The translations under genes were made by a program, and so were the position numbers. A stretch of 64,000 nucleotides of DNA from an uncultured Opitutales bacterium (GTDB taxonomy: Bacteria > Verrucomicrobiota > Verrucomicrobiia > Opitutales > UBA2987): the NCBI GenBank assembly GCA_964542645.1, contig CAZIUG010000003.1, forward strand, positions 130,501-194,500. Direction: 5' to 3'. This document shows positions 1 through 64,000 of this stretch, piece after piece. The notes beneath the pieces were generated by a model that saw nothing but the letters and a program-made list of their open reading frames with translations, had not been told where the DNA came from and searched no databases. Every line of letters begins with the position of its first letter. The first letter of the stretch is position 1.

Positions 1-1149
1 GCACTTAGCTGTTCAAAGGTTGGCGTTTTGACTGTGGCTGGGGGACAGGGCACCCGTTTTGGTTATGATGGACCGAAGGGAACCTACCCAATTTCTCCCT
101 TAACAGGTAAGTCTTTTTTTGAAATATTTGCAGAGAAGATCAGATATGCGCAAGAAGCCTATCGAACCAAGATACCTTGGTTCATTATGACTAGCAGAGA
201 GAATCATGATGAAACAGCGAGGTTCTTTCACGATAACGACAACTTCCAGCTTTTTCCTGAAGATGTGTTTTTATTTGAACAAGGAGAAATGCCCTCAGTC
301 GATTTCGAGGGGAAAATCCTACTCGAAGAGGCTGGATGCATCGCTACGAATCCTGATGGGCACGGTGGTTCCCTTCGGGCTTTAGTCCAAAGTGGCGCGG
401 TTGAGCGGATGCGGCAAAAAGGTGTCGAAATAATTAGCTATTTCCAGATCGATAATCCTCTCGTCAACGTGGCTGATCCCGCCTTTGTCGGCTTTCACAT
501 CGAACATGGTTCAGAGTTCTCAAGCAAAATGGTGACAAAAACGTGTCCGGCAGAAAAGGTGGGACTTTTTTGTCTGGTAAGGGACCGTCTTAGGGTAATT
601 GAGTATAGTGATTTAGCAGAGGAGGTTGCCGTAAAGCGCGATGTAGAAGGTTGTCTCATTCACCAGGCGGGTAGTGTGGCGATTCATCTTTTGTCGCGTG
701 GGTTTGTAGAGGAAATTGGCGGAAACCCCGGGTCTGAGGTGTGCCTACCTTTTCATCAAGCGAGAAAAAAAGTGGCTGTAATCGATGAAAATGGGGAAAA
801 GTTCGAGCCCGAACAGCCTAACGCGGTAAAGTTCGAGATGTTTATTTTCGACGCGATCTTATTTGCCAAGAACCCAATTGTAGTTGAGACACTGCGCTGC
901 GAGGAATTCAGTCCGGTGAAAAATTTGGAGGGTCTTGATTCGGCTGAGATCTATCGCGCCCAGCAGCTTCGTCTATGGGCGCAGTGGCTAAAAAAGGTGG
1001 GGGTCGACCTTCCTTGTGACTCGACCGGGTTGCCATCGATCCGCATTGAGATAAGTCCGCTGTTTGCGTCTACCGAGGAGCAATTCGTTGAAAAGTGGCG
1101 GGAAATTCAGACGAAGCCGAAGGTGGAGGACGGGGCTTATATAGAATGA
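1..1149 (+). CDS. UDP-sugar / UDP-N-acetylhexosamine pyrophosphorylase (UDPGP family, eukaryote-type UAP-like), 5' end cut by window edge
   Basis: Frame 1 is open from nt 1, with no stop before the listed TTG at 28, so the gene begins upstream of the window. Motifs AGGQGTRFG (nucleotide loop), NPDGHGG and YFQIDNPL fit the UTP-sugar-1-phosphate uridylyltransferase family rather than GlmU. Confidence 0.75.
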   Translation, partial: ALSCSKVGVLTVAGGQGTRFGYDGPKGTYPISPLTGKSFFEIFAEKIRYAQEAYRTKIPWFIMTSRENHDETARFFHDNDNFQLFPEDVFLFEQGEMPSVDFEGKILLEEAGCIATNPDGHGGSLRALVQSGAVERMRQKGVEIISYFQIDNPLVNVADPAFVGFHIEHGSEFSSKMVTKTCPAEKVGLFCLVRDRLRVIEYSDLAEEVAVKRDVEGCLIHQAGSVAIHLLSRGFVEEIGGNPGSEVCLPFHQARKKVAVIDENGEKFEPEQPNAVKFEMFIFDAILFAKNPIVVETLRCEEFSPVKNLEGLDSAEIYRAQQLRLWAQWLKKVGVDLPCDSTGLPSIRIEISPLFASTEEQFVEKWREIQTKPKVEDGAYIE

Positions 1150-1170
1150 GTTTGTTAAGCTGAAGAGAGG

Positions 1171-3147
1171 ATGAAATTGAAGGATACTATTATCGAAAGA
1201 GTGAAGAAAGCAGGGGAAGAAGGACACCTATTGTCTTCGGCGGTCGAGAATCTTCTCGACTGGTACGGCATCGCTTCGTCCTTAGATTGGGCCCTCGACA
1301 GTATTGAAGAACTCGTCTCAGAGGCAGTATGGGATGAAATCAACGATCGCTTTTACAAGCAACTCGAGTTCGGGACAGGCGGGATGCGCGGTCGCACCAT
1401 TGGGAAGTTTGTAACAAAAAGGGAAAAGGGACACAATTCGAAAAGGGACACACTGGAACGTCCTGCTGTAGGGAGCGCTTTTTTAAACGACTTTAATGTT
1501 GTGCGCGCTACCATGGGGCTTTTCCGGTATAGCGATTTGTATGTCCGTAAGCAAGCTACTGCATTCACAACGCCAAAACTTATAATCGCTCACGACGTTA
1601 GACATTTCTCACGGCACTTCAGCGAGTTAGCTGCATCAGTTTGGTCGCAACTGGGAGGTCAATCCCTGGTATTTGACGGGGCAAGGTCAACGCCGCAGTT
1701 GAGTTTTACAGTGCGTCATCTTCAGGCTACAGCCGGGATTGTGATCACCGCCAGTCACAACCCTCCGCATGACAATGGCTACAAGGTGTACTTTTCTGAT
1801 GGAGGCCAGGTTGTAGCGCCCCATGTAGATGGTATCCTCGAGGAGGTTAATCAGATAGATTGGGGGGAGGTTCCTGACTTTTTAGGAAAAGAATTGGACC
1901 ATGTTGTTGTACTGCCGAAAAATCTGGATGAAGTTTATTTAGACTCCTTGGAAGAGAATGTAATCGATTCAGACCTTTTACGTACACAGGCTCCAATAGT
2001 TGTCTATACTCCTATCCATGGGACCGGAGGAATAGTGTCTGTTCCTTTGTTGGAACGCTTTGGTGTGAATGTGATTCCAGTAAAGGAGCAGGATACATTC
2101 GATCCTAATTTTTCAACGGTTAGTTCACCGAATCCGGAGAGCAAAGAAGCACTTAAGTTGGGAATCGAGCTCGGCCGACAGGTTGGTGCTGATGCAGTGA
2201 TCGGAACTGATCCGGACTGTGATCGCATGGGCGTCGCGGTTCGCAACTCAGTCGGAAATTTTCAACTACTTTCGGGTAATGTGATTGGCTCTCTTCTAGC
2301 TGAGTATCGAATACGGAAACTCAAGGAGGTGGGAATCCTACCGATAACTGGTACTCGTTCAGCGGCTCTTATAAAAACATTTGTTACAACCCCCCTCCAG
2401 GCGGCAATTGCGGAACAACATGGGTTGAAAGTAATTAACACTTTGACCGGATTTAAGTACATCGGTGAGAAAATTCTCGACTATGAGAAAATGCTTCTTT
2501 CACGGTTCCGATCAGAGAAGGGAATCAATATAGATTATAATCGCAGCGATTTTCGTCGCCGTTCCGAGCTTCTCTTGAAATACAGTACTTTTTATGTGTT
2601 TGGGGCAGAGGAAAGTTACGGATACCTGGCAAGCGATAGGGTCCGAGATAAAGATGGAAATGCCGCAGCCTTGATGTTTTGTGAGCTACTAGCGTTTTTG
2701 AAATCTAGTGGTCTCACTTTGGCAGACTTTCTTGATGAAATCTACATGAGATATGGGTACTACATTGAGGATCTCTTAAATATCGCTTTCGAGGGAGCAG
2801 CCGGCACTCGTAAGATTGCCAGGATACTTGAGTCGTATCGAAGTGAGCCTCCCGCGACGATTGGTGAATACAAGATAATTGAATTCACTGATTTCGGAGT
2901 TGATGAAATTGAGGATGCTGACGGAAAACCAATCCCCCGTCAGGATTTGTTTCTCTTGAGACTGGACAACGAGTATTCATACGCGGTCCGTGGAAGCGGA
3001 ACCGAACCGAAGATAAAATTCTATCTGTTTGGGCAAGAGAATGTCAACGAACCTGCCGATCTGGTCGAAGTTAAGAAGAGAACCGCGCGGACCATCGAGG
3101 AGATCAAAAAGGCGGTAGAAAAGGATGCCCAAGACCGGGCGGGTTGA
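1171..3147 (+). CDS. Phosphohexomutase, alpha-D-phosphohexomutase superfamily (long PgcA-like form)
   Basis: 658 aa. The four signature loops occur in order: TASHNPPHDNGYK (phosphoserine), GTDPDCDRMG (Mg2+), GAEESYGY (sugar), RGSGTEPKIK (phosphate). The N-terminus DRFYKQLEFGTGGMRG resembles PgcA. The ATG lies 21 nt after the upstream stop and is preceded by GAAGAGAGG. Confidence 0.9.
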   Translation: MKLKDTIIERVKKAGEEGHLLSSAVENLLDWYGIASSLDWALDSIEELVSEAVWDEINDRFYKQLEFGTGGMRGRTIGKFVTKREKGHNSKRDTLERPAVGSAFLNDFNVVRATMGLFRYSDLYVRKQATAFTTPKLIIAHDVRHFSRHFSELAASVWSQLGGQSLVFDGARSTPQLSFTVRHLQATAGIVITASHNPPHDNGYKVYFSDGGQVVAPHVDGILEEVNQIDWGEVPDFLGKELDHVVVLPKNLDEVYLDSLEENVIDSDLLRTQAPIVVYTPIHGTGGIVSVPLLERFGVNVIPVKEQDTFDPNFSTVSSPNPESKEALKLGIELGRQVGADAVIGTDPDCDRMGVAVRNSVGNFQLLSGNVIGSLLAEYRIRKLKEVGILPITGTRSAALIKTFVTTPLQAAIAEQHGLKVINTLTGFKYIGEKILDYEKMLLSRFRSEKGINIDYNRSDFRRRSELLLKYSTFYVFGAEESYGYLASDRVRDKDGNAAALMFCELLAFLKSSGLTLADFLDEIYMRYGYYIEDLLNIAFEGAAGTRKIARILESYRSEPPATIGEYKIIEFTDFGVDEIEDADGKPIPRQDLFLLRLDNEYSYAVRGSGTEPKIKFYLFGQENVNEPADLVEVKKRTARTIEEIKKAVEKDAQDRAG

Positions 3148-3190
3148 GTGAATAGAGAACCTAATTGCTATCTCGTACCAAGATTGTTGA

Positions 3191-3604
3191 TTACTTTCCC
3201 TTGTGTTCAGCATGTACCTTTATAGAGATACCTCCCCTAGAATTGAATTTGGCGAGGACTTCACACCATCTCGGTTTCAGCGCTTCAACAAGATCGTCCA
3301 GGATGATATTGGCCAGATGTTCATGAAAGATGCCTTCTGATCGGAAGCTCCAAAGATAGAGTTTGAGACTTTTTGACTCTACGATTCGTTTGTTAGGTAC
3401 GTAGCGAACCTCAATGCGGGCAAAATCCGGTTGACCAGTGACAGGGCAAAGGCAGGTGAACTCATTTGATTCAAGGGTAACCATGTAGTCTCGTCCCGGG
3501 TGCTTATTGGGGAATGTCTCAAGGCTGCGAGCTGGCTTGGTAGTGCCACCCCCTAAAATCGATAGGTTCTTAACATCTGCTTTAGTGGTGTGTTTATGTG
3601 TCAT
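3191..3604 (-). CDS. queF: NADPH-dependent 7-cyano-7-deazaguanine (preQ0) reductase, unimodular type I
   Basis: 137 aa. EFTCLCPVTGQPDFA carries the catalytic Cys. SLKLYLWSFR and the FHE motif are present. The size fits type I QueF. Confidence 0.9.
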   Translation of the reverse strand: MTHKHTTKADVKNLSILGGGTTKPARSLETFPNKHPGRDYMVTLESNEFTCLCPVTGQPDFARIEVRYVPNKRIVESKSLKLYLWSFRSEGIFHEHLANIILDDLVEALKPRWCEVLAKFNSRGGISIKVHAEHKGK

Positions 3605-3967
3605 GAGCTTACCTCATTTTAGATTGGGAATAGATAGCCTTTCACAAAGGACGGGCGCTTCTTCAATGATTTGATATCATATTCTTTTGGAAACAGATGC
3701 AAGTTCGCGGAGCTGAGGGTATCAGCGAATTTGGTGGAAGTCCTGCCAGACGTAAGCAGCCCATAGCGCTGTTAATATCAATTTTCTATTATACTCTTCC
3801 AAAGGTATCTGGTGACTTGTAGTCGCTTTAATCTATCCTCCCTCGGGTTTGTTCCCTTGGATTTTTGAGTAGTGGAATGGTGACTCAGCGTGGACCGGCT
3901 GGTTTTGCTGCTTGAGACTCTGTGAAAAAATCTATTAGAAAGCCTAGTTCTTCCATTAATTTCACCT

Positions 3968-4966
3968 ATGATAGCTAGACGCTTCACAATTCCCGGAATT
4001 CGCAGGATAGAAATAGAGGAATTTAAGATCGAGGAGACTCCCGATGATGGTATTCTAATCGAGAACGAATTCACCGCTGTTTCGATTGGTACGGAAATCT
4101 ATAATTGGACTATGGGAAGTGAACCAGGAGGCAAACCGATCTTTCCGAAAGCTACAGGTTATTGCAATGTCGGCCGAGTTTTAGAGGTAGGAGCAGCAGT
4201 TGAAGGAGTCTCAATTGGCGATCGAATTGCGGGACAGGGCATGCATGCTAGTCACAACATTCTTCGCGTTGCTTCAGGTTTCGTTAGAGTGCCTGATGAA
4301 GTCGAATCAAAATCGGCTGCCTTTATGATAATGGCTGCTATTGCCCTGCGTGGGGTCCGCGTGGCTCGTATTCAGCTGGGCGAAACGGTTGTGGTCTTCG
4401 GTTTGGGACTGGTGGGACAGCTCTGTGCACTTATAAGTCGTGTATCGGGTGGAGTCCCTGTAATCGGCGTCGACATCGACGATTTCAGAGTGAGTACCGC
4501 TGCCCAAAATAGCTGTGATCTCGCGATCAATCCGGATCAGGTCGATGATCTTAGGGCGGATATTTCAGAGATTTGTCCAGATGACGGCGCCAATGTAATT
4601 TTGGAGTGCACTGGGAAGCCGATGGTTTATCCGTTAGCAACCTCTCTTGCCTGTTTAGGTGGTCGCTTGGTGGCAGTAGGGTCTCCCCGGGGAACTGTAG
4701 AAATGGATTTTTTCCCGGATATCCATTGCCGAGAAGTCAGCATCTTTGGAGCTCACCAGGGGAGAACACCTAAAAAAGACCACCTCCACTACCGCTTCCA
4801 TAGGGAAAGAGAGCGCCAATTAGTGATGGAGTTAATGGCTTCTGGACGATTACCGATTTCTAATCTAATTACTCATGAATTCGAGCCCAATGATTGCCAG
4901 CGAGTCTACACAATGCTGGCGGATAATCCGCAAAAAGTCCTCGGGGTCATTTTTTCTTGGCAGTAG
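3968..4966 (+). CDS. Medium-chain dehydrogenase/reductase (zinc-type alcohol dehydrogenase-like), substrate unknown
   Basis: 332 aa with a GroES-like N-terminal half followed by the Rossmann motif VVVFGLGLVGQL. The classical catalytic-zinc Cys/His pattern is not obvious by eye. Confidence 0.65.
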   Translation: MIARRFTIPGIRRIEIEEFKIEETPDDGILIENEFTAVSIGTEIYNWTMGSEPGGKPIFPKATGYCNVGRVLEVGAAVEGVSIGDRIAGQGMHASHNILRVASGFVRVPDEVESKSAAFMIMAAIALRGVRVARIQLGETVVVFGLGLVGQLCALISRVSGGVPVIGVDIDDFRVSTAAQNSCDLAINPDQVDDLRADISEICPDDGANVILECTGKPMVYPLATSLACLGGRLVAVGSPRGTVEMDFFPDIHCREVSIFGAHQGRTPKKDHLHYRFHRERERQLVMELMASGRLPISNLITHEFEPNDCQRVYTMLADNPQKVLGVIFSWQ

Positions 4967-5111
4967 CTTCCCGACAGGCGAACTCTTTCTGAAACCCGCC
5001 GCAGTTTTCATCTGAGGTGACTCCCATAGCCTTTCTCTCGACCGTTCAGGCCCCTTTTAACATGTGGGTCTTTTCGTCGAGTAGTAGTTGTTTCCCGGAG
5101 CAAAAACTTGA

Positions 5112-5999
5112 TTACATTGGAAGAAAATCGACCACTCGTATTGCTTTTTCGAAACCGGGAGCTCCGACGTATTGGACTGCCGTTGGTCCTATTGCATCTG
5201 TGTGGGGAAAATGAATATGACCGCAGAATACAGCGATCAAATTCCGGGCGGATGTTACTACGTTGACGAACTCCAGAGTTGATTCGAGATCATCTCCGGT
5301 GCCCCATTTTTCGCGGCTCTCAATATCCCAATCAGGATCACCCATTAGAATAGGGGCTCGAAAACATGCATGGGTGTCATTGCGCAAAGTGGGTAAACTT
5401 AATGGGATATGCATCAGCAGGACCGTAGGGATTGAGTTTTTGAGACTATCTTCTACCGCCCGGAGCTGTCCCTCTGTTACTTGGTAGGTAGAGTTATCGA
5501 TTGTAAGCCATTGGATGCCTCCATCCGTGTAGCAGCTGAATGCTGGTTCACCATGATGCAAGGGCAATAGCAGAGGCCAACTGGCTTCTCTTAACGCCGC
5601 GCGTCCTTCTACTCCAGGGAAGTGCCAGTCATGGTTTCCAGCTGTATAAAGAATCGGAGTATTGAGGCCAATAAGGGCTTCGGTCACATGATCGAGATTG
5701 GCTTGCGATGGGAAATGTATAATATCTCCGGTGAGTGCAAGAAGATCAGGATTAAGACTTTGAACTTCGGCAATGACCTCGATAAAAGTCATTTCAGATG
5801 GGATTATCCTTCCGTTATCCGCTCTGCGTTTAGTTCGGAATGTCTCACACGAGCTTTGAGAGGCCTCTTTGTATTCTGCATCCCGATTGTCAATAAGTGC
5901 AACATGGGTATCAGTGATGTGTACCATTCGAATTGGCTTTGCTAGGCCTTCGAGGCGAATAGTCGCGGTTTTGTCTGTCCAGGAATGTGTTACTCTCAT
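5112..5999 (-). CDS. Calcineurin-like metallophosphoesterase
   Basis: 295 aa with the ordered motifs HITDTH, GDIIH, GNHD, MHIP and GHIH. Confidence 0.8.
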   Translation of the reverse strand: MRVTHSWTDKTATIRLEGLAKPIRMVHITDTHVALIDNRDAEYKEASQSSCETFRTKRRADNGRIIPSEMTFIEVIAEVQSLNPDLLALTGDIIHFPSQANLDHVTEALIGLNTPILYTAGNHDWHFPGVEGRAALREASWPLLLPLHHGEPAFSCYTDGGIQWLTIDNSTYQVTEGQLRAVEDSLKNSIPTVLLMHIPLSLPTLRNDTHACFRAPILMGDPDWDIESREKWGTGDDLESTLEFVNVVTSARNLIAVFCGHIHFPHTDAIGPTAVQYVGAPGFEKAIRVVDFLPM

Positions 6000-6330
6000 T
6001 CTGATGTGCCAAATCTTGAATTATGATGCGTGCGGAATGTCGATCCGATTCGTTACCAATTCCCCTCTCAGGCTCTGATTGTAGAGTAAGAGGGAAGCAA
6101 TTCGATAATCCTTTAGGTTGTAGTGGTGAGGGTGGAATAGGCCTTGAATGGGAGCAAGGCAATATACAAGAAGGGATTATGATTTCACTTTTATACCGAG
6201 CCTGGTACCTCAGATGCGTACTGCCTCAGGAATGTTGGGGTTGATTTTTGTGGATCTAATTTTAACTTGATTCAGCTGTTTTCTAAACAGATGGAAAGCG
6301 CGGATTGGAATTGAGTAAACGGTTATGTAC

Positions 6331-6342
6331 ATGTAATTACAT
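6331..6342. promoter_or_regulatory. Perfect 12-bp palindrome ATGTAATTACAT upstream of enolase gene 6387
   Basis: Read directly from the sequence, 45 nt upstream of the ATG. It overlaps a second palindrome, ATGTACAT (6325-6332). Confidence 0.25.
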
Positions 6343-6386
6343 CTATCCTCTCGAGATGGATGATGTTCCGAAGGTGAGTTAAGATT

Positions 6387-7625
6387 ATGAATAATACGTC
6401 CCAGTTGATTGAATCCCTTGGCCGCGAACATTTAAGTATCAGCCGAATCAAGGTGACTCCTATTTCCTATCAGCCGGAAGATGGATCCTACATTCATGAA
6501 TGCGGGCCAGTCGTATTGACTAAACGTGATGAGGCCGTGGTTCAAATCTGGACCGAGGAGGGACTTGAGGGCATTGGCCCAGGGTCGCTCTCTTATTCAG
6601 AACAGAATTTCGATTCTCTCATCGGTCAAAATCCCTTCGACCTTCTTGAAGCCAATCTGCCTCAAGGCCTCAATGTGGCTTGCTGGGATCTGGTCGGGCG
6701 GGCGAAGAATCGGCCAGTATACCAGCTCCTTGCCCTGGATCAACATCCCAACCCTAGAGTCCATGTTTATTCCAGTGGTGGGGTGATGTGGACCTATTAT
6801 GACCGTGGAGATGGGAAGATGTATGGTGTCGATGCGCTTATCGAAGAGGCATTGAATTACAAAGAACTTGGATTTGACACATTCAAGTGGCGCCCCGGAA
6901 CAGATTGGGAAGAGGCAGGAATAAACCCAAAAAAGTTGGGAGAGATCTGTCGCCAGCTGCGTCAGGCTGTAGGTCCTGATTTTAAACTGGGACTAGAGAA
7001 AAAAGGCTACGATTCATGGACTCTTGAGGAGTGTCTTCAAATAGCTCCTATTATCAGCGATTTGGGCTTCTATTTTTTTGAGCAACCAATGGGTGACGCT
7101 GGGCCAGAGCAATTTGATGATTACTTGAGGATAAAGGCGTTGATGCCTGGGGTTATGTTATGGGGAGGAGAGAGCTTCCGTACATTTGATGAAGCGGAGC
7201 CTTGGATGCGTGAGGGAATCTATGACGCCGTGCAATCTGATTGTCTGCACCTCGGGTTAACGCAGAATTGGCGAATTGCCCAGCTGGGGTGCGAAACTGG
7301 TACTAAGATCGTTCCACACAACTGGAGCACTAGTCTCGGAACAATGTGTAATGCCCACCTAGTTGCTGGTACGGGTGGTCACATGCTCGAGTTTTTTATG
7401 TATCCTTCGGGATTTCGATATGGTCTTTTCAAAGAACCGTATCGACCCGATAAAGGAGTTATCACGTTAACAGATGCGCCTGGGTTTGGCGTCGAACTAA
7501 TTGATGATTTTGCCGACAAATTTCCTTACCGGCTGGGGCCTAATACCATTCCGAATCCACGAATCCCGGAGGCTTGGGATCGGGCGCGGATACGGGCAAG
7601 GGCTGTAGCGGGTCGGTACCGTTGA
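6387..7625 (+). CDS. Enolase-superfamily enzyme (mandelate racemase / muconate lactonizing / acid-sugar dehydratase-like)
   Basis: 412 aa with capping domain plus barrel layout. Motifs are WDLVGRAKNRPVYQLL, FFEQP and WGGES, the last two resembling metal-ligand motifs. Family-level call only. Confidence 0.8.
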   Translation: MNNTSQLIESLGREHLSISRIKVTPISYQPEDGSYIHECGPVVLTKRDEAVVQIWTEEGLEGIGPGSLSYSEQNFDSLIGQNPFDLLEANLPQGLNVACWDLVGRAKNRPVYQLLALDQHPNPRVHVYSSGGVMWTYYDRGDGKMYGVDALIEEALNYKELGFDTFKWRPGTDWEEAGINPKKLGEICRQLRQAVGPDFKLGLEKKGYDSWTLEECLQIAPIISDLGFYFFEQPMGDAGPEQFDDYLRIKALMPGVMLWGGESFRTFDEAEPWMREGIYDAVQSDCLHLGLTQNWRIAQLGCETGTKIVPHNWSTSLGTMCNAHLVAGTGGHMLEFFMYPSGFRYGLFKEPYRPDKGVITLTDAPGFGVELIDDFADKFPYRLGPNTIPNPRIPEAWDRARIRARAVAGRYR

Positions 7626-7686
7626 ACGGAGATTGCGTGAATGAGTCACAGGGTGTGTTGTTGGATAGGTCCATACGTAAACCCAG

Positions 7687-7700
7687 TTCAGTCGACTGAA
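7687..7700. promoter_or_regulatory. Perfect 14-bp palindrome TTCAGTCGACTGAA between the enolase and BNR genes
   Basis: Read directly. It is followed by the hairpin GGTCTTT-n8-AAAGACC (7712-7734). Confidence 0.25.
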
Positions 7701-7772
7701 TGTTCGTTGGAGGGTCTTTACATGGGGAAAGACCAAGTTTCGAGGAACTCCGACTTCATAACTTACTAGACC

Positions 7773-8876
7773 ATGCTAAAAATAATCGGCACTGGAATTA
7801 TTTCGCGCGAAGCAGGCCGGGGCGCATTTATGCCTGTAATCACCCTACTTCCTAATGGGAGCTGGATCGCATCGCAGCATGTTGGGGAGGAATTGGGTTC
7901 GCCAGACAATCATATCGAGGTATTGCGGTCTTCCGATGGAGGAGCAACTTGGGCGAATACAGGCAGTGTCCATCCGGGAGGAGGTCTGCCAGACGATGGG
8001 TGGTGCTATCGAGCTCCTCGTATCAGTGTGGTGCCTGATGGCCGTTTAGTTATGGAGGCGACTCGTTTTGAAATAGGCGAAAAACTTTTCGAGTTAGAGA
8101 CCGAAGCGTTGCAACGACCGGAAATGTTGCTCTTTTGGTCAAGCAATTTAGGGCTCACTTGGTCAGGGCCACAAGTTGTGCCAGTGGATCTACCTAAAGA
8201 CAGGTACACTTGGAATGGAGCCGGGTCTTTGCTTCAGCTTTCATCAGACCGATGGGCCTATCCATTGGAGACATGGAAACCGGAAGGATTCGAGGGCCCG
8301 CCAGACCAGAAAGCGGGGATGGTTTTTTCATCGGATCAAGGGCGAACATGGGGAGAATTCACAGTTGTTGCAGACGATCCAACTGGAGAGCTCCTTTGGT
8401 GGGACCAGATGCAAACTGTTCTTCCCGATGGTCGTATCTACACAATGATATGGACGCACCGCTACGGTACCTCTGAGGATCTCGTAAATCACTGGACCAT
8501 TTCTGAAGATCAAGGGAAAACATGGTCGAAACCTAGGCCGACGAATCTTCGAGGCCAGGTATGTTCGCCGGTCGCCCTACCCGATGGGAGAGTCGCTGCG
8601 ATCTACAATTTCAGGCATGATCCTCAAGGCATTCATGTTTCCTTGACCAGCGACCTCGAAAATTTCGATGTGGAGAATAAGGTAGTGGTGTGGGATGCTG
8701 GTAGGGAGGCTACATTGGGTGAGCCAGAGACTGACAATTTTTTGGCGGAGCATATGAAAATTGCATTTGGGAGGCCGGCTGGCTTACTGCTGCCCAATGG
8801 TGATTTATTAACCTTTTTCTGGTGTACCTCGAAGGAAGTTACCGAAACCCGTTGGGTAAAGGTGAGAGTTGATTAA
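7773..8876 (+). CDS. BNR/Asp-box six-bladed beta-propeller protein (sialidase-like, no RIP motif)
   Basis: 367 aa with four Asp-boxes: SSDGGATW, SSNLGLTW, SSDQGRTW, SEDQGKTW. No F/YRIP motif. The N-terminus MLKIIGTGIISREAGRG has no signal-peptide character. Confidence 0.75.
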   Translation: MLKIIGTGIISREAGRGAFMPVITLLPNGSWIASQHVGEELGSPDNHIEVLRSSDGGATWANTGSVHPGGGLPDDGWCYRAPRISVVPDGRLVMEATRFEIGEKLFELETEALQRPEMLLFWSSNLGLTWSGPQVVPVDLPKDRYTWNGAGSLLQLSSDRWAYPLETWKPEGFEGPPDQKAGMVFSSDQGRTWGEFTVVADDPTGELLWWDQMQTVLPDGRIYTMIWTHRYGTSEDLVNHWTISEDQGKTWSKPRPTNLRGQVCSPVALPDGRVAAIYNFRHDPQGIHVSLTSDLENFDVENKVVVWDAGREATLGEPETDNFLAEHMKIAFGRPAGLLLPNGDLLTFFWCTSKEVTETRWVKVRVD

Positions 8877-9166
8877 GGAGAAGCAATTGTTCGCTTTTTG
8901 TTGATAAGATGCCGGCGTTAGCAGATTATGGATATTGAGTTGCAAGTTGTTGGTTCGAGTTTAGGTATTGGGTCTTTGATCGGAATTCCGGCCCTGGTAG
9001 GGGTATCTAGACCCACGAGTTTATAGAGATAAACAGTTCCCATTCCATGGAGGGTAACATTTCATTTTGGTAGCTTTGCCACTTTTTGACCAATAGAGAT
9101 TTCTATGCGTGTCTATCTTATTCCCATCTTTCTAGAGACTGTGACCATCTTACCGAAAAATTGCAA

Positions 9167-10606
9167 ATGACCCGACCTAATATCCTTTGGTACTGTACCG
9201 ATCAGCAACGCTTCGACACAATTGGTGAACTAGGTAATCCATACGTTAGGACGTCTGCAATCGATTCCCTTGTAAAAGGGGGGGCCGCATTTACTCACGC
9301 ATACTGCCAGAGCCCGATTTGCACACCTAGTCGATCGAGTTACATGACTGGACTCTATCCCAGTCGCCTCCATAATACTCGTAATGGCAATGATACTTTT
9401 CCCGCTTGGCCTCCATTGGTCTCTAGGATTATGGCTGATGCTGGTTACGTTTGCGGATTGATCGGCAAGTTTCATCTGGTCAGCGCAGGTGGTCGACCTG
9501 AGCCGAGGTTAGATGATGGGTTTACCTATTGGCAGCATTCTCATGCTCCGCGTGATGATTGGCCACTCGGGACTCACCCCTATGCCGATTGGGTTCGTGC
9601 TCAGGGCCAGGACCTCAATGCCCTACGTGAATCGAAAGATCGCGTCCCGACCACACTTCATCAAACCAAGTGGGCTTCGGACCGAGCCATCGAGTTTATC
9701 AACTATGAGCATGGCTCACCCTGGATGTTAAATGTTAATGTATATGATCCTCATCCGCCTTTCATCCCCCCGGCTTCTTACTCTCGCAGATTCGATTCTA
9801 GTATTATGCCGGGTCCTTATTTCAGAGATTCCGACTTGGATAATCAGGCTAAACTGGAGAATGTCGATTTCCAAGGGGGAGCAATGCCACCGGAGGAGTT
9901 TGGAGGAAAGGATCTTCAAGCCAAATACTATGCAATGATCGCTCAGGTTGACGATCAGTTTGCCCGTATCATGGAGACCTTGGAAAAATCCGGCCAGATC
10001 GATAACACGGTAGTAGTGTTAACTTCGGACCATGGTGAGGCCCTTGGTGATCATGGGCTCGTGCAAAAGGGATGCCGATTCTATGAGGGCCTTAGCCGTG
10101 TTCCATTGATCTTCTCTTGGCCGGGTGTCATTGTCCCTAACCAGAAGCATTCAGGGTTAGTTGAGCTCCTCGATCTATCTGCCACCTTACTTTCGATCAG
10201 CGGGGTAGAGATTCCCGATTACCACCAAGGGCTAAATTTGCTGCCGATTCTTAAGGGAGAGCAAAGGGGAGATTCTATTCGGAAGAGTGTTCGCTGTGAA
10301 TACTTCGACGCTTTGGATACCCCTTCTAAGTTGCTGGGATTGGGGAAGGATTCCCCGGTAGCACTTACTAGAGAAGGAAGTGGCAGTTTTGCCACCATGT
10401 ATCGTACAGAGCACCATAAGATATGCGTCTATCACGATCAGGGGATAGGAGAGCTATTTGACCTCCAGGAGGATCCTTGGGAGTTTGACAATCTTTGGGA
10501 TGATCCGGCTCACGTTGATATAAGAAACCGCTTGATTTTTGAGAGTTTCAATTCGCATGTCTTGTTGACGACTGATGTGGGGTCCAAGCGAATTGCCCAG
10601 ATGTAG
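9167..10606 (+). CDS. Cys-type (formylglycine) sulfatase, no signal peptide
   Basis: CQSPICTPSRSSYMTGLYPSR carries the C-x-P-x-R formylglycine motif. LWYCTDQQRFD (metal site) and SDHGEALGDHG are present. The ORF track starts at TTG 9086. I prefer ATG 9167 (MTRPNILWYC), which matches the usual sulfatase N-terminus. Confidence 0.88.
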   Translation: MTRPNILWYCTDQQRFDTIGELGNPYVRTSAIDSLVKGGAAFTHAYCQSPICTPSRSSYMTGLYPSRLHNTRNGNDTFPAWPPLVSRIMADAGYVCGLIGKFHLVSAGGRPEPRLDDGFTYWQHSHAPRDDWPLGTHPYADWVRAQGQDLNALRESKDRVPTTLHQTKWASDRAIEFINYEHGSPWMLNVNVYDPHPPFIPPASYSRRFDSSIMPGPYFRDSDLDNQAKLENVDFQGGAMPPEEFGGKDLQAKYYAMIAQVDDQFARIMETLEKSGQIDNTVVVLTSDHGEALGDHGLVQKGCRFYEGLSRVPLIFSWPGVIVPNQKHSGLVELLDLSATLLSISGVEIPDYHQGLNLLPILKGEQRGDSIRKSVRCEYFDALDTPSKLLGLGKDSPVALTREGSGSFATMYRTEHHKICVYHDQGIGELFDLQEDPWEFDNLWDDPAHVDIRNRLIFESFNSHVLLTTDVGSKRIAQM

Positions 10607-10660
10607 GTAAGGGTTCAATTCACACCTCGACTAACAGGGAGTCCCATATTCCCTGTATTG

Positions 10661-11407
10661 CTAAATGCATCGACCGCCATCTACCTCCATGGCGATTCCG
10701 GTGATAAACGAGGCTTCATCTGAGGCCAAGAAAACTGCTGCCTGGGCGATATCGATTGGTTCACTGAATCGTCCCATTGGTACGGTTGCAATGATACCTG
10801 CCCGACGCTCCAAGGTGTCTTCTCCAATGAAATCTTTAAACATCCCGGTTTCACTTGCTACCGGGCATATAGCGTTCACTCGAATTTTCTCAGGGCCAAG
10901 CTCAATGGCCATTGATTTAGTCAATGCGATAATGGCGCCCTTGCTTCCGTTATACCAAGTCAGACCTGGACGCGGTCGAATACCTGCTGTGGAGGCCATG
11001 TTCAGAATCAATCCTTTGCCACGCTTTCGAAAGTACGGAATCACCGTCTGTGCACTGTGATAGAGGGACTTAACATTGACCGAAAATACCCGACTGAACG
11101 TGACTTCATCAACGTCAAGTAGTGGTTGGTTGGGATGGGCTATTCCCGCATTGTTCACTACCACATCCAAGTTACCAAAAGCCTCTAATGTCGCCTCTAC
11201 CATGGCCCGGTATTGGTTCCCCTCACTCACGTCCACCATCACGGGCAATGCTGTTTCCCCAATCGCATCAGCTACGACTTGTGCCCCCGCCATATTCAAG
11301 TCTGCAACTGTTACCCGAGCTCCCTCCTCCGCATATCTCCGGGCGATCTCGCGCCCAAACCCAGCCGCACCCCCTGTAACAATAGCTACTTTTCCTGATA
11401 GTCTCAT
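10661..11407 (-). CDS. Short-chain dehydrogenase/reductase (classical SDR)
   Basis: Motifs AIVTGGAAGFGRE (TGxxxGxG), NNAG and YNGSKGA (YxxxK). The track ORF extends to 11485, but MRLSGKVAIVTGG at 11407 is the typical SDR start. Confidence 0.85.
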   Translation of the reverse strand: MRLSGKVAIVTGGAAGFGREIARRYAEEGARVTVADLNMAGAQVVADAIGETALPVMVDVSEGNQYRAMVEATLEAFGNLDVVVNNAGIAHPNQPLLDVDEVTFSRVFSVNVKSLYHSAQTVIPYFRKRGKGLILNMASTAGIRPRPGLTWYNGSKGAIIALTKSMAIELGPEKIRVNAICPVASETGMFKDFIGEDTLERRAGIIATVPMGRFSEPIDIAQAAVFLASDEASFITGIAMEVDGGRCI

Positions 11408-11495
11408 CTTTTCAGTCTCTCCTTTCTGCCCAATCCTTTTCAACCCCGAAGTTTGTGCCGGAGGCTTCGAGGTCAGAATCATCAAGTATTTGAGA

Positions 11496-11513
11496 TTTTG
11501 AAATTCTTAGAAT
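11496..11513. promoter_or_regulatory. Candidate operator, copy 1: TTTTGAAATTCTTAGAAT (core ATTCT-T-AGAAT inverted repeat)
   Basis: Lies in the divergent SDR/enolase promoter region. It matches 23588-23605 at 17 of 18 positions. Related sites TTCTAGTAGA (11531-11540) and TTCTTAGAG (11551-11559) follow at intervals of about 20-27 nt. Confidence 0.4.
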
Positions 11514-11741
11514 AGACATTTCAGGAGTACTTCTAGTAGATTTGGTCTAGTTCTTAGAGGATGATGTAGATATTCTTCAAGGGTGAATTCAGCTCAATTT
11601 TGTTTTGGCTTGGCAACCTAAAGCGGTTATTGTTCCAGAATAATATACATGGTGTCTGGAGCTTATTGGTGGTAGGTGGCTTTGGTACAAGAATTGGCCG
11701 AGTGTAACAGATTGGATTAGATAAGGATAAGGAGAAAACGA

Positions 11742-12839
11742 ATGAAGATCACAGAAGTAGACCTATACATAGTGGAGAGAATTTCATCAAAAAAAGCGAG
11801 CTGGAGCCCGGCCCAGCCACCGGATAATGAGCTAGTATTTATTGCAGTTAGGACGGATGAAGGGATTGACGGTTACAGTATGGCATGGAGTTCGAGGGGA
11901 GGGCGCAGGATAGCAGAGGAGATAGCAGCCGTGATTAAACCGGAGCTTATAGGCGAGGATCCGATAAACCGGGAATATCTTTTTCACAAGATCCGCCAGG
12001 CCGATCGGTTTGGGGGTCATTTGCCGATTACGGCCCATGGCCCAATCGATGTAGCTCTATGGGATATAGCGGCTAAGAAAGCGGACCTACCGATTTACCA
12101 ACTAGCCGGTGGATATAGGGATCGCATCATGGCCTACGCCACAGGGGGACGATCTCCTGATCCTGAGTACTATATTAAGGATGCGATGGCAGCAAAGGAG
12201 CAGAACTTCAAGGCCTATAAATTGCACCCTCCAGGAGATGCCGATTTGGATATCGAATGTTGTCGTGCTGTGCGGAAAGCAATGGGGGACGATTTTATTC
12301 TTATGAGCGATCCAGTGGCTGCCTACGACCACGAAGATGCGTTGCGAGTGGGTAGAGAGTTAGAAAAATTAGACTACTTCTGGTACGAGGAGCCTTTGCA
12401 TGATTATGATGTCCACGGCTATGTCCAATTGGCCCAGGCTTTGGACATACCTATTGCGGGCTTGGAGTGGGCAAGTGGCAGCTACCATACAGCCGCTGAG
12501 TACCTTGTCCGGGGAGCAGTCGACATTGTTCGAAGTGACGTCTCATGGAAAGGAGGCATCACGGGTTACCTCAAGACTGCTCACCTATGTGAGGCATTTG
12601 GTGTTAACTGTGAAATTCACTTAGCTGTGTTCTCCTTGCTTAATTTGGCGAATCTCCATGCTGCTTGCGGGGTGCGCAACTGCCGTTTTCTGGAATTAAC
12701 CGTAAACCGTGATCACTTTGGTCTTTCCGAGGGGATCTCGGTCGATGAAGACGGTACCGTGCGAGCTCCTCAGGGACCGGGATTGGGTGTAGAACTCGAC
12801 TGGGAAACAATTGAAAAACATACGAAGATCCGCCTTTAA
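11742..12839 (+). CDS. Enolase-superfamily enzyme (racemase / acid-sugar dehydratase-like)
   Basis: 365 aa with WDIAAKKADLPIYQLAGG, YEEP and a C-terminal GPGLGVELD. The ATG is preceded by AAGGAGAAAA. Family-level call only. Confidence 0.8.
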   Translation: MKITEVDLYIVERISSKKASWSPAQPPDNELVFIAVRTDEGIDGYSMAWSSRGGRRIAEEIAAVIKPELIGEDPINREYLFHKIRQADRFGGHLPITAHGPIDVALWDIAAKKADLPIYQLAGGYRDRIMAYATGGRSPDPEYYIKDAMAAKEQNFKAYKLHPPGDADLDIECCRAVRKAMGDDFILMSDPVAAYDHEDALRVGRELEKLDYFWYEEPLHDYDVHGYVQLAQALDIPIAGLEWASGSYHTAAEYLVRGAVDIVRSDVSWKGGITGYLKTAHLCEAFGVNCEIHLAVFSLLNLANLHAACGVRNCRFLELTVNRDHFGLSEGISVDEDGTVRAPQGPGLGVELDWETIEKHTKIRL

Positions 12840-12909
12840 ATTGACTAGACAGACTGGTACCCAGGAGAAGCATCCTGTTTTAAATGAACAAGAATAGAGG
12901 TTAAGAGAT

Positions 12910-13593
12910 ATGGCTTTTAAAATTGCGAAGGTAGATAAGAGGTTTCTCAGTCCAGGGCCTCAACCAAATGGATTGCAAGCGGCGGCGGATGGGTTGTGGA
13001 TTATAGATCAGGTAGATCTGAAGGTCTACAAAGTAAATTATGAGAACGGAGAGGTGCTTTTTGAGGCACAGACCGATACAGAGCATTCGAGTGGGATTAC
13101 AATAGGAGATGGCGCGCTCTGGGTATCGTCAACCTTTCAGCTGGAGATCGCCAAAATTGATATGGAGACGGGGGAGTCGATTGCCAGGTATAATTCACCA
13201 GAATCGGGAGTTGTCTCGTGGGTGGCGGACCAAGTGAATGGTCGAGTCACGGGTGCACACGGGCTGGAATGGCGCGATGGGAGAATCTACATTGCTGTCC
13301 CGCCCTCTCAAAAGGTTCATGTTATGAATGTCGATCCATGGGAAGAAATAAACCAATTCCCTACTCCCGGCTTACGTAATCATGGATTGGCATGGGCAGA
13401 TGACGGGCGGCTATGGGTCGCAGACACATCAGCAGGAACGGTTTCATTGCTGGATCGCGAAGATGGGAGGATTTGGGAAGTGATTCGGGTGGAAGCGCCA
13501 GATGAAGTCCATGGATTAACCATTCACGAGGGTGTTCTTTGGTATTGTGACGCAAATACGCGGGATATTGGGAGATTAGTGGTAGAAGAGTGA
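12910..13593 (+). CDS. Small beta-propeller repeat protein (glutaminyl-cyclase-like / lactonase-like), function unknown
   Basis: 227 aa with a repeated blade-like pattern: GLWIIDQ, GALWVSS, GLEWRDGRIYIA, GLAWADDGRLWVAD, GLTIHEGVLWYCD. No secure family assignment by eye. Confidence 0.45.
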   Translation: MAFKIAKVDKRFLSPGPQPNGLQAAADGLWIIDQVDLKVYKVNYENGEVLFEAQTDTEHSSGITIGDGALWVSSTFQLEIAKIDMETGESIARYNSPESGVVSWVADQVNGRVTGAHGLEWRDGRIYIAVPPSQKVHVMNVDPWEEINQFPTPGLRNHGLAWADDGRLWVADTSAGTVSLLDREDGRIWEVIRVEAPDEVHGLTIHEGVLWYCDANTRDIGRLVVEE

Positions 13594-14043
13594 TAGAAGA
13601 GAAGTGTACCCTCTATTGACGGAGTACAGATTTTCCTCTGAAACCTAAAAATCCCGATTATCCCCGAGTTTGTGGGGCATTTAAGTGTCTTAAGGTTAGG
13701 CTAGCAAAAATCAAGGCCCAGGCCCTCTGAATTTGAAGTAAGACCATTTGGATTGCGGGGTAGGGTGTTCGTGAAGTAGTGTCCGACTATGGTGGCGATT
13801 TTTCGCAGCCTTTAAAAGAGCCGCCTTGGTAGTAGCGGTAGTGCTGTATGTAATCCACAGCTTATCTTTTCATGAGTTATTTGAACTTTCAGTAGGAAAA
13901 CATCGTTACTCTGGATCAATGAGTAGTGGTCGTTTGCAAATAATTCAGACTGGCATCGAGCCTGGTAGATTGAGTGGGGGCAACAGACTGGTCCCGCTTT
14001 TAGGATATATGATCGGCATTTGTAGACGAACGGGGTCCTTCGA

Positions 14044-15321
14044 GTGACTTCATCTTTTTCATATTTTCGTGGTAACCTGCTCGTGTTGATGGTGTCTGGT
14101 TCTCTGGGCATGTTCAGCCGAGGTATGGTTTTCCCCTACATACCGCTCTTCATTCTATCGCTTGGGGGCGACCCCGTTCAAGTGGGTATAGTCTATGCGT
14201 TGGGCCCTCTCGCCGGTATACTTGTATTTCCAATTGCCGGGTATCTCGCCGATTACATGAACCGAGCATGGTTGATAGTGGTTACAGGATATTTTTCAGC
14301 TGGAGTAGTATTAATCAACGCGGCGGCTCCGAGCTGGGAATGGGTCGCTCTGGCAAGCCTGCTAAGGGGTTTCTCGGTCTTCAACTTTCCTGCAGTTTCA
14401 TCGATCGTCGCAGACTCCCTGAGGCCCAAACGTCGAGGCCGAGGTATGGCCATCATGGCGGCATTGACCGGCCTCCCGGCACTTCTGGCTCCTTGGGCAG
14501 CGGGTTCAATGCTTGATGCCTTTGGAGTGGAAGCAGGAATGCGGATTCTCTATGTTGTGATGGCCTCAGCTTATGGCATTGGAGCAACGATCCAACTCAT
14601 CTTCCTCAAAGAAACGAGAACGCGAACCAAGGATTCGATTCGATTCAGTAACCTCTCCCGCACATTTAAAAGTTCCTACATCGATATTCCTCAAATGGTT
14701 AGGAACTTTCCTTCATCTCTTAGGGGACTTTCGGTGATCATCATTCTCTGCTTCATTGCCAACGGAATCGCTAGCCCCTTTTGGGTTATTTACGCTAACA
14801 CTTTCATTGGGCTATCTTCTGCGCAGTGGGGATTAATTCTTCTAATGGAGACGGCATTGAGACATCTTGCTACAATCCCTGCTGGATTTCTGATTGATCG
14901 ATTTGGGCGTTCTAGATTCGTAATCGGTGCCCTAGTCTCCTCGACTGCCATACCTTTATTCCTTTTGGCCGGAACATTCACGGAGGTCTTAGCAATTCGT
15001 TGTCTGGTAGGACTTACCTCAGCTTTTTTCAGCCCCTCGACTTCCGCTTTGCTGGCGGATCTTGTTCCTAGTGAGATCCGAGGGAGAACTATGGCGGCAA
15101 TTGGGCGTGGTTCGGTGATGATCGGGGCAGCCTCTGGTGGAACCGGCGGACCGGGCACGGGTTTTCTCATTGCAGTTCCTCTGATGCTCGCATCTTGGGC
15201 GGGTGGTCGACTTTATAGCTGGAATCCAGTTTCGACCTGGCTGTTGGTTTTGGCTTTGATGGTGGCCGCATTGGCAGTGGCTATCCTTTTCGTCAGGGAT
15301 CCAAAGAGTGCAGAAGAATAG
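14044..15321 (+). CDS. Major facilitator superfamily transporter
   Basis: 425 aa, hydrophobic throughout with about 12 predicted helices. Loops LADYMNRAW and IDRFGRSR resemble MFS motif A. GTG start. Confidence 0.8.
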   Translation: MTSSFSYFRGNLLVLMVSGSLGMFSRGMVFPYIPLFILSLGGDPVQVGIVYALGPLAGILVFPIAGYLADYMNRAWLIVVTGYFSAGVVLINAAAPSWEWVALASLLRGFSVFNFPAVSSIVADSLRPKRRGRGMAIMAALTGLPALLAPWAAGSMLDAFGVEAGMRILYVVMASAYGIGATIQLIFLKETRTRTKDSIRFSNLSRTFKSSYIDIPQMVRNFPSSLRGLSVIIILCFIANGIASPFWVIYANTFIGLSSAQWGLILLMETALRHLATIPAGFLIDRFGRSRFVIGALVSSTAIPLFLLAGTFTEVLAIRCLVGLTSAFFSPSTSALLADLVPSEIRGRTMAAIGRGSVMIGAASGGTGGPGTGFLIAVPLMLASWAGGRLYSWNPVSTWLLVLALMVAALAVAILFVRDPKSAEE

Positions 15322-15511
15322 GCACTGAGATATTTTCTATTAAGAGCCTTAAATAATCCAGCTCTGGCACCCAAAAATCTAATTTATCTGCGAGTTACTA
15401 AGTTCACCCGATTGACTTTTGATCAACATCTTCAAAGAGGATTGCTATATGAGGATGCAATCCAGATTTTTACTTCGAAGTTTACGAATTACACCAAGCA
15501 AGTTTCATGAT

Positions 15512-16747
15512 TCAGTCACAGATCACTGGACGGAGAGGATTGAGTCTAGCTGCTTTGGCTTTTTCCAAATTGGGAATCTGAATGGGATACGTAATTGTTC
15601 CCGGCACACCTGATTTCCAAACGGCGTGTGCTACAAGGCGTTGTCGAATGCTTCGCGTTTGACCGTGGCAATCTTCCAGATCCATGGTGGCTTTTTCGAG
15701 AGCAAGGATGGCGATATCGGCCTCTTGTCCCACGCCGAGAGTTCCAATGCGATCTTCCCACCCAATTGCTTTTGCTGGAGTGAAGGTGGAGGCTTCTATG
15801 ACCGCCTCTAAGGGCATACCAATATGGAGTAGCTTGGACATGACTGTTGGCATGTCATATGCGGGCCCTTCATGCGTAAAACAGTGTATATCGGTACTGA
15901 TGACATCGGGCCAAAATGACTCTGACGCACAGATCTCACCCACTGTCCAGTTAAACGCTCCCATCCCATGGCCTATGTCGAAAAACACGCCTTTTTCCCG
16001 GGCAGCGAGTACGGAAGGATGAATTTTTCTGCTGTTTGGATCAATTATGGAGCTGCGATATCCATGAAAAGCGTGCGTGTAGATATCATTCTTCGCCATA
16101 GCACCGGGACAGTCATCGAGGGGCACGACGGATAGACTATGGTGTACCATTAATGGGAGTCGGGTTCTGGCTGCGGTAGCTAAGGCGCGACGATAGGCTT
16201 CATCTTCATTTTTCCCTTTATCTGCCAATGTATCGCTTAAACGGACTTTTATCCCGACAAGCAAATCTCGGTTTGCCTCGATGCAATTGACGCAGTCTTC
16301 TTCATTAACAAGCTTCAGGGATTCAAGCTCCCCAAGATCAACCCCTCCTGCCAGGCTGCAAAAGGAGAGGCCGGCTCTCGAAATGTGGAGAAAAGCAAGG
16401 AGGCGTGTCCTGGACTGCTTCACGGAAAAAGCGCGAAATCCTGGGAATGTGTCACATCCGGCACTCCCGGCATCAACTGCAGTAGTGACACCCCGGCCAA
16501 GGCAGTAGTGATCGGCGTCCACGCTTAAAGGAGTGGCGTGGTTGTAAACATGGGTGTGAATATCGATCAGGCCTGGTGCAACCAGTTTTCCTGTGGCATC
16601 ATAGGTATCTCCGGCCAACGCGACATCCAGGTTTTCTGCTACCACTTCGATATGACCTGAGTTAATTCCAATGTCAAAAAATCCGTCAACGTCATTGGCT
16701 GGGTCGATAACCCGTCCCCCATGGAGAATCCAATCATATTTTTTCAT
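15512..16747 (-). CDS. Amidohydrolase-superfamily metallohydrolase (deacylase / D-aminoacylase / dihydroorotase-like)
   Basis: 411 aa. The N-terminus reads ILHGGRVIDP...GKLVAPGLIDIHTHVY (HxH metal motif), with later His and Asp ligands (VHHS, FDIGHG, STDIH). Confidence 0.8.
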   Translation of the reverse strand: MKKYDWILHGGRVIDPANDVDGFFDIGINSGHIEVVAENLDVALAGDTYDATGKLVAPGLIDIHTHVYNHATPLSVDADHYCLGRGVTTAVDAGSAGCDTFPGFRAFSVKQSRTRLLAFLHISRAGLSFCSLAGGVDLGELESLKLVNEEDCVNCIEANRDLLVGIKVRLSDTLADKGKNEDEAYRRALATAARTRLPLMVHHSLSVVPLDDCPGAMAKNDIYTHAFHGYRSSIIDPNSRKIHPSVLAAREKGVFFDIGHGMGAFNWTVGEICASESFWPDVISTDIHCFTHEGPAYDMPTVMSKLLHIGMPLEAVIEASTFTPAKAIGWEDRIGTLGVGQEADIAILALEKATMDLEDCHGQTRSIRQRLVAHAVWKSGVPGTITYPIQIPNLEKAKAARLNPLRPVICD

Positions 16748-16900
16748 TTATTCCCTTTTTTCGGTTTCCGCCTTTGCCCGCATCAGTTGCTGCTATTCGT
16801 TAGCATTTCGATTATAAGAAAGTTAGCCCTTTCTGTCGAATTGACATTACACTCATGCTTCAGCTTGTTTTCTGAAGAAAGCATCGTCGAGTCTCGATTC

Positions 16901-18058
16901 ATGAAAAAAGAACAGTTATCAAATCTAATGCAAAGGTTTCCCTCCATCAGTGACTTGAGGCAACGAACTCGTAGGAGGATTCCTCATGTTGCCTGGGAAT
17001 ATCTGGATTGTGGAACCGGCGAAGATCGAGCGGTTAGTCGCAATGTCGAACGTATGGCTAATGTTACTTTAATCCCCCAGTTTATGAAAGGCGTTCTGAC
17101 CCCTAAGATTTCCACGCGCTTATTCGGTCGTAATTACCGGGCGCCGATGGGGATCGCGCCCGTGGGCTTGGGAGGCCTGATGTGGCCCCATATGGAACGT
17201 ACTTTAGCAAGAACCGCTTCCCGATATTCGATTCCTTATTGTGTGAGTACGGTAGCTGCAGAATCACTCGAGACTTTGGGTCCGATAATCGGCGATATGG
17301 GATGGTTTCAACTTTACCCTCCGCGTGACTTGAAGGTCAGAACCGACTTACTTAAACGGGCCAAGGATTCAGGATTTACCACTTTGGTTGTGACGGCTGA
17401 TGTCCCCACAGCAAGTCGCCGGGAAAGGACGCTAAGAGCGGGACTGAGGATGCCGCCAAAGATCACTCCACGTTTTATTTGGGAGGCGTTGAAGCATCCT
17501 GTATGGACAATCCAAACCTTGAAGGCGGGATTACCCAAATTAAAGACGGTAGAAAAGTACGCTGACTCGGATAAAACTCACGATGTAGTGGATTACGTCG
17601 AGAAGTGCCTCGGAGGTACGCTTTCGTGGGATTACATAAAAGAGCTCCGAGAGGAATGGGAAGGCCCGCTCGTTATCAAAGGCATTCTGCACCCAGAAGA
17701 TGCGGAACGGGCAGTTGAGGTGGGAGTGTGTGGTATCCAAGTTTCAAATCATGGAGCTCGCCAGCTCGATGCCGTGCCTGCAGCTATTGATGTTCTGCCT
17801 GAGATTGTAAGGCAGGTTAACGGACGTGCACGAATACTCTTTGATAGTGGCGTAAGATCTGGTCTGGATATTATTCGTGCAATTGCGTTGGGTGCTGATT
17901 TTGTTTTCCTTGGGCGCGGCTTCATTTACGGAGTAGCTGCATTGGGTGAAATAGGGGGTGACTATGCCACCGAATTGCTAGAGACGGAGTTGAAAAATTG
18001 TATGGTCCAGCTCGGTTGCGAGGAATTATCGGAGCTCCCTGACACTATAGTAACCTAA
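16901..18058 (+). CDS. FMN-dependent alpha-hydroxy acid dehydrogenase/oxidase (LldD / glycolate oxidase family)
   Basis: Motifs PMGIAPVG, FQLY, TADVPTASRRERTLR and VSNHGARQLD. The track ORF starts at 16721 and overlaps the divergent gene. ATG 16901 (or 16928) gives the normal family length. Confidence 0.85.
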   Translation: MKKEQLSNLMQRFPSISDLRQRTRRRIPHVAWEYLDCGTGEDRAVSRNVERMANVTLIPQFMKGVLTPKISTRLFGRNYRAPMGIAPVGLGGLMWPHMERTLARTASRYSIPYCVSTVAAESLETLGPIIGDMGWFQLYPPRDLKVRTDLLKRAKDSGFTTLVVTADVPTASRRERTLRAGLRMPPKITPRFIWEALKHPVWTIQTLKAGLPKLKTVEKYADSDKTHDVVDYVEKCLGGTLSWDYIKELREEWEGPLVIKGILHPEDAERAVEVGVCGIQVSNHGARQLDAVPAAIDVLPEIVRQVNGRARILFDSGVRSGLDIIRAIALGADFVFLGRGFIYGVAALGEIGGDYATELLETELKNCMVQLGCEELSELPDTIVT

Positions 18059-18152
18059 TTCAGGCGCAAATTTCGAATTTGAATGTTCTTAAGGTCAACG
18101 TGATCTTGACCATTCTTAAGTAAGATCCTTTCCTTTGGTCTGAGGTCTTACT

Positions 18153-19022
18153 GTGACTGAAAACGAGAGATATCTATTCGACATCAATGGTTATATTGTC
18201 GTACCCGAGGTGCTTTCTCTAAAGGAAGTTTCCGAAGCCAATCGAGCGATTGATAAACACTCTGATGAGATTCAGGAGCGTACTGGAGATTTGTCGCTTT
18301 CTGGTGTGTCGTCCACCTTGAAGGGAATTGCGGGCCGAGGCGATGTGGGGGGTATGCTGACGTGGGAAAAACCCTGGTGTGATCCTTTTTACGCTATGCT
18401 GATACACCCTAGAGTCGCGCCTTATTTACAAGCACTGTTGGGGATTGGGTTTCGAATGGATCACAGGCCCAATCTAATTACGATGCAAGAAGGGACGGAA
18501 GGCCATGTTTTTCACGGATCTTCCGGCCCGGAATTTGATCCTCGTCAATATTATATTGTGAGAAATGGCCGGATGCATAATGGGTTGACGGTGGTTGCTT
18601 GGCAGCTTGCCGACCAAGACGAAGGGGATGGGGGGTTCTGTGTAATCCCAGGGAGCCATAAAGGAAATTTCGCCTGTCCTGAGGTAATAAGAAATTTTGA
18701 AGCCCACCATGAGTTCATCAAGCAGATCACGGCTAAAGCGGGGGACGTGGTGATATTTTCAGAAGCTACTACTCACGGGGCTTTACCTTGGAGAGCAAAG
18801 CACGAGCGGAGGTCTCTACTCTTTCGCTATTCGCCAAGTTGTTTGGCGTACTCAAATAGTTATCTTTCTTGGCCCGAAGGGACATTGGACGGGCTAACAT
18901 CAGAACAACGAGCGATTCTGGAGCCTCCCTATCATAAGGAATTCAGGGAAAGCGAATACAACATTCCGCAAACGCGGGATCGTCCGATGGTTGATTATGG
19001 GGAAGCTCTTACAAAAGAATAA
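18153..19022 (+). CDS. PhyH-family Fe(II)/2-oxoglutarate oxygenase-like protein with a non-canonical metal motif (H-G-S)
   Basis: 289 aa. N-terminus YLFDINGYIVV, core GGFCVIPGSHKG, distal ATTHGALPW and RRSLLFRY. The position aligned with WHxD of canonical paralogues reads GHVFHGSS. GTG start. Confidence 0.7.
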   Translation: MTENERYLFDINGYIVVPEVLSLKEVSEANRAIDKHSDEIQERTGDLSLSGVSSTLKGIAGRGDVGGMLTWEKPWCDPFYAMLIHPRVAPYLQALLGIGFRMDHRPNLITMQEGTEGHVFHGSSGPEFDPRQYYIVRNGRMHNGLTVVAWQLADQDEGDGGFCVIPGSHKGNFACPEVIRNFEAHHEFIKQITAKAGDVVIFSEATTHGALPWRAKHERRSLLFRYSPSCLAYSNSYLSWPEGTLDGLTSEQRAILEPPYHKEFRESEYNIPQTRDRPMVDYGEALTKE

Positions 19023-19025
19023 ATC

Positions 19026-19781
19026 ATGCTTGCTAAGAAAAAAGTATTGATCACGGGAGCCGCAGGTAGGATTGGGGCCATTCTTTGGAATGACTGGGAG
19101 AAAAGTAATTGCTATGAGTTGACTTTAGCAGATCGTGTTGGAATCGAAGGCTCTAAGTCACGAGTCGAAGTTGGGGATTTACGTGACATCAGATTTGCTA
19201 AAAGGATTTGTGAAGACCAGGATGTAGTTGTGTCACTAGCTTATTTGCGACCAGAGAATATTGGAGAAGAAAATGGAGGCATGACGGATATCGGCATGCA
19301 GATGCAGCTTTTTGAAGCCGCTCATCAAGCGGATGCAGGTAAGATTATTTTCGCAAGCTCCAACCATGCCAGTGGCTGGAACGAGATGTACGACGGACCA
19401 CCCCTTTTTTCAACTGTTGATCAAATCAATCCTGATGGTTGGTATGGAGCCATGAAATGTATGGCAGAGGCGGCGGGCAAGTATCTAGTGAATGTATGCG
19501 ATCGTCGCTTCGTTGGAATTCGTATTGGCACCGTTAATGGAGAATCCAATCCAAAGTGCATTCGGCATTGCAGTACTTTATTGGCTCCGGTTGATGCTGC
19601 GCAACTGTTTGGTCTGGCGGTGGATTACGAAGGACGAGAGAAATTTCTTCTCGTATACGGAGCTTCTGACAATGTGCACGAAGAGCGGAAAGGATTTCTT
19701 GATCTTTCAATTGCTAAGGAAGTATTAGGTTACAAACCTAAAGTAAATATCATGAGTTTTCATGACCAATGTGTTGAATGA
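19026..19781 (+). CDS. NAD(P)-dependent epimerase/dehydratase-type (extended SDR-like) oxidoreductase
   Basis: 251 aa with VLITGAAGRIG and YGAMKCMAE (YxxxK). The ATG is 3 nt after the stop of the upstream PhyH-like gene, suggesting translational coupling. Confidence 0.7.
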   Translation: MLAKKKVLITGAAGRIGAILWNDWEKSNCYELTLADRVGIEGSKSRVEVGDLRDIRFAKRICEDQDVVVSLAYLRPENIGEENGGMTDIGMQMQLFEAAHQADAGKIIFASSNHASGWNEMYDGPPLFSTVDQINPDGWYGAMKCMAEAAGKYLVNVCDRRFVGIRIGTVNGESNPKCIRHCSTLLAPVDAAQLFGLAVDYEGREKFLLVYGASDNVHEERKGFLDLSIAKEVLGYKPKVNIMSFHDQCVE

Positions 19782-19945
19782 AGAATTTCAGCTAAATGAT
19801 CCATCAAGTGGAATTCAGATGGCTGTGATCGCAAAGTACAATAAAAGAAAAGGACGGGAACGTTGAAAGGAAGAAAAGCCACCATCACGAACTTTGGTTT
19901 GTAAGGGATTGGTTTCCCGGGACGGATCTCGAGAATGACACTATT

Positions 19946-21052
19946 ATGCTAGAACGGTTTAGAGTTTCAGATAGGGATTGTGTTTACATACAGGAGAAGC
20001 GAATCCGGGCAGCTGTAGAAACGTTGTTTCATAAGATGGGACTCGACAATGGAGGCGCAGCAGCAGCAGCGGATGTTCTTGTCAAGAGTGATCTTATGGG
20101 CGTCGAATCACATGGCGTTTCCAATATGCTACGCCGATATATTGAGCGATATCAGGCTGGGGTATTAAATCCTAGACCAGAGCCGACGATCGTCAGAGAA
20201 ACCGCGACTACGGCTAGTGTGGATGGAGATGGTGGACTTGGAATTCACATCGGGGCAAAGATGATGGGAATTGCAATTGAAAAAGCGCGTAATAGCGGAA
20301 TGGGTGCAGTGTCGGTATCTCATAGCGGGCATTTAGGTGCCTGTGGTTACTTTGCGCTGCAAGCGGCGGAGGCGGATATGATCGGAGTATGCATGACTGG
20401 GGGATTCTCAGGCGATAATGCAGCTCACGGGATGGTCCCTACTTTCGGTGCCCAATCTCGTTTGGGTACAAATCCTATTGCCTGGGCGGCTCCAGCTAGA
20501 AACCGAGCACCGTTTTTATTCGATGTTGCCACGACCCAGGTAGCGGGGAACAAGCTTATTATTGCTGAGAGATTGAAAGCGGAACTTGATCCCGCATGGA
20601 TAGCGAGAAGAGACGGCACGCCAATAATGGAAAAGGGGCTAGTACCTGAAGAATTCTTCCTGCTTCCTTTTGGAGGAACCCGTGAGAATGGATCACATAA
20701 AGGATACGGATTTGGTATTATTAGTGCGATTATGTGCCAGACTTTGTCTGGAGCGGGTTTGCAAGGGAAGAAGACAAAGTGGGGGAATGGCCACCATTTT
20801 TTTGCTGCTTACCAGATCGAAGCATTCTGTGATTTAGAGGAGTTTAAGTGCAATCTTGACGAAGCTTTGGATCGGCTAGCTAATACCCCACCAGCGCCGG
20901 GACATAAACGCGTAATCTATCCCGGTCAGGATGAAGCGGAGGAGTTGAATAAACGAACAGAGGAGGGGATTCCTTATCATATCGAAGTAATCAACTGGTT
21001 CCACCAGATCGGGAAGGAGTTGGATATCGTGATCGATCTTCCTGAGCAGTAA
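19946..21052 (+). CDS. Ldh_2-family oxidoreductase (malate/L-lactate/sulfolactate/pyrroline-2-carboxylate reductase type)
   Basis: 368 aa with GVESHGV, HSGHLGACGYFA and GSHKGYGFG, characteristic of type-2 malate/L-lactate dehydrogenases. Confidence 0.8.
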   Translation: MLERFRVSDRDCVYIQEKRIRAAVETLFHKMGLDNGGAAAAADVLVKSDLMGVESHGVSNMLRRYIERYQAGVLNPRPEPTIVRETATTASVDGDGGLGIHIGAKMMGIAIEKARNSGMGAVSVSHSGHLGACGYFALQAAEADMIGVCMTGGFSGDNAAHGMVPTFGAQSRLGTNPIAWAAPARNRAPFLFDVATTQVAGNKLIIAERLKAELDPAWIARRDGTPIMEKGLVPEEFFLLPFGGTRENGSHKGYGFGIISAIMCQTLSGAGLQGKKTKWGNGHHFFAAYQIEAFCDLEEFKCNLDEALDRLANTPPAPGHKRVIYPGQDEAEELNKRTEEGIPYHIEVINWFHQIGKELDIVIDLPEQ

Positions 21053-21231
21053 TTAGGTTTTTGAAGTCGCCGAGTTGAGTGAATTCGGAATATTTGACCA
21101 GCCCTCAATTGACTTGAAGCAAGTCACCAGCATCTTCCTGGTTTTTGCCCGTTCTGAAGGTGCTATTGCGGTCGGTAATCCCAGTCGCATCACACTTGTG
21201 TTACAGGGATTGGGAGGGTAGAGAAAAGGGC

Positions 21232-22014
21232 ATGAAATTTGGGATTGGTGTTGATTGTGAAGGTGTTGCATGTGTGGTGGGCTCCCCTGGCGCGTCTTTG
21301 AATTCTTCTCGTGATTTGGAGTTTGCAAAATTGCAAGCAACTCGTGAAGCGAATGCGGTAGCGAGAGGGTTGTTCGAAGCAGGGGCGGAACAGGTGATTG
21401 TATGGGATAATCACAATGGAAGTCTGAATCTTCATTACGATTTGCTCGACGAGCGATGTGATATTGCATTGGGAGTGGGCTTCAGTCACCGGTGGCCTGG
21501 AGTGGACGAGTCATTCGATGGTGTCTGTCTGGTAGGTTACCATGCGATGGACAATACGGTGGACGGAGTCATCTGTCACAGTTTCAGTTCGGCGACTTAT
21601 CAGCATATCAAAGTGAATGGTAGTGAAGTCGGCGAGATGGCGATCGACGCAGCGGTTGCTGGGGAACAAGGAATTCCTGTCGTATTTGTAGCAAGTGACG
21701 ACAAGGGAGTTAAGGAGGCGGCTGAGTTTTTTCCAAAGGTCGAGACAGTGACGACAAAGCAAGCTATGGGATGGAACGCTGCTGTGAGCAAGCACCCGAA
21801 AAGGGTTATTGCCGAAATCTTTGAGGGCGCCCAAAAGGCGGTTGGGAATATTTCTAATATGGAGCCGTTCAATTTCGGGAATCCCATTGAACTCGAATTT
21901 AGATATAAACGCATCGAAGCCGCGGAGGCGGCAAGCAGAGGGTTTAAAGGTGGAGAACGAATTGATCCGTACACGGTGAGGTATCGGGTGGAAAGGATAT
22001 CGGACTACTACTAG
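21232..22014 (+). CDS. Peptidase M55 (DppA-like D-aminopeptidase)
   Basis: MKFGIGVDCEGV (D/E metal ligands), WDNHNGS, GYHAM, ICHS and VGEMAI align by eye with B. subtilis DppA. I prefer ATG 21232, preceded by GGGAGGG...AAAAGGG, over the track start at 21145. Confidence 0.78.
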   Translation: MKFGIGVDCEGVACVVGSPGASLNSSRDLEFAKLQATREANAVARGLFEAGAEQVIVWDNHNGSLNLHYDLLDERCDIALGVGFSHRWPGVDESFDGVCLVGYHAMDNTVDGVICHSFSSATYQHIKVNGSEVGEMAIDAAVAGEQGIPVVFVASDDKGVKEAAEFFPKVETVTTKQAMGWNAAVSKHPKRVIAEIFEGAQKAVGNISNMEPFNFGNPIELEFRYKRIEAAEAASRGFKGGERIDPYTVRYRVERISDYY

Positions 22015-22287
22015 AAGCGAGTACAGAAACGGTTAAACCGGTGAGCTGGATTTATGTCGGGGTTAAAGGTCCGAAGTTTTATGTGGTGAGTTGCGCCAAC
22101 AGTTTCCCCCCTACATATTCCGACAATAGGAAACTAATAGTGTTCTTTAAATTCGAAATAGCGTCTCATGCGCGAGTAAGGTTATCGACGATTGACCAAC
22201 TTCCAGTGGGGAGAGATTTCTATCTCGGGCTGATTTTGGGGAACAAGATATAGGTTTCCCATTTATGCTGTTTCAAGCTGAGTACTG

Positions 22288-23259
22288 TCACTTTTTGAGA
22301 AACAGGCCAAACCAGTTGGCCATCCATTCGAAGTACTCTAGAAGAAAGCGGTGATTACCCTTTGGTTGATGGACCTTGAAACGCTCCGAGTATCCCGCAG
22401 CGGCATAAGATTTGCTGACGGCTAGCGCAAGATTATCGACTCCCTCACGCGGCATGTCTTCATCCTCAGTCGGTGCTACTATCATGAAAGGGCGGGGCGG
22501 TATGCAAGCGGCTGCCAACTCAGGGTGATCAAAGTAGCGAAGCATATGTGGAATATAGAAGTAGCCACTGTGTCGGTCGGTGTCACCATGCTGAATTGCG
22601 GTGGCCAGGCTTCCTAGGCCTCCGCACAACGGAACACCAGCTGCGATCCAAGAAGCGCAGGCCATAGCATACCAGGTCGCATTCCCTCCCAGAGAAAAGC
22701 CTGTAAGTCCAATCCTATTGGGATCAACATCTGGCGTCGATGCAAGTATGCGGGCCGCTTTAAGGGTCTCTTCAACAAGTAGACCCATTTGGGTACGCCC
22801 ATAGGGCTGTAGGAGTTTCTGTTCAGTCGCCCATTCTTTGGGGTTAGGGCATCGAGATAGGGAACCTTTTGGAGTGATCGAAAGGGTGGCAAAGCCGCGG
22901 CTGGTCAATTCTCGCGCCCATCCGAACAAACGACCTTCCCGCGATTCGTAAAAACTGGAACTGGCAAGATCTTCAGCACATCCGCGAGTACCGGGAATGC
23001 AGACGATACCAGCGCGATTACTTGTGCAGTTAGTGCGGGGCATCATAAGAATTCCGGGAATGGATTCTCCGAGTGAATTTCGATATGATATATGAGTGGT
23101 TTTGATTTGCTCAGTTTTCATTTCGCGTATCGAATCGTACCCAACTTTGATAGGAATTTCATCGAGCCCGAGGAGTTCCACGAGTTTGTCGCGAATGTGT
23201 AGCTTATTGATCTGTATAGGATCGTATGGATGGAAATTTGGTGGAAAAGGGGAAGCCAT
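22288..23259 (-). CDS. Alpha/beta-fold serine hydrolase (acetyl-esterase / dienelactone-hydrolase-like)
   Basis: 323 aa with the nucleophile elbow LTGFSLGG. A late Asp and His (EDEDMP, PKGNHRF) are consistent with a catalytic triad. No signal peptide. Confidence 0.7.
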   Translation of the reverse strand: MASPFPPNFHPYDPIQINKLHIRDKLVELLGLDEIPIKVGYDSIREMKTEQIKTTHISYRNSLGESIPGILMMPRTNCTSNRAGIVCIPGTRGCAEDLASSSFYESREGRLFGWARELTSRGFATLSITPKGSLSRCPNPKEWATEQKLLQPYGRTQMGLLVEETLKAARILASTPDVDPNRIGLTGFSLGGNATWYAMACASWIAAGVPLCGGLGSLATAIQHGDTDRHSGYFYIPHMLRYFDHPELAAACIPPRPFMIVAPTEDEDMPREGVDNLALAVSKSYAAAGYSERFKVHQPKGNHRFLLEYFEWMANWFGLFLKK

Positions 23260-23587
23260 TGATTTGTTGATGATCTCAGTGAGATTAATTTTAAGTAGCA
23301 GGGATCACCCTTTACAATGATTTAACAAAGAACTTTGCAGATCATACAACTCGAGTAATATGATAAATGTTATTTTTGCTGCGGTTTATAGACTTACCTA
23401 TACGCGTAAGGGAAAGAGCCGACGGCGTGATTTTACTTTCATTGGGCTTTGACGGGCAAGGATACGATTTCGGTTCTTCCTAATCTTGCTTAACTTTATC
23501 CTCTCAGTTTACCGAACTCACGGATCGAGCTAGTATCTGTATTAGAAAAATAGGCTTGGAACTAGAGAAACTAATAGAAGGCGGTAG

Positions 23588-23605
23588 TTTAGAAATTCTT
23601 AGAAT
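23588..23605. promoter_or_regulatory. Candidate operator, copy 2: TTTAGAAATTCTTAGAAT
   Basis: Lies 50 nt upstream of the HpcH aldolase ATG (23655). The 14-mer GAAATTCTTAGAAT is identical to 11500-11513. The flanking DNA carries further TAGAA/TAGAG repeats. Confidence 0.4.
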
Positions 23606-23654
23606 CCCCAGGCGCTAGCTTGACTTCCCTTAATGCGGTCAGATTATTTGTTCT

Positions 23655-24389
23655 ATGGTACCTAATCGAATCTTAGAGAGAGCAGCAAAGAACGAAAAAG
23701 CACTGGGCCTTAGTTTAACGAATTGTTCGGGCGAACTCGTGGAGTTGGCAGGGAGAATGGGGCTCGATTTTGTTGATTTTGATGGCCAACACTCGCCGGT
23801 GACGCCAGCGGAAATTGGGGAGATGTGTCGCATTGCGGATGCGCTCGGAATTACGGTTATGATGCGAATCCCCGACGGACGGGAGAGTACAATTCTAAGC
23901 TTTCTAGATAGGGGAGTTAGGGGTATCACAGTACCCAACCTACTTACCAAGGAGGAAGCCGAATTGCTGGTCAAACACACATATTTCGCTCCTTTGGGGT
24001 TGAGAAGTGCAACTAGTATACCGACAATGCACAGCCAGGTGGATAACGATAGTATTCGTCTTTTCAAGGACGTTAATGCGAATACTCTTTTGGTGCCGCA
24101 GCTTGAGAGTATTGTGGCTCTGGAAAATCTCGAAGAGATTCTTTCCGTAGAGGGAATCAACTATTTCGCCGCTGGACGAGAGGATATGGCTCAGAGTTTA
24201 GGCCTTCCGGGACAGCCGGGCCATTCCAAAGTTACTGAGACCTATGAGAAAATTGACGAAAAACTGCACGCGGCAGGCAAGAAGTTTATAGCAGAAGTGG
24301 TTGAGAGTGTCTCAACTTTCATGTTGACCAAAGACGCGATTTCAAAGCTCTTAAAGCAACACGGCCGCGAATCGAAATTGGGATGGTAG
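23655..24389 (+). CDS. HpcH/HpaI-family class II aldolase (2-keto-3-deoxy-acid aldolase type)
   Basis: 244 aa with LVELAGRMGLDFVDFDGQHSP, MMRIP, and LGLRS and PQLES segments typical of HpaI/YfaU/GarL aldolases. Confidence 0.8.
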   Translation: MVPNRILERAAKNEKALGLSLTNCSGELVELAGRMGLDFVDFDGQHSPVTPAEIGEMCRIADALGITVMMRIPDGRESTILSFLDRGVRGITVPNLLTKEEAELLVKHTYFAPLGLRSATSIPTMHSQVDNDSIRLFKDVNANTLLVPQLESIVALENLEEILSVEGINYFAAGREDMAQSLGLPGQPGHSKVTETYEKIDEKLHAAGKKFIAEVVESVSTFMLTKDAISKLLKQHGRESKLGW

Positions 24390-24462
24390 TGCCGAGAATC
24401 TACCCGATTGGGTTCAATATCCACCAAACAATGAAAATGCAAAGTTTGGAAGATTCCTAGCA

Positions 24463-25557
24463 ATGCTTATTTTCGACGGTGACTATCCAATGGCCTACGG
24501 GGCCCTGGAATTGAATAGGGATTTAACTCTTCCAATCGATGAAATTCGTGCAGCTGATCCTGATTCCAAAAACGTTCCTTTTGCCTGTCTGCCGGAAATG
24601 CGTCGAGGAGGAATTTTTTGTGCGCTGATGAAGTTCACAATTCGATATCAATGGGGAGATGCCGTGCTAACAGGGTACCGCAGTTCAGAGGGAGTGTATG
24701 GGGCGGCGAAGGGACAAGTCGCTTATTATCAAATGCTCGAGCGTTGCGGCGAAGGAGTGATTCTTAGGTCTGGGAAAAAATTGTCCGAACACGCTCGGAG
24801 ATGGGAAAGAAAGGAAGATTTCTTAGACCAACCGGTTGGATTCATCCTCGGTATGGAAGGGGCTGATCCGATTCTGGATCCGGAGCAGGTCTATGAGTGG
24901 TGGGAAGAAGGAGTGCGCGTTGTGAGTCTGACGCATTATGGCCCCAGCAGGTATGCTCAAGGAACTGGTACCGAAGGGGGCCTACGGCCACCAGCCGTTG
25001 ACTTGCTGCGAGAGATGGAAAGCTGTGGAATGCTTCTCGATATGACTCATATAGCTGATCAAAGCTTTTGGGAGGCGCTTGAATTTTACTCGGGACCTAT
25101 TCTGGCGAGCCATCAGAATTGCCGGTCGCTTGCGCCCGGGGCGCGTCAATTCACAGATGAGCAACTTAAAGCGGTGATTGAACGGGGGGGTGTGATTGGA
25201 GCCTCCATGGACACGTGGATGCTCCGTGAAACACAGGATGTAGATTGGGCGGATACAGGTTCTTGGGTGCGACGCGATCATTTTCCACGGTCGGCGGTTT
25301 CACTCAAACACATTGCTGATCATATTGACCACGTGTGTCAACTGGCTGGCAATGCCGGTCATGCTGCGATTGGAGGGGATACTGACGGGCAGGGTGGAGT
25401 GGACGGAGCTCCCTTTGAAATCGATACGGTGGTAGACTATGGAAAGCTAGTCCCAATATTGGAGGCGCGGGGATATAGCGAGAGTGATATTGCTGACGTA
25501 ATGTATCGCAATTGGTTGAGATTCTATGAGAAACACCTACCCAGTTCTGGTGGATGA
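24463..25557 (+). CDS. Peptidase M19 (renal/membrane dipeptidase)-like amidohydrolase, divergent N-terminal metal motif
   Basis: 364 aa with GMEGADPI, SLTHYGPSRYAQG, DMTHIAD, ASHQNCRSL and GGDTDG in the M19 order. The usual N-terminal DGHND reads FDGDYP. Confidence 0.72.
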   Translation: MLIFDGDYPMAYGALELNRDLTLPIDEIRAADPDSKNVPFACLPEMRRGGIFCALMKFTIRYQWGDAVLTGYRSSEGVYGAAKGQVAYYQMLERCGEGVILRSGKKLSEHARRWERKEDFLDQPVGFILGMEGADPILDPEQVYEWWEEGVRVVSLTHYGPSRYAQGTGTEGGLRPPAVDLLREMESCGMLLDMTHIADQSFWEALEFYSGPILASHQNCRSLAPGARQFTDEQLKAVIERGGVIGASMDTWMLRETQDVDWADTGSWVRRDHFPRSAVSLKHIADHIDHVCQLAGNAGHAAIGGDTDGQGGVDGAPFEIDTVVDYGKLVPILEARGYSESDIADVMYRNWLRFYEKHLPSSGG

Positions 25558-25728
25558 GATTAAGATAGAATAGTGCCACGGAATGTGCTACAGCCTTCCC
25601 AACGTGATTTGATTGAGCGAATCTCAGATATCAATTCCAGAGCTATTGTTAACCAATTGAGAAAGGTTATTTAAAGCTCAAGCTCGATTGCATCGGATTA
25701 ATGAAATAGCAACAAGGAGGAGTAGGGA

Positions 25729-26664
25729 ATGGCGATAGCGATGACACCTGAGCAGGAAAGGGACTTCGATGAGAAGGGGTTTATCATCCTTGAAGACTTT
25801 TTGGAAAAGGAAGAGTTAGGAAGACTCTTGTCGGCAATTGACGAAGTTGCGGTTCGTGTGCGTAAAGCGAAAGGCTTGGGCCCAAAGGAACCTTTTTCGA
25901 TTCGTAACGCGTTGAGCCATCATGATGCTTTCCTCGATTTGATTGATCATTCGCGGATGCTGCCTTTGGTGGTAGATGCTATTGGTTGGAATATACAGAT
26001 CCGGACTACTCATCTTGACTACCGTCCGCCTTATCCAAAGGAGATGTGTGTCGGTGAGGTCGGCCGGGGAAAGGGAGAAGATCATGATGCTGGCTATAAC
26101 AACGTAATGTGGCATCCGGATCTAGCGGGAGATTATTTATTTGAGGCACCATCGCTGGATGGCCGAATGCCTTTTATGGAGGTCAAAGTCTTCTATGTCT
26201 TTTCCGATTTGAGTGAATCGAATTCTGGTAATCTTTGGTTGGTGCCGGGAAGTCACAAAAGAAAACCGGACGAACTCCGGAAAGACGACCGTACCATTGC
26301 TCCGGAAGAAGCCTTAGAACTAAAGCTTGGACCCGGGACGGCTGTACTTTGGCGTACTGCTACTTGGCATTGCGTGGGACCAAACAATTCGGATAAGATA
26401 CGTAAAGTTATGCATGTGGGGTACCACTACCGATGGCTTCGTCCTACTGATTACATTCAGGCCGATTCTGATTTGGTCGCGAGGAGTTCGCCAATTCGAA
26501 GACAGTTGTTGGGTGCGGTTGTTCCCGACGGTGAACCGCTGGGGAGTGATCCTGTGTTTCTTCCCCATTCTCCCTATTGGCTCCTTAAAGATGATGCTCA
26601 AGTACCATTGAGAGCCTGGGCGGAGGATAAGGCTGATTTTCGTGATTTTCGGGCACCGCTTTAA
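25729..26664 (+). CDS. PhyH-family Fe(II)/2-oxoglutarate dioxygenase (canonical triad)
   Basis: 311 aa with WHPD, LWLVPGSHK and TWHCVGPN. AAGGAGGAG lies upstream of the ATG. It is a paralogue of 49329-50291. Confidence 0.8.
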   Translation: MAIAMTPEQERDFDEKGFIILEDFLEKEELGRLLSAIDEVAVRVRKAKGLGPKEPFSIRNALSHHDAFLDLIDHSRMLPLVVDAIGWNIQIRTTHLDYRPPYPKEMCVGEVGRGKGEDHDAGYNNVMWHPDLAGDYLFEAPSLDGRMPFMEVKVFYVFSDLSESNSGNLWLVPGSHKRKPDELRKDDRTIAPEEALELKLGPGTAVLWRTATWHCVGPNNSDKIRKVMHVGYHYRWLRPTDYIQADSDLVARSSPIRRQLLGAVVPDGEPLGSDPVFLPHSPYWLLKDDAQVPLRAWAEDKADFRDFRAPL

Positions 26665-26953
26665 AAAAGAGTAGGGCGAGGCTGAGATAGATTGGATAGG
26701 GAATGGAATTCCAGAGAGATTCTAGAGGACAATCGATTGCTTGGATAATGATTAAATGCAAATTTGAAGAAACTGCAGCTCCATTCTCGGTGATGCATGA
26801 TTTAACCCAAAAGTTCGAACACAGATTTCGGATTCTGGGATTGGGTATTTTGCGGTCAACCCCTTGTCTGTTGAGAACGGTTTCTATCTTCTTCTCTGTA
26901 ACTTATCGAGTTGATTTGTATACTAAAAACTTCTGTTGAGAAAGGAGTTATCT

Positions 26954-28147
26954 ATGGCAGTAGAGAAATTTACAATTTCGAGAGACGATTCAGTGTACGA
27001 ATGTTTCCCACATTTGTGTCGCACGGAATCGGGGCGTATACTCCTGACCTACAGAGAGAGTAATGGGCATGTTGCAAGTGACTTCTCTCGACTTATTGTT
27101 CGCTACAGCGATGATGCAGGTAAATCCTGGTCGGACCGAAATGTGATCACTGAGACGCATATTTCGTCCGGACCTGTGTGTGTATGTAACTGTCCAAAGA
27201 TCCAGCAACTTAAGGACGGCCGGATTTTGCTTATTTGCGACCGGTACGACTATCCACCGGGCGAGTGGTATGTTGAAACTCAGGCTCGTTTAACATTCTG
27301 GTTTAGTGATGATGAAGGAGGGAGTTTTTCTGAACCGGAAGATACTGTTGTGCGTGGAATTTGTCCGGATGAAGTATCCGAACTTCCGGATGGGCAATGG
27401 TTGGTTCTCACCGCTGTTCGCGATTCCCAGGATCACATTCTTCAGATGCTTACGATCAGTCGCGATAAAGGGCAGACGTGGGAAGAGCCTTACCCTTTGA
27501 TTCGCAATTTGGACTATGAGCTCGACGAAGGAAGCATTGTTCAGATGCCAGGCGGCGAATTGGTTTCTTATCTTCGGGATGATTCGGGAAGGCCGCTTCA
27601 AAAGATGATCTCAAAGGATTGCGGGATCACCTGGGAGGGGCCTTTTGATACCCTTAATCCTGCTGCTATCGGTATGCCGATAGCTCGTTTAACTCAGGAC
27701 AATCTGGTTTTGGTGAGCGGTCGCTTCGGTGTGCCTGGGAGGTGGCGAGTCGATATGAGCGAAGAGACTTGGGAAAAACGAATAGCTAAACGGGGTATAG
27801 TCATCCCCAAGGTAACGGACAATTTGAACAATATGCGCTTTGTTAATTCAGTGGAGCGGACACCTTACATGAAGGAGACGAAAAACGAGCTTGTGCTTGG
27901 AATGGGTGGTTCATCAATCCACACTTTTGCGTTTCTAGAGCCAGCCGAGAGTGCCCTCAACCCGAATCTTGGGGATCAGAAAGGTCTGTTGTTACCACTG
28001 GATCTTGACTCTAGTCCCTTTGCGGATAGCGGGTATACCGGTTGGGTCGAATACGAGAGGGGAAAGTTCTTGGTTGTTAATTACATCAATGACGATGCGC
28101 CTCTTGCTCAGATACGTGGGTATCGGTTTGGGTTAGAGGACTTTTAA
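26954..28147 (+). CDS. BNR/Asp-box beta-propeller protein (sialidase-like, no RIP motif)
   Basis: Asp-boxes SDDAGKSW, SDDEGGSF, SRDKGQTW and SKDCGITW. I prefer ATG 26954, directly after AAGGAG, over TTG 26936. No signal peptide. Confidence 0.7.
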   Translation: MAVEKFTISRDDSVYECFPHLCRTESGRILLTYRESNGHVASDFSRLIVRYSDDAGKSWSDRNVITETHISSGPVCVCNCPKIQQLKDGRILLICDRYDYPPGEWYVETQARLTFWFSDDEGGSFSEPEDTVVRGICPDEVSELPDGQWLVLTAVRDSQDHILQMLTISRDKGQTWEEPYPLIRNLDYELDEGSIVQMPGGELVSYLRDDSGRPLQKMISKDCGITWEGPFDTLNPAAIGMPIARLTQDNLVLVSGRFGVPGRWRVDMSEETWEKRIAKRGIVIPKVTDNLNNMRFVNSVERTPYMKETKNELVLGMGGSSIHTFAFLEPAESALNPNLGDQKGLLLPLDLDSSPFADSGYTGWVEYERGKFLVVNYINDDAPLAQIRGYRFGLEDF

Positions 28148-28194
28148 CTGCCAAACATCACGATGCATTGGGATAATCGGCAGGGACTTCTAAT

Positions 28195-28959
28195 TTAAAC
28201 GCAGCCCTCGAATTCGGTCCCGATGAGAAGGGGGTAGTGAGGTTTTTCGTTGGGTTCGCCAATCCAACGGGATTGTGAACTCATAAAATGTGTTGCATAC
28301 CCACGTCGAAAATCGGGTGTGTTGTTAGGACCAGAGCGGTGGAGGATGAGACTATGATGGAATGAACAGTCGCCTGCTTTCAAGGTGATAGGTGTTTCCT
28401 TGGAACGGTCGATAGCGCTGTCGGGAATTTGCATATCCGTGCGGTCGCCCACCTGCCAGGGTTCGCTATGGTCGAGTGCGCCTTCGAGGTGGCTTCCAGG
28501 GACAACGTAGAGGCAACCGTTTTCCAAAGTGACATCATCCAACGCCGCCCAAGCCGTAACTAAATTCATGGGGTCTATTTTGAAGTAGGGCGAATCTTGA
28601 TGATAGGTCTTTTCGACACCTCCAGGGGGTTTAATAAAAAACTGGTCACCGAATAACTTGAGGTTGTTCCCGAGGAGAGACTCGATAACTTCAAGGATAC
28701 CGCGATGCCGGGTATGGGCCTCGAGAACTGGATCGAACTTGGCTCCTTCATTGATCTTACGGACGTACTTGAGGTTCAAAGCATCTTCTGGCGCTCCGGG
28801 TTCACGCTCGATTTGTTCAGAGGGGAAGTCGACACTTCCAGAAGCGATGTCCTTTATTCTTTGACGTAGATCGCCCAGTTCATTGGGGGAGAGAAGCTGT
28901 TTAACTACTAGGTAGCCGTCTCGTTGGAAACGGTGAATCTGTTGTTCAGTTAATTTCAT
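28195..28959 (-). CDS. PhyH-family Fe(II)/2-oxoglutarate dioxygenase (canonical triad)
   Basis: 254 aa with FQRDGYLVV, YHQDSPYF, LYVVPGSH, LILHRSGPN and RRGY. Confidence 0.85.
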   Translation of the reverse strand: MKLTEQQIHRFQRDGYLVVKQLLSPNELGDLRQRIKDIASGSVDFPSEQIEREPGAPEDALNLKYVRKINEGAKFDPVLEAHTRHRGILEVIESLLGNNLKLFGDQFFIKPPGGVEKTYHQDSPYFKIDPMNLVTAWAALDDVTLENGCLYVVPGSHLEGALDHSEPWQVGDRTDMQIPDSAIDRSKETPITLKAGDCSFHHSLILHRSGPNNTPDFRRGYATHFMSSQSRWIGEPNEKPHYPLLIGTEFEGCV

Positions 28960-29294
28960 CGTTGTTGCGAGATTTTAGGAGCTTTTATTTACTCCCAACT
29001 CGTGATAGGGCGTTTTTAGGGATCGAAATGCAACCACAAAAGAATATAATCGAAAACGAATAGAGGAAGCACCGAGTTCTAACTCAGAAAAGCCACAGAT
29101 TGTCTAGACCAGGGAAGTTGTAATAAATCGCGCACGAAACGTTAGCATTCGGGACTTTGAGGATAGGCTAAGCACAGTTAGAAGACCAATTACCTGGAGG
29201 ACTGCCGTGTTCAGATTAGAATCGGGGAAATTTTCAGTCTCTTTTGGCTATGACTCGGAAGCTTCCGAACCTTCCGAATACGATAGTGCTTTAA

Positions 29295-30299
29295 CTATAG
29301 ATATACCTTTCGGCCTAACCGAGCAGATTCGAAGGCGGATTCGACAATTTTGAGGGTGCCGATGGCGGAATCGGCTGTGAAGGAGGGGACTTGTTCCCCT
29401 CGAATGAATTTTTGGATCGATGCAATCGTCGGCTGGAAAGGAGGAACACCCGAGTTGATTTCTTCGGACCGAATCTTGGTGTTGACTTGTTTCCTCGTCA
29501 CCACATCAAAGGTGCTCGTTTCCCGTGGGTGGAAGGGAGAAGGGATATCAAGATAGCCGTTTGAGCATTCAACTCGGGCATGTTGGCTGCCGCCGCTGTC
29601 AAAGGCACTGTACAGTGTTGCAGTCACCTCATTAGGATACTCAAGGATGAGGACGGTTCGCAAATCTACTCCTGATTCTTCATCAATATTCATGATGGCA
29701 TGGACGCTTATAGGATCGGCACCTGCGATGAAGCGGGAGAAGGTGATGGGATAAACACCTCCGTCGTAAATACTGCCACCTCCTAATTCTTTGATCATCC
29801 GGATATCAGTCTTATCCTGTAAGTTGAATGTCATCCCTGAACTAATGTGGCGCAGAGGTCCGAGTTCTTCCGAATTCAGGATTTCACGGATGCGATAACT
29901 TTGAGGATGATGAAGGAAGACGAAGGCCTCGAATAGGAGTACCCCTGACAATTTACAGGCCTCCACCATTTTCTGGCCCTCGATTGAGGTGATCGCTAAC
30001 GGCTTCTCACAGAAAACGTGCTTTCCCGCTTTCGCAGCACGGATGGTCCACTCAGGGTGTAGATTATTAGGCAACGGATTATAGATTGCATGGATGTCTT
30101 CGCGATCGAGGAGTGCCTGGTAGCTTCCCAATGCCACGGGAATGTTGTACTTGCGAGCAAAGGTCTCAGCTCGTCGTTGATCACGGCTCGCTACTGCGAG
30201 AACTTTAGCATGTGGGGTCAATTGGGCCGAGGGAATGAATGAGCGGGGACCGATTCTCGCGGTACTAAGTATACCCCAATTGACGAGTTGATTGGACAT
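29295..30299 (-). CDS. Gfo/Idh/MocA-family NAD(P)-dependent oxidoreductase
   Basis: 334 aa. N-terminal Rossmann NWGILSTARIGPR, the signature HVFCEKPLA (EKP motif), and a C-terminal alpha/beta domain. Confidence 0.85.
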   Translation of the reverse strand: MSNQLVNWGILSTARIGPRSFIPSAQLTPHAKVLAVASRDQRRAETFARKYNIPVALGSYQALLDREDIHAIYNPLPNNLHPEWTIRAAKAGKHVFCEKPLAITSIEGQKMVEACKLSGVLLFEAFVFLHHPQSYRIREILNSEELGPLRHISSGMTFNLQDKTDIRMIKELGGGSIYDGGVYPITFSRFIAGADPISVHAIMNIDEESGVDLRTVLILEYPNEVTATLYSAFDSGGSQHARVECSNGYLDIPSPFHPRETSTFDVVTRKQVNTKIRSEEINSGVPPFQPTIASIQKFIRGEQVPSFTADSAIGTLKIVESAFESARLGRKVYL

Positions 30300-30412
30300 A
30301 ATCAGTTGAGCCTACAAGGAGTGAGAGTTAAAAGTGAACTATAATTAATTATCTGCAGCTATAAGATTTGGAGTCATAGAGCGGATTCCGAATCTGGTTT
30401 GTAAAGACTGGA

Positions 30413-31255
30413 TCAATGGGAAGAACGACAGCATCCGAGAGCGATACGATGCATAATGCGTTTGAACCCATGGTAGTCGTTTACCGGATTGTGTTGGGCA
30501 CAGCGATTATCCCAGAGCGCAAGTGTGCCTTTCCCCCATCGCAAACGAGAAGTGAATTCTGGCTTGATCTGATGTTGGAAAAGGTATTCGAGCAAAGGGA
30601 GACTCTCCTGTTCCGTCCAGCCTTTGAAATGAGTTGTATGGGCGCAGTTAAGGTAGAGTGCTTTACGTCCAGTTTCCGGATGGGTGCAGACCACTGGATG
30701 GGCAGCGCTAATTGACCTTGTTTCTTGGCCCGTTTGACGTAGGCGTTCTATTCGAGTATTAGCCATATCAGGCTTCGTTGAGGAGTTGACACCGATCAGG
30801 CCTTCAAGTGTTGCCTTCATGCCCTCCGAAAGAGTTTCGTAGGCCATGTACTGATTAGCGAACAGAGTATCGCCTCCGTAAGGTGGGACTTCGAGTGCGT
30901 AGAGCATGCTTGCAATGGGTGGGTTCTCTAGGTACGCAGTGTCTGAGTGCCAGACCCCACCAAAATTCACTTTTTCGTCCTCTAGCTTAACTACTTCTGT
31001 GATAAGCGGAAAATCAGGTAGTCCTTTAAGTTGGGGATATTCGATGGGCTCACCGAACATTTGAGCGAATTTGAGCTCTTGTTGCGGGGCGATGTCTTGG
31101 TCGCGAAAGAAGATAACTAGATGGTCCAAGAAAGCTTGGCGTATCTCTGATTCGACTTCCGCTCCTAAGGGTTTTGAGAGATCCACACCTGATAGCTTAG
31201 CACCAAGAGCACCTGCTATCGGGTGAACGGTGATGTGTCGAAAGTTACGCTGCAC
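30413..31255 (-). CDS. TauD/TfdA/AtsK-family Fe(II)/2-oxoglutarate dioxygenase (organosulfonate or sulfate-ester dioxygenase type)
   Basis: 280 aa. It aligns by eye along its length with E. coli TauD: ITVHPIAGALGAKLSGVDLSKPL, FFRDQDIAPQQ, VWHSDTAY (HxD), GGDTLFAN, and a distal His in MHRI. GTG start. Confidence 0.88.
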   Translation of the reverse strand: MQRNFRHITVHPIAGALGAKLSGVDLSKPLGAEVESEIRQAFLDHLVIFFRDQDIAPQQELKFAQMFGEPIEYPQLKGLPDFPLITEVVKLEDEKVNFGGVWHSDTAYLENPPIASMLYALEVPPYGGDTLFANQYMAYETLSEGMKATLEGLIGVNSSTKPDMANTRIERLRQTGQETRSISAAHPVVCTHPETGRKALYLNCAHTTHFKGWTEQESLPLLEYLFQHQIKPEFTSRLRWGKGTLALWDNRCAQHNPVNDYHGFKRIMHRIALGCCRSSH

Positions 31256-31674
31256 GAGGTGTTCTATAGTTTAAGAGTTAGCCGGCAATTGAGGAGCTAA
31301 GAGTTGTGTCTGGATGGAACTTATATGGAAAACAGGCAGCTCTAGGCTCGTCTAGTACTTGTGGAAGTACATCAGGGTCTAAATTGCGAGGCTCAAAAGC
31401 AAGCTAATGAACTAGATGCAAAGTTGCGATTGTAAGACCTCGGAGAAGGTTTCAGAAATGCTCTCACTCCTCTTTTATCAATAATCGAATATCAACAATA
31501 GCCTGGTCGGCCGTTGCAGCGAGTTTATCGTAAGACAGTCCTGTATCTTTTATGAGATCCTATTTGGCTTTTGTTATGGATCTTCCTAAGTTATTAACTC
31601 AGCATGCTGTTAGTGATGTACATATGCGGCAGTTCCGCATCGCATGGGCGCAAAAGGCTATTGAGGATATAACG

Positions 31675-32775
31675 ATGGGTAACGAACACGAAGACAAAGC
31701 TTCGAGTATTCGGGTAAGTGGATTGACGGCAATTCCAGTGGGAAGGAAGGGATACGTAAAGGTTGAAACCAACGCTGGAGTTGTCGGGTGGGGTGAAATT
31801 AATAATATGGATACGAAGGTTGCGTGCGCTTTGGCAGTTTCCCTTTCCCAGATAATTATTGGGGAAAATCCGACCCGGACAGAGCATCTATGGCAGCGGA
31901 TGTTCCGGGCTCACCGCAATCTCCGAAACGGCGGTCTTATGATGCACACTATTTCTGCGATTGACATGGCGCTTTGGGATATCTGCGGTAAGCTACACGG
32001 AGTTCCGGTCTATCGACTATTAGGTGGACCGTGTCGGGATAAGATTTGGATGTATCCAGGACCGAATGCGATTAAAACATCGCCTGGCGGACCGCAGAAT
32101 TTCGCTGGAACGCCGGTGGAGATAAAGGGACTCTTACAGAAAATAAAGGAGGCACGTGAGAAGGTTGGTCCCGATGGAGCAGTTATGTTTGATGCCCATA
32201 GCTGTATGCCACCTCCCATCGTCAAACAATTTGCAGGTTTCTTAAAGCCCGATGACCTATTGTTCCTCGAAGAGGCTTGGGTGCCAGGAAATATCGAGGT
32301 TATGCGGAAGGTGAGAGAGTCTGTCCCAGTTCCCTTGGCAACTGGTGAACGCGATCGAACTATATGGGAAGTCCGCGAAATATTAGAGGCCCAAGTCATA
32401 GATATCCTTCAGCCGGATTGCGGCCATGGTGGAGGAATCTCGCAAATGCGGAAGGTTGCTGCTCTGGCTGAGGCTCACTACGTACCCATTGCGCCGCATT
32501 GCACCATGTCGAATTTGGGTAGAACAGCTAGTCTTCACGTTGCTGCTTCCGTGCCCATGTTTCTTATTCATGAGGGGTACGACAACGTTCTTCCGGAGGA
32601 TGTCGCTATTAAATCATGGGTGATGGACGACGATGGGCATGTCTCTCTGCCAGAAGGTCCGGGACTGGGCGTTGAAGTGAACGAAGCCCGGGCTATAGAA
32701 GTCGGCCAGACTACTGAGCAGAAATTCGAATGGCCCAACGCAAGATTACGGGACGGGGCTGTCTCGGATTATTGA
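31675..32775 (+). CDS. Enolase-superfamily acid-sugar dehydratase-like (mannonate/galactonate dehydratase-like subgroup)
   Basis: Motifs VKVETNAGVVGWGEI, AISAIDMALWDICGKLHGVPVYRLLGG, FDAHS, LEEA and ATGERD. I prefer ATG 31675, after GAGGAT, over the extended track start at 31552. Confidence 0.8.
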   Translation: MGNEHEDKASSIRVSGLTAIPVGRKGYVKVETNAGVVGWGEINNMDTKVACALAVSLSQIIIGENPTRTEHLWQRMFRAHRNLRNGGLMMHTISAIDMALWDICGKLHGVPVYRLLGGPCRDKIWMYPGPNAIKTSPGGPQNFAGTPVEIKGLLQKIKEAREKVGPDGAVMFDAHSCMPPPIVKQFAGFLKPDDLLFLEEAWVPGNIEVMRKVRESVPVPLATGERDRTIWEVREILEAQVIDILQPDCGHGGGISQMRKVAALAEAHYVPIAPHCTMSNLGRTASLHVAASVPMFLIHEGYDNVLPEDVAIKSWVMDDDGHVSLPEGPGLGVEVNEARAIEVGQTTEQKFEWPNARLRDGAVSDY

Positions 32776-32978
32776 TGAATCTAGGATATCAGGTGTGTAG
32801 GTATCTTACTTCGATGTAGTTTTTTAGCTATATTTCATACGCTTTCATTCAATCCGAATACTTACAACTTCCCGCACCCACTTAATTTTGGTGATCTTCA
32901 GAACAGAAAGAAAAGAGAAGGATTCCTGCTTTGTTGCGGGAACACCGGCCAAGAGGAGTTGATAGACGATTTTACGGA

Positions 32979-33965
32979 CTATTGGCTAGAATTAGGTAAG
33001 GCTACATCACCTTTGGCTGTTACAGTACTTGCATGTTCGATGGGAGGAAATCCGTGTTGATCGCGATGATACTGCGAATCGAAATGTTGCGTGCTCTTAA
33101 ACCATTCGTGACGACCGTCAACGGATTCTTCGTAAACGTGATCCAGTAGCTCCTGTTTCTCTTCATTTCCCATGGGCTTGAAGTTTCTGGCTATGTTCAA
33201 GTCTTGTTCTAGATTCTCGAGGGACTCGATCCCACAGACTAGGGTACTGATCGATAACGTCAGAGAGAAACGTCGACACTGTTCGGCAGTCAACCCGAGT
33301 TCAGTAATGGGTTGTCCGCGTCCCGCGAGACACTTCATCCCGATGGCGCCAATATTCCGGCGGTTGAGTTCAGGAAGGATCTCTTTCTGAAAACTTCGAT
33401 AGTGTGCATCCATAAGGTTGATTGGCAGTTGGCAGGTATCCCAGTCAAAGTCACGATCTAGCATTTTTTTAAGAATGTGCGGACTTTTGTGGCCTGTGAA
33501 TCCAATAAATCGTACCTTCCCGGCTTCACGCGCTGCCAGCGCGGTTTCCATGGCGCCGCCTTCGCGAAAAATTAGCTCGGGATCATTGTCATAATTAATC
33601 TCGTGGAATTGCCAAACGTCGATGACATCGGTTTGAAGGCGGCGCAAACTGTCATGTAGCTGCACTTCCGCCTTCTCGCTATCGCGGGCACAGACTTTTG
33701 TCATTAGGGTGACTTGGTCACGATTGCCTTTTAAGGCCAGTCCCATCCTGCGTTCCGATTCACCTTCACCATATTCCCAAGCAGTGTCCATGAAGGTGAG
33801 TCCAGCATCGATCCCCATTTTCACCATTCGTACCGACAACTTTTCGTCAATGTGGGGACGGACAAAATGACCACCACCGAAGCCGATGATTGAAACTTCT
33901 AATCCAGTTCGTCCTAGAGTACGGACTGGGAGACCTGCGGAATTGTATCTTAGAGTCTCAATCAT
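32979..33965 (-). CDS. Aldo/keto reductase
   Basis: 328 aa with RTLGRTGLEVSIIGFGG, DTAWEYGEGESE (catalytic Asp/Tyr region), and conserved Lys and His regions. Confidence 0.85.
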   Translation of the reverse strand: MIETLRYNSAGLPVRTLGRTGLEVSIIGFGGGHFVRPHIDEKLSVRMVKMGIDAGLTFMDTAWEYGEGESERRMGLALKGNRDQVTLMTKVCARDSEKAEVQLHDSLRRLQTDVIDVWQFHEINYDNDPELIFREGGAMETALAAREAGKVRFIGFTGHKSPHILKKMLDRDFDWDTCQLPINLMDAHYRSFQKEILPELNRRNIGAIGMKCLAGRGQPITELGLTAEQCRRFSLTLSISTLVCGIESLENLEQDLNIARNFKPMGNEEKQELLDHVYEESVDGRHEWFKSTQHFDSQYHRDQHGFPPIEHASTVTAKGDVALPNSSQ

Positions 33966-34081
33966 TACCTGTCATCTGTTCGGAAGTTCGTTAAACTGGA
34001 AAATATTGGACGTGAGATCAGCCACGTTTCGTAAATGTGTTTAGAGGACAATTCTCCTCCCTTAAAATGCTAAAAGATTTC

Positions 34082-34840
34082 CTATGGTAACGGTTCAAAC
34101 TCCTCAGATAGATCACGCTGCATTGTCGGTCGGATGATCAATTCAGGTATGTTCGTCCTTATAGGAAGATTAGCAATGTGGCAAATGGTGGCAGACGTTT
34201 CCTCAACGTCCACCATTTGCTGACGAGCTTCGGATGATGGAGGGATTGGACGTTTGTCAAGAATTGGAGTTGTGACTTCGCCAGGGATAATAACGCTGGC
34301 CCGAATTCCTGTATTTGGGAGGTCGGCGTTAATAAAGTGAGTAAAGTTAATAATTGCAGCCTTAGCGGCGCTATAGGCCGCGCCGCTTAATGGACCGGGC
34401 GTCAAAGCGGCGATGGAAGAAACATTGATAATTGTGCCTTCTCTCGCCTCTAGCATCGCGGGTACCACAGCTTGAGTACAGAAGATTGTTCCAACTAGGT
34501 TGGAATTAATAACCCCATGTATCTCCTCCGGAGTACTGGTCAACAACCTACGGTGGGGAGAGCTGTGCCCAGCATTGTTCACCAAAATATCTATTCGGCC
34601 AAATATATTGAGAGTCTCTTTGGCCATTTTATGAGTAGCAATATGATCAGCTACATCCAGAACAAAGGCTTTGGCGATGCCTCCGTCAGCTTCGATTTGA
34701 TCTTTGACAGCTTCGATTTTTTCAGCCGTTCGGCCAATCAATACGACCTTAGCACCCTGTTGTGCCATTTTTGTCGCTGCTCCGCGGCCAATACCACTTC
34801 CGCTTCCAGTGATGATACATACTTTGTTTTTTAAACTCAT
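34082..34840 (-). CDS. Short-chain dehydrogenase/reductase (classical SDR)
   Basis: 252 aa with CIITGSGSGIGRG, NNAG and YSAAKAA. Confidence 0.9.
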   Translation of the reverse strand: MSLKNKVCIITGSGSGIGRGAATKMAQQGAKVVLIGRTAEKIEAVKDQIEADGGIAKAFVLDVADHIATHKMAKETLNIFGRIDILVNNAGHSSPHRRLLTSTPEEIHGVINSNLVGTIFCTQAVVPAMLEAREGTIINVSSIAALTPGPLSGAAYSAAKAAIINFTHFINADLPNTGIRASVIIPGEVTTPILDKRPIPPSSEARQQMVDVEETSATICHIANLPIRTNIPELIIRPTMQRDLSEEFEPLP

Positions 34841-35130
34841 CAGGCAATTATCTCTTGCGTAAAATTTGTTGGGTAATCCCGTGTTCTGCTCTATTTTTTG
34901 GATTCACATAAAACTGACGCGCGGTAGATTAGAACATGGTGATAGGCAGTGATCAAGAAGACATTCTGCACCCGTACCGCCAAGTTAAACTTATACAGTG
35001 TGACCTATGTCTCTTCCGTACCGTTCATGGCGAAAGATCAAATTAGAAAATATCGAAAAGCAATACGAGTAAGCACATGCGCACTATGAAAAATTGCTCA
35101 CCAATAGACATGAGAACTCATGTGGATACT

Positions 35131-35871
35131 CTAGTTACAAGCAGCACTTCTCTGCCGTCTGATATGGCAGGCGACTGATGCCACGGGAGCGCACCAGAGA
35201 TCATCCTGCCGTCTTGCTATGTATTCACAGAGTAACTGGAAATCATATTTACTAGTGGTTAGACGGTCACCGTTGATGTCGTGAAAGACCAGGACGACCC
35301 ACTGCTTTTGTCCCACTGCTAACTCTTCGACCATTCCGATCATCTCGAACGCACTCATTCGTTCACAGGGACAACCTCCAATACAGGCGATATCAACTTT
35401 TTCAGGAACATTGGCAAAGCCATATTCCTGAATGCCTCGCCCAGCTATAAACTGTTTTTCAATGAGCGGAATGTAACTCTTTCGGCTTAGGCCGAGACCA
35501 ATGTCGGTGTGATAGCAGGGATAACAGAACGTCCATTTCTCCTGGGTTGGGGCAATTTCTTTGAGACGTGATTGTGCCTTACTGATGTCACTCTCTAGGC
35601 TTTCAAGAGTCATATCGCTGTAATAGACTCCTTCTACTGAATTGTGATTTGGGGGTCTCGGATGCGAGGCCGAATGATTACCAATCTCGTGGCCGCGTCT
35701 AGCAACCTCCCGCCAAGGAGACAATTTCTTGCGCCAATCAACACCATTCGGAATCAGATAGAAAGTTCCCTTTAGATCCAACCGATTCATGATCGGGAGA
35801 GCGTGTTCAAGTTGCGTTGATCTACCGTCATCAAAAGTAAGTGAGATTGCACCTTGGTGAGGAGAGAACAC
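35131..35871 (-). CDS. Polysaccharide deacetylase (CE4 / NodB-homology domain)
   Basis: 246 aa with LTFDDG (motif 1) and HSASHP (motif 2, His-His metal ligands). No signal peptide. Confidence 0.75.
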   Translation of the reverse strand: MFSPHQGAISLTFDDGRSTQLEHALPIMNRLDLKGTFYLIPNGVDWRKKLSPWREVARRGHEIGNHSASHPRPPNHNSVEGVYYSDMTLESLESDISKAQSRLKEIAPTQEKWTFCYPCYHTDIGLGLSRKSYIPLIEKQFIAGRGIQEYGFANVPEKVDIACIGGCPCERMSAFEMIGMVEELAVGQKQWVVLVFHDINGDRLTTSKYDFQLLCEYIARRQDDLWCAPVASVACHIRRQRSAACN

Positions 35872-35978
35872 TAAAAGTCCTTATTTCGATAATTCGGGAA
35901 CTATGACTGACTGTTCCTTAGTTTTCTACGTCTCGGTTCGGAAAAACACTAAAGAGTTTTGATTCGATCGATGTCTGA

Positions 35979-35987
35979 TTCTCAGAA
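35979..35987. promoter_or_regulatory. TTCTCAGAA core (possible operator half-match) upstream of the CE4 deacetylase gene
   Basis: A perfect TTCT-n-AGAA palindrome in the 125-nt gap between 35997-36944 and 35131-35871. It is short, so it could occur by chance. Confidence 0.2.
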
Positions 35988-35996
35988 ATTAGCTGC

Positions 35997-36944
35997 CTAA
36001 TCAGATTTCCCGCTCATTTCCTCATGCTGTCCACGAACCATCTCGAGCTGATCCCTATCCCAGGTCTCGTTTTGTTGTAGGGCATAGAGAGATGTATAGC
36101 CTCCTGACCAGTCGGGCGGAATTAAACAGGGGCGGGAGTCATGGTGGGCCCATTTAGCAGGAGAACCGCGGACTATTGAGCCAGCATATTTGGAGGGTAA
36201 AGGATTATAAGTGTAGGGAATCGCATCGGCACTGGAGTAAGCATTGAGTAAAAGCGGGCGCCCTAGGTCTGAAAGATTCTGAGCCGAGCCATGAACTACT
36301 CTGCAGTTATGGATTGTAACGGATCCTGCAGGTCCGGGTAGGTATGTTGCTTTCGACACATCGGCACTGGCCAGGTCCTCATCGTTCAAGTTACCAACCC
36401 ATTGACCGTCGTCGTTGAACTGATCGTACAATGGCCCTTTATGTGATCCAGGTATTGCGCCCAAAGGGCCTTGGTTAGGACTACAGTCATAGAGTAGGGT
36501 ACCCATCGTCAGCGGAGAATAATTGGTATGTGGCCAGTAACTGATATCCTGGTGCCATTTTACCTCTTCACCGCCCTTAGCCCACTTGAAATTCAGCTTG
36601 GAATGATGGAACTTTACATTGGGCCCTACCAGGTCAGCTGCTATATCGGCCAGAAGGGATTCTGAGGCGAATTCCCAATAGGCCGGATGATGCTCTACCG
36701 GACTGGACAATCGACGAAGTCTTGGTTCTTCCGGAGTATGGCTCGGCTCGAGGTCAAAGATAGCATCTGACTTAGTCAATGCACGACTGCGTTCGACAAT
36801 CTCATCCGTTACTTTAATCAATCGTCGAATCCAATGATCCGGGATTATACTTTCTACTAATAGATAACCGTTCTCAAAGTAACTTTCGCGTTGTGCTTTA
36901 GAGAGTACCCTTGGCGGCTGGTGGAGAATTTTTTCAGGTTCCAT
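35997..36944 (-). CDS. PhyH-family Fe(II)/2-oxoglutarate dioxygenase (canonical triad)
   Basis: 315 aa with YFENGYLLV, KWHQDISYW, AIPGSHKG and VVHGSAQN. Confidence 0.85.
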   Translation of the reverse strand: MEPEKILHQPPRVLSKAQRESYFENGYLLVESIIPDHWIRRLIKVTDEIVERSRALTKSDAIFDLEPSHTPEEPRLRRLSSPVEHHPAYWEFASESLLADIAADLVGPNVKFHHSKLNFKWAKGGEEVKWHQDISYWPHTNYSPLTMGTLLYDCSPNQGPLGAIPGSHKGPLYDQFNDDGQWVGNLNDEDLASADVSKATYLPGPAGSVTIHNCRVVHGSAQNLSDLGRPLLLNAYSSADAIPYTYNPLPSKYAGSIVRGSPAKWAHHDSRPCLIPPDWSGGYTSLYALQQNETWDRDQLEMVRGQHEEMSGKSD

Positions 36945-37076
36945 ATGGGATTATCCATTTGCTAATTATTTCCACCTTTTGTATCAACAATAAACCTCTC
37001 TTCTAGAAAGATTTGTCCCAACGAGAATAAACCTGGAACTGCCTATTTGGCAAAAGAGTGCTTTGCTATGATTGGG

Positions 37077-38183
37077 CTAGAAGATGGGTACATCTCCTTG
37101 AAAAGCTTTGCATGCTTGCGCAGAGAGTTTTCCACTAGTTTCCATACGATTTACCCAGTGGAACGGTACGCTTTCTGCCCACTTGGCTGGGGCGGCTTTG
37201 GGATCTGGAGTTCGGAATGCCATGAGCAATCCCCAGCGGGTGGGTAATCCCGGGTTACGGTTGCCGACATGGTGCGGCATATGGTGGACAAAGGAAACCA
37301 TGCTTCCAGGAGGCAACGTTAAATGAGCAATTTCCAGCGGTTTGCCCGTGAAAGGATGAATCTTTCCCTTAAGCCAGCCGCTTTTCATTGCATCATCATC
37401 ATCAGGACGCGGGGTGTTCCACTTGTATGGGATACGGTAGAGGTGTGCGCCAGGAATTACCGCGAGTTGCCCTCCGTCCTCGGGAGAGGCACCGTCGGGA
37501 TAGCATAATGTCCGGATGCATTGGAGCTCAAGAAATTTTCGGGTTACCGATTTGTCTGTACCTATGGGATCTTCAACCTCATAGCGCCCGTCTCGATATT
37601 GGTGTGCATGCCAGGTTCTTCCAGATCCGGACGCCCGGTTGAGCACGAAACAGTGATCTAACACGAATCGATTGCCGAGTAGCTTGCTGAAGAGTTTTTT
37701 CATCTGCGGGTGAGCCGTGATGACTTCGAGAGTGAAGTCATCATAGCAAAAAGGAGAATATTCTGGCATAATTCCCTGTGACTCAAATCCTCGAGTGACG
37801 AGGGAAGAGCCGGGGCCGTGGAGGCCGTGTTTATGCATGTAGCCACGACATTCGGCAGTCCTGAGAAACTGAGGCATCTGCTCTGATCCACCACAGCATC
37901 CGTCAAGAAACTCCGGCGTGATTTGTTCTGGGGGAGGGGGCGGCAGGTCTATACTTGGAAAATCGATTGAAGCCCAGTCTGTATCCACCAGGACACGGTC
38001 ATTCATGCTTTGCAGTTTCTTAAGGCTCTCCGTCCACCGTTGGCGGCCGGTGTTGGTCAGTATCCCTTCCCAGACCCAGTATCCTTCCTGTTCGAAGGCA
38101 GTACGATCAAAAGCGTCAAGGACTTCGGTCCGTAGAAGATCGGTTACGCTACGGGCAGGAAAAGACTTATCAGGTGCATTCAT
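37077..38183 (-). CDS. Divergent PhyH-like oxygenase-fold protein (W-H-A-H in place of W-H-x-D)
   Basis: 368 aa with FEQEGYWVWEGIL, TWHAHQY, LAVIPGAH and MPHHVGNRN, arranged as in PhyH proteins. It carries a long insertion containing DGCCGGSEQ and AECRGYMHKHGLHGPG. Confidence 0.55.
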   Translation of the reverse strand: MNAPDKSFPARSVTDLLRTEVLDAFDRTAFEQEGYWVWEGILTNTGRQRWTESLKKLQSMNDRVLVDTDWASIDFPSIDLPPPPPEQITPEFLDGCCGGSEQMPQFLRTAECRGYMHKHGLHGPGSSLVTRGFESQGIMPEYSPFCYDDFTLEVITAHPQMKKLFSKLLGNRFVLDHCFVLNRASGSGRTWHAHQYRDGRYEVEDPIGTDKSVTRKFLELQCIRTLCYPDGASPEDGGQLAVIPGAHLYRIPYKWNTPRPDDDDAMKSGWLKGKIHPFTGKPLEIAHLTLPPGSMVSFVHHMPHHVGNRNPGLPTRWGLLMAFRTPDPKAAPAKWAESVPFHWVNRMETSGKLSAQACKAFQGDVPIF

Positions 38184-38393
38184 GATACTGTTTCGATGTT
38201 ACGATTAGATTTGTAGAGAATTACCTAATTCCCTATTTCATTTCAATCTTAGCGACTTACTCTAGCCCTGTAACGAAAGCAGGAGCGGTGGTCTCTGTCC
38301 CCTCATCTTATAAAAGTCTATTGTTTAGGATTAAATGTTTTCGAGAATGAAATTAATTTTCTACACGCAGCTTCTTCATTACAATTCTTTCGT

Positions 38394-39398
38394 TTATTTT
38401 TCGCACTCGGACGATGAGCAGTCAAAGCTCAGTAGGTTCAGAAAATCATAACTTTCAGCTTCGTAAAGACAAAGGCCTGTTCCGTCCTGAAGGACTGCCA
38501 GGTCAGAATAAGCAGCAAAGCCTGGCTCAAGGACTCTCGCGGCTGACCAATTTTGGCATTCGTCGGTACTTGTCTGCAAAACAAGGGAGGCTCGGCAGTC
38601 GGTTTTGGATGGATGGGTGAGCAGAATGCATCTAGGGTCTAATCTTACGATGCTTCCTTGGCACGAAGGTTCGGGAAGAAAAGGATCGTATTCAACTTTT
38701 GTCCAGGTCGATCCTCTGTCGCTGCTCCGAGCAAAGGCGCGACATTTCCGTCCCTGTCGGCTTCTCATATTCATGTAAACGGAACCGTCCAGCATTTCGA
38801 CAACCTCGCACTCATCCGATGCGTCGGTCGTTAACTTTTCACTCGTCTGCCAGGTTTTGCCATGATCGTCGCTGAAGAAGACTACTGATGACTGAATTTT
38901 GCCCCATTTTGCCGGACGCCAAGTTGCTGGTCCGGGACTTTCGTCGCACCAGGAAGGAATTAATAGCCTACCGCATCTAAGCTGAATTCCGTGGCCAGGG
39001 CCCGTCCCTATGTAAGTCCACGATGTGTCTTTAACGCTATAAGTGATTTCCTGGGGCGGCAACCAGGTTTCGCCCTCGTCTTCACTGCGAGTGATGAAAA
39101 CCTGTTGATTGTCTTTACAGAAGGGCAAGAAAATTGTCCCAGTATCTCGATCGACTACCGGACAAGGGTTGCCACAAGACCGGGTGCCATCAGAAATTAT
39201 TACCTGTTGTGGTCCCCAGGTCTTGCCATTGTTGTCACTCTTTCTCAGGACGATATCTATTTCGTCATCATCATGACCGGTGTGCTTGCGGGCCTCGCAG
39301 AAGGCAAGCACCATACCCTCCGTGCTTACCGTAAGGGCCGGGATGCGATATTGGAAGTATTCGGCATCCCCGGATAAAAATAGAACCTGTGATTCCAT
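38394..39398 (-). CDS. GH33-type exo-alpha-sialidase (complete catalytic signature), no signal peptide
   Basis: 334 aa. It has the YRIPAL (F/YRIP) motif and Asp-boxes SDNNGKTW, SEDEGETW, SDDHGKTW and SSDRGSTW, plus a degenerate STDECQNW. The late Arg pair is in RSRQGRKCRAFARSSD and the nucleophile-Tyr context is AAYSDL. Confidence 0.8.
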   Translation of the reverse strand: MESQVLFLSGDAEYFQYRIPALTVSTEGMVLAFCEARKHTGHDDDEIDIVLRKSDNNGKTWGPQQVIISDGTRSCGNPCPVVDRDTGTIFLPFCKDNQQVFITRSEDEGETWLPPQEITYSVKDTSWTYIGTGPGHGIQLRCGRLLIPSWCDESPGPATWRPAKWGKIQSSVVFFSDDHGKTWQTSEKLTTDASDECEVVEMLDGSVYMNMRSRQGRKCRAFARSSDRGSTWTKVEYDPFLPEPSCQGSIVRLDPRCILLTHPSKTDCRASLVLQTSTDECQNWSAARVLEPGFAAYSDLAVLQDGTGLCLYEAESYDFLNLLSFDCSSSECEK

Positions 39399-39426
39399 CG
39401 GTCGGGATATTCTAAAGATTTCAAGG

Positions 39427-39747
39427 CTATTGGATCACCGAGCGTCCGGTAGGAATCATGCGAGTTACGACGATCTTATCGCGGTGCATCAGTTCACCTA
39501 CTTTCGGGCTTAGATTCTTCGTCCAGTGAGAATCCTCATAGACGGCTTTGTAGAGCCTTTCCTTCTCTGATTCGCTTTCAAAGCGACGGATCCAGATGTA
39601 GAGATTCTTTTCTTCGTCTCCCACAAAGCTTCCCAATATGACCATACCCTTTGCTACCTGGTAGGGAATGATTTCCTTTTCCATAAACTCTACCCATTCG
39701 TCCATCTGCCCATCTTTAATGCTGTATTGTCTTAATTCAAAAAACAT
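39427..39747 (-). CDS. NIPSNAP-family small alpha/beta protein
   Basis: MFFELRQYSIKDGQMDEWVEFMEKEIIPYQ is typical of the NIPSNAP/dimeric alpha-beta barrel family. I prefer ATG 39747, after AAGGAAAG, over TTG 39762. Confidence 0.6.
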   Translation of the reverse strand: MFFELRQYSIKDGQMDEWVEFMEKEIIPYQVAKGMVILGSFVGDEEKNLYIWIRRFESESEKERLYKAVYEDSHWTKNLSPKVGELMHRDKIVVTRMIPTGRSVIQ

Positions 39748-39775
39748 AAGTCTTTCCTTCAATTTTAGTTAATGT

Positions 39776-39801
39776 TGGCATGAGCGATAGTGATCATGCC
39801 A
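39776..39801 (-). terminator. 8-bp-stem hairpin TGGCATGA-n10-TCATGCCA after the PhyH-like gene 39867-40721
   Basis: Perfect 8-bp inverted repeat in the 104-nt gap before the NIPSNAP gene. No U-tract follows on the minus strand, so it is not a classical intrinsic terminator. Confidence 0.25.
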
Positions 39802-39866
39802 GGGTTAGTTTACAAAATTGCAAAACGAACTATCGCCTACCTATGGAATAGGCTGCTGTTCTTCGG

Positions 39867-40721
39867 CTAACTGAGCGTCACGATCTCCTGCATCACAATT
39901 TCTTTGGTTCGGCTGCGGGGTGCAAACTCGATCAACTCCCTGGTTTCGGGAGAAAGCCTTTCGAGGATTTCACTTGGGAAAGGAAATGGCAAATTGTCGC
40001 CTATCGGACCTAAAAATTGCGGAACATAGCGAAGCATGAGAAACCGACGATCACGATTTCGGGGTCGCCAGGTAAGTACCCCATGAGTTAGAAGCTCAGG
40101 GATGATGACTGCATCTCCGGCTTTCGGTGTCAGGTTGAGGACGGAGGGATGTGGATCGGGATCAGCGGTTTCTTTAGTGCTGGCAAAGAATGAATCCGGT
40201 CGTTTGAACGCTCCTTTGTGGGAGCCAGGGATGACAACCAGACCTCCATCACCTGGGAAGACATCAGTCAGATAAAAAAAAACGACGAAATAATCACAGT
40301 AAATAAGGCCATTCTCAACAAAATAGCGGGGGGTTTGTGGCCCCCAATCGTCTCTGGCACAATGTAGAGCGTGAAATTTGGTATCTTCGTGTGTGTTGAC
40401 TGTGAGAGTTCCTTGGGCAAGTCGTGGTTTCAGCCCTGTTAATTCCTTGACGATAGGCCACGTTTTGGGATGAAAAGTCAGAGCTTCCAGTGTCTTGTCA
40501 AATGCGAAACCATGACTGAAATTGCGCCCTTTTGCTTCGAAACTGGAGGGAAGACTTTTGGAAGGTGTATCGATATAGCGCTGGGCTGCTTCCCCTGCAG
40601 CTGTCAACTCCGAACCTTGTAGGGCTCCCTCAAGAAAGAGATACCCTGAGGTGTCGAAAAAGTAGCGTTGTTCAGAAGTCATCATCACGAATGCCTGGAT
40701 AGGGAGGTTGATTTGGTTCAC
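39867..40721 (-). CDS. PhyH-family oxygenase-like protein with a non-canonical metal motif (H-C-A), paralogue of 18153-19022
   Basis: 284 aa with YFFDTSGYLFL, KFHALHCARDD, GGLVVIPGSHKG, LLTHGVLTW and RRFLMLRY. The spacing from H-x-x-H to PGSH is the same as in 18153-19022. Confidence 0.7.
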   Translation of the reverse strand: MNQINLPIQAFVMMTSEQRYFFDTSGYLFLEGALQGSELTAAGEAAQRYIDTPSKSLPSSFEAKGRNFSHGFAFDKTLEALTFHPKTWPIVKELTGLKPRLAQGTLTVNTHEDTKFHALHCARDDWGPQTPRYFVENGLIYCDYFVVFFYLTDVFPGDGGLVVIPGSHKGAFKRPDSFFASTKETADPDPHPSVLNLTPKAGDAVIIPELLTHGVLTWRPRNRDRRFLMLRYVPQFLGPIGDNLPFPFPSEILERLSPETRELIEFAPRSRTKEIVMQEIVTLS

Positions 40722-40761
40722 ACACTTGGACCAGCTTCTCCTCGATCATCACATTGCTGCG

Positions 40762-40776
40762 TTCTTGCCACAAGAA
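40762..40776. promoter_or_regulatory. Inverted repeat TTCTTG-CCA-CAAGAA in the divergent promoter region
   Basis: 6+6 arms read directly. It lies between the starts of 39867-40721 (-) and 40918-42501 (+). Confidence 0.25.
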
Positions 40777-40917
40777 TAAACCCTATAAAAATAGAGAGGA
40801 GAGAGCGGGCAGGAACCAATAGGATGAATCAGATTAATCGGGAGGCGTCTAGGTTTTGCACTAGGGAAAGTCGATTAGTTTGACGTAGCGGGAAATGGAA
40901 GAATTATATGAGATTCA

Positions 40918-42501
40918 ATGCTTGTGGGATATGTCAGTGACGAGCGCTATATTGCTCTATCCGAAGTGGCGTTGGAGTTTTGTAACGACACCGGCGTGAC
41001 GCTGGCCCGTTCCAGTGCTTCAGGAGCCGTTTATGCGGACGTTGAGCCAGGGTTCTATCGCGTTACTTTGGCACGGGATGGATTTGGAGCCAAGTTCGTG
41101 GAGGTAGAAGTTTCGGAGGATAAGCCCTACCAGTTTCGTCTTTTGAGGGACTGCTTGATGGGTTACATGTGGCCAAAGTGTGTGCAATCTGGAGAGAGCT
41201 CAGAATTCCGGGTACATTCTTATGAGCAGTATAAGCTCGAGTTTTGGCGATACGGGTTGGAAAAGGAGTTGGTGCGGCCGATTGGGTGGTACGATGAGCA
41301 TGGCCCAAGAGCTACAGTGCAAATTACACCGGATGGAGATTATACTCAGCAAGGAGTGCAATGGAACCAGGTTGGCTACACAAGCCCACGGCATAAACAA
41401 TTTCTCATCGGACCGGAGAAATCTGGCCTTTACTATCTGCATGCGAAAACGGAAAGCGGGTGCTTTTTCTCTTTCCCTTGGGTGGTAGCCCCGCGGCGCC
41501 CAAAGGCAAAAGCAGCGGTACTAGCCTCGGATATCAATTGGAATTGCTACAACAATTTCGGTGGGCGCAGTAACTACATCCATCCCGACAAGATGCCATC
41601 GACGCCGACGATTAACTCCCGGTTGGAACTTAAACGCTATACGGATCCTGAGCATTTTCATTATCATTCTGAAGAATATCTCCCTCTTTCATTTGATCGT
41701 CCGGAGCCGATCAATCACGTGCCCGAAGAAGTGACGATTATGGATCCTATCGAGGGCCGATCACCCAACCACATTGCCCCGGCTGAGTGGCGTTTACTTG
41801 GCTGGTTAGAACGGGAAGGGTTTGATTATGACGTGTGGTCAGAAACGCAATTTCACTTTGGGAAACTCGACCTCGACAATTACAAGGTCCTGATACTTGG
41901 ACCCCATCCGGAGTATTGGTCTGCGAAGATGTATTTCGAATTGAAAGACTGGGTGTTCAACCGAGGAGGACGATTGATGTACCTCGGTGGGAACGGGTTG
42001 AATTGCGAGGTCGAATTTCTCGATGAGTCAACCATTGTAGTGCACAATGGACACAGCAGGCGAAAATATGAGGAGAGTTATGAAAGTCGTTTCCACATGC
42101 GACAAGAGTCGGAAGCCAATTTGCTTGGAGTTGTGTACACGCAGACAGGAATCATGACGGCTGCTCCGTATCGGGTTGTGGATGGAAAACATTGGGTTTT
42201 CGAGGGGATGAGGTTTAAGAATGGGGATCTCTTTGGGGAAGAATCTCTTCATATGCGGGTTCCAGGCGGTGCATCTGGACATGAGACAGATAAGATTTCA
42301 TCAAGATTCTCTCCTTCCAATGTACACTTGCTGGCGAAAGGAACTAATCCTGATGAAGGCGGTGCGGAGATGGTATTGCATGAAAGGGTGGGAGGCGGGG
42401 CGGTTTTTTCGACGGGCTCGATTACTTACCTGAGTTCGATCTTGGTGAGTGAGGCGACCTCAAAGATAACGGCAAACGTATTAAGTAGGTTTCTGGGCTA
42501 G
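40918..42501 (+). CDS. N,N-dimethylformamidase beta-subunit-like / class I glutamine-amidotransferase-like fold protein, function unknown
   Basis: 527 aa. The N-terminal beta-sandwich segment reads GYVSDERYIAL...YRVTLARDGF. The segment VLASDINWNCYNNFGGRSNY and the C-terminal GGGAVFSTGSITY recall DMFase large-subunit homologues. This rests on memory of the family, not on a search. Confidence 0.4.
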   Translation: MLVGYVSDERYIALSEVALEFCNDTGVTLARSSASGAVYADVEPGFYRVTLARDGFGAKFVEVEVSEDKPYQFRLLRDCLMGYMWPKCVQSGESSEFRVHSYEQYKLEFWRYGLEKELVRPIGWYDEHGPRATVQITPDGDYTQQGVQWNQVGYTSPRHKQFLIGPEKSGLYYLHAKTESGCFFSFPWVVAPRRPKAKAAVLASDINWNCYNNFGGRSNYIHPDKMPSTPTINSRLELKRYTDPEHFHYHSEEYLPLSFDRPEPINHVPEEVTIMDPIEGRSPNHIAPAEWRLLGWLEREGFDYDVWSETQFHFGKLDLDNYKVLILGPHPEYWSAKMYFELKDWVFNRGGRLMYLGGNGLNCEVEFLDESTIVVHNGHSRRKYEESYESRFHMRQESEANLLGVVYTQTGIMTAAPYRVVDGKHWVFEGMRFKNGDLFGEESLHMRVPGGASGHETDKISSRFSPSNVHLLAKGTNPDEGGAEMVLHERVGGGAVFSTGSITYLSSILVSEATSKITANVLSRFLG

Positions 42502-42533
42502 AGCGATTTGTTTTGGTATATTCTGATGAAAAC

Positions 42534-44123
42534 CTACCACTCTTTTTCTGTTTTATACGGGTCAGGATCGTCGATCGAGTGCGTGAAGCGAAAGGAGAAT
42601 AGTTCTGCATTTCGAAGATGTATTCGCAACTTCCGCCAATAGAGATCCTGCCCCCTCCCTGTCGGGATCCTAGGATTGCTCTTCCAGGTCATGGTATGGT
42701 GAGTAGAGTCCCCGACGAAGGGATCGCACGCTTCCTTTGTGCAGGAACCAAGAACCTTATTATCCCGATCAAGGATCTCTATTCGGATGGAACCGTTTAA
42801 ATAGCAGCGGCCATTAATCGCAAGCCGGCTCCCCAAGCTGATGAGGGGACGTGTAATCACTACACCTTCTCGGTAACGGTTGGCAAAGAGCCCGGCGTAG
42901 CTGTCTTTGCGCATTTTTGCCAACCCCATACCAAAGGCTGCGCCACATCCCAACGGGTCTTTTGCTTCCGGGTGGTCGATGCCTTCACGCTGTCCGACTA
43001 ACCACCAGTCATGATGGAAATCGGTGCCACTATAGTAAAACCATAGCTCCTCATCGACTTCGATCGGAGGGTTGACAATTGTTACCATGTGGGAATCCCA
43101 GCAGTTCTCGTGGCTTCGAGCCAGAAAAGGTTGTCCCTTCATGGTTCGTCTCCATCGCAAACCATCGCGGCTGTGAAACAGCTGTACGTCCATCACGTTA
43201 TCAACAGCTTGAAAAACACAGAGAGGAGCGAGATATTGGGTCCCAATCCGATAGGGCACCATTCCATAGAAGGATTCGTCGATATTATCTATGTCCTCAT
43301 CTGCTGTCGCCAATAGAACTGGCTCGCTCCAATGCAGGAAATCGGCACTTCGAATTTGCCAGATGCGTCGTTGTGAGTATGTAGAAAAGTTGTCGGGCTC
43401 AAAGGGGCGTGAGAATGTTTCATTGCGGTTAAAGTGGGTACGAGTTGCGCCAGCTGTCATTAGGAAGTGTCGTGTGTAGGCAACATACTCTCTAGCTTCC
43501 CAATCATAGCCAACGATATGGACATCACAGAGTCGAGGCCCAGCATTGCCTACACAGGGGAGATCATCGTAGATTTGCCATTGAATTCCATCTGGGGAAT
43601 AGGCTGCTACGATCTGACGGTTGCTATTTTGATTCCACATCCGGGTGAACAGCCCCTTAAAGCGCTCGGCTTCTGAGTTTGGAAAGGGATCTTCAACGAC
43701 GGTGAGGCCGTGAGCGCTTGATTTGGAATTACCGAGAACGATATTGGTTTTACGGCCGGTAGTGGAGGTTCGGCCGATCTCCGGCTTTTCCCAAACTATA
43801 CCGTTCGAACTTACCGCGTAGCACATACGGCTCTCAAGCCCGAGTTGCATTTTACTACCATCAGGTTCTCCAACAAGGATCTCATACCAACACTTGAAGA
43901 GGCCGTCCTGAGTGTCACGGATTACCGTGTAGTTGGCACAACCAAAGTAGGGCAATCCCTCCCAGTCTTCAGTTTTTTTGATCAGCGGACCGGTATCGTA
44001 ACGCTCTGGGGTATGCCACAAACGGGTGACATCGGTCACGGATTCCAAGATTACGTTATCTACGAAGATCTGGATCCTATCTGCAACGTAGAGTTGGGTG
44101 CTGTCCTTGAAAAGTTCGTTCAT
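42534..44123 (-). CDS. Five-bladed beta-propeller glycoside-hydrolase-like protein (GH43/GH130-like) plus C-terminal beta-sandwich, specificity unknown
   Basis: 529 aa. The N-terminus reads IFVDNVILES...RLWHTPERYDTGPLI...DWEG...VIRDTQDGLFKCWYE. Blade motifs recur: SSNGIVWEKP, YSPDGIQWQ, SADFLHWSEP, HSRDGLRWRR. No signal peptide. Confidence 0.4.
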   Translation of the reverse strand: MNELFKDSTQLYVADRIQIFVDNVILESVTDVTRLWHTPERYDTGPLIKKTEDWEGLPYFGCANYTVIRDTQDGLFKCWYEILVGEPDGSKMQLGLESRMCYAVSSNGIVWEKPEIGRTSTTGRKTNIVLGNSKSSAHGLTVVEDPFPNSEAERFKGLFTRMWNQNSNRQIVAAYSPDGIQWQIYDDLPCVGNAGPRLCDVHIVGYDWEAREYVAYTRHFLMTAGATRTHFNRNETFSRPFEPDNFSTYSQRRIWQIRSADFLHWSEPVLLATADEDIDNIDESFYGMVPYRIGTQYLAPLCVFQAVDNVMDVQLFHSRDGLRWRRTMKGQPFLARSHENCWDSHMVTIVNPPIEVDEELWFYYSGTDFHHDWWLVGQREGIDHPEAKDPLGCGAAFGMGLAKMRKDSYAGLFANRYREGVVITRPLISLGSRLAINGRCYLNGSIRIEILDRDNKVLGSCTKEACDPFVGDSTHHTMTWKSNPRIPTGRGQDLYWRKLRIHLRNAELFSFRFTHSIDDPDPYKTEKEW

Positions 44124-44311
44124 GGGGCTTCTTTAGGGCCAGTAGATAATTTGAAGAAAAAGATCGTTTATGGGAAGTGCATCTGCCAATTTTGAGCCGG
44201 ATCAATCGGGGTTGAAATTTAATCTGAATAGTTCATATTCCCGTGTCCAGGGAAGTGCCCAAATTTCGTCCTACTACCCAAATCAACTATATAATTCCCA
44301 GACAAACAGCT

Positions 44312-45151
44312 ATGACAGTAAATCGATTATCTCGAGAACAAAGTTCGTTTTTCGACACATTTGGGTTTCTTTCCCTTCCCGGTTTCATGGCCGATGACAT
44401 AGGAGAAATAACTGATGCCTTTGAGGAGGTTTGGGCTGAGCGCGGTGGAGGGCATCATGGGCAACCCCACGATGGCAAAAACAGATCCTGTATCGTCCCC
44501 TTCATAGACCAGCATGAACGGCTTTGTGCCCTCCTAGACGATCCCCGTATTGAAGGACTTCTGTGCAGTCTTTTAGGAGATGATTTCAACTACATGGGCT
44601 CCGATGGCAATTACTACGCAGGCGATACGCAGTGGCACTCCGATGGTTACACGAAAACTATTCGCCATACCAAGATTGCCTTTTACCTTGATTCGCTTAC
44701 AAGAGACACCGGATGTCTCCGGGTGATTCCGGGTAGCCATCGGCTTGGGGAAGGGTACTCTGAAGTCCTAGAAGGTGAAGTTCGTGATTCAAAAGATCGT
44801 TGGGGTGTAAGAGGGGAAGAGGTTCCGGCTGTGGCCTTTGAAACGAAGCCAGGTGATATATTAATCTTTCAGCATAATCTGAAGCACGCTGCTTTTGGTG
44901 GTGGAGGGCGACGTCGTATGTTTACCATCAATTGTTGCCAGCGGTTTGGACAAGATCAGATCCATCTTCTAAAGAAGGATATTGCAGCCCGTGCTCGGTT
45001 CTGGGTAGATCGGAACTACGGCGAGAAGATGATCGCGACGGCAAATGAGCGTCGGATGGTCCATTTGGAGCAAGTCATGGCGAATGACAGTCACCTGGCG
45101 GAACTTAGCGCTAGGAGTCGTGAGGAAATGGTGGAGCCATCTAGGGGATAG
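44312..45151 (+). CDS. PhyH-family Fe(II)/2-oxoglutarate dioxygenase (canonical triad)
   Basis: Motifs FFDTFGFLSL, QWHSDGY, LRVIPGSHRLG and NLKHAAFGG. I prefer ATG 44312 (MTVNRLS) over the extended track start at 44243. Confidence 0.8.
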   Translation: MTVNRLSREQSSFFDTFGFLSLPGFMADDIGEITDAFEEVWAERGGGHHGQPHDGKNRSCIVPFIDQHERLCALLDDPRIEGLLCSLLGDDFNYMGSDGNYYAGDTQWHSDGYTKTIRHTKIAFYLDSLTRDTGCLRVIPGSHRLGEGYSEVLEGEVRDSKDRWGVRGEEVPAVAFETKPGDILIFQHNLKHAAFGGGGRRRMFTINCCQRFGQDQIHLLKKDIAARARFWVDRNYGEKMIATANERRMVHLEQVMANDSHLAELSARSREEMVEPSRG

Positions 45152-45256
45152 GTAGTCTGGTCCAAAAATGGAGACTTGGGGAACAGGAGAGAAGACGATA
45201 CGCAATGGGCGCCTGAGGCCCATAGGCTGAATGTATTGAGAAATTGCAAAAACTTG

Positions 45257-46192
45257 CTACTCGATTGCGATTTTCGCCAGGTAGATAGAAGTTTGCCCTT
45301 CATGAGAGGAATAGTAACTTACCCAAAGCATACCATCATGCCAGACCATGCCGGGGTAAGAGCAATCTCCGCCACTGGGTAAGGCTAGTACTGGATCATA
45401 ACTGTTGCGGGTCATCTGTGCTAGAACGGTGATAGGTTTGCCGTCAGGCTGCATTCCTCGAGCAGAAGCCCAGAGAGAACGATTGGGAAGATGAATAAAA
45501 TTGGGGCCGCCAAGGTTCGATTCAAGTTGCGTAAACGACCAATTCTCAAATGGCGGACGGCTCCTCCCAATCCAGTTGGGGCGAATAAGAGCAATCATCT
45601 CATCATCGGGCATGATTCGGAGTGTTGTCTCGCTAACGGTCCAGGTGTTATTGGGCAAGATGAATTCGGTGACCCACTCCCATTCGAGAGCATCTGATGT
45701 GCGATAGAGAAATCCCCTTCGAGGATTTTTGCCCTCACCCAGTTTAGATACGCAGTAGCCGACATTGTCCTTCCAAGTGACTCGCCATAGCCAGTGGTCC
45801 TCGGCAAGTAGTTTTTTATTAGGGGACCACGACCATCCATCATTGGAAAAGGCTACCCGGGGAGAACGCGTTACCTTAGCGTTGTTTTGGAGGGAGATCC
45901 CTCCCATTAGTAACAAAAGGCGACCGTCAGGCATGATCGATATTTTGGGATCGCGCAGATCAATGTTATTTTCGGAGAGTTGGGCTGTCGAGGTCCAGGA
46001 ATCTCCATCCTCGGATACAATTACGCGGATCATTCCAATCGAGTTGCCATGGTTCGTTGCCTCCCGGAATGTGCACCACCATCTACCCTCGAACCGAATC
46101 AGATCAGTGAAGGCGTTGTGCGGTGCGTGGCTCCAGATTTTCTTAACGGAGAGAATCCTGGGTTGTTTATGCGGAACCTGGGAACTGTTCAT
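45257..46192 (-). CDS. BNR-like beta-propeller protein (sialidase-like, HNAFTDL subfamily)
   Basis: 311 aa with PHNAFTDLIRFEGRWWCTFREA and the Asp-box-like SEDGDSWTS and SNDGWSWS. No signal peptide. Confidence 0.6.
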   Translation of the reverse strand: MNSSQVPHKQPRILSVKKIWSHAPHNAFTDLIRFEGRWWCTFREATNHGNSIGMIRVIVSEDGDSWTSTAQLSENNIDLRDPKISIMPDGRLLLLMGGISLQNNAKVTRSPRVAFSNDGWSWSPNKKLLAEDHWLWRVTWKDNVGYCVSKLGEGKNPRRGFLYRTSDALEWEWVTEFILPNNTWTVSETTLRIMPDDEMIALIRPNWIGRSRPPFENWSFTQLESNLGGPNFIHLPNRSLWASARGMQPDGKPITVLAQMTRNSYDPVLALPSGGDCSYPGMVWHDGMLWVSYYSSHEGQTSIYLAKIAIE

Positions 46193-46458
46193 CGGGAGAA
46201 CTTAAAGTTACAGAAAGAGTAAAGTTCAGGTCTGTAGCCACTAGCTATTAAGTTTCCCCTAGGTTGCTCTTTAGGAGACGAAGCTAAATAACTTTCAATC
46301 ATTGATGATGGCATCGCTATCGAAGAGTGAAATCAAGAGGCGTAACCCAGAATAAGTTTTAAGCTGGTATCGGGTCTATGGAAATTAAACAAGACGAAGA
46401 AAGCGAGGGATTTTTCTGTTTCAAACTAGAGGGAGTTGCTGTTAAAAATGATCCACAG

Positions 46459-47640
46459 TTACCCCCCCATCCGAACATAATCATCAGGGAAAAAGATAGG
46501 CCGTACAAGCTCGTAAGGGTCAGTCTGTCTCGGCGTGCCGGCCGGAACTCGATACTCCATGATCGCATCTTCGTTGAGGTCAAGACCAAGGCCGGGTAGA
46601 GTGGGAATTTTAATTACGTCGCCATGAATTTCAAAAAGATGTGGTGTATTCATCAGCTGAAGTAGGGGTTCCCACTGTTCTTCTGGTCGAAACGGCGGGG
46701 TGATTACTGCTACTTCAAGCATTTTACAGCTTTCAATTGAGGCTGCTAACTGGATCACAGGAGCTAGAAGTAGGTGGTTAGCCCCGTGCATGATAAGGGG
46801 AATACGAAAACCTTCGGCAATTGCAGCAATACGATGGACCGTCATGATTCCACCGGAAAGGAACGCATCAGGTTGCCAGATATCAAGCGATTTATGGGTT
46901 CCGTAACGGATGAAGGGCTCGAGACCGAAATCACGTTCGCCAGCGGTGATAGGAAGATCAACGGATTTAGTGAGCCGGGCATAGCCGTCAACATCTCCGT
47001 GTTCTAAAGGCTCCTCTAACCAGTCTGCCTGGAGAAAATACAGGCAGCGGGCGATTTCAAGAGCTTTCTCGATATCCCAGAGGCTTCCTGAGCACGAAGC
47101 CGTTCGATCGAACATGAATCGGACCTTATCTGGGCCTCCCAAATAATCGCGCAAATGTTGAAACATTTCAATCCTATCGAATGGGTTTTCATCCCATATC
47201 TGAAGTTTTATTGCGCGGTACCCATTTTCCACATACTTAATTATATCCTCCAGTTCCTGTTGAATTGGAGTCTTCTGTAGAGCAGGCCAGCAAACCGTGG
47301 CATACATTTGAATTTCCTGGCGGAAAGATCCGCCAAGCAGACGGTATATTGGTTGGTTAGTTGCTTTCCCGAGTAGATCCCAGAGAGCATGTTCAACGCT
47401 TGCGGCGCGGCCCAGTCCGCGGGCGACATATTCCCCGATCCGGAAAGGATCGTTACCAAGGAGCATCGGACGGACAAGTGAGTTGAGTAGAGTATCGCGC
47501 ACTTCACCAACTCCCCAGCCGGTCAGATTTTCGTTGGTTTGTACTCGCACAAATCCGACTTCGCCGTATTTACCTGCCCGCAGTTCATCGTCCGTGCATG
47601 GAACTTGGACTCGGATTGTATCGATGCTGGTGATTATCAT
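46459..47640 (-). CDS. Enolase-superfamily enzyme (racemase / dehydratase-like)
   Basis: 393 aa with VRVQTNENLTGWGVGE, ALWDLLGKATNQPIYRLLGG, WLEEP and TAGERD. Confidence 0.8.
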   Translation of the reverse strand: MIITSIDTIRVQVPCTDDELRAGKYGEVGFVRVQTNENLTGWGVGEVRDTLLNSLVRPMLLGNDPFRIGEYVARGLGRAASVEHALWDLLGKATNQPIYRLLGGSFRQEIQMYATVCWPALQKTPIQQELEDIIKYVENGYRAIKLQIWDENPFDRIEMFQHLRDYLGGPDKVRFMFDRTASCSGSLWDIEKALEIARCLYFLQADWLEEPLEHGDVDGYARLTKSVDLPITAGERDFGLEPFIRYGTHKSLDIWQPDAFLSGGIMTVHRIAAIAEGFRIPLIMHGANHLLLAPVIQLAASIESCKMLEVAVITPPFRPEEQWEPLLQLMNTPHLFEIHGDVIKIPTLPGLGLDLNEDAIMEYRVPAGTPRQTDPYELVRPIFFPDDYVRMGG

Positions 47641-47760
47641 ATTTTCGCTCTAAACATTTCTCCTTAAAGTGAAGATATGTTAAGGATACTTTACTTTCCT
47701 GCCAATCTCCAGACCTTAAAACTTCATCTACAATGGGTTGGCAACACCAGAAGTGTTGAT

Positions 47761-47769
47761 TTCTCAGAA
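47761..47769. promoter_or_regulatory. TTCTCAGAA core in the 600-nt spacer upstream of the enolase gene 46459-47640
   Basis: Same 9-mer as 35979-35987, about 120 nt upstream of the enolase start, directly after the inverted repeat CAACAC-n5-GTGTTG (47742-47758). Confidence 0.2.
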
Positions 47770-48243
47770 CTCAATTTTGGGGTCAATAGTTAATGAGTAG
47801 CCGCCCTATATGCGGATTGAAAATCTTGATCCAGGAACAGAGCGTCTCCCTCGGAGACGTCCGGCTAGATTGTACCTTGACTATGATTGGGACAAGGGGG
47901 CCTTTACAAGCACGATACCCCTATAAATCCGGGTTTCGGTTTTCTAAATGAAGGGTTTTACCCATTTAGTCTGTTGCGGATAATCGGTGCTTCCTAGGGG
48001 CTTTGACACCCGAGCAGTCGAGTAAGCGTGTCGCGATTCATGGAGTTAACCCGGTTCAGGATACTTCGGATTTGGTGATAAAGGTTAGCTTTCTGTAGGT
48101 GTCTCGGGAGAAACAGCGGCGTTATTATAGTGGAGTTTCGTAACTCTGATATTTGCTGATGGAGCTTCTGATTTCCCAGAGATAAGACTCGAAAAATTCG
48201 AAGAGTCCATTTTAGTTAGTGGCAGAAATTGAGGAGACCTCCA

Positions 48244-49281
48244 ATGAGTAAAAAGATTGTGATTGGAATTACGCGGGAATTTTTGAATGCGGAGGGTAAT
48301 TTCGCTCTTCCCGGACCCGGACTAAAACTTTTCGACGAGATGCCAGGGGTTGAGTATCGGTTATTTAGCGAGGATCTTCCGGTAGTGACTCCTGAGCAGG
48401 TGCTCGGATGCGATATGGTTATTTCGGGCGGAGTCCGATGGGAGAGCAGCTCCTTTGAAGGAATTAATCAACTCGTGGCGGTGCTCTATACTGGAGTCGG
48501 ATACGAGCATCTAGATCTTGATATTATGACCGAGGCCAACGTGATGTTTTGCATTGCGCCTGATGCGGTGCGCCGGCCAATGGCCTCGATTATCATTACT
48601 TTGATACTAGCACTAACTTTACAGCTAATTAACAAGGATCGCATCACACGCCAAGGGCGTTGGGAGGAACAAGAACGATTTCGTGGTGAAGGTGTAACTG
48701 GTAAAACCCTCGGCTCAATTGGAGTAGGGAATATTGGCCATGAGATGTTTATGTTAGCTAAACCTTTCGGAATGCGGCATCTGGGGTGTGACCCCAATGT
48801 GACTCAGGAGGCGGTCGCCGATGTTGGGGTTGAGTTGGTCGATTTGGGTCGTTTGTTGTCGGAGTCTGATTTTGTGAATGTGAGTGTTCCGCTTAGTGAG
48901 CAGACATGGCATTTGATTGGGGAGTCTGAACTGAAGAAAATGAAGCCTTCGGCTTATCTGATCAATACCTCCCGGGGTTCCGTTGTTGACGAGCCAGCTT
49001 TGATACGGTCTCTGCAAAGGGGCCAAATTCGTGGAGCTGGCCTCGACGTGTTTGAACAGGAGCCCGTAGATCCTAATAATCCGCTCCTAAAAATGGAGAA
49101 CGTTGTGGTTTCGCCTCACTCTCTATGCCACACGGAGGAATTTTATATGAGAGCATGGACTGGAAAATTACGGCAGGCCAACCAAATTGCTCGAGGGAAG
49201 GTGCCTGATCATGTCGTCAATAGGGAAGTTCTAGATAAATTGGAGTTGCGGACAAAGCTTTGCAAATTTGGGGAAATTTAA
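48244..49281 (+). CDS. D-isomer-specific 2-hydroxyacid dehydrogenase family
   Basis: Motifs GKTLGSIGVGNIGHEM (GxGxxG), NTSRGSVVDE (Arg, Glu) and VSPHSL (His). I prefer ATG 48244, directly after GAGGAG, over TTG 48229. Confidence 0.85.
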   Translation: MSKKIVIGITREFLNAEGNFALPGPGLKLFDEMPGVEYRLFSEDLPVVTPEQVLGCDMVISGGVRWESSSFEGINQLVAVLYTGVGYEHLDLDIMTEANVMFCIAPDAVRRPMASIIITLILALTLQLINKDRITRQGRWEEQERFRGEGVTGKTLGSIGVGNIGHEMFMLAKPFGMRHLGCDPNVTQEAVADVGVELVDLGRLLSESDFVNVSVPLSEQTWHLIGESELKKMKPSAYLINTSRGSVVDEPALIRSLQRGQIRGAGLDVFEQEPVDPNNPLLKMENVVVSPHSLCHTEEFYMRAWTGKLRQANQIARGKVPDHVVNREVLDKLELRTKLCKFGEI

Positions 49282-49328
49282 GAACTCTCGTTGATTTTGG
49301 CTGGATTATAAACGTGAACTCTAGGTAA

Positions 49329-50291
49329 CTACATTTTTTTCTCCGGAACCTTCAGCTGAGTAAACTTGAAGTCGGGTCCTTTAGAAAATGTGGCTCCGTA
49401 ACCTAGTCCCCAATCGTACGGGCCGTCACCGGCTTGATCCTCGGCCCAGGCCTTGAGAGGAACGCTATCCCAATTTTGAGTGAACCAATACTGGGACTCA
49501 GGACTGGATGTGGGTTCGCTCCCGAGAGGGTTTCCGCTATGTCCCATCGATCCGAGGAGTTGCCGACGGATCGGTGAGCTGTGGGCTATCAGATCGGAAT
49601 TTTGTTCAATGTACCCACTAGGCTTAATCCACCGTGGAGAATAGCTGACATTGAATGCCTTACGAAAATTCTCTGAAAGATTGGGGGTGACGCTATGAAG
49701 CGTAGTTGGACGCCACAGCATGGCGCTCCCGGCCGGAACTCGGATTTGTACGATTTCGTCAGGATTCAGCCACTCCTCCCAAGTGGATCGCTGATTGCGA
49801 TCCCATTTATAGCTACCTCGCACCATTAGGATATTACTATGTCCCGGTTCGGTGTGATCCGAAATGTACCAGCCCACTTTAAAATCTAGAAGTGGCATGA
49901 CTCCGTCGACTGTGGTGCCGGCAAACTCTTCTTCGTAGTCAAAGTGCCAGCCTAGTTTCAACCTTTTGGGATTGGAGCCGTCTTGCAGGGGCGCCGCGTA
50001 GTCGAAAACGGAGTCACGATTCTGGATGTTCCACCCTAACGCATCTACTACTAAGGGAAGGATCTTCGGATGGTCCAATAAGGCCAGGAAGGCTGCATGG
50101 CGTGCCAGTCCGTTGCGACAAGAGACGCTTTCCTTAGATCCCACGCCTCTTTCCTGCCGAAGGTGATCCGCGACCTCGTCCATTGCGGACGATATCTGCT
50201 CCAATTCCTCGCCTGCTAGGACATTTTCCAGCACCGTCCAGCCCCAATCGTTGAGCTCGTGTATTTGGGTCTCTGTTATCGCAATAGTCAT
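49329..50291 (-). CDS. PhyH-family Fe(II)/2-oxoglutarate dioxygenase, paralogue of 25729-26664
   Basis: 320 aa with GWHFDYEE (HxD) and TLHSVTPN. It shares LPLVVDA(I/L)GWNIQ, SSPIRRQLLG and PL(R/K)AWAED with 25729-26664. VRGSYK replaces PGSHK. Confidence 0.75.
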   Translation of the reverse strand: MTIAITETQIHELNDWGWTVLENVLAGEELEQISSAMDEVADHLRQERGVGSKESVSCRNGLARHAAFLALLDHPKILPLVVDALGWNIQNRDSVFDYAAPLQDGSNPKRLKLGWHFDYEEEFAGTTVDGVMPLLDFKVGWYISDHTEPGHSNILMVRGSYKWDRNQRSTWEEWLNPDEIVQIRVPAGSAMLWRPTTLHSVTPNLSENFRKAFNVSYSPRWIKPSGYIEQNSDLIAHSSPIRRQLLGSMGHSGNPLGSEPTSSPESQYWFTQNWDSVPLKAWAEDQAGDGPYDWGLGYGATFSKGPDFKFTQLKVPEKKM

Positions 50292-50597
50292 TTTGGAAGT
50301 CCTCTTGATTTGGTAAAACTTGGATCGTCTTCCACTGGGGGCAGGTAGCTTTCTGATTAGTTAAAGTTCTATTCTCTTCAAAATTCGTTGTAATTCTATC
50401 AGGGTGATAGTTACGAATCCATCGAAATTCCCCTTCAGGATGGGGTAATTCCCCAACAGTTTAATCGGGTATTTCCCACGACCACTTCCTCAGAAATATA
50501 GGATAGAGGTTAACTAGAAGATATTGTTAGAAAGTTACAACTTCGAATTGAATATAGACTTGCTGGCTTCCTATATTAATGTGAACGTACCCTCCCG

Positions 50598-50969
50598 GTG
50601 AGCGCAGAGGAAGAGATTGAGCTGGCTCGAAAGTATGTTAACCTTTCCAATCGTTACGAATTAGAAATGGTTTTTCGTATGTTCGATGAGAATGCGGTAT
50701 ATCATTCTAATTATGTAGGCTCATTCAAAGGCTTGGTGGCAATATCTACAATGATGCGGGAATTTTTCGCGCGGCATACCGATGTCCGTTGGGTGGTAGA
50801 CAAGTACAGCATCTCTAAAAAGGGAGGTGTTGAATTCGATTTTGTTCGACGTAATTCCGACCCAGAGTCAGGTAAAGAAACAAGCGGAAGAGGGCGGGAG
50901 CGAATCGTTTTCAATGATACAGGCCTCATTATGAAGATCGAAGTGGATACATTTAAATCCAGACCTTAA
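50598..50969 (+). CDS. Small NTF2/SnoaL-like protein
   Basis: 123 aa with a GTG start. The pattern ...FDENAVYHS...F.G...I...F... fits the SnoaL-like alpha+beta cone. This is a weak family call. Confidence 0.45.
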   Translation: MSAEEEIELARKYVNLSNRYELEMVFRMFDENAVYHSNYVGSFKGLVAISTMMREFFARHTDVRWVVDKYSISKKGGVEFDFVRRNSDPESGKETSGRGRERIVFNDTGLIMKIEVDTFKSRP

Positions 50970-50988
50970 TAGTTTTAATAATGGGTGC

Positions 50989-52956
50989 CTAACCCGAAAG
51001 ATTCTTGGATACTCGCTGGACCTTATGACGAGTAACTATATTCCCGCGAGAGTCTCTTCCTTTGAGCGCAAGTTGCGAAAAGTCGAAGTCGATGATCTTG
51101 TTTCGAGCTTTTGATTGTGGGTCCAGGTGGAGATGGACGATCCCTTCTGATTCACCACATGTTATTTGGTTAAAAAAGAGAATACGAGTCCCTGGATTTC
51201 CCTGTGCAAGATCATAAAGCTTGTCCCTGGTAACCCCAGAAACACGAAACTTTTTTGCAAAGGTGCGGCCAGATTTACCGTCTCGATAAATCATGCTGTA
51301 GACGACTGGAACTTCTTTGTTGAATACAGCGATGTGGGCAGGGTTTTTCCCTACAAATGACTTTTCGGTAACACGCGATACCTGCATTGTACCGTCCCTC
51401 CTGAAGACAATGATGTCATCCATTCGTGAACATTTTTCTATGGCTCGTTCGCGTTTCAGTCCAACACCGGCAAACCCTTCCTGGGCGTTAAGAAAGAGAG
51501 TTTCTCCGGCCACTGCTACTTTGGAGGCGATAATCCTATCAAACTTTTCGATGGAGGTGCGTCGCTTCTGGTTTTCGCCAAATTGATTTTTCAATTCCTT
51601 CAAGTATCGAACCGTGTATCGAGTCAGGCCCTTGAGATTTCCCTGGACCTGATCAATATCCCTTTCGAGGGCGGCAATTTGGTCGACTGCCTTTAGCAAG
51701 TCGTACTTTGAGATTCTTTTTATGCGGATCTCGAGAAGTCGGAGAATATCATTTTTTGTTATTTTTCTCTTCAGCAGTCCTTGGTAAGCTGCAAGAGCAG
51801 CTGAAACCACATTTATTACTCCATCCCAAGTTGCTTTGGTCTCAATTTTTCGGTAGACCTTTTTTGCAATAAAGATCCGTTCAAGTGAGAGAGAATGCCA
51901 TTGCTCGAGGAGTTCATTTAGGCGGATCTCAAGTTCCTGCCCGAGTAGTTCTTTAGTCTTGAACGCGGAACGCTTAAGAAGGTCGTTGACGGAAAGAAAG
52001 CGAGGTTTCATGTTATCGATCACGCAAGTATTCGGAGCAATTGATACTTCGCAGTCGGTGAAGGCATAGAGCGCCTGGATTGCCTGGGGGGAATCGGTAC
52101 CGGGTGGAAGGTGGACTATAATCTCAACTTCCTCGGCGGTATTGTCTTCAATTTTGTTAATTTTGATCTTCCCCTTTTCGTTAGCCGCAAGAATTGAATC
52201 GATCAGGCTCGTAGTTGTTGAACCGAAAGGTATCTCCACGATCGCCAGTCTCCTTCTTGGGAGGATTTCAATTTTCGCCCGGATTCGGACCCTCCCACCT
52301 CGCATTCCTTCGTTGTAGTCACTACAATCGGCGATTCCCCCGCTTGGAAAATCAGGAAGGATATTTGTCTTCTTTCTTCGAAGAGCATCGATTGATGCAT
52401 CGACCAGCTCATTAAAGTTGTGGGGTAGGATTTTGGTTGAGAGGCCGACCGCTATACCTTCTGCACCGTGTGCTAAAAGAAGAGGAAATTTCACTGGGAA
52501 GCTGACAGGTTCCCTGTTGCGTCCATCGTAGGAATTGACCCAGAGGGTTGTTTTAGAATTAAAAATAACTTCTAAAGCAAATTGAGAGAGGCGTGCCTCA
52601 ATGTAACGGGCAGCTGCAGCAGGATCTCCGGTAGCAGGATTTCCCCAGTTCCCTTGGCAGTCGATGAGAAGATCTTTTTGGCCCAGCTGAATGAGAGCAT
52701 CCGCGATGGCAGCGTCTCCGTGGGGGTGGTATTTCATAGTGCTGCCGACAATGTTGGCCACCTTGTTATAGCGACCATCCTCCATTTCTCGCATGGAATG
52801 AAGGATGCGGCGTTGAACTGGTTTCAATCCGTCCTCTATACTGGGCACAGCCCGTTCAAGAATAACGTAAGAAGCGTAATCCAAAAACCACTCACTATAC
52901 AAATCGGCGACGTGAGGAACAACGGTAGCCGGAGCTCGTTTTTTCTTTCGGACCAT
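50989..52956 (-). CDS. parC: Type IIA topoisomerase subunit A, topoisomerase IV (ParC)-like short form
   Basis: 655 aa with GLKPVQRRIL, KYHPHGD, and QGNWGN...AAARYIEARL (catalytic Tyr). It is too short for GyrA. It starts 14 nt after the parE stop. Confidence 0.78.
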   Translation of the reverse strand: MVRKKKRAPATVVPHVADLYSEWFLDYASYVILERAVPSIEDGLKPVQRRILHSMREMEDGRYNKVANIVGSTMKYHPHGDAAIADALIQLGQKDLLIDCQGNWGNPATGDPAAAARYIEARLSQFALEVIFNSKTTLWVNSYDGRNREPVSFPVKFPLLLAHGAEGIAVGLSTKILPHNFNELVDASIDALRRKKTNILPDFPSGGIADCSDYNEGMRGGRVRIRAKIEILPRRRLAIVEIPFGSTTTSLIDSILAANEKGKIKINKIEDNTAEEVEIIVHLPPGTDSPQAIQALYAFTDCEVSIAPNTCVIDNMKPRFLSVNDLLKRSAFKTKELLGQELEIRLNELLEQWHSLSLERIFIAKKVYRKIETKATWDGVINVVSAALAAYQGLLKRKITKNDILRLLEIRIKRISKYDLLKAVDQIAALERDIDQVQGNLKGLTRYTVRYLKELKNQFGENQKRRTSIEKFDRIIASKVAVAGETLFLNAQEGFAGVGLKRERAIEKCSRMDDIIVFRRDGTMQVSRVTEKSFVGKNPAHIAVFNKEVPVVYSMIYRDGKSGRTFAKKFRVSGVTRDKLYDLAQGNPGTRILFFNQITCGESEGIVHLHLDPQSKARNKIIDFDFSQLALKGRDSRGNIVTRHKVQRVSKNLSG

Positions 52957-52970
52957 TAACGCAATCTAGA

Positions 52971-54815
52971 TTAAGCTGAAAGTAGGGCCTGATCTACTTT
53001 TAGATTTCTAATGATAAATTGCTGGCGCTCGGGGGTATTCTTTCCCATGTAGAAACTAAGTGTTTCTTGGATCGACATCTGTCTCCCGATGACGACTGGA
53101 TCGAGTCTCATCTTCTCGCCGATGAAATTCTTGAACTCATCTGAAGAAATCTCACCAAGGCCCTTAAAACGGGTAATCTCGGGATTTGGGTACAATCGCT
53201 TGACGGTTGCGTTTTTCTCTTCCTCAGAGTAACAGTAGGCCGTTTCCTTCTTGGTTCTTACCCTAAAGAGGGGTGTTTGCAAAATATAGAGGTGCCCCTG
53301 CTTGACTAACTCGGGAAAGAACTGGAGGAAGAAAGTGATCAGCAAAAGTCGAATGTGCATCCCATCGACATCGGCATCGGTAGCGAGAACCACTTGATTG
53401 TAACGTAAATCATCAAGATTTTGTTCGATGTTGAGCGCATTTTGGAGCAGGTTGAATTCTTCATTCTCATAGACCACCTTTCGGGCGAGGCCGTGACAAT
53501 TTAGGGGTTTGCCCCTCAGGCTGAAAACGGCCTGAGTTTGGACGTTCCGTGCCTGAGTAATCGAACCACTGGCGGAATTTCCCTCCGTAATAAAGAGGGT
53601 AGATTCCAAACGTCTACGGTCTTTGCTGTCGAGATGGGTTCTACAGTCCCTCAATTTGCGGTTGTGAAGACGTGCCTTACGGGCTCGCTCCCTCGCGATT
53701 TTCTGTATGCCTCTGAGTTCCCTTCGCTCTTTCTCACTTTCAAGGATCTTTTTCAGGAGGAGGTTGGCAGTTTCGGGATGACGGTGGAGATAGTTGTCGA
53801 GTTCTTCCTTAACAAAAGTATTGATGTACCCTCGAATCGAGTCCCCGCCGGGTGCCATCTCGTGTGAACCTAACTTCGTTTTGGTCTGAGATTCAAAGAT
53901 GGGTTCTTCCACCCTGATGCTCAAAGCAGCGATTATGGAAGAACGAATGTCCGAAGTGTCAAAACTCTTCTTGTAGAATTCCTTCAGGGTTCTCCCAAGC
54001 GCTTCTCGAAACGCTGCTTGATGGGTGCCTCCCTGGGTTGTGTTCTGACCATTGACAAAAGAGTAGTACTCCTCTCCGTATTGCCTGCCGTGGGTAAAGG
54101 CAATTTCGACATCGATTCCGCGCAGGTGGATAATAGGATATAGGGGCTCTTCATTCAGATTCCCAACCAAAAGATCATAAAGTCCATTCTTGGACTTAAA
54201 GCGTTTCCCGTTCAATCTCAGCATGAGACCACGATTTAGATAGGCGTAATTTCGAATCATATTCTCTACATATTCTTCCCGAAATTTAAAATCGCCAAAG
54301 ATCTCAGAATCAGGGGAAAAGGATACAGAAGTGCCGTCACTATCGCTAGTCTTCTGATTCACTCGGTGCTTCCGTGTTACCTTGCCACGGGAAAACGATA
54401 ATCGTCGGGTCTCTTTGTTACGAACCGCTGAAATCTCGAATTCCAAGGAAAGCGCGTTGACCGCCTTAAGACCAATTCCATTGAGCCCCACCGATTTTTT
54501 GAAAGCTTCGGAATTGTACTTCGCGCCGGTGAAAATTCCCGCTGCGCAGTCCTGTATCTTAGTCAATGGTATTCCTCTTCCGTAGTCCCGAACCGAAACG
54601 CTGTTATTTCCTAAAGAGATGTCGATTACCTTTCCAAAACCCATCACAAATTCGTCGACTGAATTGTCCACCACCTCTTTCAGCAAAACATAGATACCGT
54701 CGTCGGCAGCTGAACCGTCCCCCAGTTTACCGATATACATCCCCGGTCGCAGGCGGATGTGTTCCTTCCAGTCCAATGTTCGGACGCTTTTTTCAGTGTA
54801 GGCTTGGTGAGACAT
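52971..54815 (-). CDS. parE: Type IIA topoisomerase subunit B, topoisomerase IV (ParE)-like
   Basis: 614 aa with the GHKL ATPase N-terminus [21 protein letters not shown]...[20 protein letters not shown], the Toprim motifs EGNSASGS and DADVDGMHI. Confidence 0.85.
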
Positions 54816-55110
54816 TTGCTATAATGTTTTCGTGATGACTGCCAATTGGATGCTTTTGTGGAAGAAGCTCACATGAACAATTGGAGATACATCTGGATTT
54901 ATTTCCTGGCAAGAATATACGTAAACAAATGAGCACTAAAGAAAATTTCTGATTTCTCTTGATGGGAATGTGAAATAAACCCAACTCGCGAGTGTATCTA
55001 CGATTTGAATTTCAAGAGGATTACCCATCCCATTTTGTCTTGCTTGGAGGTGGTAAATTGTCAGCATTCGGATATTCGGATGGAGGAGGCAATTCTTCCC
55101 CCTTTTTATC

Positions 55111-58100
55111 ATGATTAGGAAATTCACCAATCCGTCTCCCTTGTACAGTTGGGAATACGAACACGATTCTTGCGGGGTGGGGTTTGTTGCGAACATTCGG
55201 GGTGAGCGGTCTCATACGATTATTGACCGGGCGGTAGTTGGGTTAAATAATCTGGCTCACCGGGGTGCGATCGATGCGGATGCGGTGACCGGGGACGGTT
55301 CTGGAATACTGACTCAGATTCCTTATGAGCTCTTTCGAGACTTCCTAAAATCAAAAGGCAAGCAACTCTTCAGAGAATCAGATTTAGCGATCTGTGTTGT
55401 CTTCTTGCCTCGGGATGATGAGTACGCTGAGGCGCATGGGAGGAAGATTATAAGGGATGCGATTGACGGAGAGGATCTCGCTTTTCTAGCTTGGAGGGAA
55501 GTCCCTGTAAATCCAACTTGCTTGGGGAAGACAGCAGAGTTGAGTCGGCCTCTGATTCTTCAGGCGCTCGTGGGCCGCAAGGAAAAGGAGGGAAAAGAGG
55601 AAAGTCTGACTGAAACGGAAGAAGCAGAGGCCTTTGAAAGGAGCTGTTTCTTGGCCATGAAAATGGCTGAGAAGAGGGCGACCGAAGAGAAGTTCGAAGA
55701 TTTTTACATTGTCAGTTTCTCCAGTCGGACGATCACATACAAGGGACTGTTGAGCGCCCCTCAAATACGTCGGTTCTTCCTTGACCTAAAATCTCCTCTC
55801 TACACTTGCGCGTTTGCTATCTTTCACCAACGGTTCGCTACTAATACGATACCTGATTGGACACGGGCTCAACCCTATCGAATGTTGGCTCATAATGGAG
55901 AGATCAACACCATTCGCGGGAACCGAAATTTGATGCGTGCGCGTGGCTTTGCCTCCTCCTTCGGGATTTGGGATGATCGGTTTGCCGACCTGCACCCGAT
56001 AATCCAGCCGGAGATGAGTGATTCGGCAAGTTTTGACAATGCCCTGCAACTGATTGCACTTTCCGGTCGGTCTAGTGTCGAAAGTATATCCATGATGATG
56101 CCGGCATCATGGGAGAAAGATAAAGGTTTGCCGCGAGAAGTTAGGGATTTCTATCATTTCCACTCCACCATGATCGAGCCGTGGGACGGACCCTGTGCTA
56201 TTGTATTCACTGATGGGCGCTTTGTGGGTGCATCCCTGGATCGCAGCGGATTACGGCCCCTCCGCTATAAGGTCTACGATGACGGGACTATTGTCATGGC
56301 TTCAGAGGCCGGGATAATTCCCGACTGGGGAGCCAAGGTAGTGACTAATGGCCGACTGGGACCAAGTAGGATGGTGGCGGTAGACCTTAAGGAAAAAAAA
56401 CTACTTGAAGATGGCGATCGTCAGTCTTACCTAGCCAGACTGGGCGATTTTGGCAAATGGTGCAGGGATTCGATCCATAACCTACACGATCTCTCAAAAG
56501 CCCAGGCCGAATACGATGAGATCTCGGTCGATCCCGAGACTGTGGAGGCCCTTCAGGTAGTATTCGGATACCACTTGGATGAACGCGAATTGGTCCTGAT
56601 GCCCATGGTCGAGACCGGGATGGAGTCCCTCGGCTCAATGGGTGATGATACCCCTCTTGCAGTCCTTTCTCGTCGACCACGACTCCTTTATTCCTATTTC
56701 AAACAACTATTTGCTCAGGTAACGAATCCGGCAATCGATTCCACCCGGGAGCACCTGATGATGTCGTTGAATATGTATTTAGGCGGCCGCTTGGAATTGT
56801 TTGAGGTCAAAGAACTCCCGCACGACCGAGAGTTTCTGGAGTTGGAAACTCCAATTCTCCTGGATCATGAGTATTGGAGGATCTACTCCACAACCTTCCT
56901 TCGTGGCCGTATTCTAAAGTTGGACGCCGTCTTCGAAGCAAGCGAAGGAAAGGCCGCTCTTGAAACTGAGATCCAGGTTCTTAGAAAGAGGGCGCGAACG
57001 GCTGTAGCAATGGAAGGAGTGCGTGTTATTGTCGTTTCCGATCGTAAGGTGAACGAAAACAAGGCACCAATCCCAATGTTGTTAGCAGTTGGGGCGGTTC
57101 ATCAAGAATTGGTTCGAACCGGACAGCGGCTAAAAGCCGATATTGTTGCTGAGACAGGAGAAGTGCGGGATGTCCATCAGGTTGCCTGCCTGGTTGGATT
57201 TGGGGCCAATGCTGTTCATCCTTATCTGGCGCTCGATGTGGTCCGGACTCTGATTTCCCGTCAAGAGACTGGGGGAATCAAAATTGAGGAGGGGGTGGAA
57301 AACTATCGAAACGCCCTTAACAAAGGTCTTCTTAAGATCATGTCCAAAATGGGGATCGGGACTCTTTTTAGCTATCAGGGTGCGCAAATTTTCGAAGCAA
57401 TTGGTTTGGACAAAAAGCTAGTCGAGGACTGTTTTTATGGAACCCCATCTCCAATTGGAGGGATTTCCTATGGAGAGATTGCCGAGGAGGTCCTGGTTCG
57501 GCATGGCAATGCATACGCCAGAGGAATAGAGCCAGTAGCTGTCGAATCGGACGGTTATTTCCAAGCAAAGCGCAATGGCGGTGAATTCCACAACTTGAAT
57601 CCGAAGGTCGTTTCGGGGATGAATAAATTCCTCCGGAAGAGCGGCCTTGAAGGTTTTGAACTCTTCAAAACAGTGAGCGATGAGCATGTTCCTGTGGCTC
57701 CAAGAGATCTACTGAAGTTAAGATTCCCTAACGAGGAGATCCTGTTGGGTAATGTGGAGTCAGTTGAGGAAATTCGTCGACGTTTTACTACAGCAGGCAT
57801 GTCTTTGGGAGCCCTTTCCCCGGAGGCACATGAATGTCTTGCTATAGCTATGAACAGTATCGGGGGAAAGTCGAATTGCGGAGAAGGTGGTGAAGATCCA
57901 AAGCGGTTTTCTCTTTTGGAAACTGGCGAGAATGCAAATAGCGCAATTAAGCAAGTGGCTAGCGGGCGGTTTGGAGTTACGGCAGAGTACCTAGCTAATG
58001 CCAAGGAAATAGAAATCAAAATTGCCCAAGGGGCAAAACCTGGAGAAGGAGGTCAGATTCCGGGTCACAAAGTCTCTGAAATAATAGCACGTCTCCGTTA

Positions 58101-59691
58101 TAGCGTTCCAGGGGTGCCCCTTATTTCTCCGCCACCGCATCACGATATCTACTCAATCGAGGATCTTGCCCAGCTAATTTTTGACCTCAAGGAAGTTAAC
58201 CCGCGGGCAAAGGTGTGTGTTAAGTTGGTTTCTAGTTCCGGAGTTGGTACGATTGCGGTGGGGGTGACGAAAGCATATGCTGACATTATTCTTGTTTCAG
58301 GACATGAAGGAGGGACTGGCGCTTCGCCTTTATCTTCAATTAAAAATGCTGGATCAGCTTGGGAAATTGGGATTGCGGAGGTTCACCAGATTCTCATGAT
58401 GAATGGTCTTCGTAATCGAGTGACCCTGAGGACTGACGGAGGGATGCGGACGGGGCGTGATATTGTGATCGCGGCGATACTTGGAGCAGAGGAATACAAT
58501 TTCGGAACCGCGGCCTTGATTGCTGCTGGTTGCGCTATGTTTCGGGTCTGTCATCTTAATACTTGTCCTGTAGGAGTGGCCACCCAGGATGAAAAGCTTA
58601 GGGAGAAATTTAGGGGAAAAGCTGAAAATGTTGTTAGGTTTTTTAATGCGGTGGCAGAAGATGTTCGCCGATATCTGGCAAAATTGGGGTATTCGAGGCT
58701 TGAGGATATTATTGGGAGAACTGATCTCGTTGAGCAGATTGAAGATCCGGAGAATCCAAAAACTAAGAAAATCGATCTTTCACCAATACTCTTCAACCCG
58801 GATCTCTCAGGGGATCTCCCGAGGGTTAATACGCGCAGTCGTAATGACAGTCCCGGCCATGAGGGGTCCCTCGATCATCAGATTTTACAGGATGCAAGGA
58901 GTGCGATCCTGCAGAAACGTAGGCGTTATGTCGGCACTTACACGATTAACAACACGCACCGTGACGTTGGTACGCGCCTATCAGGTGAAATTGCCTACAT
59001 GTATGGTAACCGAGGATTGAAGCAGGGATCACTAGATCTTACTTTTCGAGGAAGCGCAGGACAAAGTTTTGGTGCTTTTCTTGTTCCTGGCGTTCACTTG
59101 CGGTTGATGGGTGAGGCTAATGACTACGTAGGCAAGGGTATGCATGGTGGCCAAATTATAGTTCGTCCAAACGAGGAGGAGACCTTCACGTGGCACGAGA
59201 ACTTCATCTTGGGGAACACCTGTATCTACGGAGCGACGGGCGGGTTTCTTTTTGCTGCCGGAAGCACGGGTCAACGATTTGCAGTCAGAAACTCCGGAGC
59301 TACCGCGGTTGTCGAAGGTGTCGGCGATCACGGGTGCGAATACATGACTCGAGGTACAGTTGTGGTGTTGGGTCCGACGGGGAGGAATTTTGGTGCTGGA
59401 ATGAGCGGTGGGCTGGCTTTTGTCTACGATTCCGATCTAACGTTTAAGGACAGAGTCAATCTGGAAATGGTGAGTATTGAAGGAATGCAGTTCGATGAGG
59501 AGGCCGAGGAATTACGCAAACTGATTCACCTCTATGCTAAGTTGACGGGAAGTCCCTATGCTCGTAAGGTTCTTAAAGATTGGGAAGGGGCGATCCTAAG
59601 GTTTCGAAAAGTGATACCAAATGCTCTTTCTACAGATACCGTTTACCCTCAGTATCAATTCGATATTCACGCACAAGCTTTAGCTGTATAG
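55111..59691 (+). CDS. gltB: Glutamate synthase large subunit
   Basis: 1526 aa. The Ntn amidotransferase Cys is in EHDSCGVGFVA. The central and FMN domains show SPPPHHDIYSIEDL and GHEGGTGASP. The C-terminal beta-helix domain shows GDHGCEYMTRG. Confidence 0.95.
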   Translation: MIRKFTNPSPLYSWEYEHDSCGVGFVANIRGERSHTIIDRAVVGLNNLAHRGAIDADAVTGDGSGILTQIPYELFRDFLKSKGKQLFRESDLAICVVFLPRDDEYAEAHGRKIIRDAIDGEDLAFLAWREVPVNPTCLGKTAELSRPLILQALVGRKEKEGKEESLTETEEAEAFERSCFLAMKMAEKRATEEKFEDFYIVSFSSRTITYKGLLSAPQIRRFFLDLKSPLYTCAFAIFHQRFATNTIPDWTRAQPYRMLAHNGEINTIRGNRNLMRARGFASSFGIWDDRFADLHPIIQPEMSDSASFDNALQLIALSGRSSVESISMMMPASWEKDKGLPREVRDFYHFHSTMIEPWDGPCAIVFTDGRFVGASLDRSGLRPLRYKVYDDGTIVMASEAGIIPDWGAKVVTNGRLGPSRMVAVDLKEKKLLEDGDRQSYLARLGDFGKWCRDSIHNLHDLSKAQAEYDEISVDPETVEALQVVFGYHLDERELVLMPMVETGMESLGSMGDDTPLAVLSRRPRLLYSYFKQLFAQVTNPAIDSTREHLMMSLNMYLGGRLELFEVKELPHDREFLELETPILLDHEYWRIYSTTFLRGRILKLDAVFEASEGKAALETEIQVLRKRARTAVAMEGVRVIVVSDRKVNENKAPIPMLLAVGAVHQELVRTGQRLKADIVAETGEVRDVHQVACLVGFGANAVHPYLALDVVRTLISRQETGGIKIEEGVENYRNALNKGLLKIMSKMGIGTLFSYQGAQIFEAIGLDKKLVEDCFYGTPSPIGGISYGEIAEEVLVRHGNAYARGIEPVAVESDGYFQAKRNGGEFHNLNPKVVSGMNKFLRKSGLEGFELFKTVSDEHVPVAPRDLLKLRFPNEEILLGNVESVEEIRRRFTTAGMSLGALSPEAHECLAIAMNSIGGKSNCGEGGEDPKRFSLLETGENANSAIKQVASGRFGVTAEYLANAKEIEIKIAQGAKPGEGGQIPGHKVSEIIARLRYSVPGVPLISPPPHHDIYSIEDLAQLIFDLKEVNPRAKVCVKLVSSSGVGTIAVGVTKAYADIILVSGHEGGTGASPLSSIKNAGSAWEIGIAEVHQILMMNGLRNRVTLRTDGGMRTGRDIVIAAILGAEEYNFGTAALIAAGCAMFRVCHLNTCPVGVATQDEKLREKFRGKAENVVRFFNAVAEDVRRYLAKLGYSRLEDIIGRTDLVEQIEDPENPKTKKIDLSPILFNPDLSGDLPRVNTRSRNDSPGHEGSLDHQILQDARSAILQKRRRYVGTYTINNTHRDVGTRLSGEIAYMYGNRGLKQGSLDLTFRGSAGQSFGAFLVPGVHLRLMGEANDYVGKGMHGGQIIVRPNEEETFTWHENFILGNTCIYGATGGFLFAAGSTGQRFAVRNSGATAVVEGVGDHGCEYMTRGTVVVLGPTGRNFGAGMSGGLAFVYDSDLTFKDRVNLEMVSIEGMQFDEEAEELRKLIHLYAKLTGSPYARKVLKDWEGAILRFRKVIPNALSTDTVYPQYQFDIHAQALAV

Positions 59692-59818
59692 TTTTAAAAT
59701 TCAACTGGGCTTGGAAGGATTAAAGTCGTTTCTCGCTCGACTTGCTTAATTCTTTGGGGATTTGGTCTGCTAGGACTCTTTTGACAGGTTCCAAACAATT
59801 CATAAGACTGCGCGACCA

Positions 59819-61408
59819 ATGAAGGGGGAGAATAGAGAGACTCGCATCCTTATAATCGATGATGATGCCGAGATTAGGTACTCGATTCACCGGGTGCTTT
59901 CCAGAGGCGGATACTCGGTTTCGCTGGCAGGTAGTGGAGATGAAGGTCTGAAGAAAGCCGAAAACGAAAATCCCGATGTTGTCTTTCTTGATAATCGAAT
60001 GGAAGGAATGTCCGGAATTGAAACCCTTCAGCGCCTTCTCGATTTGAATCCTAACTTTGTTGTTTTGATCATGACCGCTTACGGCACCCCCCAGACTTCA
60101 ATTGAAGCAATGAAATTCGGGGCCTATGATTTCATCTTGAAACCTTTTGATTCGGAAAAGTTGCTGGGTCTTACGGCACGGGCTTATCGAGCCCGTTGCA
60201 ATCTTGAAAAATCAGCTGGCGAGGAGTACTCACTGGTCGATTCGGATGACTACAAGGACAGTATGGTAGGAAATTCAGATGCAATGCAGGCCGTCTATAA
60301 GACGATTGGGCAGGTTGCAGCGAGCGATGTTACTGTCCTAATATCCGGAGAAAGCGGGACTGGGAAGGAACTTGTGGCAAAGTGTATCTGTAACCATAGC
60401 CTCCGTGAGAAAAAGTCCTATGTGGCAGTCAATTGTGCTGCTTTGCCGGACAATCTCATTGAAAGCGAACTTTTTGGACATGAAAGAGGATCCTTTACGG
60501 GTGCTACGGCACAAAAAATCGGGAAATTTGAACTTTGCGATGGCGGAACAATCTTTCTCGATGAAGTTGGCGATATGTCGCCCCTAACGCAAACGAAGCT
60601 CTTGCGTGTTCTTCAGGAGGGAGAGTTTCAGAGAGTTGGAGGTAACGAGACTATAAGGGTAGATGTAAGAGTAATCGCAGCTACAAACCGGGATCTCGAA
60701 GAAATGGTTGCTCATAGTAAGTTTCGGGAGGATCTTTACTACCGTCTTAACGTCGTTCGCATTCGCTTGCCAGCCTTGAGAGCAAGAACTGAGGATATTC
60801 CTGCTCTTATCGATTTTATCCTACGCAGAGTTTCTAACAAAGGTCAGACAAGAGTGAGGGCCTTCTCGGAGGAATCGCTATCAATGATGATGAAGTATAA
60901 CTGGCCGGGAAACGTTCGGGAATTAGAGAACGTTGTGCAGCACTGCACCGTTATTGCACAAGGAGAGATTATCCTCCCTGATGACTTGCCGGATCAGATT
61001 CTTCCTGATGGGGCAAGTAAAAACTCGGAGATTAGCGACCAGGGTTTTGGATCCGGATTGCCCTCGGATAGAGAGCAGCATGGAGTATTATCGGCTGGGT
61101 CGGAGTTAGACAATGCGAGCTCCTTGCTTTCAGAGATGGTAGAAGTTGATCGTAACTCTTCTCGATCGATGTTGAAGGGTGTAGACAAAGAAATCAGTTT
61201 AGATACCGAGTCAGACGCTGCTTATGATCGGGTATTCGCTGAACTTCGCCGTCAATCGGACCAATCTATTCTACGTACTCTTGAGATCGAAATGATTCAT
61301 CGGGCACTCAAAGAAACTGGCGGGAATCAAGTAAAAGCGTCAGCCCTTCTCGGCATAACACGGGCCACTTTGAGAAAGAGGATAGAACAATACTCCATCC
61401 GTTACTAG
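59819..61408 (+). CDS. Sigma-54-dependent response regulator (NtrC-family enhancer-binding protein)
   Basis: 529 aa. The receiver domain is ILIIDDD...VVFLDNRMEGMSG. The AAA+ domain has GESGTGKE, ESELFGHERGSFTGA (a GAFTGA variant) and NVRELEN. The C-terminal Fis-type HTH is ASALLGITRATLRKRIEQY. Confidence 0.9.
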   Translation: MKGENRETRILIIDDDAEIRYSIHRVLSRGGYSVSLAGSGDEGLKKAENENPDVVFLDNRMEGMSGIETLQRLLDLNPNFVVLIMTAYGTPQTSIEAMKFGAYDFILKPFDSEKLLGLTARAYRARCNLEKSAGEEYSLVDSDDYKDSMVGNSDAMQAVYKTIGQVAASDVTVLISGESGTGKELVAKCICNHSLREKKSYVAVNCAALPDNLIESELFGHERGSFTGATAQKIGKFELCDGGTIFLDEVGDMSPLTQTKLLRVLQEGEFQRVGGNETIRVDVRVIAATNRDLEEMVAHSKFREDLYYRLNVVRIRLPALRARTEDIPALIDFILRRVSNKGQTRVRAFSEESLSMMMKYNWPGNVRELENVVQHCTVIAQGEIILPDDLPDQILPDGASKNSEISDQGFGSGLPSDREQHGVLSAGSELDNASSLLSEMVEVDRNSSRSMLKGVDKEISLDTESDAAYDRVFAELRRQSDQSILRTLEIEMIHRALKETGGNQVKASALLGITRATLRKRIEQYSIRY

Positions 61409-61494
61409 GAATCCTTTGGAATGACAAGTGTTGTGAAGAAACCTGAGATCTTACAGATTTCAAATCTCTCGCGATCGCATTAACCGAATGGTTG

Positions 61495-62586
61495 CTAACC
61501 ATATCGCCTCTCGAATTCGCCTAAAAATCCGATGAGGGCTTTAACCCCTTCGATTGGCATTGCGTTATATAGGGAAGCCCTCAGGCCGCCGATCGCCCGA
61601 TGTCCCTTTAAGGCGTAGAGGCCTTCTTTCTCAGCCTCATTCAGCAATCTTGCCAACAGACCTTCCCTTGCAAGATCAAATACTACGTTCATAATTGAAC
61701 GATGTTCGGGTAAGGCAAAGGTCTTATAGAATTGTGTTCCGTCGAGATATCTATAAAGAAGAGCTGCTTTCTTCTCGTTAATTTTCTCCACTGCGGCAAT
61801 TCCTCCCTGAGACTTTAACCACTGTAAGACTCTATTCGCCAGAAAGATAGAAAATGTGTTGGTCGTGTTGACGAGAGACTCCTTCTCTTCGATTAGAGTA
61901 TAGTTGAGGAGAGGTGGAGTCGATGGTGAAGCAAAGCCAAGTAAATCTTTGCGAATTAATGCGATTGATAAGCCGGAGGGCCCAAGATTTTTCTGGAAGC
62001 CCGCGTAGACCATACCAAACTTTGAATAATCTACTTCTCGGGATAGAATTTCCGAGGTAGCATCCACAATGAGTGGAAGGGAGTCAGTGTTGGGAAAATG
62101 CTGCCATCGAGTTCCGAAAATTGTATTGTTGCTTGTAATGTGGAGATAGGAAGCATTTGAGTCTATCTTACTATCCGGTAGATTGGGAATCCGATCGAAG
62201 TGAGTGTTTTCACTGCTTGCGATTGTTTCAACGGTACTGAAGATCTTCGCATCTTCGGCCGCGATCTTGGACCAATATCCTGAGACAACGTAGAGGGCTT
62301 TACGAGAAGGTCGTCGGGCGATGAGATTCAGCGGGAGAGCAGAGAAGTGCATACGAGCACCGCCATGCATATAAAGAATTTGATGTGAACTAGGAAGGGT
62401 GGTTAGATCACTAAAAAGTTGCGATGTCTCATCCATCAGTTCACGAAATTCCTTTGATCGATGACTGATCTCGATAATAGAAGCGCCTATTTTCTGATAG
62501 TCGGGTAATTCTGCCTGAACCCGTTCAATTACTGGGGTTGGAAGCATTGCGGGTCCCCCGCTGAAGTTATAGACACGAGAGGTCAT
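61495..62586 (-). CDS. serC: Phosphoserine aminotransferase
   Basis: 363 aa with YNFSGGPAMLP at the N-terminus, class V aminotransferase layout, and FQKNLGPSG at the PLP-Lys region. Confidence 0.9.
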   Translation of the reverse strand: MTSRVYNFSGGPAMLPTPVIERVQAELPDYQKIGASIIEISHRSKEFRELMDETSQLFSDLTTLPSSHQILYMHGGARMHFSALPLNLIARRPSRKALYVVSGYWSKIAAEDAKIFSTVETIASSENTHFDRIPNLPDSKIDSNASYLHITSNNTIFGTRWQHFPNTDSLPLIVDATSEILSREVDYSKFGMVYAGFQKNLGPSGLSIALIRKDLLGFASPSTPPLLNYTLIEEKESLVNTTNTFSIFLANRVLQWLKSQGGIAAVEKINEKKAALLYRYLDGTQFYKTFALPEHRSIMNVVFDLAREGLLARLLNEAEKEGLYALKGHRAIGGLRASLYNAMPIEGVKALIGFLGEFERRYG

Positions 62587-62697
62587 GAAATTCTAACTAT
62601 TTTCGTAAATTTCGGCTCCATTTATTTCCAAGTATTCTATATTAAAATAATCAACTACGTTATGGAAAGTGAATTTGCAGTAGGGAAACAATTGCTT

Positions 62698-64000
62698 ATG
62701 AAAGTACTAGTTGCAGATCCAATCTCGGAGAGTGGACTGAAATATCTCGAGAGCGAACCTAATATCGAGGTGCTCAATGCAACTTCTGTCCAGAAAAGTG
62801 AACTCCTGAAGTTGGCAATTGATGTCGACGCTATAATTGTAAGAAGTGAGACCGTTGTTTCGGCTGACCTTTTGGAGGTTGCTTCCGAGCTAAAGGTTGT
62901 TGGGCGTGCTGGCGTTGGTTTGGACAACATCGATCTCGAAGAAGCGACCCAGAGGGGTGTTGTCGTCATGAATACTCCAGAGGGTAATACTGTCGCAACC
63001 GCGGAGTTGACAATGACTCATCTTCTCTGTTCAGCGCGGCCGATAACGCAAGCATATATGAAACTCAACGCAGGCGAGTGGGAACGGAAGAATTTTTCCG
63101 GCTCCGAGCTTCGCGGAAAGACCCTCGGTATAATCGGAATGGGGCGAATTGGAGGCGAAGTGGCAAAGAGGGCGAAAGGATTCGATATGCGGATTATCGG
63201 ATACGATCCCCATGTAACAGAGGATCGTATTAATTCCCTTGAGGTAGATAGGGTTGAGCTCAAGGAACTTTTCCGGCGAGCAGATTTTGTGACGGTGCAC
63301 ATTCCACTCACCGATTCTAGTCGACACCTGATCGATGCAAGAGCTCTTGATCAGATGAAGGAAGGGGTTCGAATCATTAACTGTGCTCGCGGGGGAATTG
63401 TTAAAGAGGCGGATTTGGTTAAAGCACTGCGTTCAGGGAAAGTCGCTGCTGCTGGAATGGATGTTTTTGAAAAGGAACCATTGCCGAAAGACAGCGAACT
63501 CCGTAATTGTCCGAATCTAGTTATTTCCCCGCATTTAGGTGCCTCGACCGAGGAGGCGCAGGAGAGCGTGGGGCTTGAAATCTCGAAGGCTGTAACCGAG
63601 ATGCTCAATGGAGGAATTATTCGGAATGCGGTAAATATGCCGGTTATGGACAGGCGCACGTTCATGATAATTAAGCCTTATTTGGACCTTGGTTCAAGAT
63701 TAGGCACCGTCTTGCAACAGATTGTACCAGAAAGAATCGAAAGGCTGAAGATTGTCTATTCTGGCAGGCTAAACGATTTGAATCTTGTTCCTCTCACGCG
63801 GAGCATTCAATGTGGATTCCTGCGTCGGATTAGCGGCAGAAAGATCAATGAGGTAAATGCGCCCACCTACATGAGACGACTGGGAATCACGGTTGACTTC
63901 GTTGTATCTAGTTCGGGGACAGACTACACTGAATTAGTCAGGCTTGAGGCACACGATGTGCTGCAGAACCTTCACTCGGTCGAAGGCACTTTAATGGGGA
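62698..64000 (+). CDS. serA: D-3-phosphoglycerate dehydrogenase, 3' end cut by window edge (absent from the supplied ORF track)
   Basis: I translated frame 1 from ATG 62698 by hand: MKVLVADPISESGLKYLE...VVGRAGVGLDNIDLEEAT...GKTLGIIGMGRIGGEV...NCARGGIVKE...ISPHLGASTEEAQ. No stop in the stretches I hand-translated (62698 to about 63030 and 63001 to about 63720); absence of a + ORF in the track is consistent with it running off the window. The three minus-strand track ORFs here are antisense shadows. Confidence 0.9.
   Translation, partial: MKVLVADPISESGLKYLESEPNIEVLNATSVQKSELLKLAIDVDAIIVRSETVVSADLLEVASELKVVGRAGVGLDNIDLEEATQRGVVVMNTPEGNTVATAELTMTHLLCSARPITQAYMKLNAGEWERKNFSGSELRGKTLGIIGMGRIGGEVAKRAKGFDMRIIGYDPHVTEDRINSLEVDRVELKELFRRADFVTVHIPLTDSSRHLIDARALDQMKEGVRIINCARGGIVKEADLVKALRSGKVAAAGMDVFEKEPLPKDSELRNCPNLVISPHLGASTEEAQESVGLEISKAVTEMLNGGIIRNAVNMPVMDRRTFMIIKPYLDLGSRLGTVLQQIVPERIERLKIVYSGRLNDLNLVPLTRSIQCGFLRRISGRKINEVNAPTYMRRLGITVDFVVSSSGTDYTELVRLEAHDVLQNLHSVEGTLMG

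Follow-up and report, generated by a model that had tools for sequence, protein, structure and literature searches.

A mixed block of oxygenase, propeller and enolase genes in a marine verrucomicrobium, possibly an intracellular toolkit for finishing decorated sugars

Introduction

Paralogue-rich, non-PUL catabolism has been described for SAR202 (PMC6946804, PMC10444878), and there is precedent for sugar catabolism without kinases in which numerous enolase paralogues occur together with MFS transporters and sulfatases (PMC10444878). In the characterised catabolism of carrageenan, sulfatases, glycosidases, a dehydrogenase, an enolase-superfamily enzyme and an aldolase are combined (PMC5698469). 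Here we analysed a 64,000-nucleotide stretch of DNA (the window) from a free-living marine verrucomicrobium of the genus Ca. Moanabacter/Moanibacter (Opitutia); window proteins are more than 90% identical to those of Ca. Moanabacter tarae (Opitutia). Within it, queF and parC border a 47-kb block of 40 genes (positions 3968-50969). A preliminary description had read the block as a mixed oxygenase/propeller/enolase catabolic set, distinct from both a PUL and a classical sugar operon, and had likened it to paralogue-rich islands discussed for the breakdown of complex organic matter in the sea. Our analysis bears out this reading: the block is real, its families were for the most part verified by Pfam, and the likeness to SAR202 is apt, the Moanabacter block being read as a further form of that catabolism. 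The further statement that no characterised pathway combines PhyH, BNR and enolase enzymes was overstated, since carrageenan catabolism joins several kindred families.

Gene content of the block

Gene content was tested with Pfam HMMs. None of the block enzymes reached a curated isofunctional (equivalog) cut-off, and all catalytic assignments are therefore made at the family level. The PhyH, TauD, BNR and enolase families make up 17 of the 40 block genes and none of 21 flank genes, counted within the window and slightly beyond it (Fisher p = 2e-4). Eight PhyH-type and one TauD-type Fe(II)/2-oxoglutarate oxygenases had been proposed; HMMs confirmed TauD and seven PhyH (PF05721 above gathering score), but the eighth, g32, is only a remote relative:

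18153..19022, +, g15, PhyH-type oxygenase, HygX-like subgroup (PF05721); 3 bp upstream of g16
25729..26664, +, g22, PhyH-type oxygenase (PF05721; WHPD...H...R motif in alignment)
28195..28959, -, g24, PhyH-type oxygenase (PF05721, E 1.8e-37)
30413..31255, -, g26, TauD/TfdA-family oxygenase (PF02668, E 8e-59)
35997..36944, -, g31, PhyH-type oxygenase (PF05721, E 4.8e-26)
37077..38183, -, g32, remote PhyH-like protein (no Pfam hit; hhalign against PhyH profile)
39867..40721, -, g35, PhyH-type oxygenase, HygX-like subgroup (PF05721)
44243..45151, +, g38, PhyH-type oxygenase (PF05721, E 7e-15)
49329..50291, -, g42, PhyH-type oxygenase (PF05721)

Aligned to a profile of the other seven PhyH proteins, g32 gave an hhalign probability of 94.8% (E 4.8e-8). 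Among solved structures, g35 is matched best by 4xc9/4xcb (E 1e-9). Identity is 32% between g15 and g35 and 41% between g22 and g42. The 254-aa orthologue group of g24 spans several phyla, with homologues 52-84% identical. Against the taurine dioxygenase equivalog, g26 scored 230.7 bits (cut-off 313).

Four BNR propellers, one of them a GH33, had been claimed. The GH33 is upheld by the match of g33 to solved sialidases (E 5e-34), and the count becomes three plus one doubtful, because g39 has no Asp box on motif check and its BNR_2/GH43 hits are sub-threshold:

7773..8876, +, g07, BNR/Asp-box propeller (PF13088, E 3.9e-14; 3 Asp boxes)
12910..13593, +, g11, small beta-propeller, Vgb-lyase/SMP30-lactonase (SGL)-like (PF24684 and PF08450, both sub-threshold)
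26936..28147, +, g23, BNR/Asp-box propeller (PF13088, E 9e-16; 4 Asp boxes)
38394..39398, -, g33, GH33 sialidase homologue, 334 aa (BNR_2 + BNR_3)
42534..44123, -, g37, five-bladed propeller plus beta-sandwich, GH43-related (AlphaFold2 model, Foldseek)
45257..46192, -, g39, doubtful propeller (sub-threshold Pfam hits)

In g33 the Arg, Asp, Glu and Tyr residues that are invariant across the family are present, and it has 3 Asp boxes as well as a YRIP motif; no RIP motif was found in g07 or g23. Weak BLAST matches link g39, which is under purifying selection, to g07 and g23. No Pfam domain or solved structure was matched by the sequence of g37. Its AlphaFold2 model (pLDDT 89, pTM 0.91) retrieved GH130, GH32, GH43 and other five-bladed propeller glycosidases in Foldseek (E about 1e-11, identity at most 15%), and its family, with 4838 cluster representatives, is uncharacterised.

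All four proposed enolase-superfamily enzymes were recovered (MR_MLE, HMM), as was the HpcH aldolase; at least ten dehydrogenases had been announced and our recount gave nine:

3968..4966, +, g04, medium-chain (Zn-ADH type) dehydrogenase (PF00107, E 1.2e-16)
6387..7625, +, g06, enolase-superfamily enzyme, acid-sugar dehydratase type (PF13378, E 9e-33)
10661..11485, -, g09, short-chain dehydrogenase (PF13561/PF00106)
11742..12839, +, g10, enolase-superfamily enzyme (PF13378, E 2e-54)
16721..18058, +, g14, FMN-dependent alpha-hydroxyacid dehydrogenase (PF01070, E 5e-120)
19026..19781, +, g16, NAD-dependent epimerase/dehydratase-type SDR (PF01370)
19946..21052, +, g17, Ldh_2-family 2-hydroxyacid dehydrogenase (PF02615, E 6.5e-92; below equivalog cut-offs)
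23655..24389, +, g20, HpcH/HpaI-family aldolase (PF03328, E 8e-21)
29295..30299, -, g25, GFO/IDH/MocA oxidoreductase (PF01408/PF22725)
31552..32775, +, g27, enolase-superfamily enzyme, galactonate/mannonate dehydratase-like (PF13378, E 8.5e-52; solved-structure matches)
32979..33965, -, g28, aldo/keto reductase (PF00248)
34082..34840, -, g29, short-chain dehydrogenase (PF00106)
46459..47640, -, g40, enolase-superfamily enzyme (PF13378, E 4e-39)
48229..49281, +, g41, D-isomer-specific 2-hydroxyacid dehydrogenase (PF02826, E 2e-57)

Acid-sugar dehydratases and cycloisomerases are the nearest relatives of the block enolases. The nearest solved structures for g10 were Agrobacterium 1rvk/4hcd and L-talarate/galactarate dehydratase, the second-best for g40 was 5olc, i.e. 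DauB (PMC5698469), and g06 fell below all NCBIfam equivalog cut-offs. The nearest equivalog of g20, 2-keto-3-deoxy-L-rhamnonate aldolase, was likewise scored below its cut-off. In g14 the PF01070 domain begins at residue 84 and the likely start is Met61.

The sulfatase, CE4 deacetylase, alpha/beta hydrolase, M55, M19 and amidohydrolase genes were all found as described, and a metallophosphoesterase, a DMFase-like amidase, a NIPSNAP protein and a SnoaL_2 protein, absent from the earlier listing, complete the set:

5112..5999, -, g05, calcineurin-like metallophosphoesterase (PF00149, E 6.5e-9)
9086..10606, +, g08, Cys-type sulfatase (PF00884, E 6.7e-42; CTPSR motif)
15512..16747, -, g13, amidohydrolase/deacetylase-family metallohydrolase (NF006689, 369.8 bits, cut-off 371)
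21145..22014, +, g18, M55 (DppA-like) aminopeptidase (PF04951, E 1.7e-66)
22288..23259, -, g19, alpha/beta hydrolase, esterase or peptidase type (weak DLH, AXE1 and Peptidase_S9 hits)
24463..25557, +, g21, M19 dipeptidase (PF01244, E 3e-47)
35131..35871, -, g30, CE4-type polysaccharide deacetylase (PF01522, E 1.8e-18; no signal peptide by hydropathy scan)
39427..39762, -, g34, NIPSNAP-domain protein (PF07978), 28 bp from g33
40918..42501, +, g36, DMFase-beta-like amidase/acylase (PF20254, E 5.5e-53)
50598..50969, +, g43, SnoaL_2 (NTF2-like) small protein (PF12680)

The likely start of g08 is Met28 (about 9167), and a 479-aa protein is called in other assemblies. A solved N-acetyl-beta-phenylalanine acylase is matched by g36 (E 1e-15).

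Cellular location, transport and transcription

The enzyme set had been taken as intracellular, and from its N-termini it still looks so: a heuristic hydropathy scan (not SignalP) found no signal-peptide-like N-terminus across the block proteins, and upstream extension is impossible because the ORFs scanned were maximal. Of 117 close GH33-family homologues, about 88 measure 320-359 aa, which leaves no room for a signal peptide, and a lipoprotein-type signal peptide opens about 16 of the longer sequences; 115 of 118 g37-family homologues have no signal peptide.

The sole membrane protein among the 40 genes, and as previously described the only transporter, is the following:

14044..15321, +, g12, MFS transporter (PF07690; 8 hydrophobic segments)

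In NCBIfam it comes closest to families of the drug:H+ antiporter type, with scores far under their cut-offs, and judging from these matches it looks more antiporter-like than like a sugar importer. No regulator, ABC, TonB, SusCD or (sugar) kinase gene occurs among the 40 genes, also in agreement with the earlier account. The block is not self-contained. Nor is it one co-transcribed system, because it comprises 19 directons with only two same-strand gaps below 50 bp and no intergenic k-mer motif shared by more than 3-4 of the 40 gaps. Most of the 40 genes are transcribed separately. The intergenic gaps held no plausible small ORF and no Rfam hit.

A proposed route for decorated sugars

We propose, with moderate confidence, that the block is a multi-substrate intracellular finishing toolkit for decorated sugars and sugar acids and not one pathway. 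Its targets would be small decorated sugars, sugar acids and glycopeptide-like fragments, imported by transporters encoded elsewhere. The GH33 homologue g33, the two Asp-box propellers and the GH43-related g37 would free monomers inside the cell; the Cys-type sulfatase, the CE4 deacetylase, the amidohydrolase/DMFase-like amidases, the esterase and the two peptidases would take off substituents. The eight PhyH-type and one TauD-type oxygenases may hydroxylate hydrolase-resistant positions so that groups are removed or activated. Dehydrogenases, the lactonase-like propeller, the four enolases of acid-sugar-dehydratase type, the HpcH aldolase and the three 2-hydroxyacid dehydrogenases could then bring the carbon to pyruvate by a non-phosphorylative route, without a kinase. 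The substrates, the order of steps, the roles of the oxygenases and the relatedness of the compounds handled by the various parts are inferred. For the M55, M19, Ldh_2 and TauD genes, use of peptides or osmolytes fits as well as use of glycans.

Recurrence in other lineages

In other lineages, the neighbourhoods of homologues of block genes repeatedly bring together PhyH, BNR, GH43-related, GFO and sulfatase genes. At 37 g33-homologue loci (580 kb) we counted 22 extra BNR, 11 g37-like, 9 sulfatase, 7 PhyH and 3 enolase genes, against 2 BNR, 6 sulfatase and no PhyH, enolase or g37-like genes at parC control loci (1249 kb) drawn from other taxa. Only 5 of the 37 loci had PhyH near the g33 homologue, a fraction that could be due to chance where PhyH is about 1% of genes. 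Among 140 ORFs lying up to 3.5 kb from g33 homologues, an unbiased Pfam count gave BNR_2 (13), DUF1501 (10), PhyH (4), MFS (4) and GFO (3). Near g37 homologues we found 2 PhyH, 4 GFO and one sulfatase in a Gemmatimonadetes MAG, 2 PhyH, BNR_2, GH32, PIG-L and GFO at L170, and PhyH, BNR_2 and GFO at L171. That oxygenases turn up repeatedly with sialidase-like propellers and sugar-acid dehydratases, an unusual combination, points to an undescribed way of finishing decorated sugars.

A compact same-strand cluster at L086/L180 carries PhyH, MDR, aminotransferase, GH33, enolase, (AKR) and enolase genes, the PhyH 63% identical to g24 and the GH33 63-66% to g33; in L086 the first four genes are separated by 57, 2 and 21 bp. 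The two count as one lineage, as the genomes are related (83-92% amino-acid identity). This combination of PhyH, GH33 and enolase is uncharacterised. In a Rhodospirillaceae MAG, the g24 orthologue adjoins TRAP-transporter and galactonate-pathway genes, with no GH33.

Stability and age of the block

The order g34, g33, g32, g31 is kept in a family-level relative; an 85% g31 orthologue is still linked to g32-g34 in L083/L084, and in L084/L085 a 74% g34 orthologue is found close to that of g33. Whether linkage is conserved had been raised as a check, and within the genus it is: collinearity extends to Ca. M. tarae (by accession order) and to Tara contig L088. No mobile-element marks, tRNA or integrase were detected in the block, and its GC3 (0.481) matches that of the flanks (0.476). 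The families had been called expanded; if this meant local amplification it does not hold, because paralogues within the block are only 21-41% identical and therefore old. The block may well be a chromosomal neighbourhood that is stable and inherited vertically. Against a Moanabacter-like contig of 92.9% nucleotide identity, all 19 genes from g24 to g42 prove to be under purifying selection, which marks them as genuine genes, with 94-99% identity per gene at codon positions 1 and 2 and 83-92% at position 3.

Gene content of the block

About 48 real genes were recognised in the window, and 40 of these (g04 to g43, numbered from left to right) form the block, which is bounded by queF and parC:

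3191-3604: queF, left bound
3968-50969: block of 40 genes
50989-52956: parC, right bound

Pfam annotation of the block proteins bore out nearly all of the gene inventory drawn up in the preliminary description. The sulfatase, CE4 deacetylase, alpha/beta hydrolase, M55, M19, amidohydrolase and HpcH aldolase proteins were all present, as were the four enolase-superfamily enzymes (MR_MLE proteins in Pfam), and no regulator, ABC system, TonB/SusCD gene or kinase was found in the block, as had been stated. Eight PhyH-type and one TauD-type oxygenases had been counted: the TauD and seven PhyH proteins were recovered by Pfam, the seven passing the PF05721 gathering score with 36.8 to 130 bits (cut-off 22), but g32 (37077-38183) had no Pfam match and was reached by profile comparison alone, using a profile built from those seven (hhalign probability 94.8%). 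Dehydrogenases had been put at ten or more; they are indeed there, but number nine according to Pfam (MDR, two SDRs, epimerase-type SDR, GFO, AKR, FMN_dh, Ldh_2 and 2-Hacid_dh). The earlier inventory lacked the metallophosphoesterase, NIPSNAP and SnoaL_2 proteins and the DMFase-like amidase g36, whose best solved relative is an N-acyl-beta-amino-acid acylase. The curated families nearest to the only MFS transporter, g12, are drug:H+ antiporter types, with scores far under their cut-offs, and its role may not be that of an importer. The sulfatase carries the Cys-type CTPSR motif (C/S-x-P-x-R of formylglycine-dependent sulfatases); no FGE or anSME gene was detected by Pfam in the window or near flanks.

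9086-10606 (+): g08, sulfatase; start probably Met28 (about 9167), 479 aa called in other assemblies

The flanks used for comparison comprise the in-window parts and about 10 kb more on each side from other assemblies of the same population (n = 21 genes), and the portion of the genome read amounts to about 82 kb (window plus flank extensions).

Left flank: MFS, two GFO, TauE, PolX, DivIC, UDPGP, PGM, QueF
Right flank: ParC, ParE, GltB, sigma-54 activator, SerC, SerA, GAF histidine kinase, GlnA, ImuB-like, DnaE2
62662-64000 (+): serA (D-3-phosphoglycerate dehydrogenase), 446 open codons, continuing past the right window end

About 5-10 kb left of the window start (L175:1-6000, the left extension), the MFS, two GFO/IDH/MocA and TauE/SafE sulfite exporter genes lie beyond housekeeping genes; the exporter would fit the TauD oxygenase and the sulfatase of the block. 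On the right (window 52971-62586 and L177:1-9925, the right extension) we observed nitrogen-assimilation genes, namely gltB and glnA together with genes for a sigma-54 response regulator and a GAF histidine kinase; serC/serA are interspersed among them, and the ImuB-like and DnaE2 mutagenesis pair comes next. The ORFs 62655-62969 (-) and 63351-63665 (-) were rejected as antisense artefacts inside serA.

Organisation and stability of the block

PhyH, TauD, BNR and enolase genes account for 17 of the 40 block genes and for none of the 21 flank genes (Fisher p = 2e-4). Were 8 PhyH genes per 40 the genome-wide density, about 450 PhyH genes would be needed in 2,237 CDS. The reading that we favour, with about even confidence, is that the block is a stable intracellular multi-substrate toolkit. 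Among the rivals named, the main one is passive accumulation, in which a permissive stretch between core genes collected unrelated single-gene accessory functions, partly transferred between phyla, that share neither a pathway nor a regulation. The enrichment relative to the flanks speaks against such an origin, which we consider possible but somewhat unlikely.

The gene layout supports passive accumulation. The 40 genes are distributed over 19 directons in a largely monocistronic arrangement with long gaps, and just two gaps between same-strand genes fall below 50 bp (3 bp between the PhyH gene g15 and the SDR gene g16, 28 bp between the GH33 gene g33 and the NIPSNAP gene g34). No plausible small ORF with regulator features was found in the intergenic gaps, no Rfam family was detected at gathering score as a riboswitch or RNA element, and no 8- to 10-mer recurred in over 3-4 of the 40 spacers between genes. 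Scans for sigma-70 promoters and intrinsic terminators returned 21 and 20 hits, respectively, compared to 23.1 and 19.4 in shuffled sequence, and are therefore uninformative. With 19 directons and no shared k-mer, the block is a neighbourhood and not an operon or an obvious regulon. Passive accumulation would also agree with the low identity of the paralogues (PhyH 21-41%, enolases 23-27%, BNR 23-28%). These values rule out recent tandem duplication; the paralogues are old, so that the families, which had been called expanded, did not arise by local amplification.

The history of the block points the other way. From exact and near-exact matches the genus is Candidatus Moanabacter/Moanibacter (Opitutia, Puniceicoccales), and the window proteins cluster at 90% identity with the Ca. 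M. tarae proteins AWT60941 to AWT60976, whose order is the same. For Ca. M. tarae, the genome is represented by a Tara Oceans contig of 2.63 Mb and 2,237 CDS, announced without metabolic analysis (PMC6256433); this announcement is the sole paper on Moanabacter that our literature search returned. A Tara contig of M. tarae type (L088) is collinear with the window at 92.9% nucleotide identity over 21 kb, without gain or loss of a gene. In each of the 19 genes from g24 to g42, the two share 94-99% of bases at codon positions 1 and 2 and 83-92% at position 3, a pattern that indicates functional genes under purifying selection in every gene tested. Intergenic DNA is 70-92% identical, no higher than third codon positions, and hence no conserved non-coding element emerges. 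GC3 is the same in the block (0.481) and in the flanks (0.476), and no tRNA, integrase or transposase domain was found in the block by tRNA scan and Pfam. Collinearity, selection and base composition all weigh against passive accumulation. A recent mobile island or whole-block transfer was also considered and is ruled out by the flank-like GC3, the absence of tRNA and integrase and the collinearity with a 93%-identical relative.

Propeller proteins

Four BNR propellers, one of them a GH33 enzyme, had been described.

38394-39398 (-): g33, 334 aa, clear GH33 homologue
45257-46192: g39, doubtful candidate propeller

The GH33 assignment of g33 stood: the protein matches BNR_2 (E 1e-35), BNR_3 (E 1e-21) and solved sialidases (E 5e-34), and carries YRIP at residue 17 and 3 Asp boxes, so that propeller family, F/YRIP motif and Asp boxes would all place it in GH33. 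Residues R18, D43/D45, E196/E201, R212/R214, R269 and Y297, candidates for the catalytic Arg triad, the Asp acid/base and the Tyr-Glu nucleophile pair, are invariant across 20 homologues, with a spacing that presumably fits known sialidases. The three other candidates do not qualify as GH33, no RIP motif being present in g07, g23 or g39. Asp boxes are retained in g07 and g23, while g39 has none and is doubtful; pairwise identity of the three to g33 is 23% or undetected.

At 42534-44123 (-), g37 encodes a protein of 529 aa for which Pfam gave no match, and no solved structure was matched by sequence. As sequence searches found nothing, we turned to structure prediction and a fold search. The AlphaFold2 model (pLDDT 89, pTM 0.91) predicts a five-bladed propeller with a beta-sandwich. 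In the fold search it matched GH130 mannoside phosphorylases and glycosidases with five-bladed propellers, among them GH32 and GH43, with identities no higher than 15%. The g37 family comprises 4,838 cluster representatives at E <=0.001, with no gathering-level Pfam match and no reported function found in the literature.

Linkage in other genomes

A parC-anchored synteny scan revealed no block genes near parC in 80 other Verrucomicrobiota and Bacteroidota genomes, a point in favour of passive accumulation; the genomes among the matches listed are all distant (54-62% ParC identity), so the scan is silent on close relatives and serves only as a control set. In a family-level relative with 73-85% protein identity (L083, L084 and L085), g34, g33, g32 and g31 still follow one another in this order, separated by insertions. 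These three loci are assemblies of one organism that differ in DDE-transposase insertions, which in some copies split BNR_2, methyltransferase and NRPS-like AMP-binding/thioesterase genes; an ankyrin-repeat protein is encoded nearby. This suggests an IS-rich, possibly host-associated Moanabacter cousin.

PhyH, MDR dehydrogenase, class-III aminotransferase, GH33, enolase, (AKR) and enolase genes form a compact cluster on one strand in two contigs of 5.1 and 8.4 Mb from related genomes (L086 and L180, with 83-92% identity between them). Their PhyH is 63% identical to g24 and their GH33 63-66% identical to g33; in L086 the first four genes are separated by 57, 2 and 21 bp, with GFO and Ldh_2 genes in the vicinity. 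This is one lineage that unites three of the four named families in one cluster. In the window, g24 and g33 are 10 kb apart in a mosaic of strands, whereas their orthologues are neighbours in these compact clusters, a difference that counts in favour of passive accumulation.

As for the surroundings of g37 homologues, two PhyH genes, four GFO genes and one sulfatase gene lie near the homologue of a marine Gemmatimonadetes MAG (71% identical), L170 has two PhyH, BNR_2, GH32, PIG-L and GFO genes, and L171 has PhyH, BNR_2 and GFO genes; no PhyH gene was found at the two other g37 homologue loci, L172 and L173. Thirty-seven loci of g33 homologues (580 kb) contained 22 extra BNR, 11 g37-like, 9 sulfatase, 3 enolase and 7 PhyH genes, compared to 2 BNR, 6 sulfatase and no PhyH, enolase or g37-like genes at the parC control loci (1,249 kb). 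By sequence share, 7 versus 0 PhyH genes gives p ~3e-4 with controls from other taxa; the 5 of 37 loci that hold them are close to chance if PhyH makes up about 1% of a genome's genes. In an unbiased Pfam census of the 140 ORFs within 3.5 kb of g33 homologues, the domains counted were BNR_2 (13), DUF1501 (10), PhyH (4), MFS (4) and GFO (3). DUF1501 was thus the second commonest neighbour (L089-L165); DUF386 (YhcH family), which we take to be associated with sialic acid, and GntR/FCD regulators each occurred twice, and none of these three is found in the window. The recurrence of the same families as neighbours in several lineages argues against passive accumulation. The g24, g33 and g37 groups are highly conserved over the lineages sampled and occur repeatedly near each other.

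In a Rhodospirillaceae MAG (GCA_002728255.1, L181:1-16194), a g24-type PhyH (61%) adjoins a TAXI/TRAP transporter, with no GH33 gene in the locus. Its neighbours also include a succinate-dehydrogenase-like flavoprotein and Fe-S subunit, and the 2-dehydro-3-deoxygalactonokinase and KDPGal aldolase of the galactonate pathway. TRAP transporters typically carry carboxylates. These neighbours hint at an imported carboxylate, for instance a sugar acid, as the substrate of the g24-type PhyH group.

The preliminary description had made its reading depend on conserved linkage, which was found: the Tara contig is collinear, the family-level relative keeps a partial order and the families recur elsewhere; L172 and L173 have no PhyH gene, and L181 has no GH33 gene. 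The g37 protein is 71-74% identical to proteins elsewhere, including the marine Gemmatimonadetes MAG GCA_002727195.1, and g33 is 66-73% identical to proteins of other lineages, compared to 62% for ParC and the nearest other genome among the matches listed. These values suggest that both genes moved between phyla, as passive accumulation would have it.

Oxygenases and putative sugar-acid enzymes

In the alignment of PhyH proteins (A3), the distal His of the putative iron triad (HxD/E...H) and the putative 2OG-binding Arg are invariant. The HxD motif is clear in g22, g24, g31, g38 and g42, in alignments that at 22% identity are uncertain. The same uncertainty at 22% identity attaches to three PhyH-like genes that show no Asp/Glu at +2 from the first iron-binding His:

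18153-19022 (+): g15, 'FHGS'
39867-40721 (-): g35, 'LHCA'
37077-38183 (-): g32, 'WHAH'

At the same spot, 4xc9/4xcb (oxidase/hydroxylase), the best solved relatives of g35, have 'LHGG'. The three proteins could have a non-canonical iron site, as halogenases do, or could be misaligned at this identity. The PhyH proteins resemble human PHYH and PHYHD1, none of them specifically. Best structural relatives of g15, g35 and g24 include HygX-type, EvdO and SnoK/SnoN oxygenases, which we take to act on sugar moieties of antibiotics.

None of the block proteins reached an NCBIfam isofunctional cut-off. Amidohydrolase g13 came 1 bit short of its own, and the best enolase score was that of g27 against galactonate dehydratase (247 bits, cut-off 311), the other enolases being far lower. 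The closest relatives of the four enolases are cycloisomerases and dehydratases of acid sugars (galactonate, arabinonate and talarate/galactarate), and those with a solved structure include DauB (5olc) and an L-AHG cycloisomerase (PMC5698469). For the aldolase g20, the nearest curated family is 2-keto-3-deoxy-L-rhamnonate aldolase. A kinase-free sugar-acid set can be assembled from dehydrogenases g04, g09, g16, g25, g28 and g29, the lactonase-like g11 (a weak match), enolases g06, g10, g27 and g40, and aldolase g20; Pfam found no kinase domain, whether of sugar or KDG type, among the block proteins. At family level, all four enzyme types of a putative non-phosphorylative sugar or sugar-acid route are therefore present.

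For a stable intracellular toolkit, we infer the following substrates, order of steps and role of the oxygenases. Propeller glycosidase-like enzymes and de-decorating hydrolases would act on imported small glycans or glycoconjugate fragments, the Fe(II)/2OG oxygenases would perform oxidative steps, and a kinase-free chain from dehydrogenase to dehydratase to aldolase would supply central metabolism. A bolder version, which we judge unlikely, is that PhyH, intracellular GH33, g37-family and enolase proteins constitute an undescribed cytoplasmic route, transferred among marine and soil oligotrophs of several lineages, in which oxygenases replace lyases, kinases and specialised hydrolases. Such oxygenases might, for example, remove sulfate, methyl or amino substituents oxidatively, or hydroxylate ulosonic or amino-sugar acids freed by the sialidase. 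If so, a small-genome cell could mineralise decorated acidic sugars that resist standard pathways.

The block could instead serve an amino-acid-derived theme (D-amino-acid peptides, N-acyl amino acids, or osmolytes that are hydroxylated or sulfonated, for example relatives of ectoine and taurine) with the propellers as side players. This we consider quite improbable. M55 (DppA-like), M19, amidohydrolase, DMFase-like acylase, Ldh_2, D-2-hydroxyacid dehydrogenase and TauD proteins are indeed encoded in the block, ectoine hydroxylase is among the nearest curated PhyH equivalogs of g24 and g31 (under cut-off), and the gene for the TauE sulfite exporter is found some 10 kb to the left; the TRAP transporter next to a g24 orthologue and the aminotransferase in the L086/L180 cluster would also agree with such substrates. 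However, g33 keeps its sialidase motifs and family-invariant catalytic-type residues, the predicted fold of g37 matches glycosidases and glycan phosphorylases, and the CTPSR sulfatase, CE4 deacetylase, HpcH aldolase and acid-sugar-type enolases belong to the same block. The presumed antibiotic-sugar oxygenases among the structural relatives of g15, g35 and g24 likewise favour sugars.

Probable intracellular location

A hydropathy scan, used as a heuristic, revealed no hydrophobic N-terminal core on any hydrolase. The ORFs analysed were maximal, so that a signal peptide cannot hide in an upstream extension; the set had been described as apparently intracellular, and this agrees with it. One apparent exception was rejected:

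16721-16900 (+): hydrophobic 60-residue extension of the longest ORF of the FMN dehydrogenase g14, overlapping the start of the divergent amidohydrolase gene

In g14, residue 84 is where the Pfam domain begins and residue 61 is a Met, which indicates that the extension, a membrane-anchor mimic on an over-long ORF, is probably untranslated. Among 117 close homologues of the GH33 protein, about 88 are 320-359 aa long, too short for a signal peptide, and 115 of 118 g37 homologues lack one. Export of the hydrolases via non-classical or lineage-specific signals, as part of a PUL-like extracytoplasmic glycan system, is thus very improbable in our view. Lipoprotein-type signal peptides on about 16 of the 117 GH33 homologues, all among the longer ones, would suit it, as would the fact that signal peptides were judged by the hydropathy heuristic alone; yet most family members elsewhere also lack such a signal, and Pfam revealed neither SusC/SusD nor a TonB-dependent receptor nor any secretion-system gene among the block proteins.

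Comparison with known systems

The breakdown of algal glycans that carry sulfate and methyl groups is attributed to marine Verrucomicrobiota, and the oxidation of recalcitrant dissolved organic matter to SAR202. To our knowledge, the enzymology behind their paralogue families is mostly guesswork. The block offers a compact, evolutionarily stable candidate set, with entry points in g24 (254-aa PhyH group), g33 (334-aa intracellular GH33 group) and the g37 family (about 4,800 clusters). The substrates of these three, if found, would help to explain PhyH expansions in ocean bacteria, and could bring to light a route for decorated acidic sugars that depends on oxygen and needs no kinase, which bears on carbon turnover. 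If the genes are functionally unrelated, the block is an ordinary accessory-gene neighbourhood.

That the block makes or tailors a glycosylated natural product, by means of oxygenases, SnoaL, NIPSNAP, SDRs and epimerase, is scarcely credible despite the SnoK/SnoN, EvdO and HygX-type relatives of the PhyH proteins and the SnoaL_2 and NIPSNAP domains, and this reading was ruled out since every core biosynthetic gene (PKS, NRPS, terpene synthase, glycosyltransferase, sugar-nucleotide) is absent from the block and the hydrolases and aldolase indicate degradation.

A likeness to paralogue-rich degradation of marine organic matter had been proposed, and by analogy the closest described concept is indeed the paralogue expansion of SAR202 group I (Chloroflexota) for non-phosphorylative sugar and sugar-acid catabolism (PMC6946804; PMC10444878). 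Both are found in marine oligotrophs with a small genome and no PUL architecture; in SAR202, numerous and deeply divergent enolase (mandelate-racemase subgroup) paralogues occur with NAD(P) dehydrogenases, MFS proteins and sulfatases, and parallel kinase-free pathways have been proposed. The phylum is different, however, and the block has 4 enolases against 8 PhyH, 1 TauD and several propellers; PhyH/TauD and intracellular propellers were not highlighted for SAR202, and the genes are physically clustered here. An expansion of SAR202 type is defined as a family exceeding about 1% of a genome's CDS, while our comparison is drawn from about 82 kb of the genome.

Among characterised pathways, the nearest one to unite glycosidases, sulfatases, a dehydrogenase, an enolase-type enzyme and an aldolase is the carrageenan/3,6-anhydrogalactose catabolism of Zobellia (dagA/dagB, sulfatases, dauA-D; PMC5698469). 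No characterised pathway was known to the preliminary description that joins PhyH, BNR and enolase enzymes; none was found in the literature, in the Verrucomicrobia or marine context, for PhyH, sialidase and enolase either, but the combination of glycosidases, sulfatases, dehydrogenase, the enolase-superfamily DauB (PDB 5olc) and aldolase is a known one (PMC5698469). The enolases g10 and g40 match 5olc with E 4e-35 and 5e-28, at identities too low to infer a shared substrate. The Zobellia locus differs in being regulated, with an AraC regulator, transporters, the kinase dauC and periplasmic steps, and in having neither Fe(II)/2OG oxygenases nor GH33/BNR propellers. In the agar L-AHG route, a cytoplasmic GH117 is involved.

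PULs of Bacteroidota, and verrucomicrobial degraders of sulfated glycans (PMC8857213), also have GH-like proteins, a sulfatase and a deacetylase side by side. In contrast, the block has no SusC/SusD pair, TonB-dependent receptor (0 of 40 block proteins match TonB_dep_Rec, Plug or SusD), signal peptides or regulator, only one sulfatase, and mostly oxidoreductases. Given also its 19 directons, the statement that it is neither a PUL nor a textbook sugar operon holds. With nan clusters it shares a GH33 homologue with RIP motif and Asp boxes, and 2 of the 140 ORFs near homologues elsewhere are DUF386; but NanA (DHDPS family) lyase, NanK, NanE and a sialic-acid transporter are missing from the block, and the sialidase is intracellular here. 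The block fails the defining tests of a PUL, a nan cluster and a mobile island. The L086/L180 cluster resembles it in its g24/g33 orthologues and its enolase, MDR, AKR, GFO and Ldh_2 members, and differs in its compact same-strand layout and in its aminotransferase, AP_endonuc_2 proteins and large MTHFR-like protein, all absent from the window. On present evidence the block is not a categorically new system; it is distinct in its phylum, the dominance of PhyH/TauD oxygenases, its intracellular GH33/BNR/GH43-related propellers and its physical clustering.
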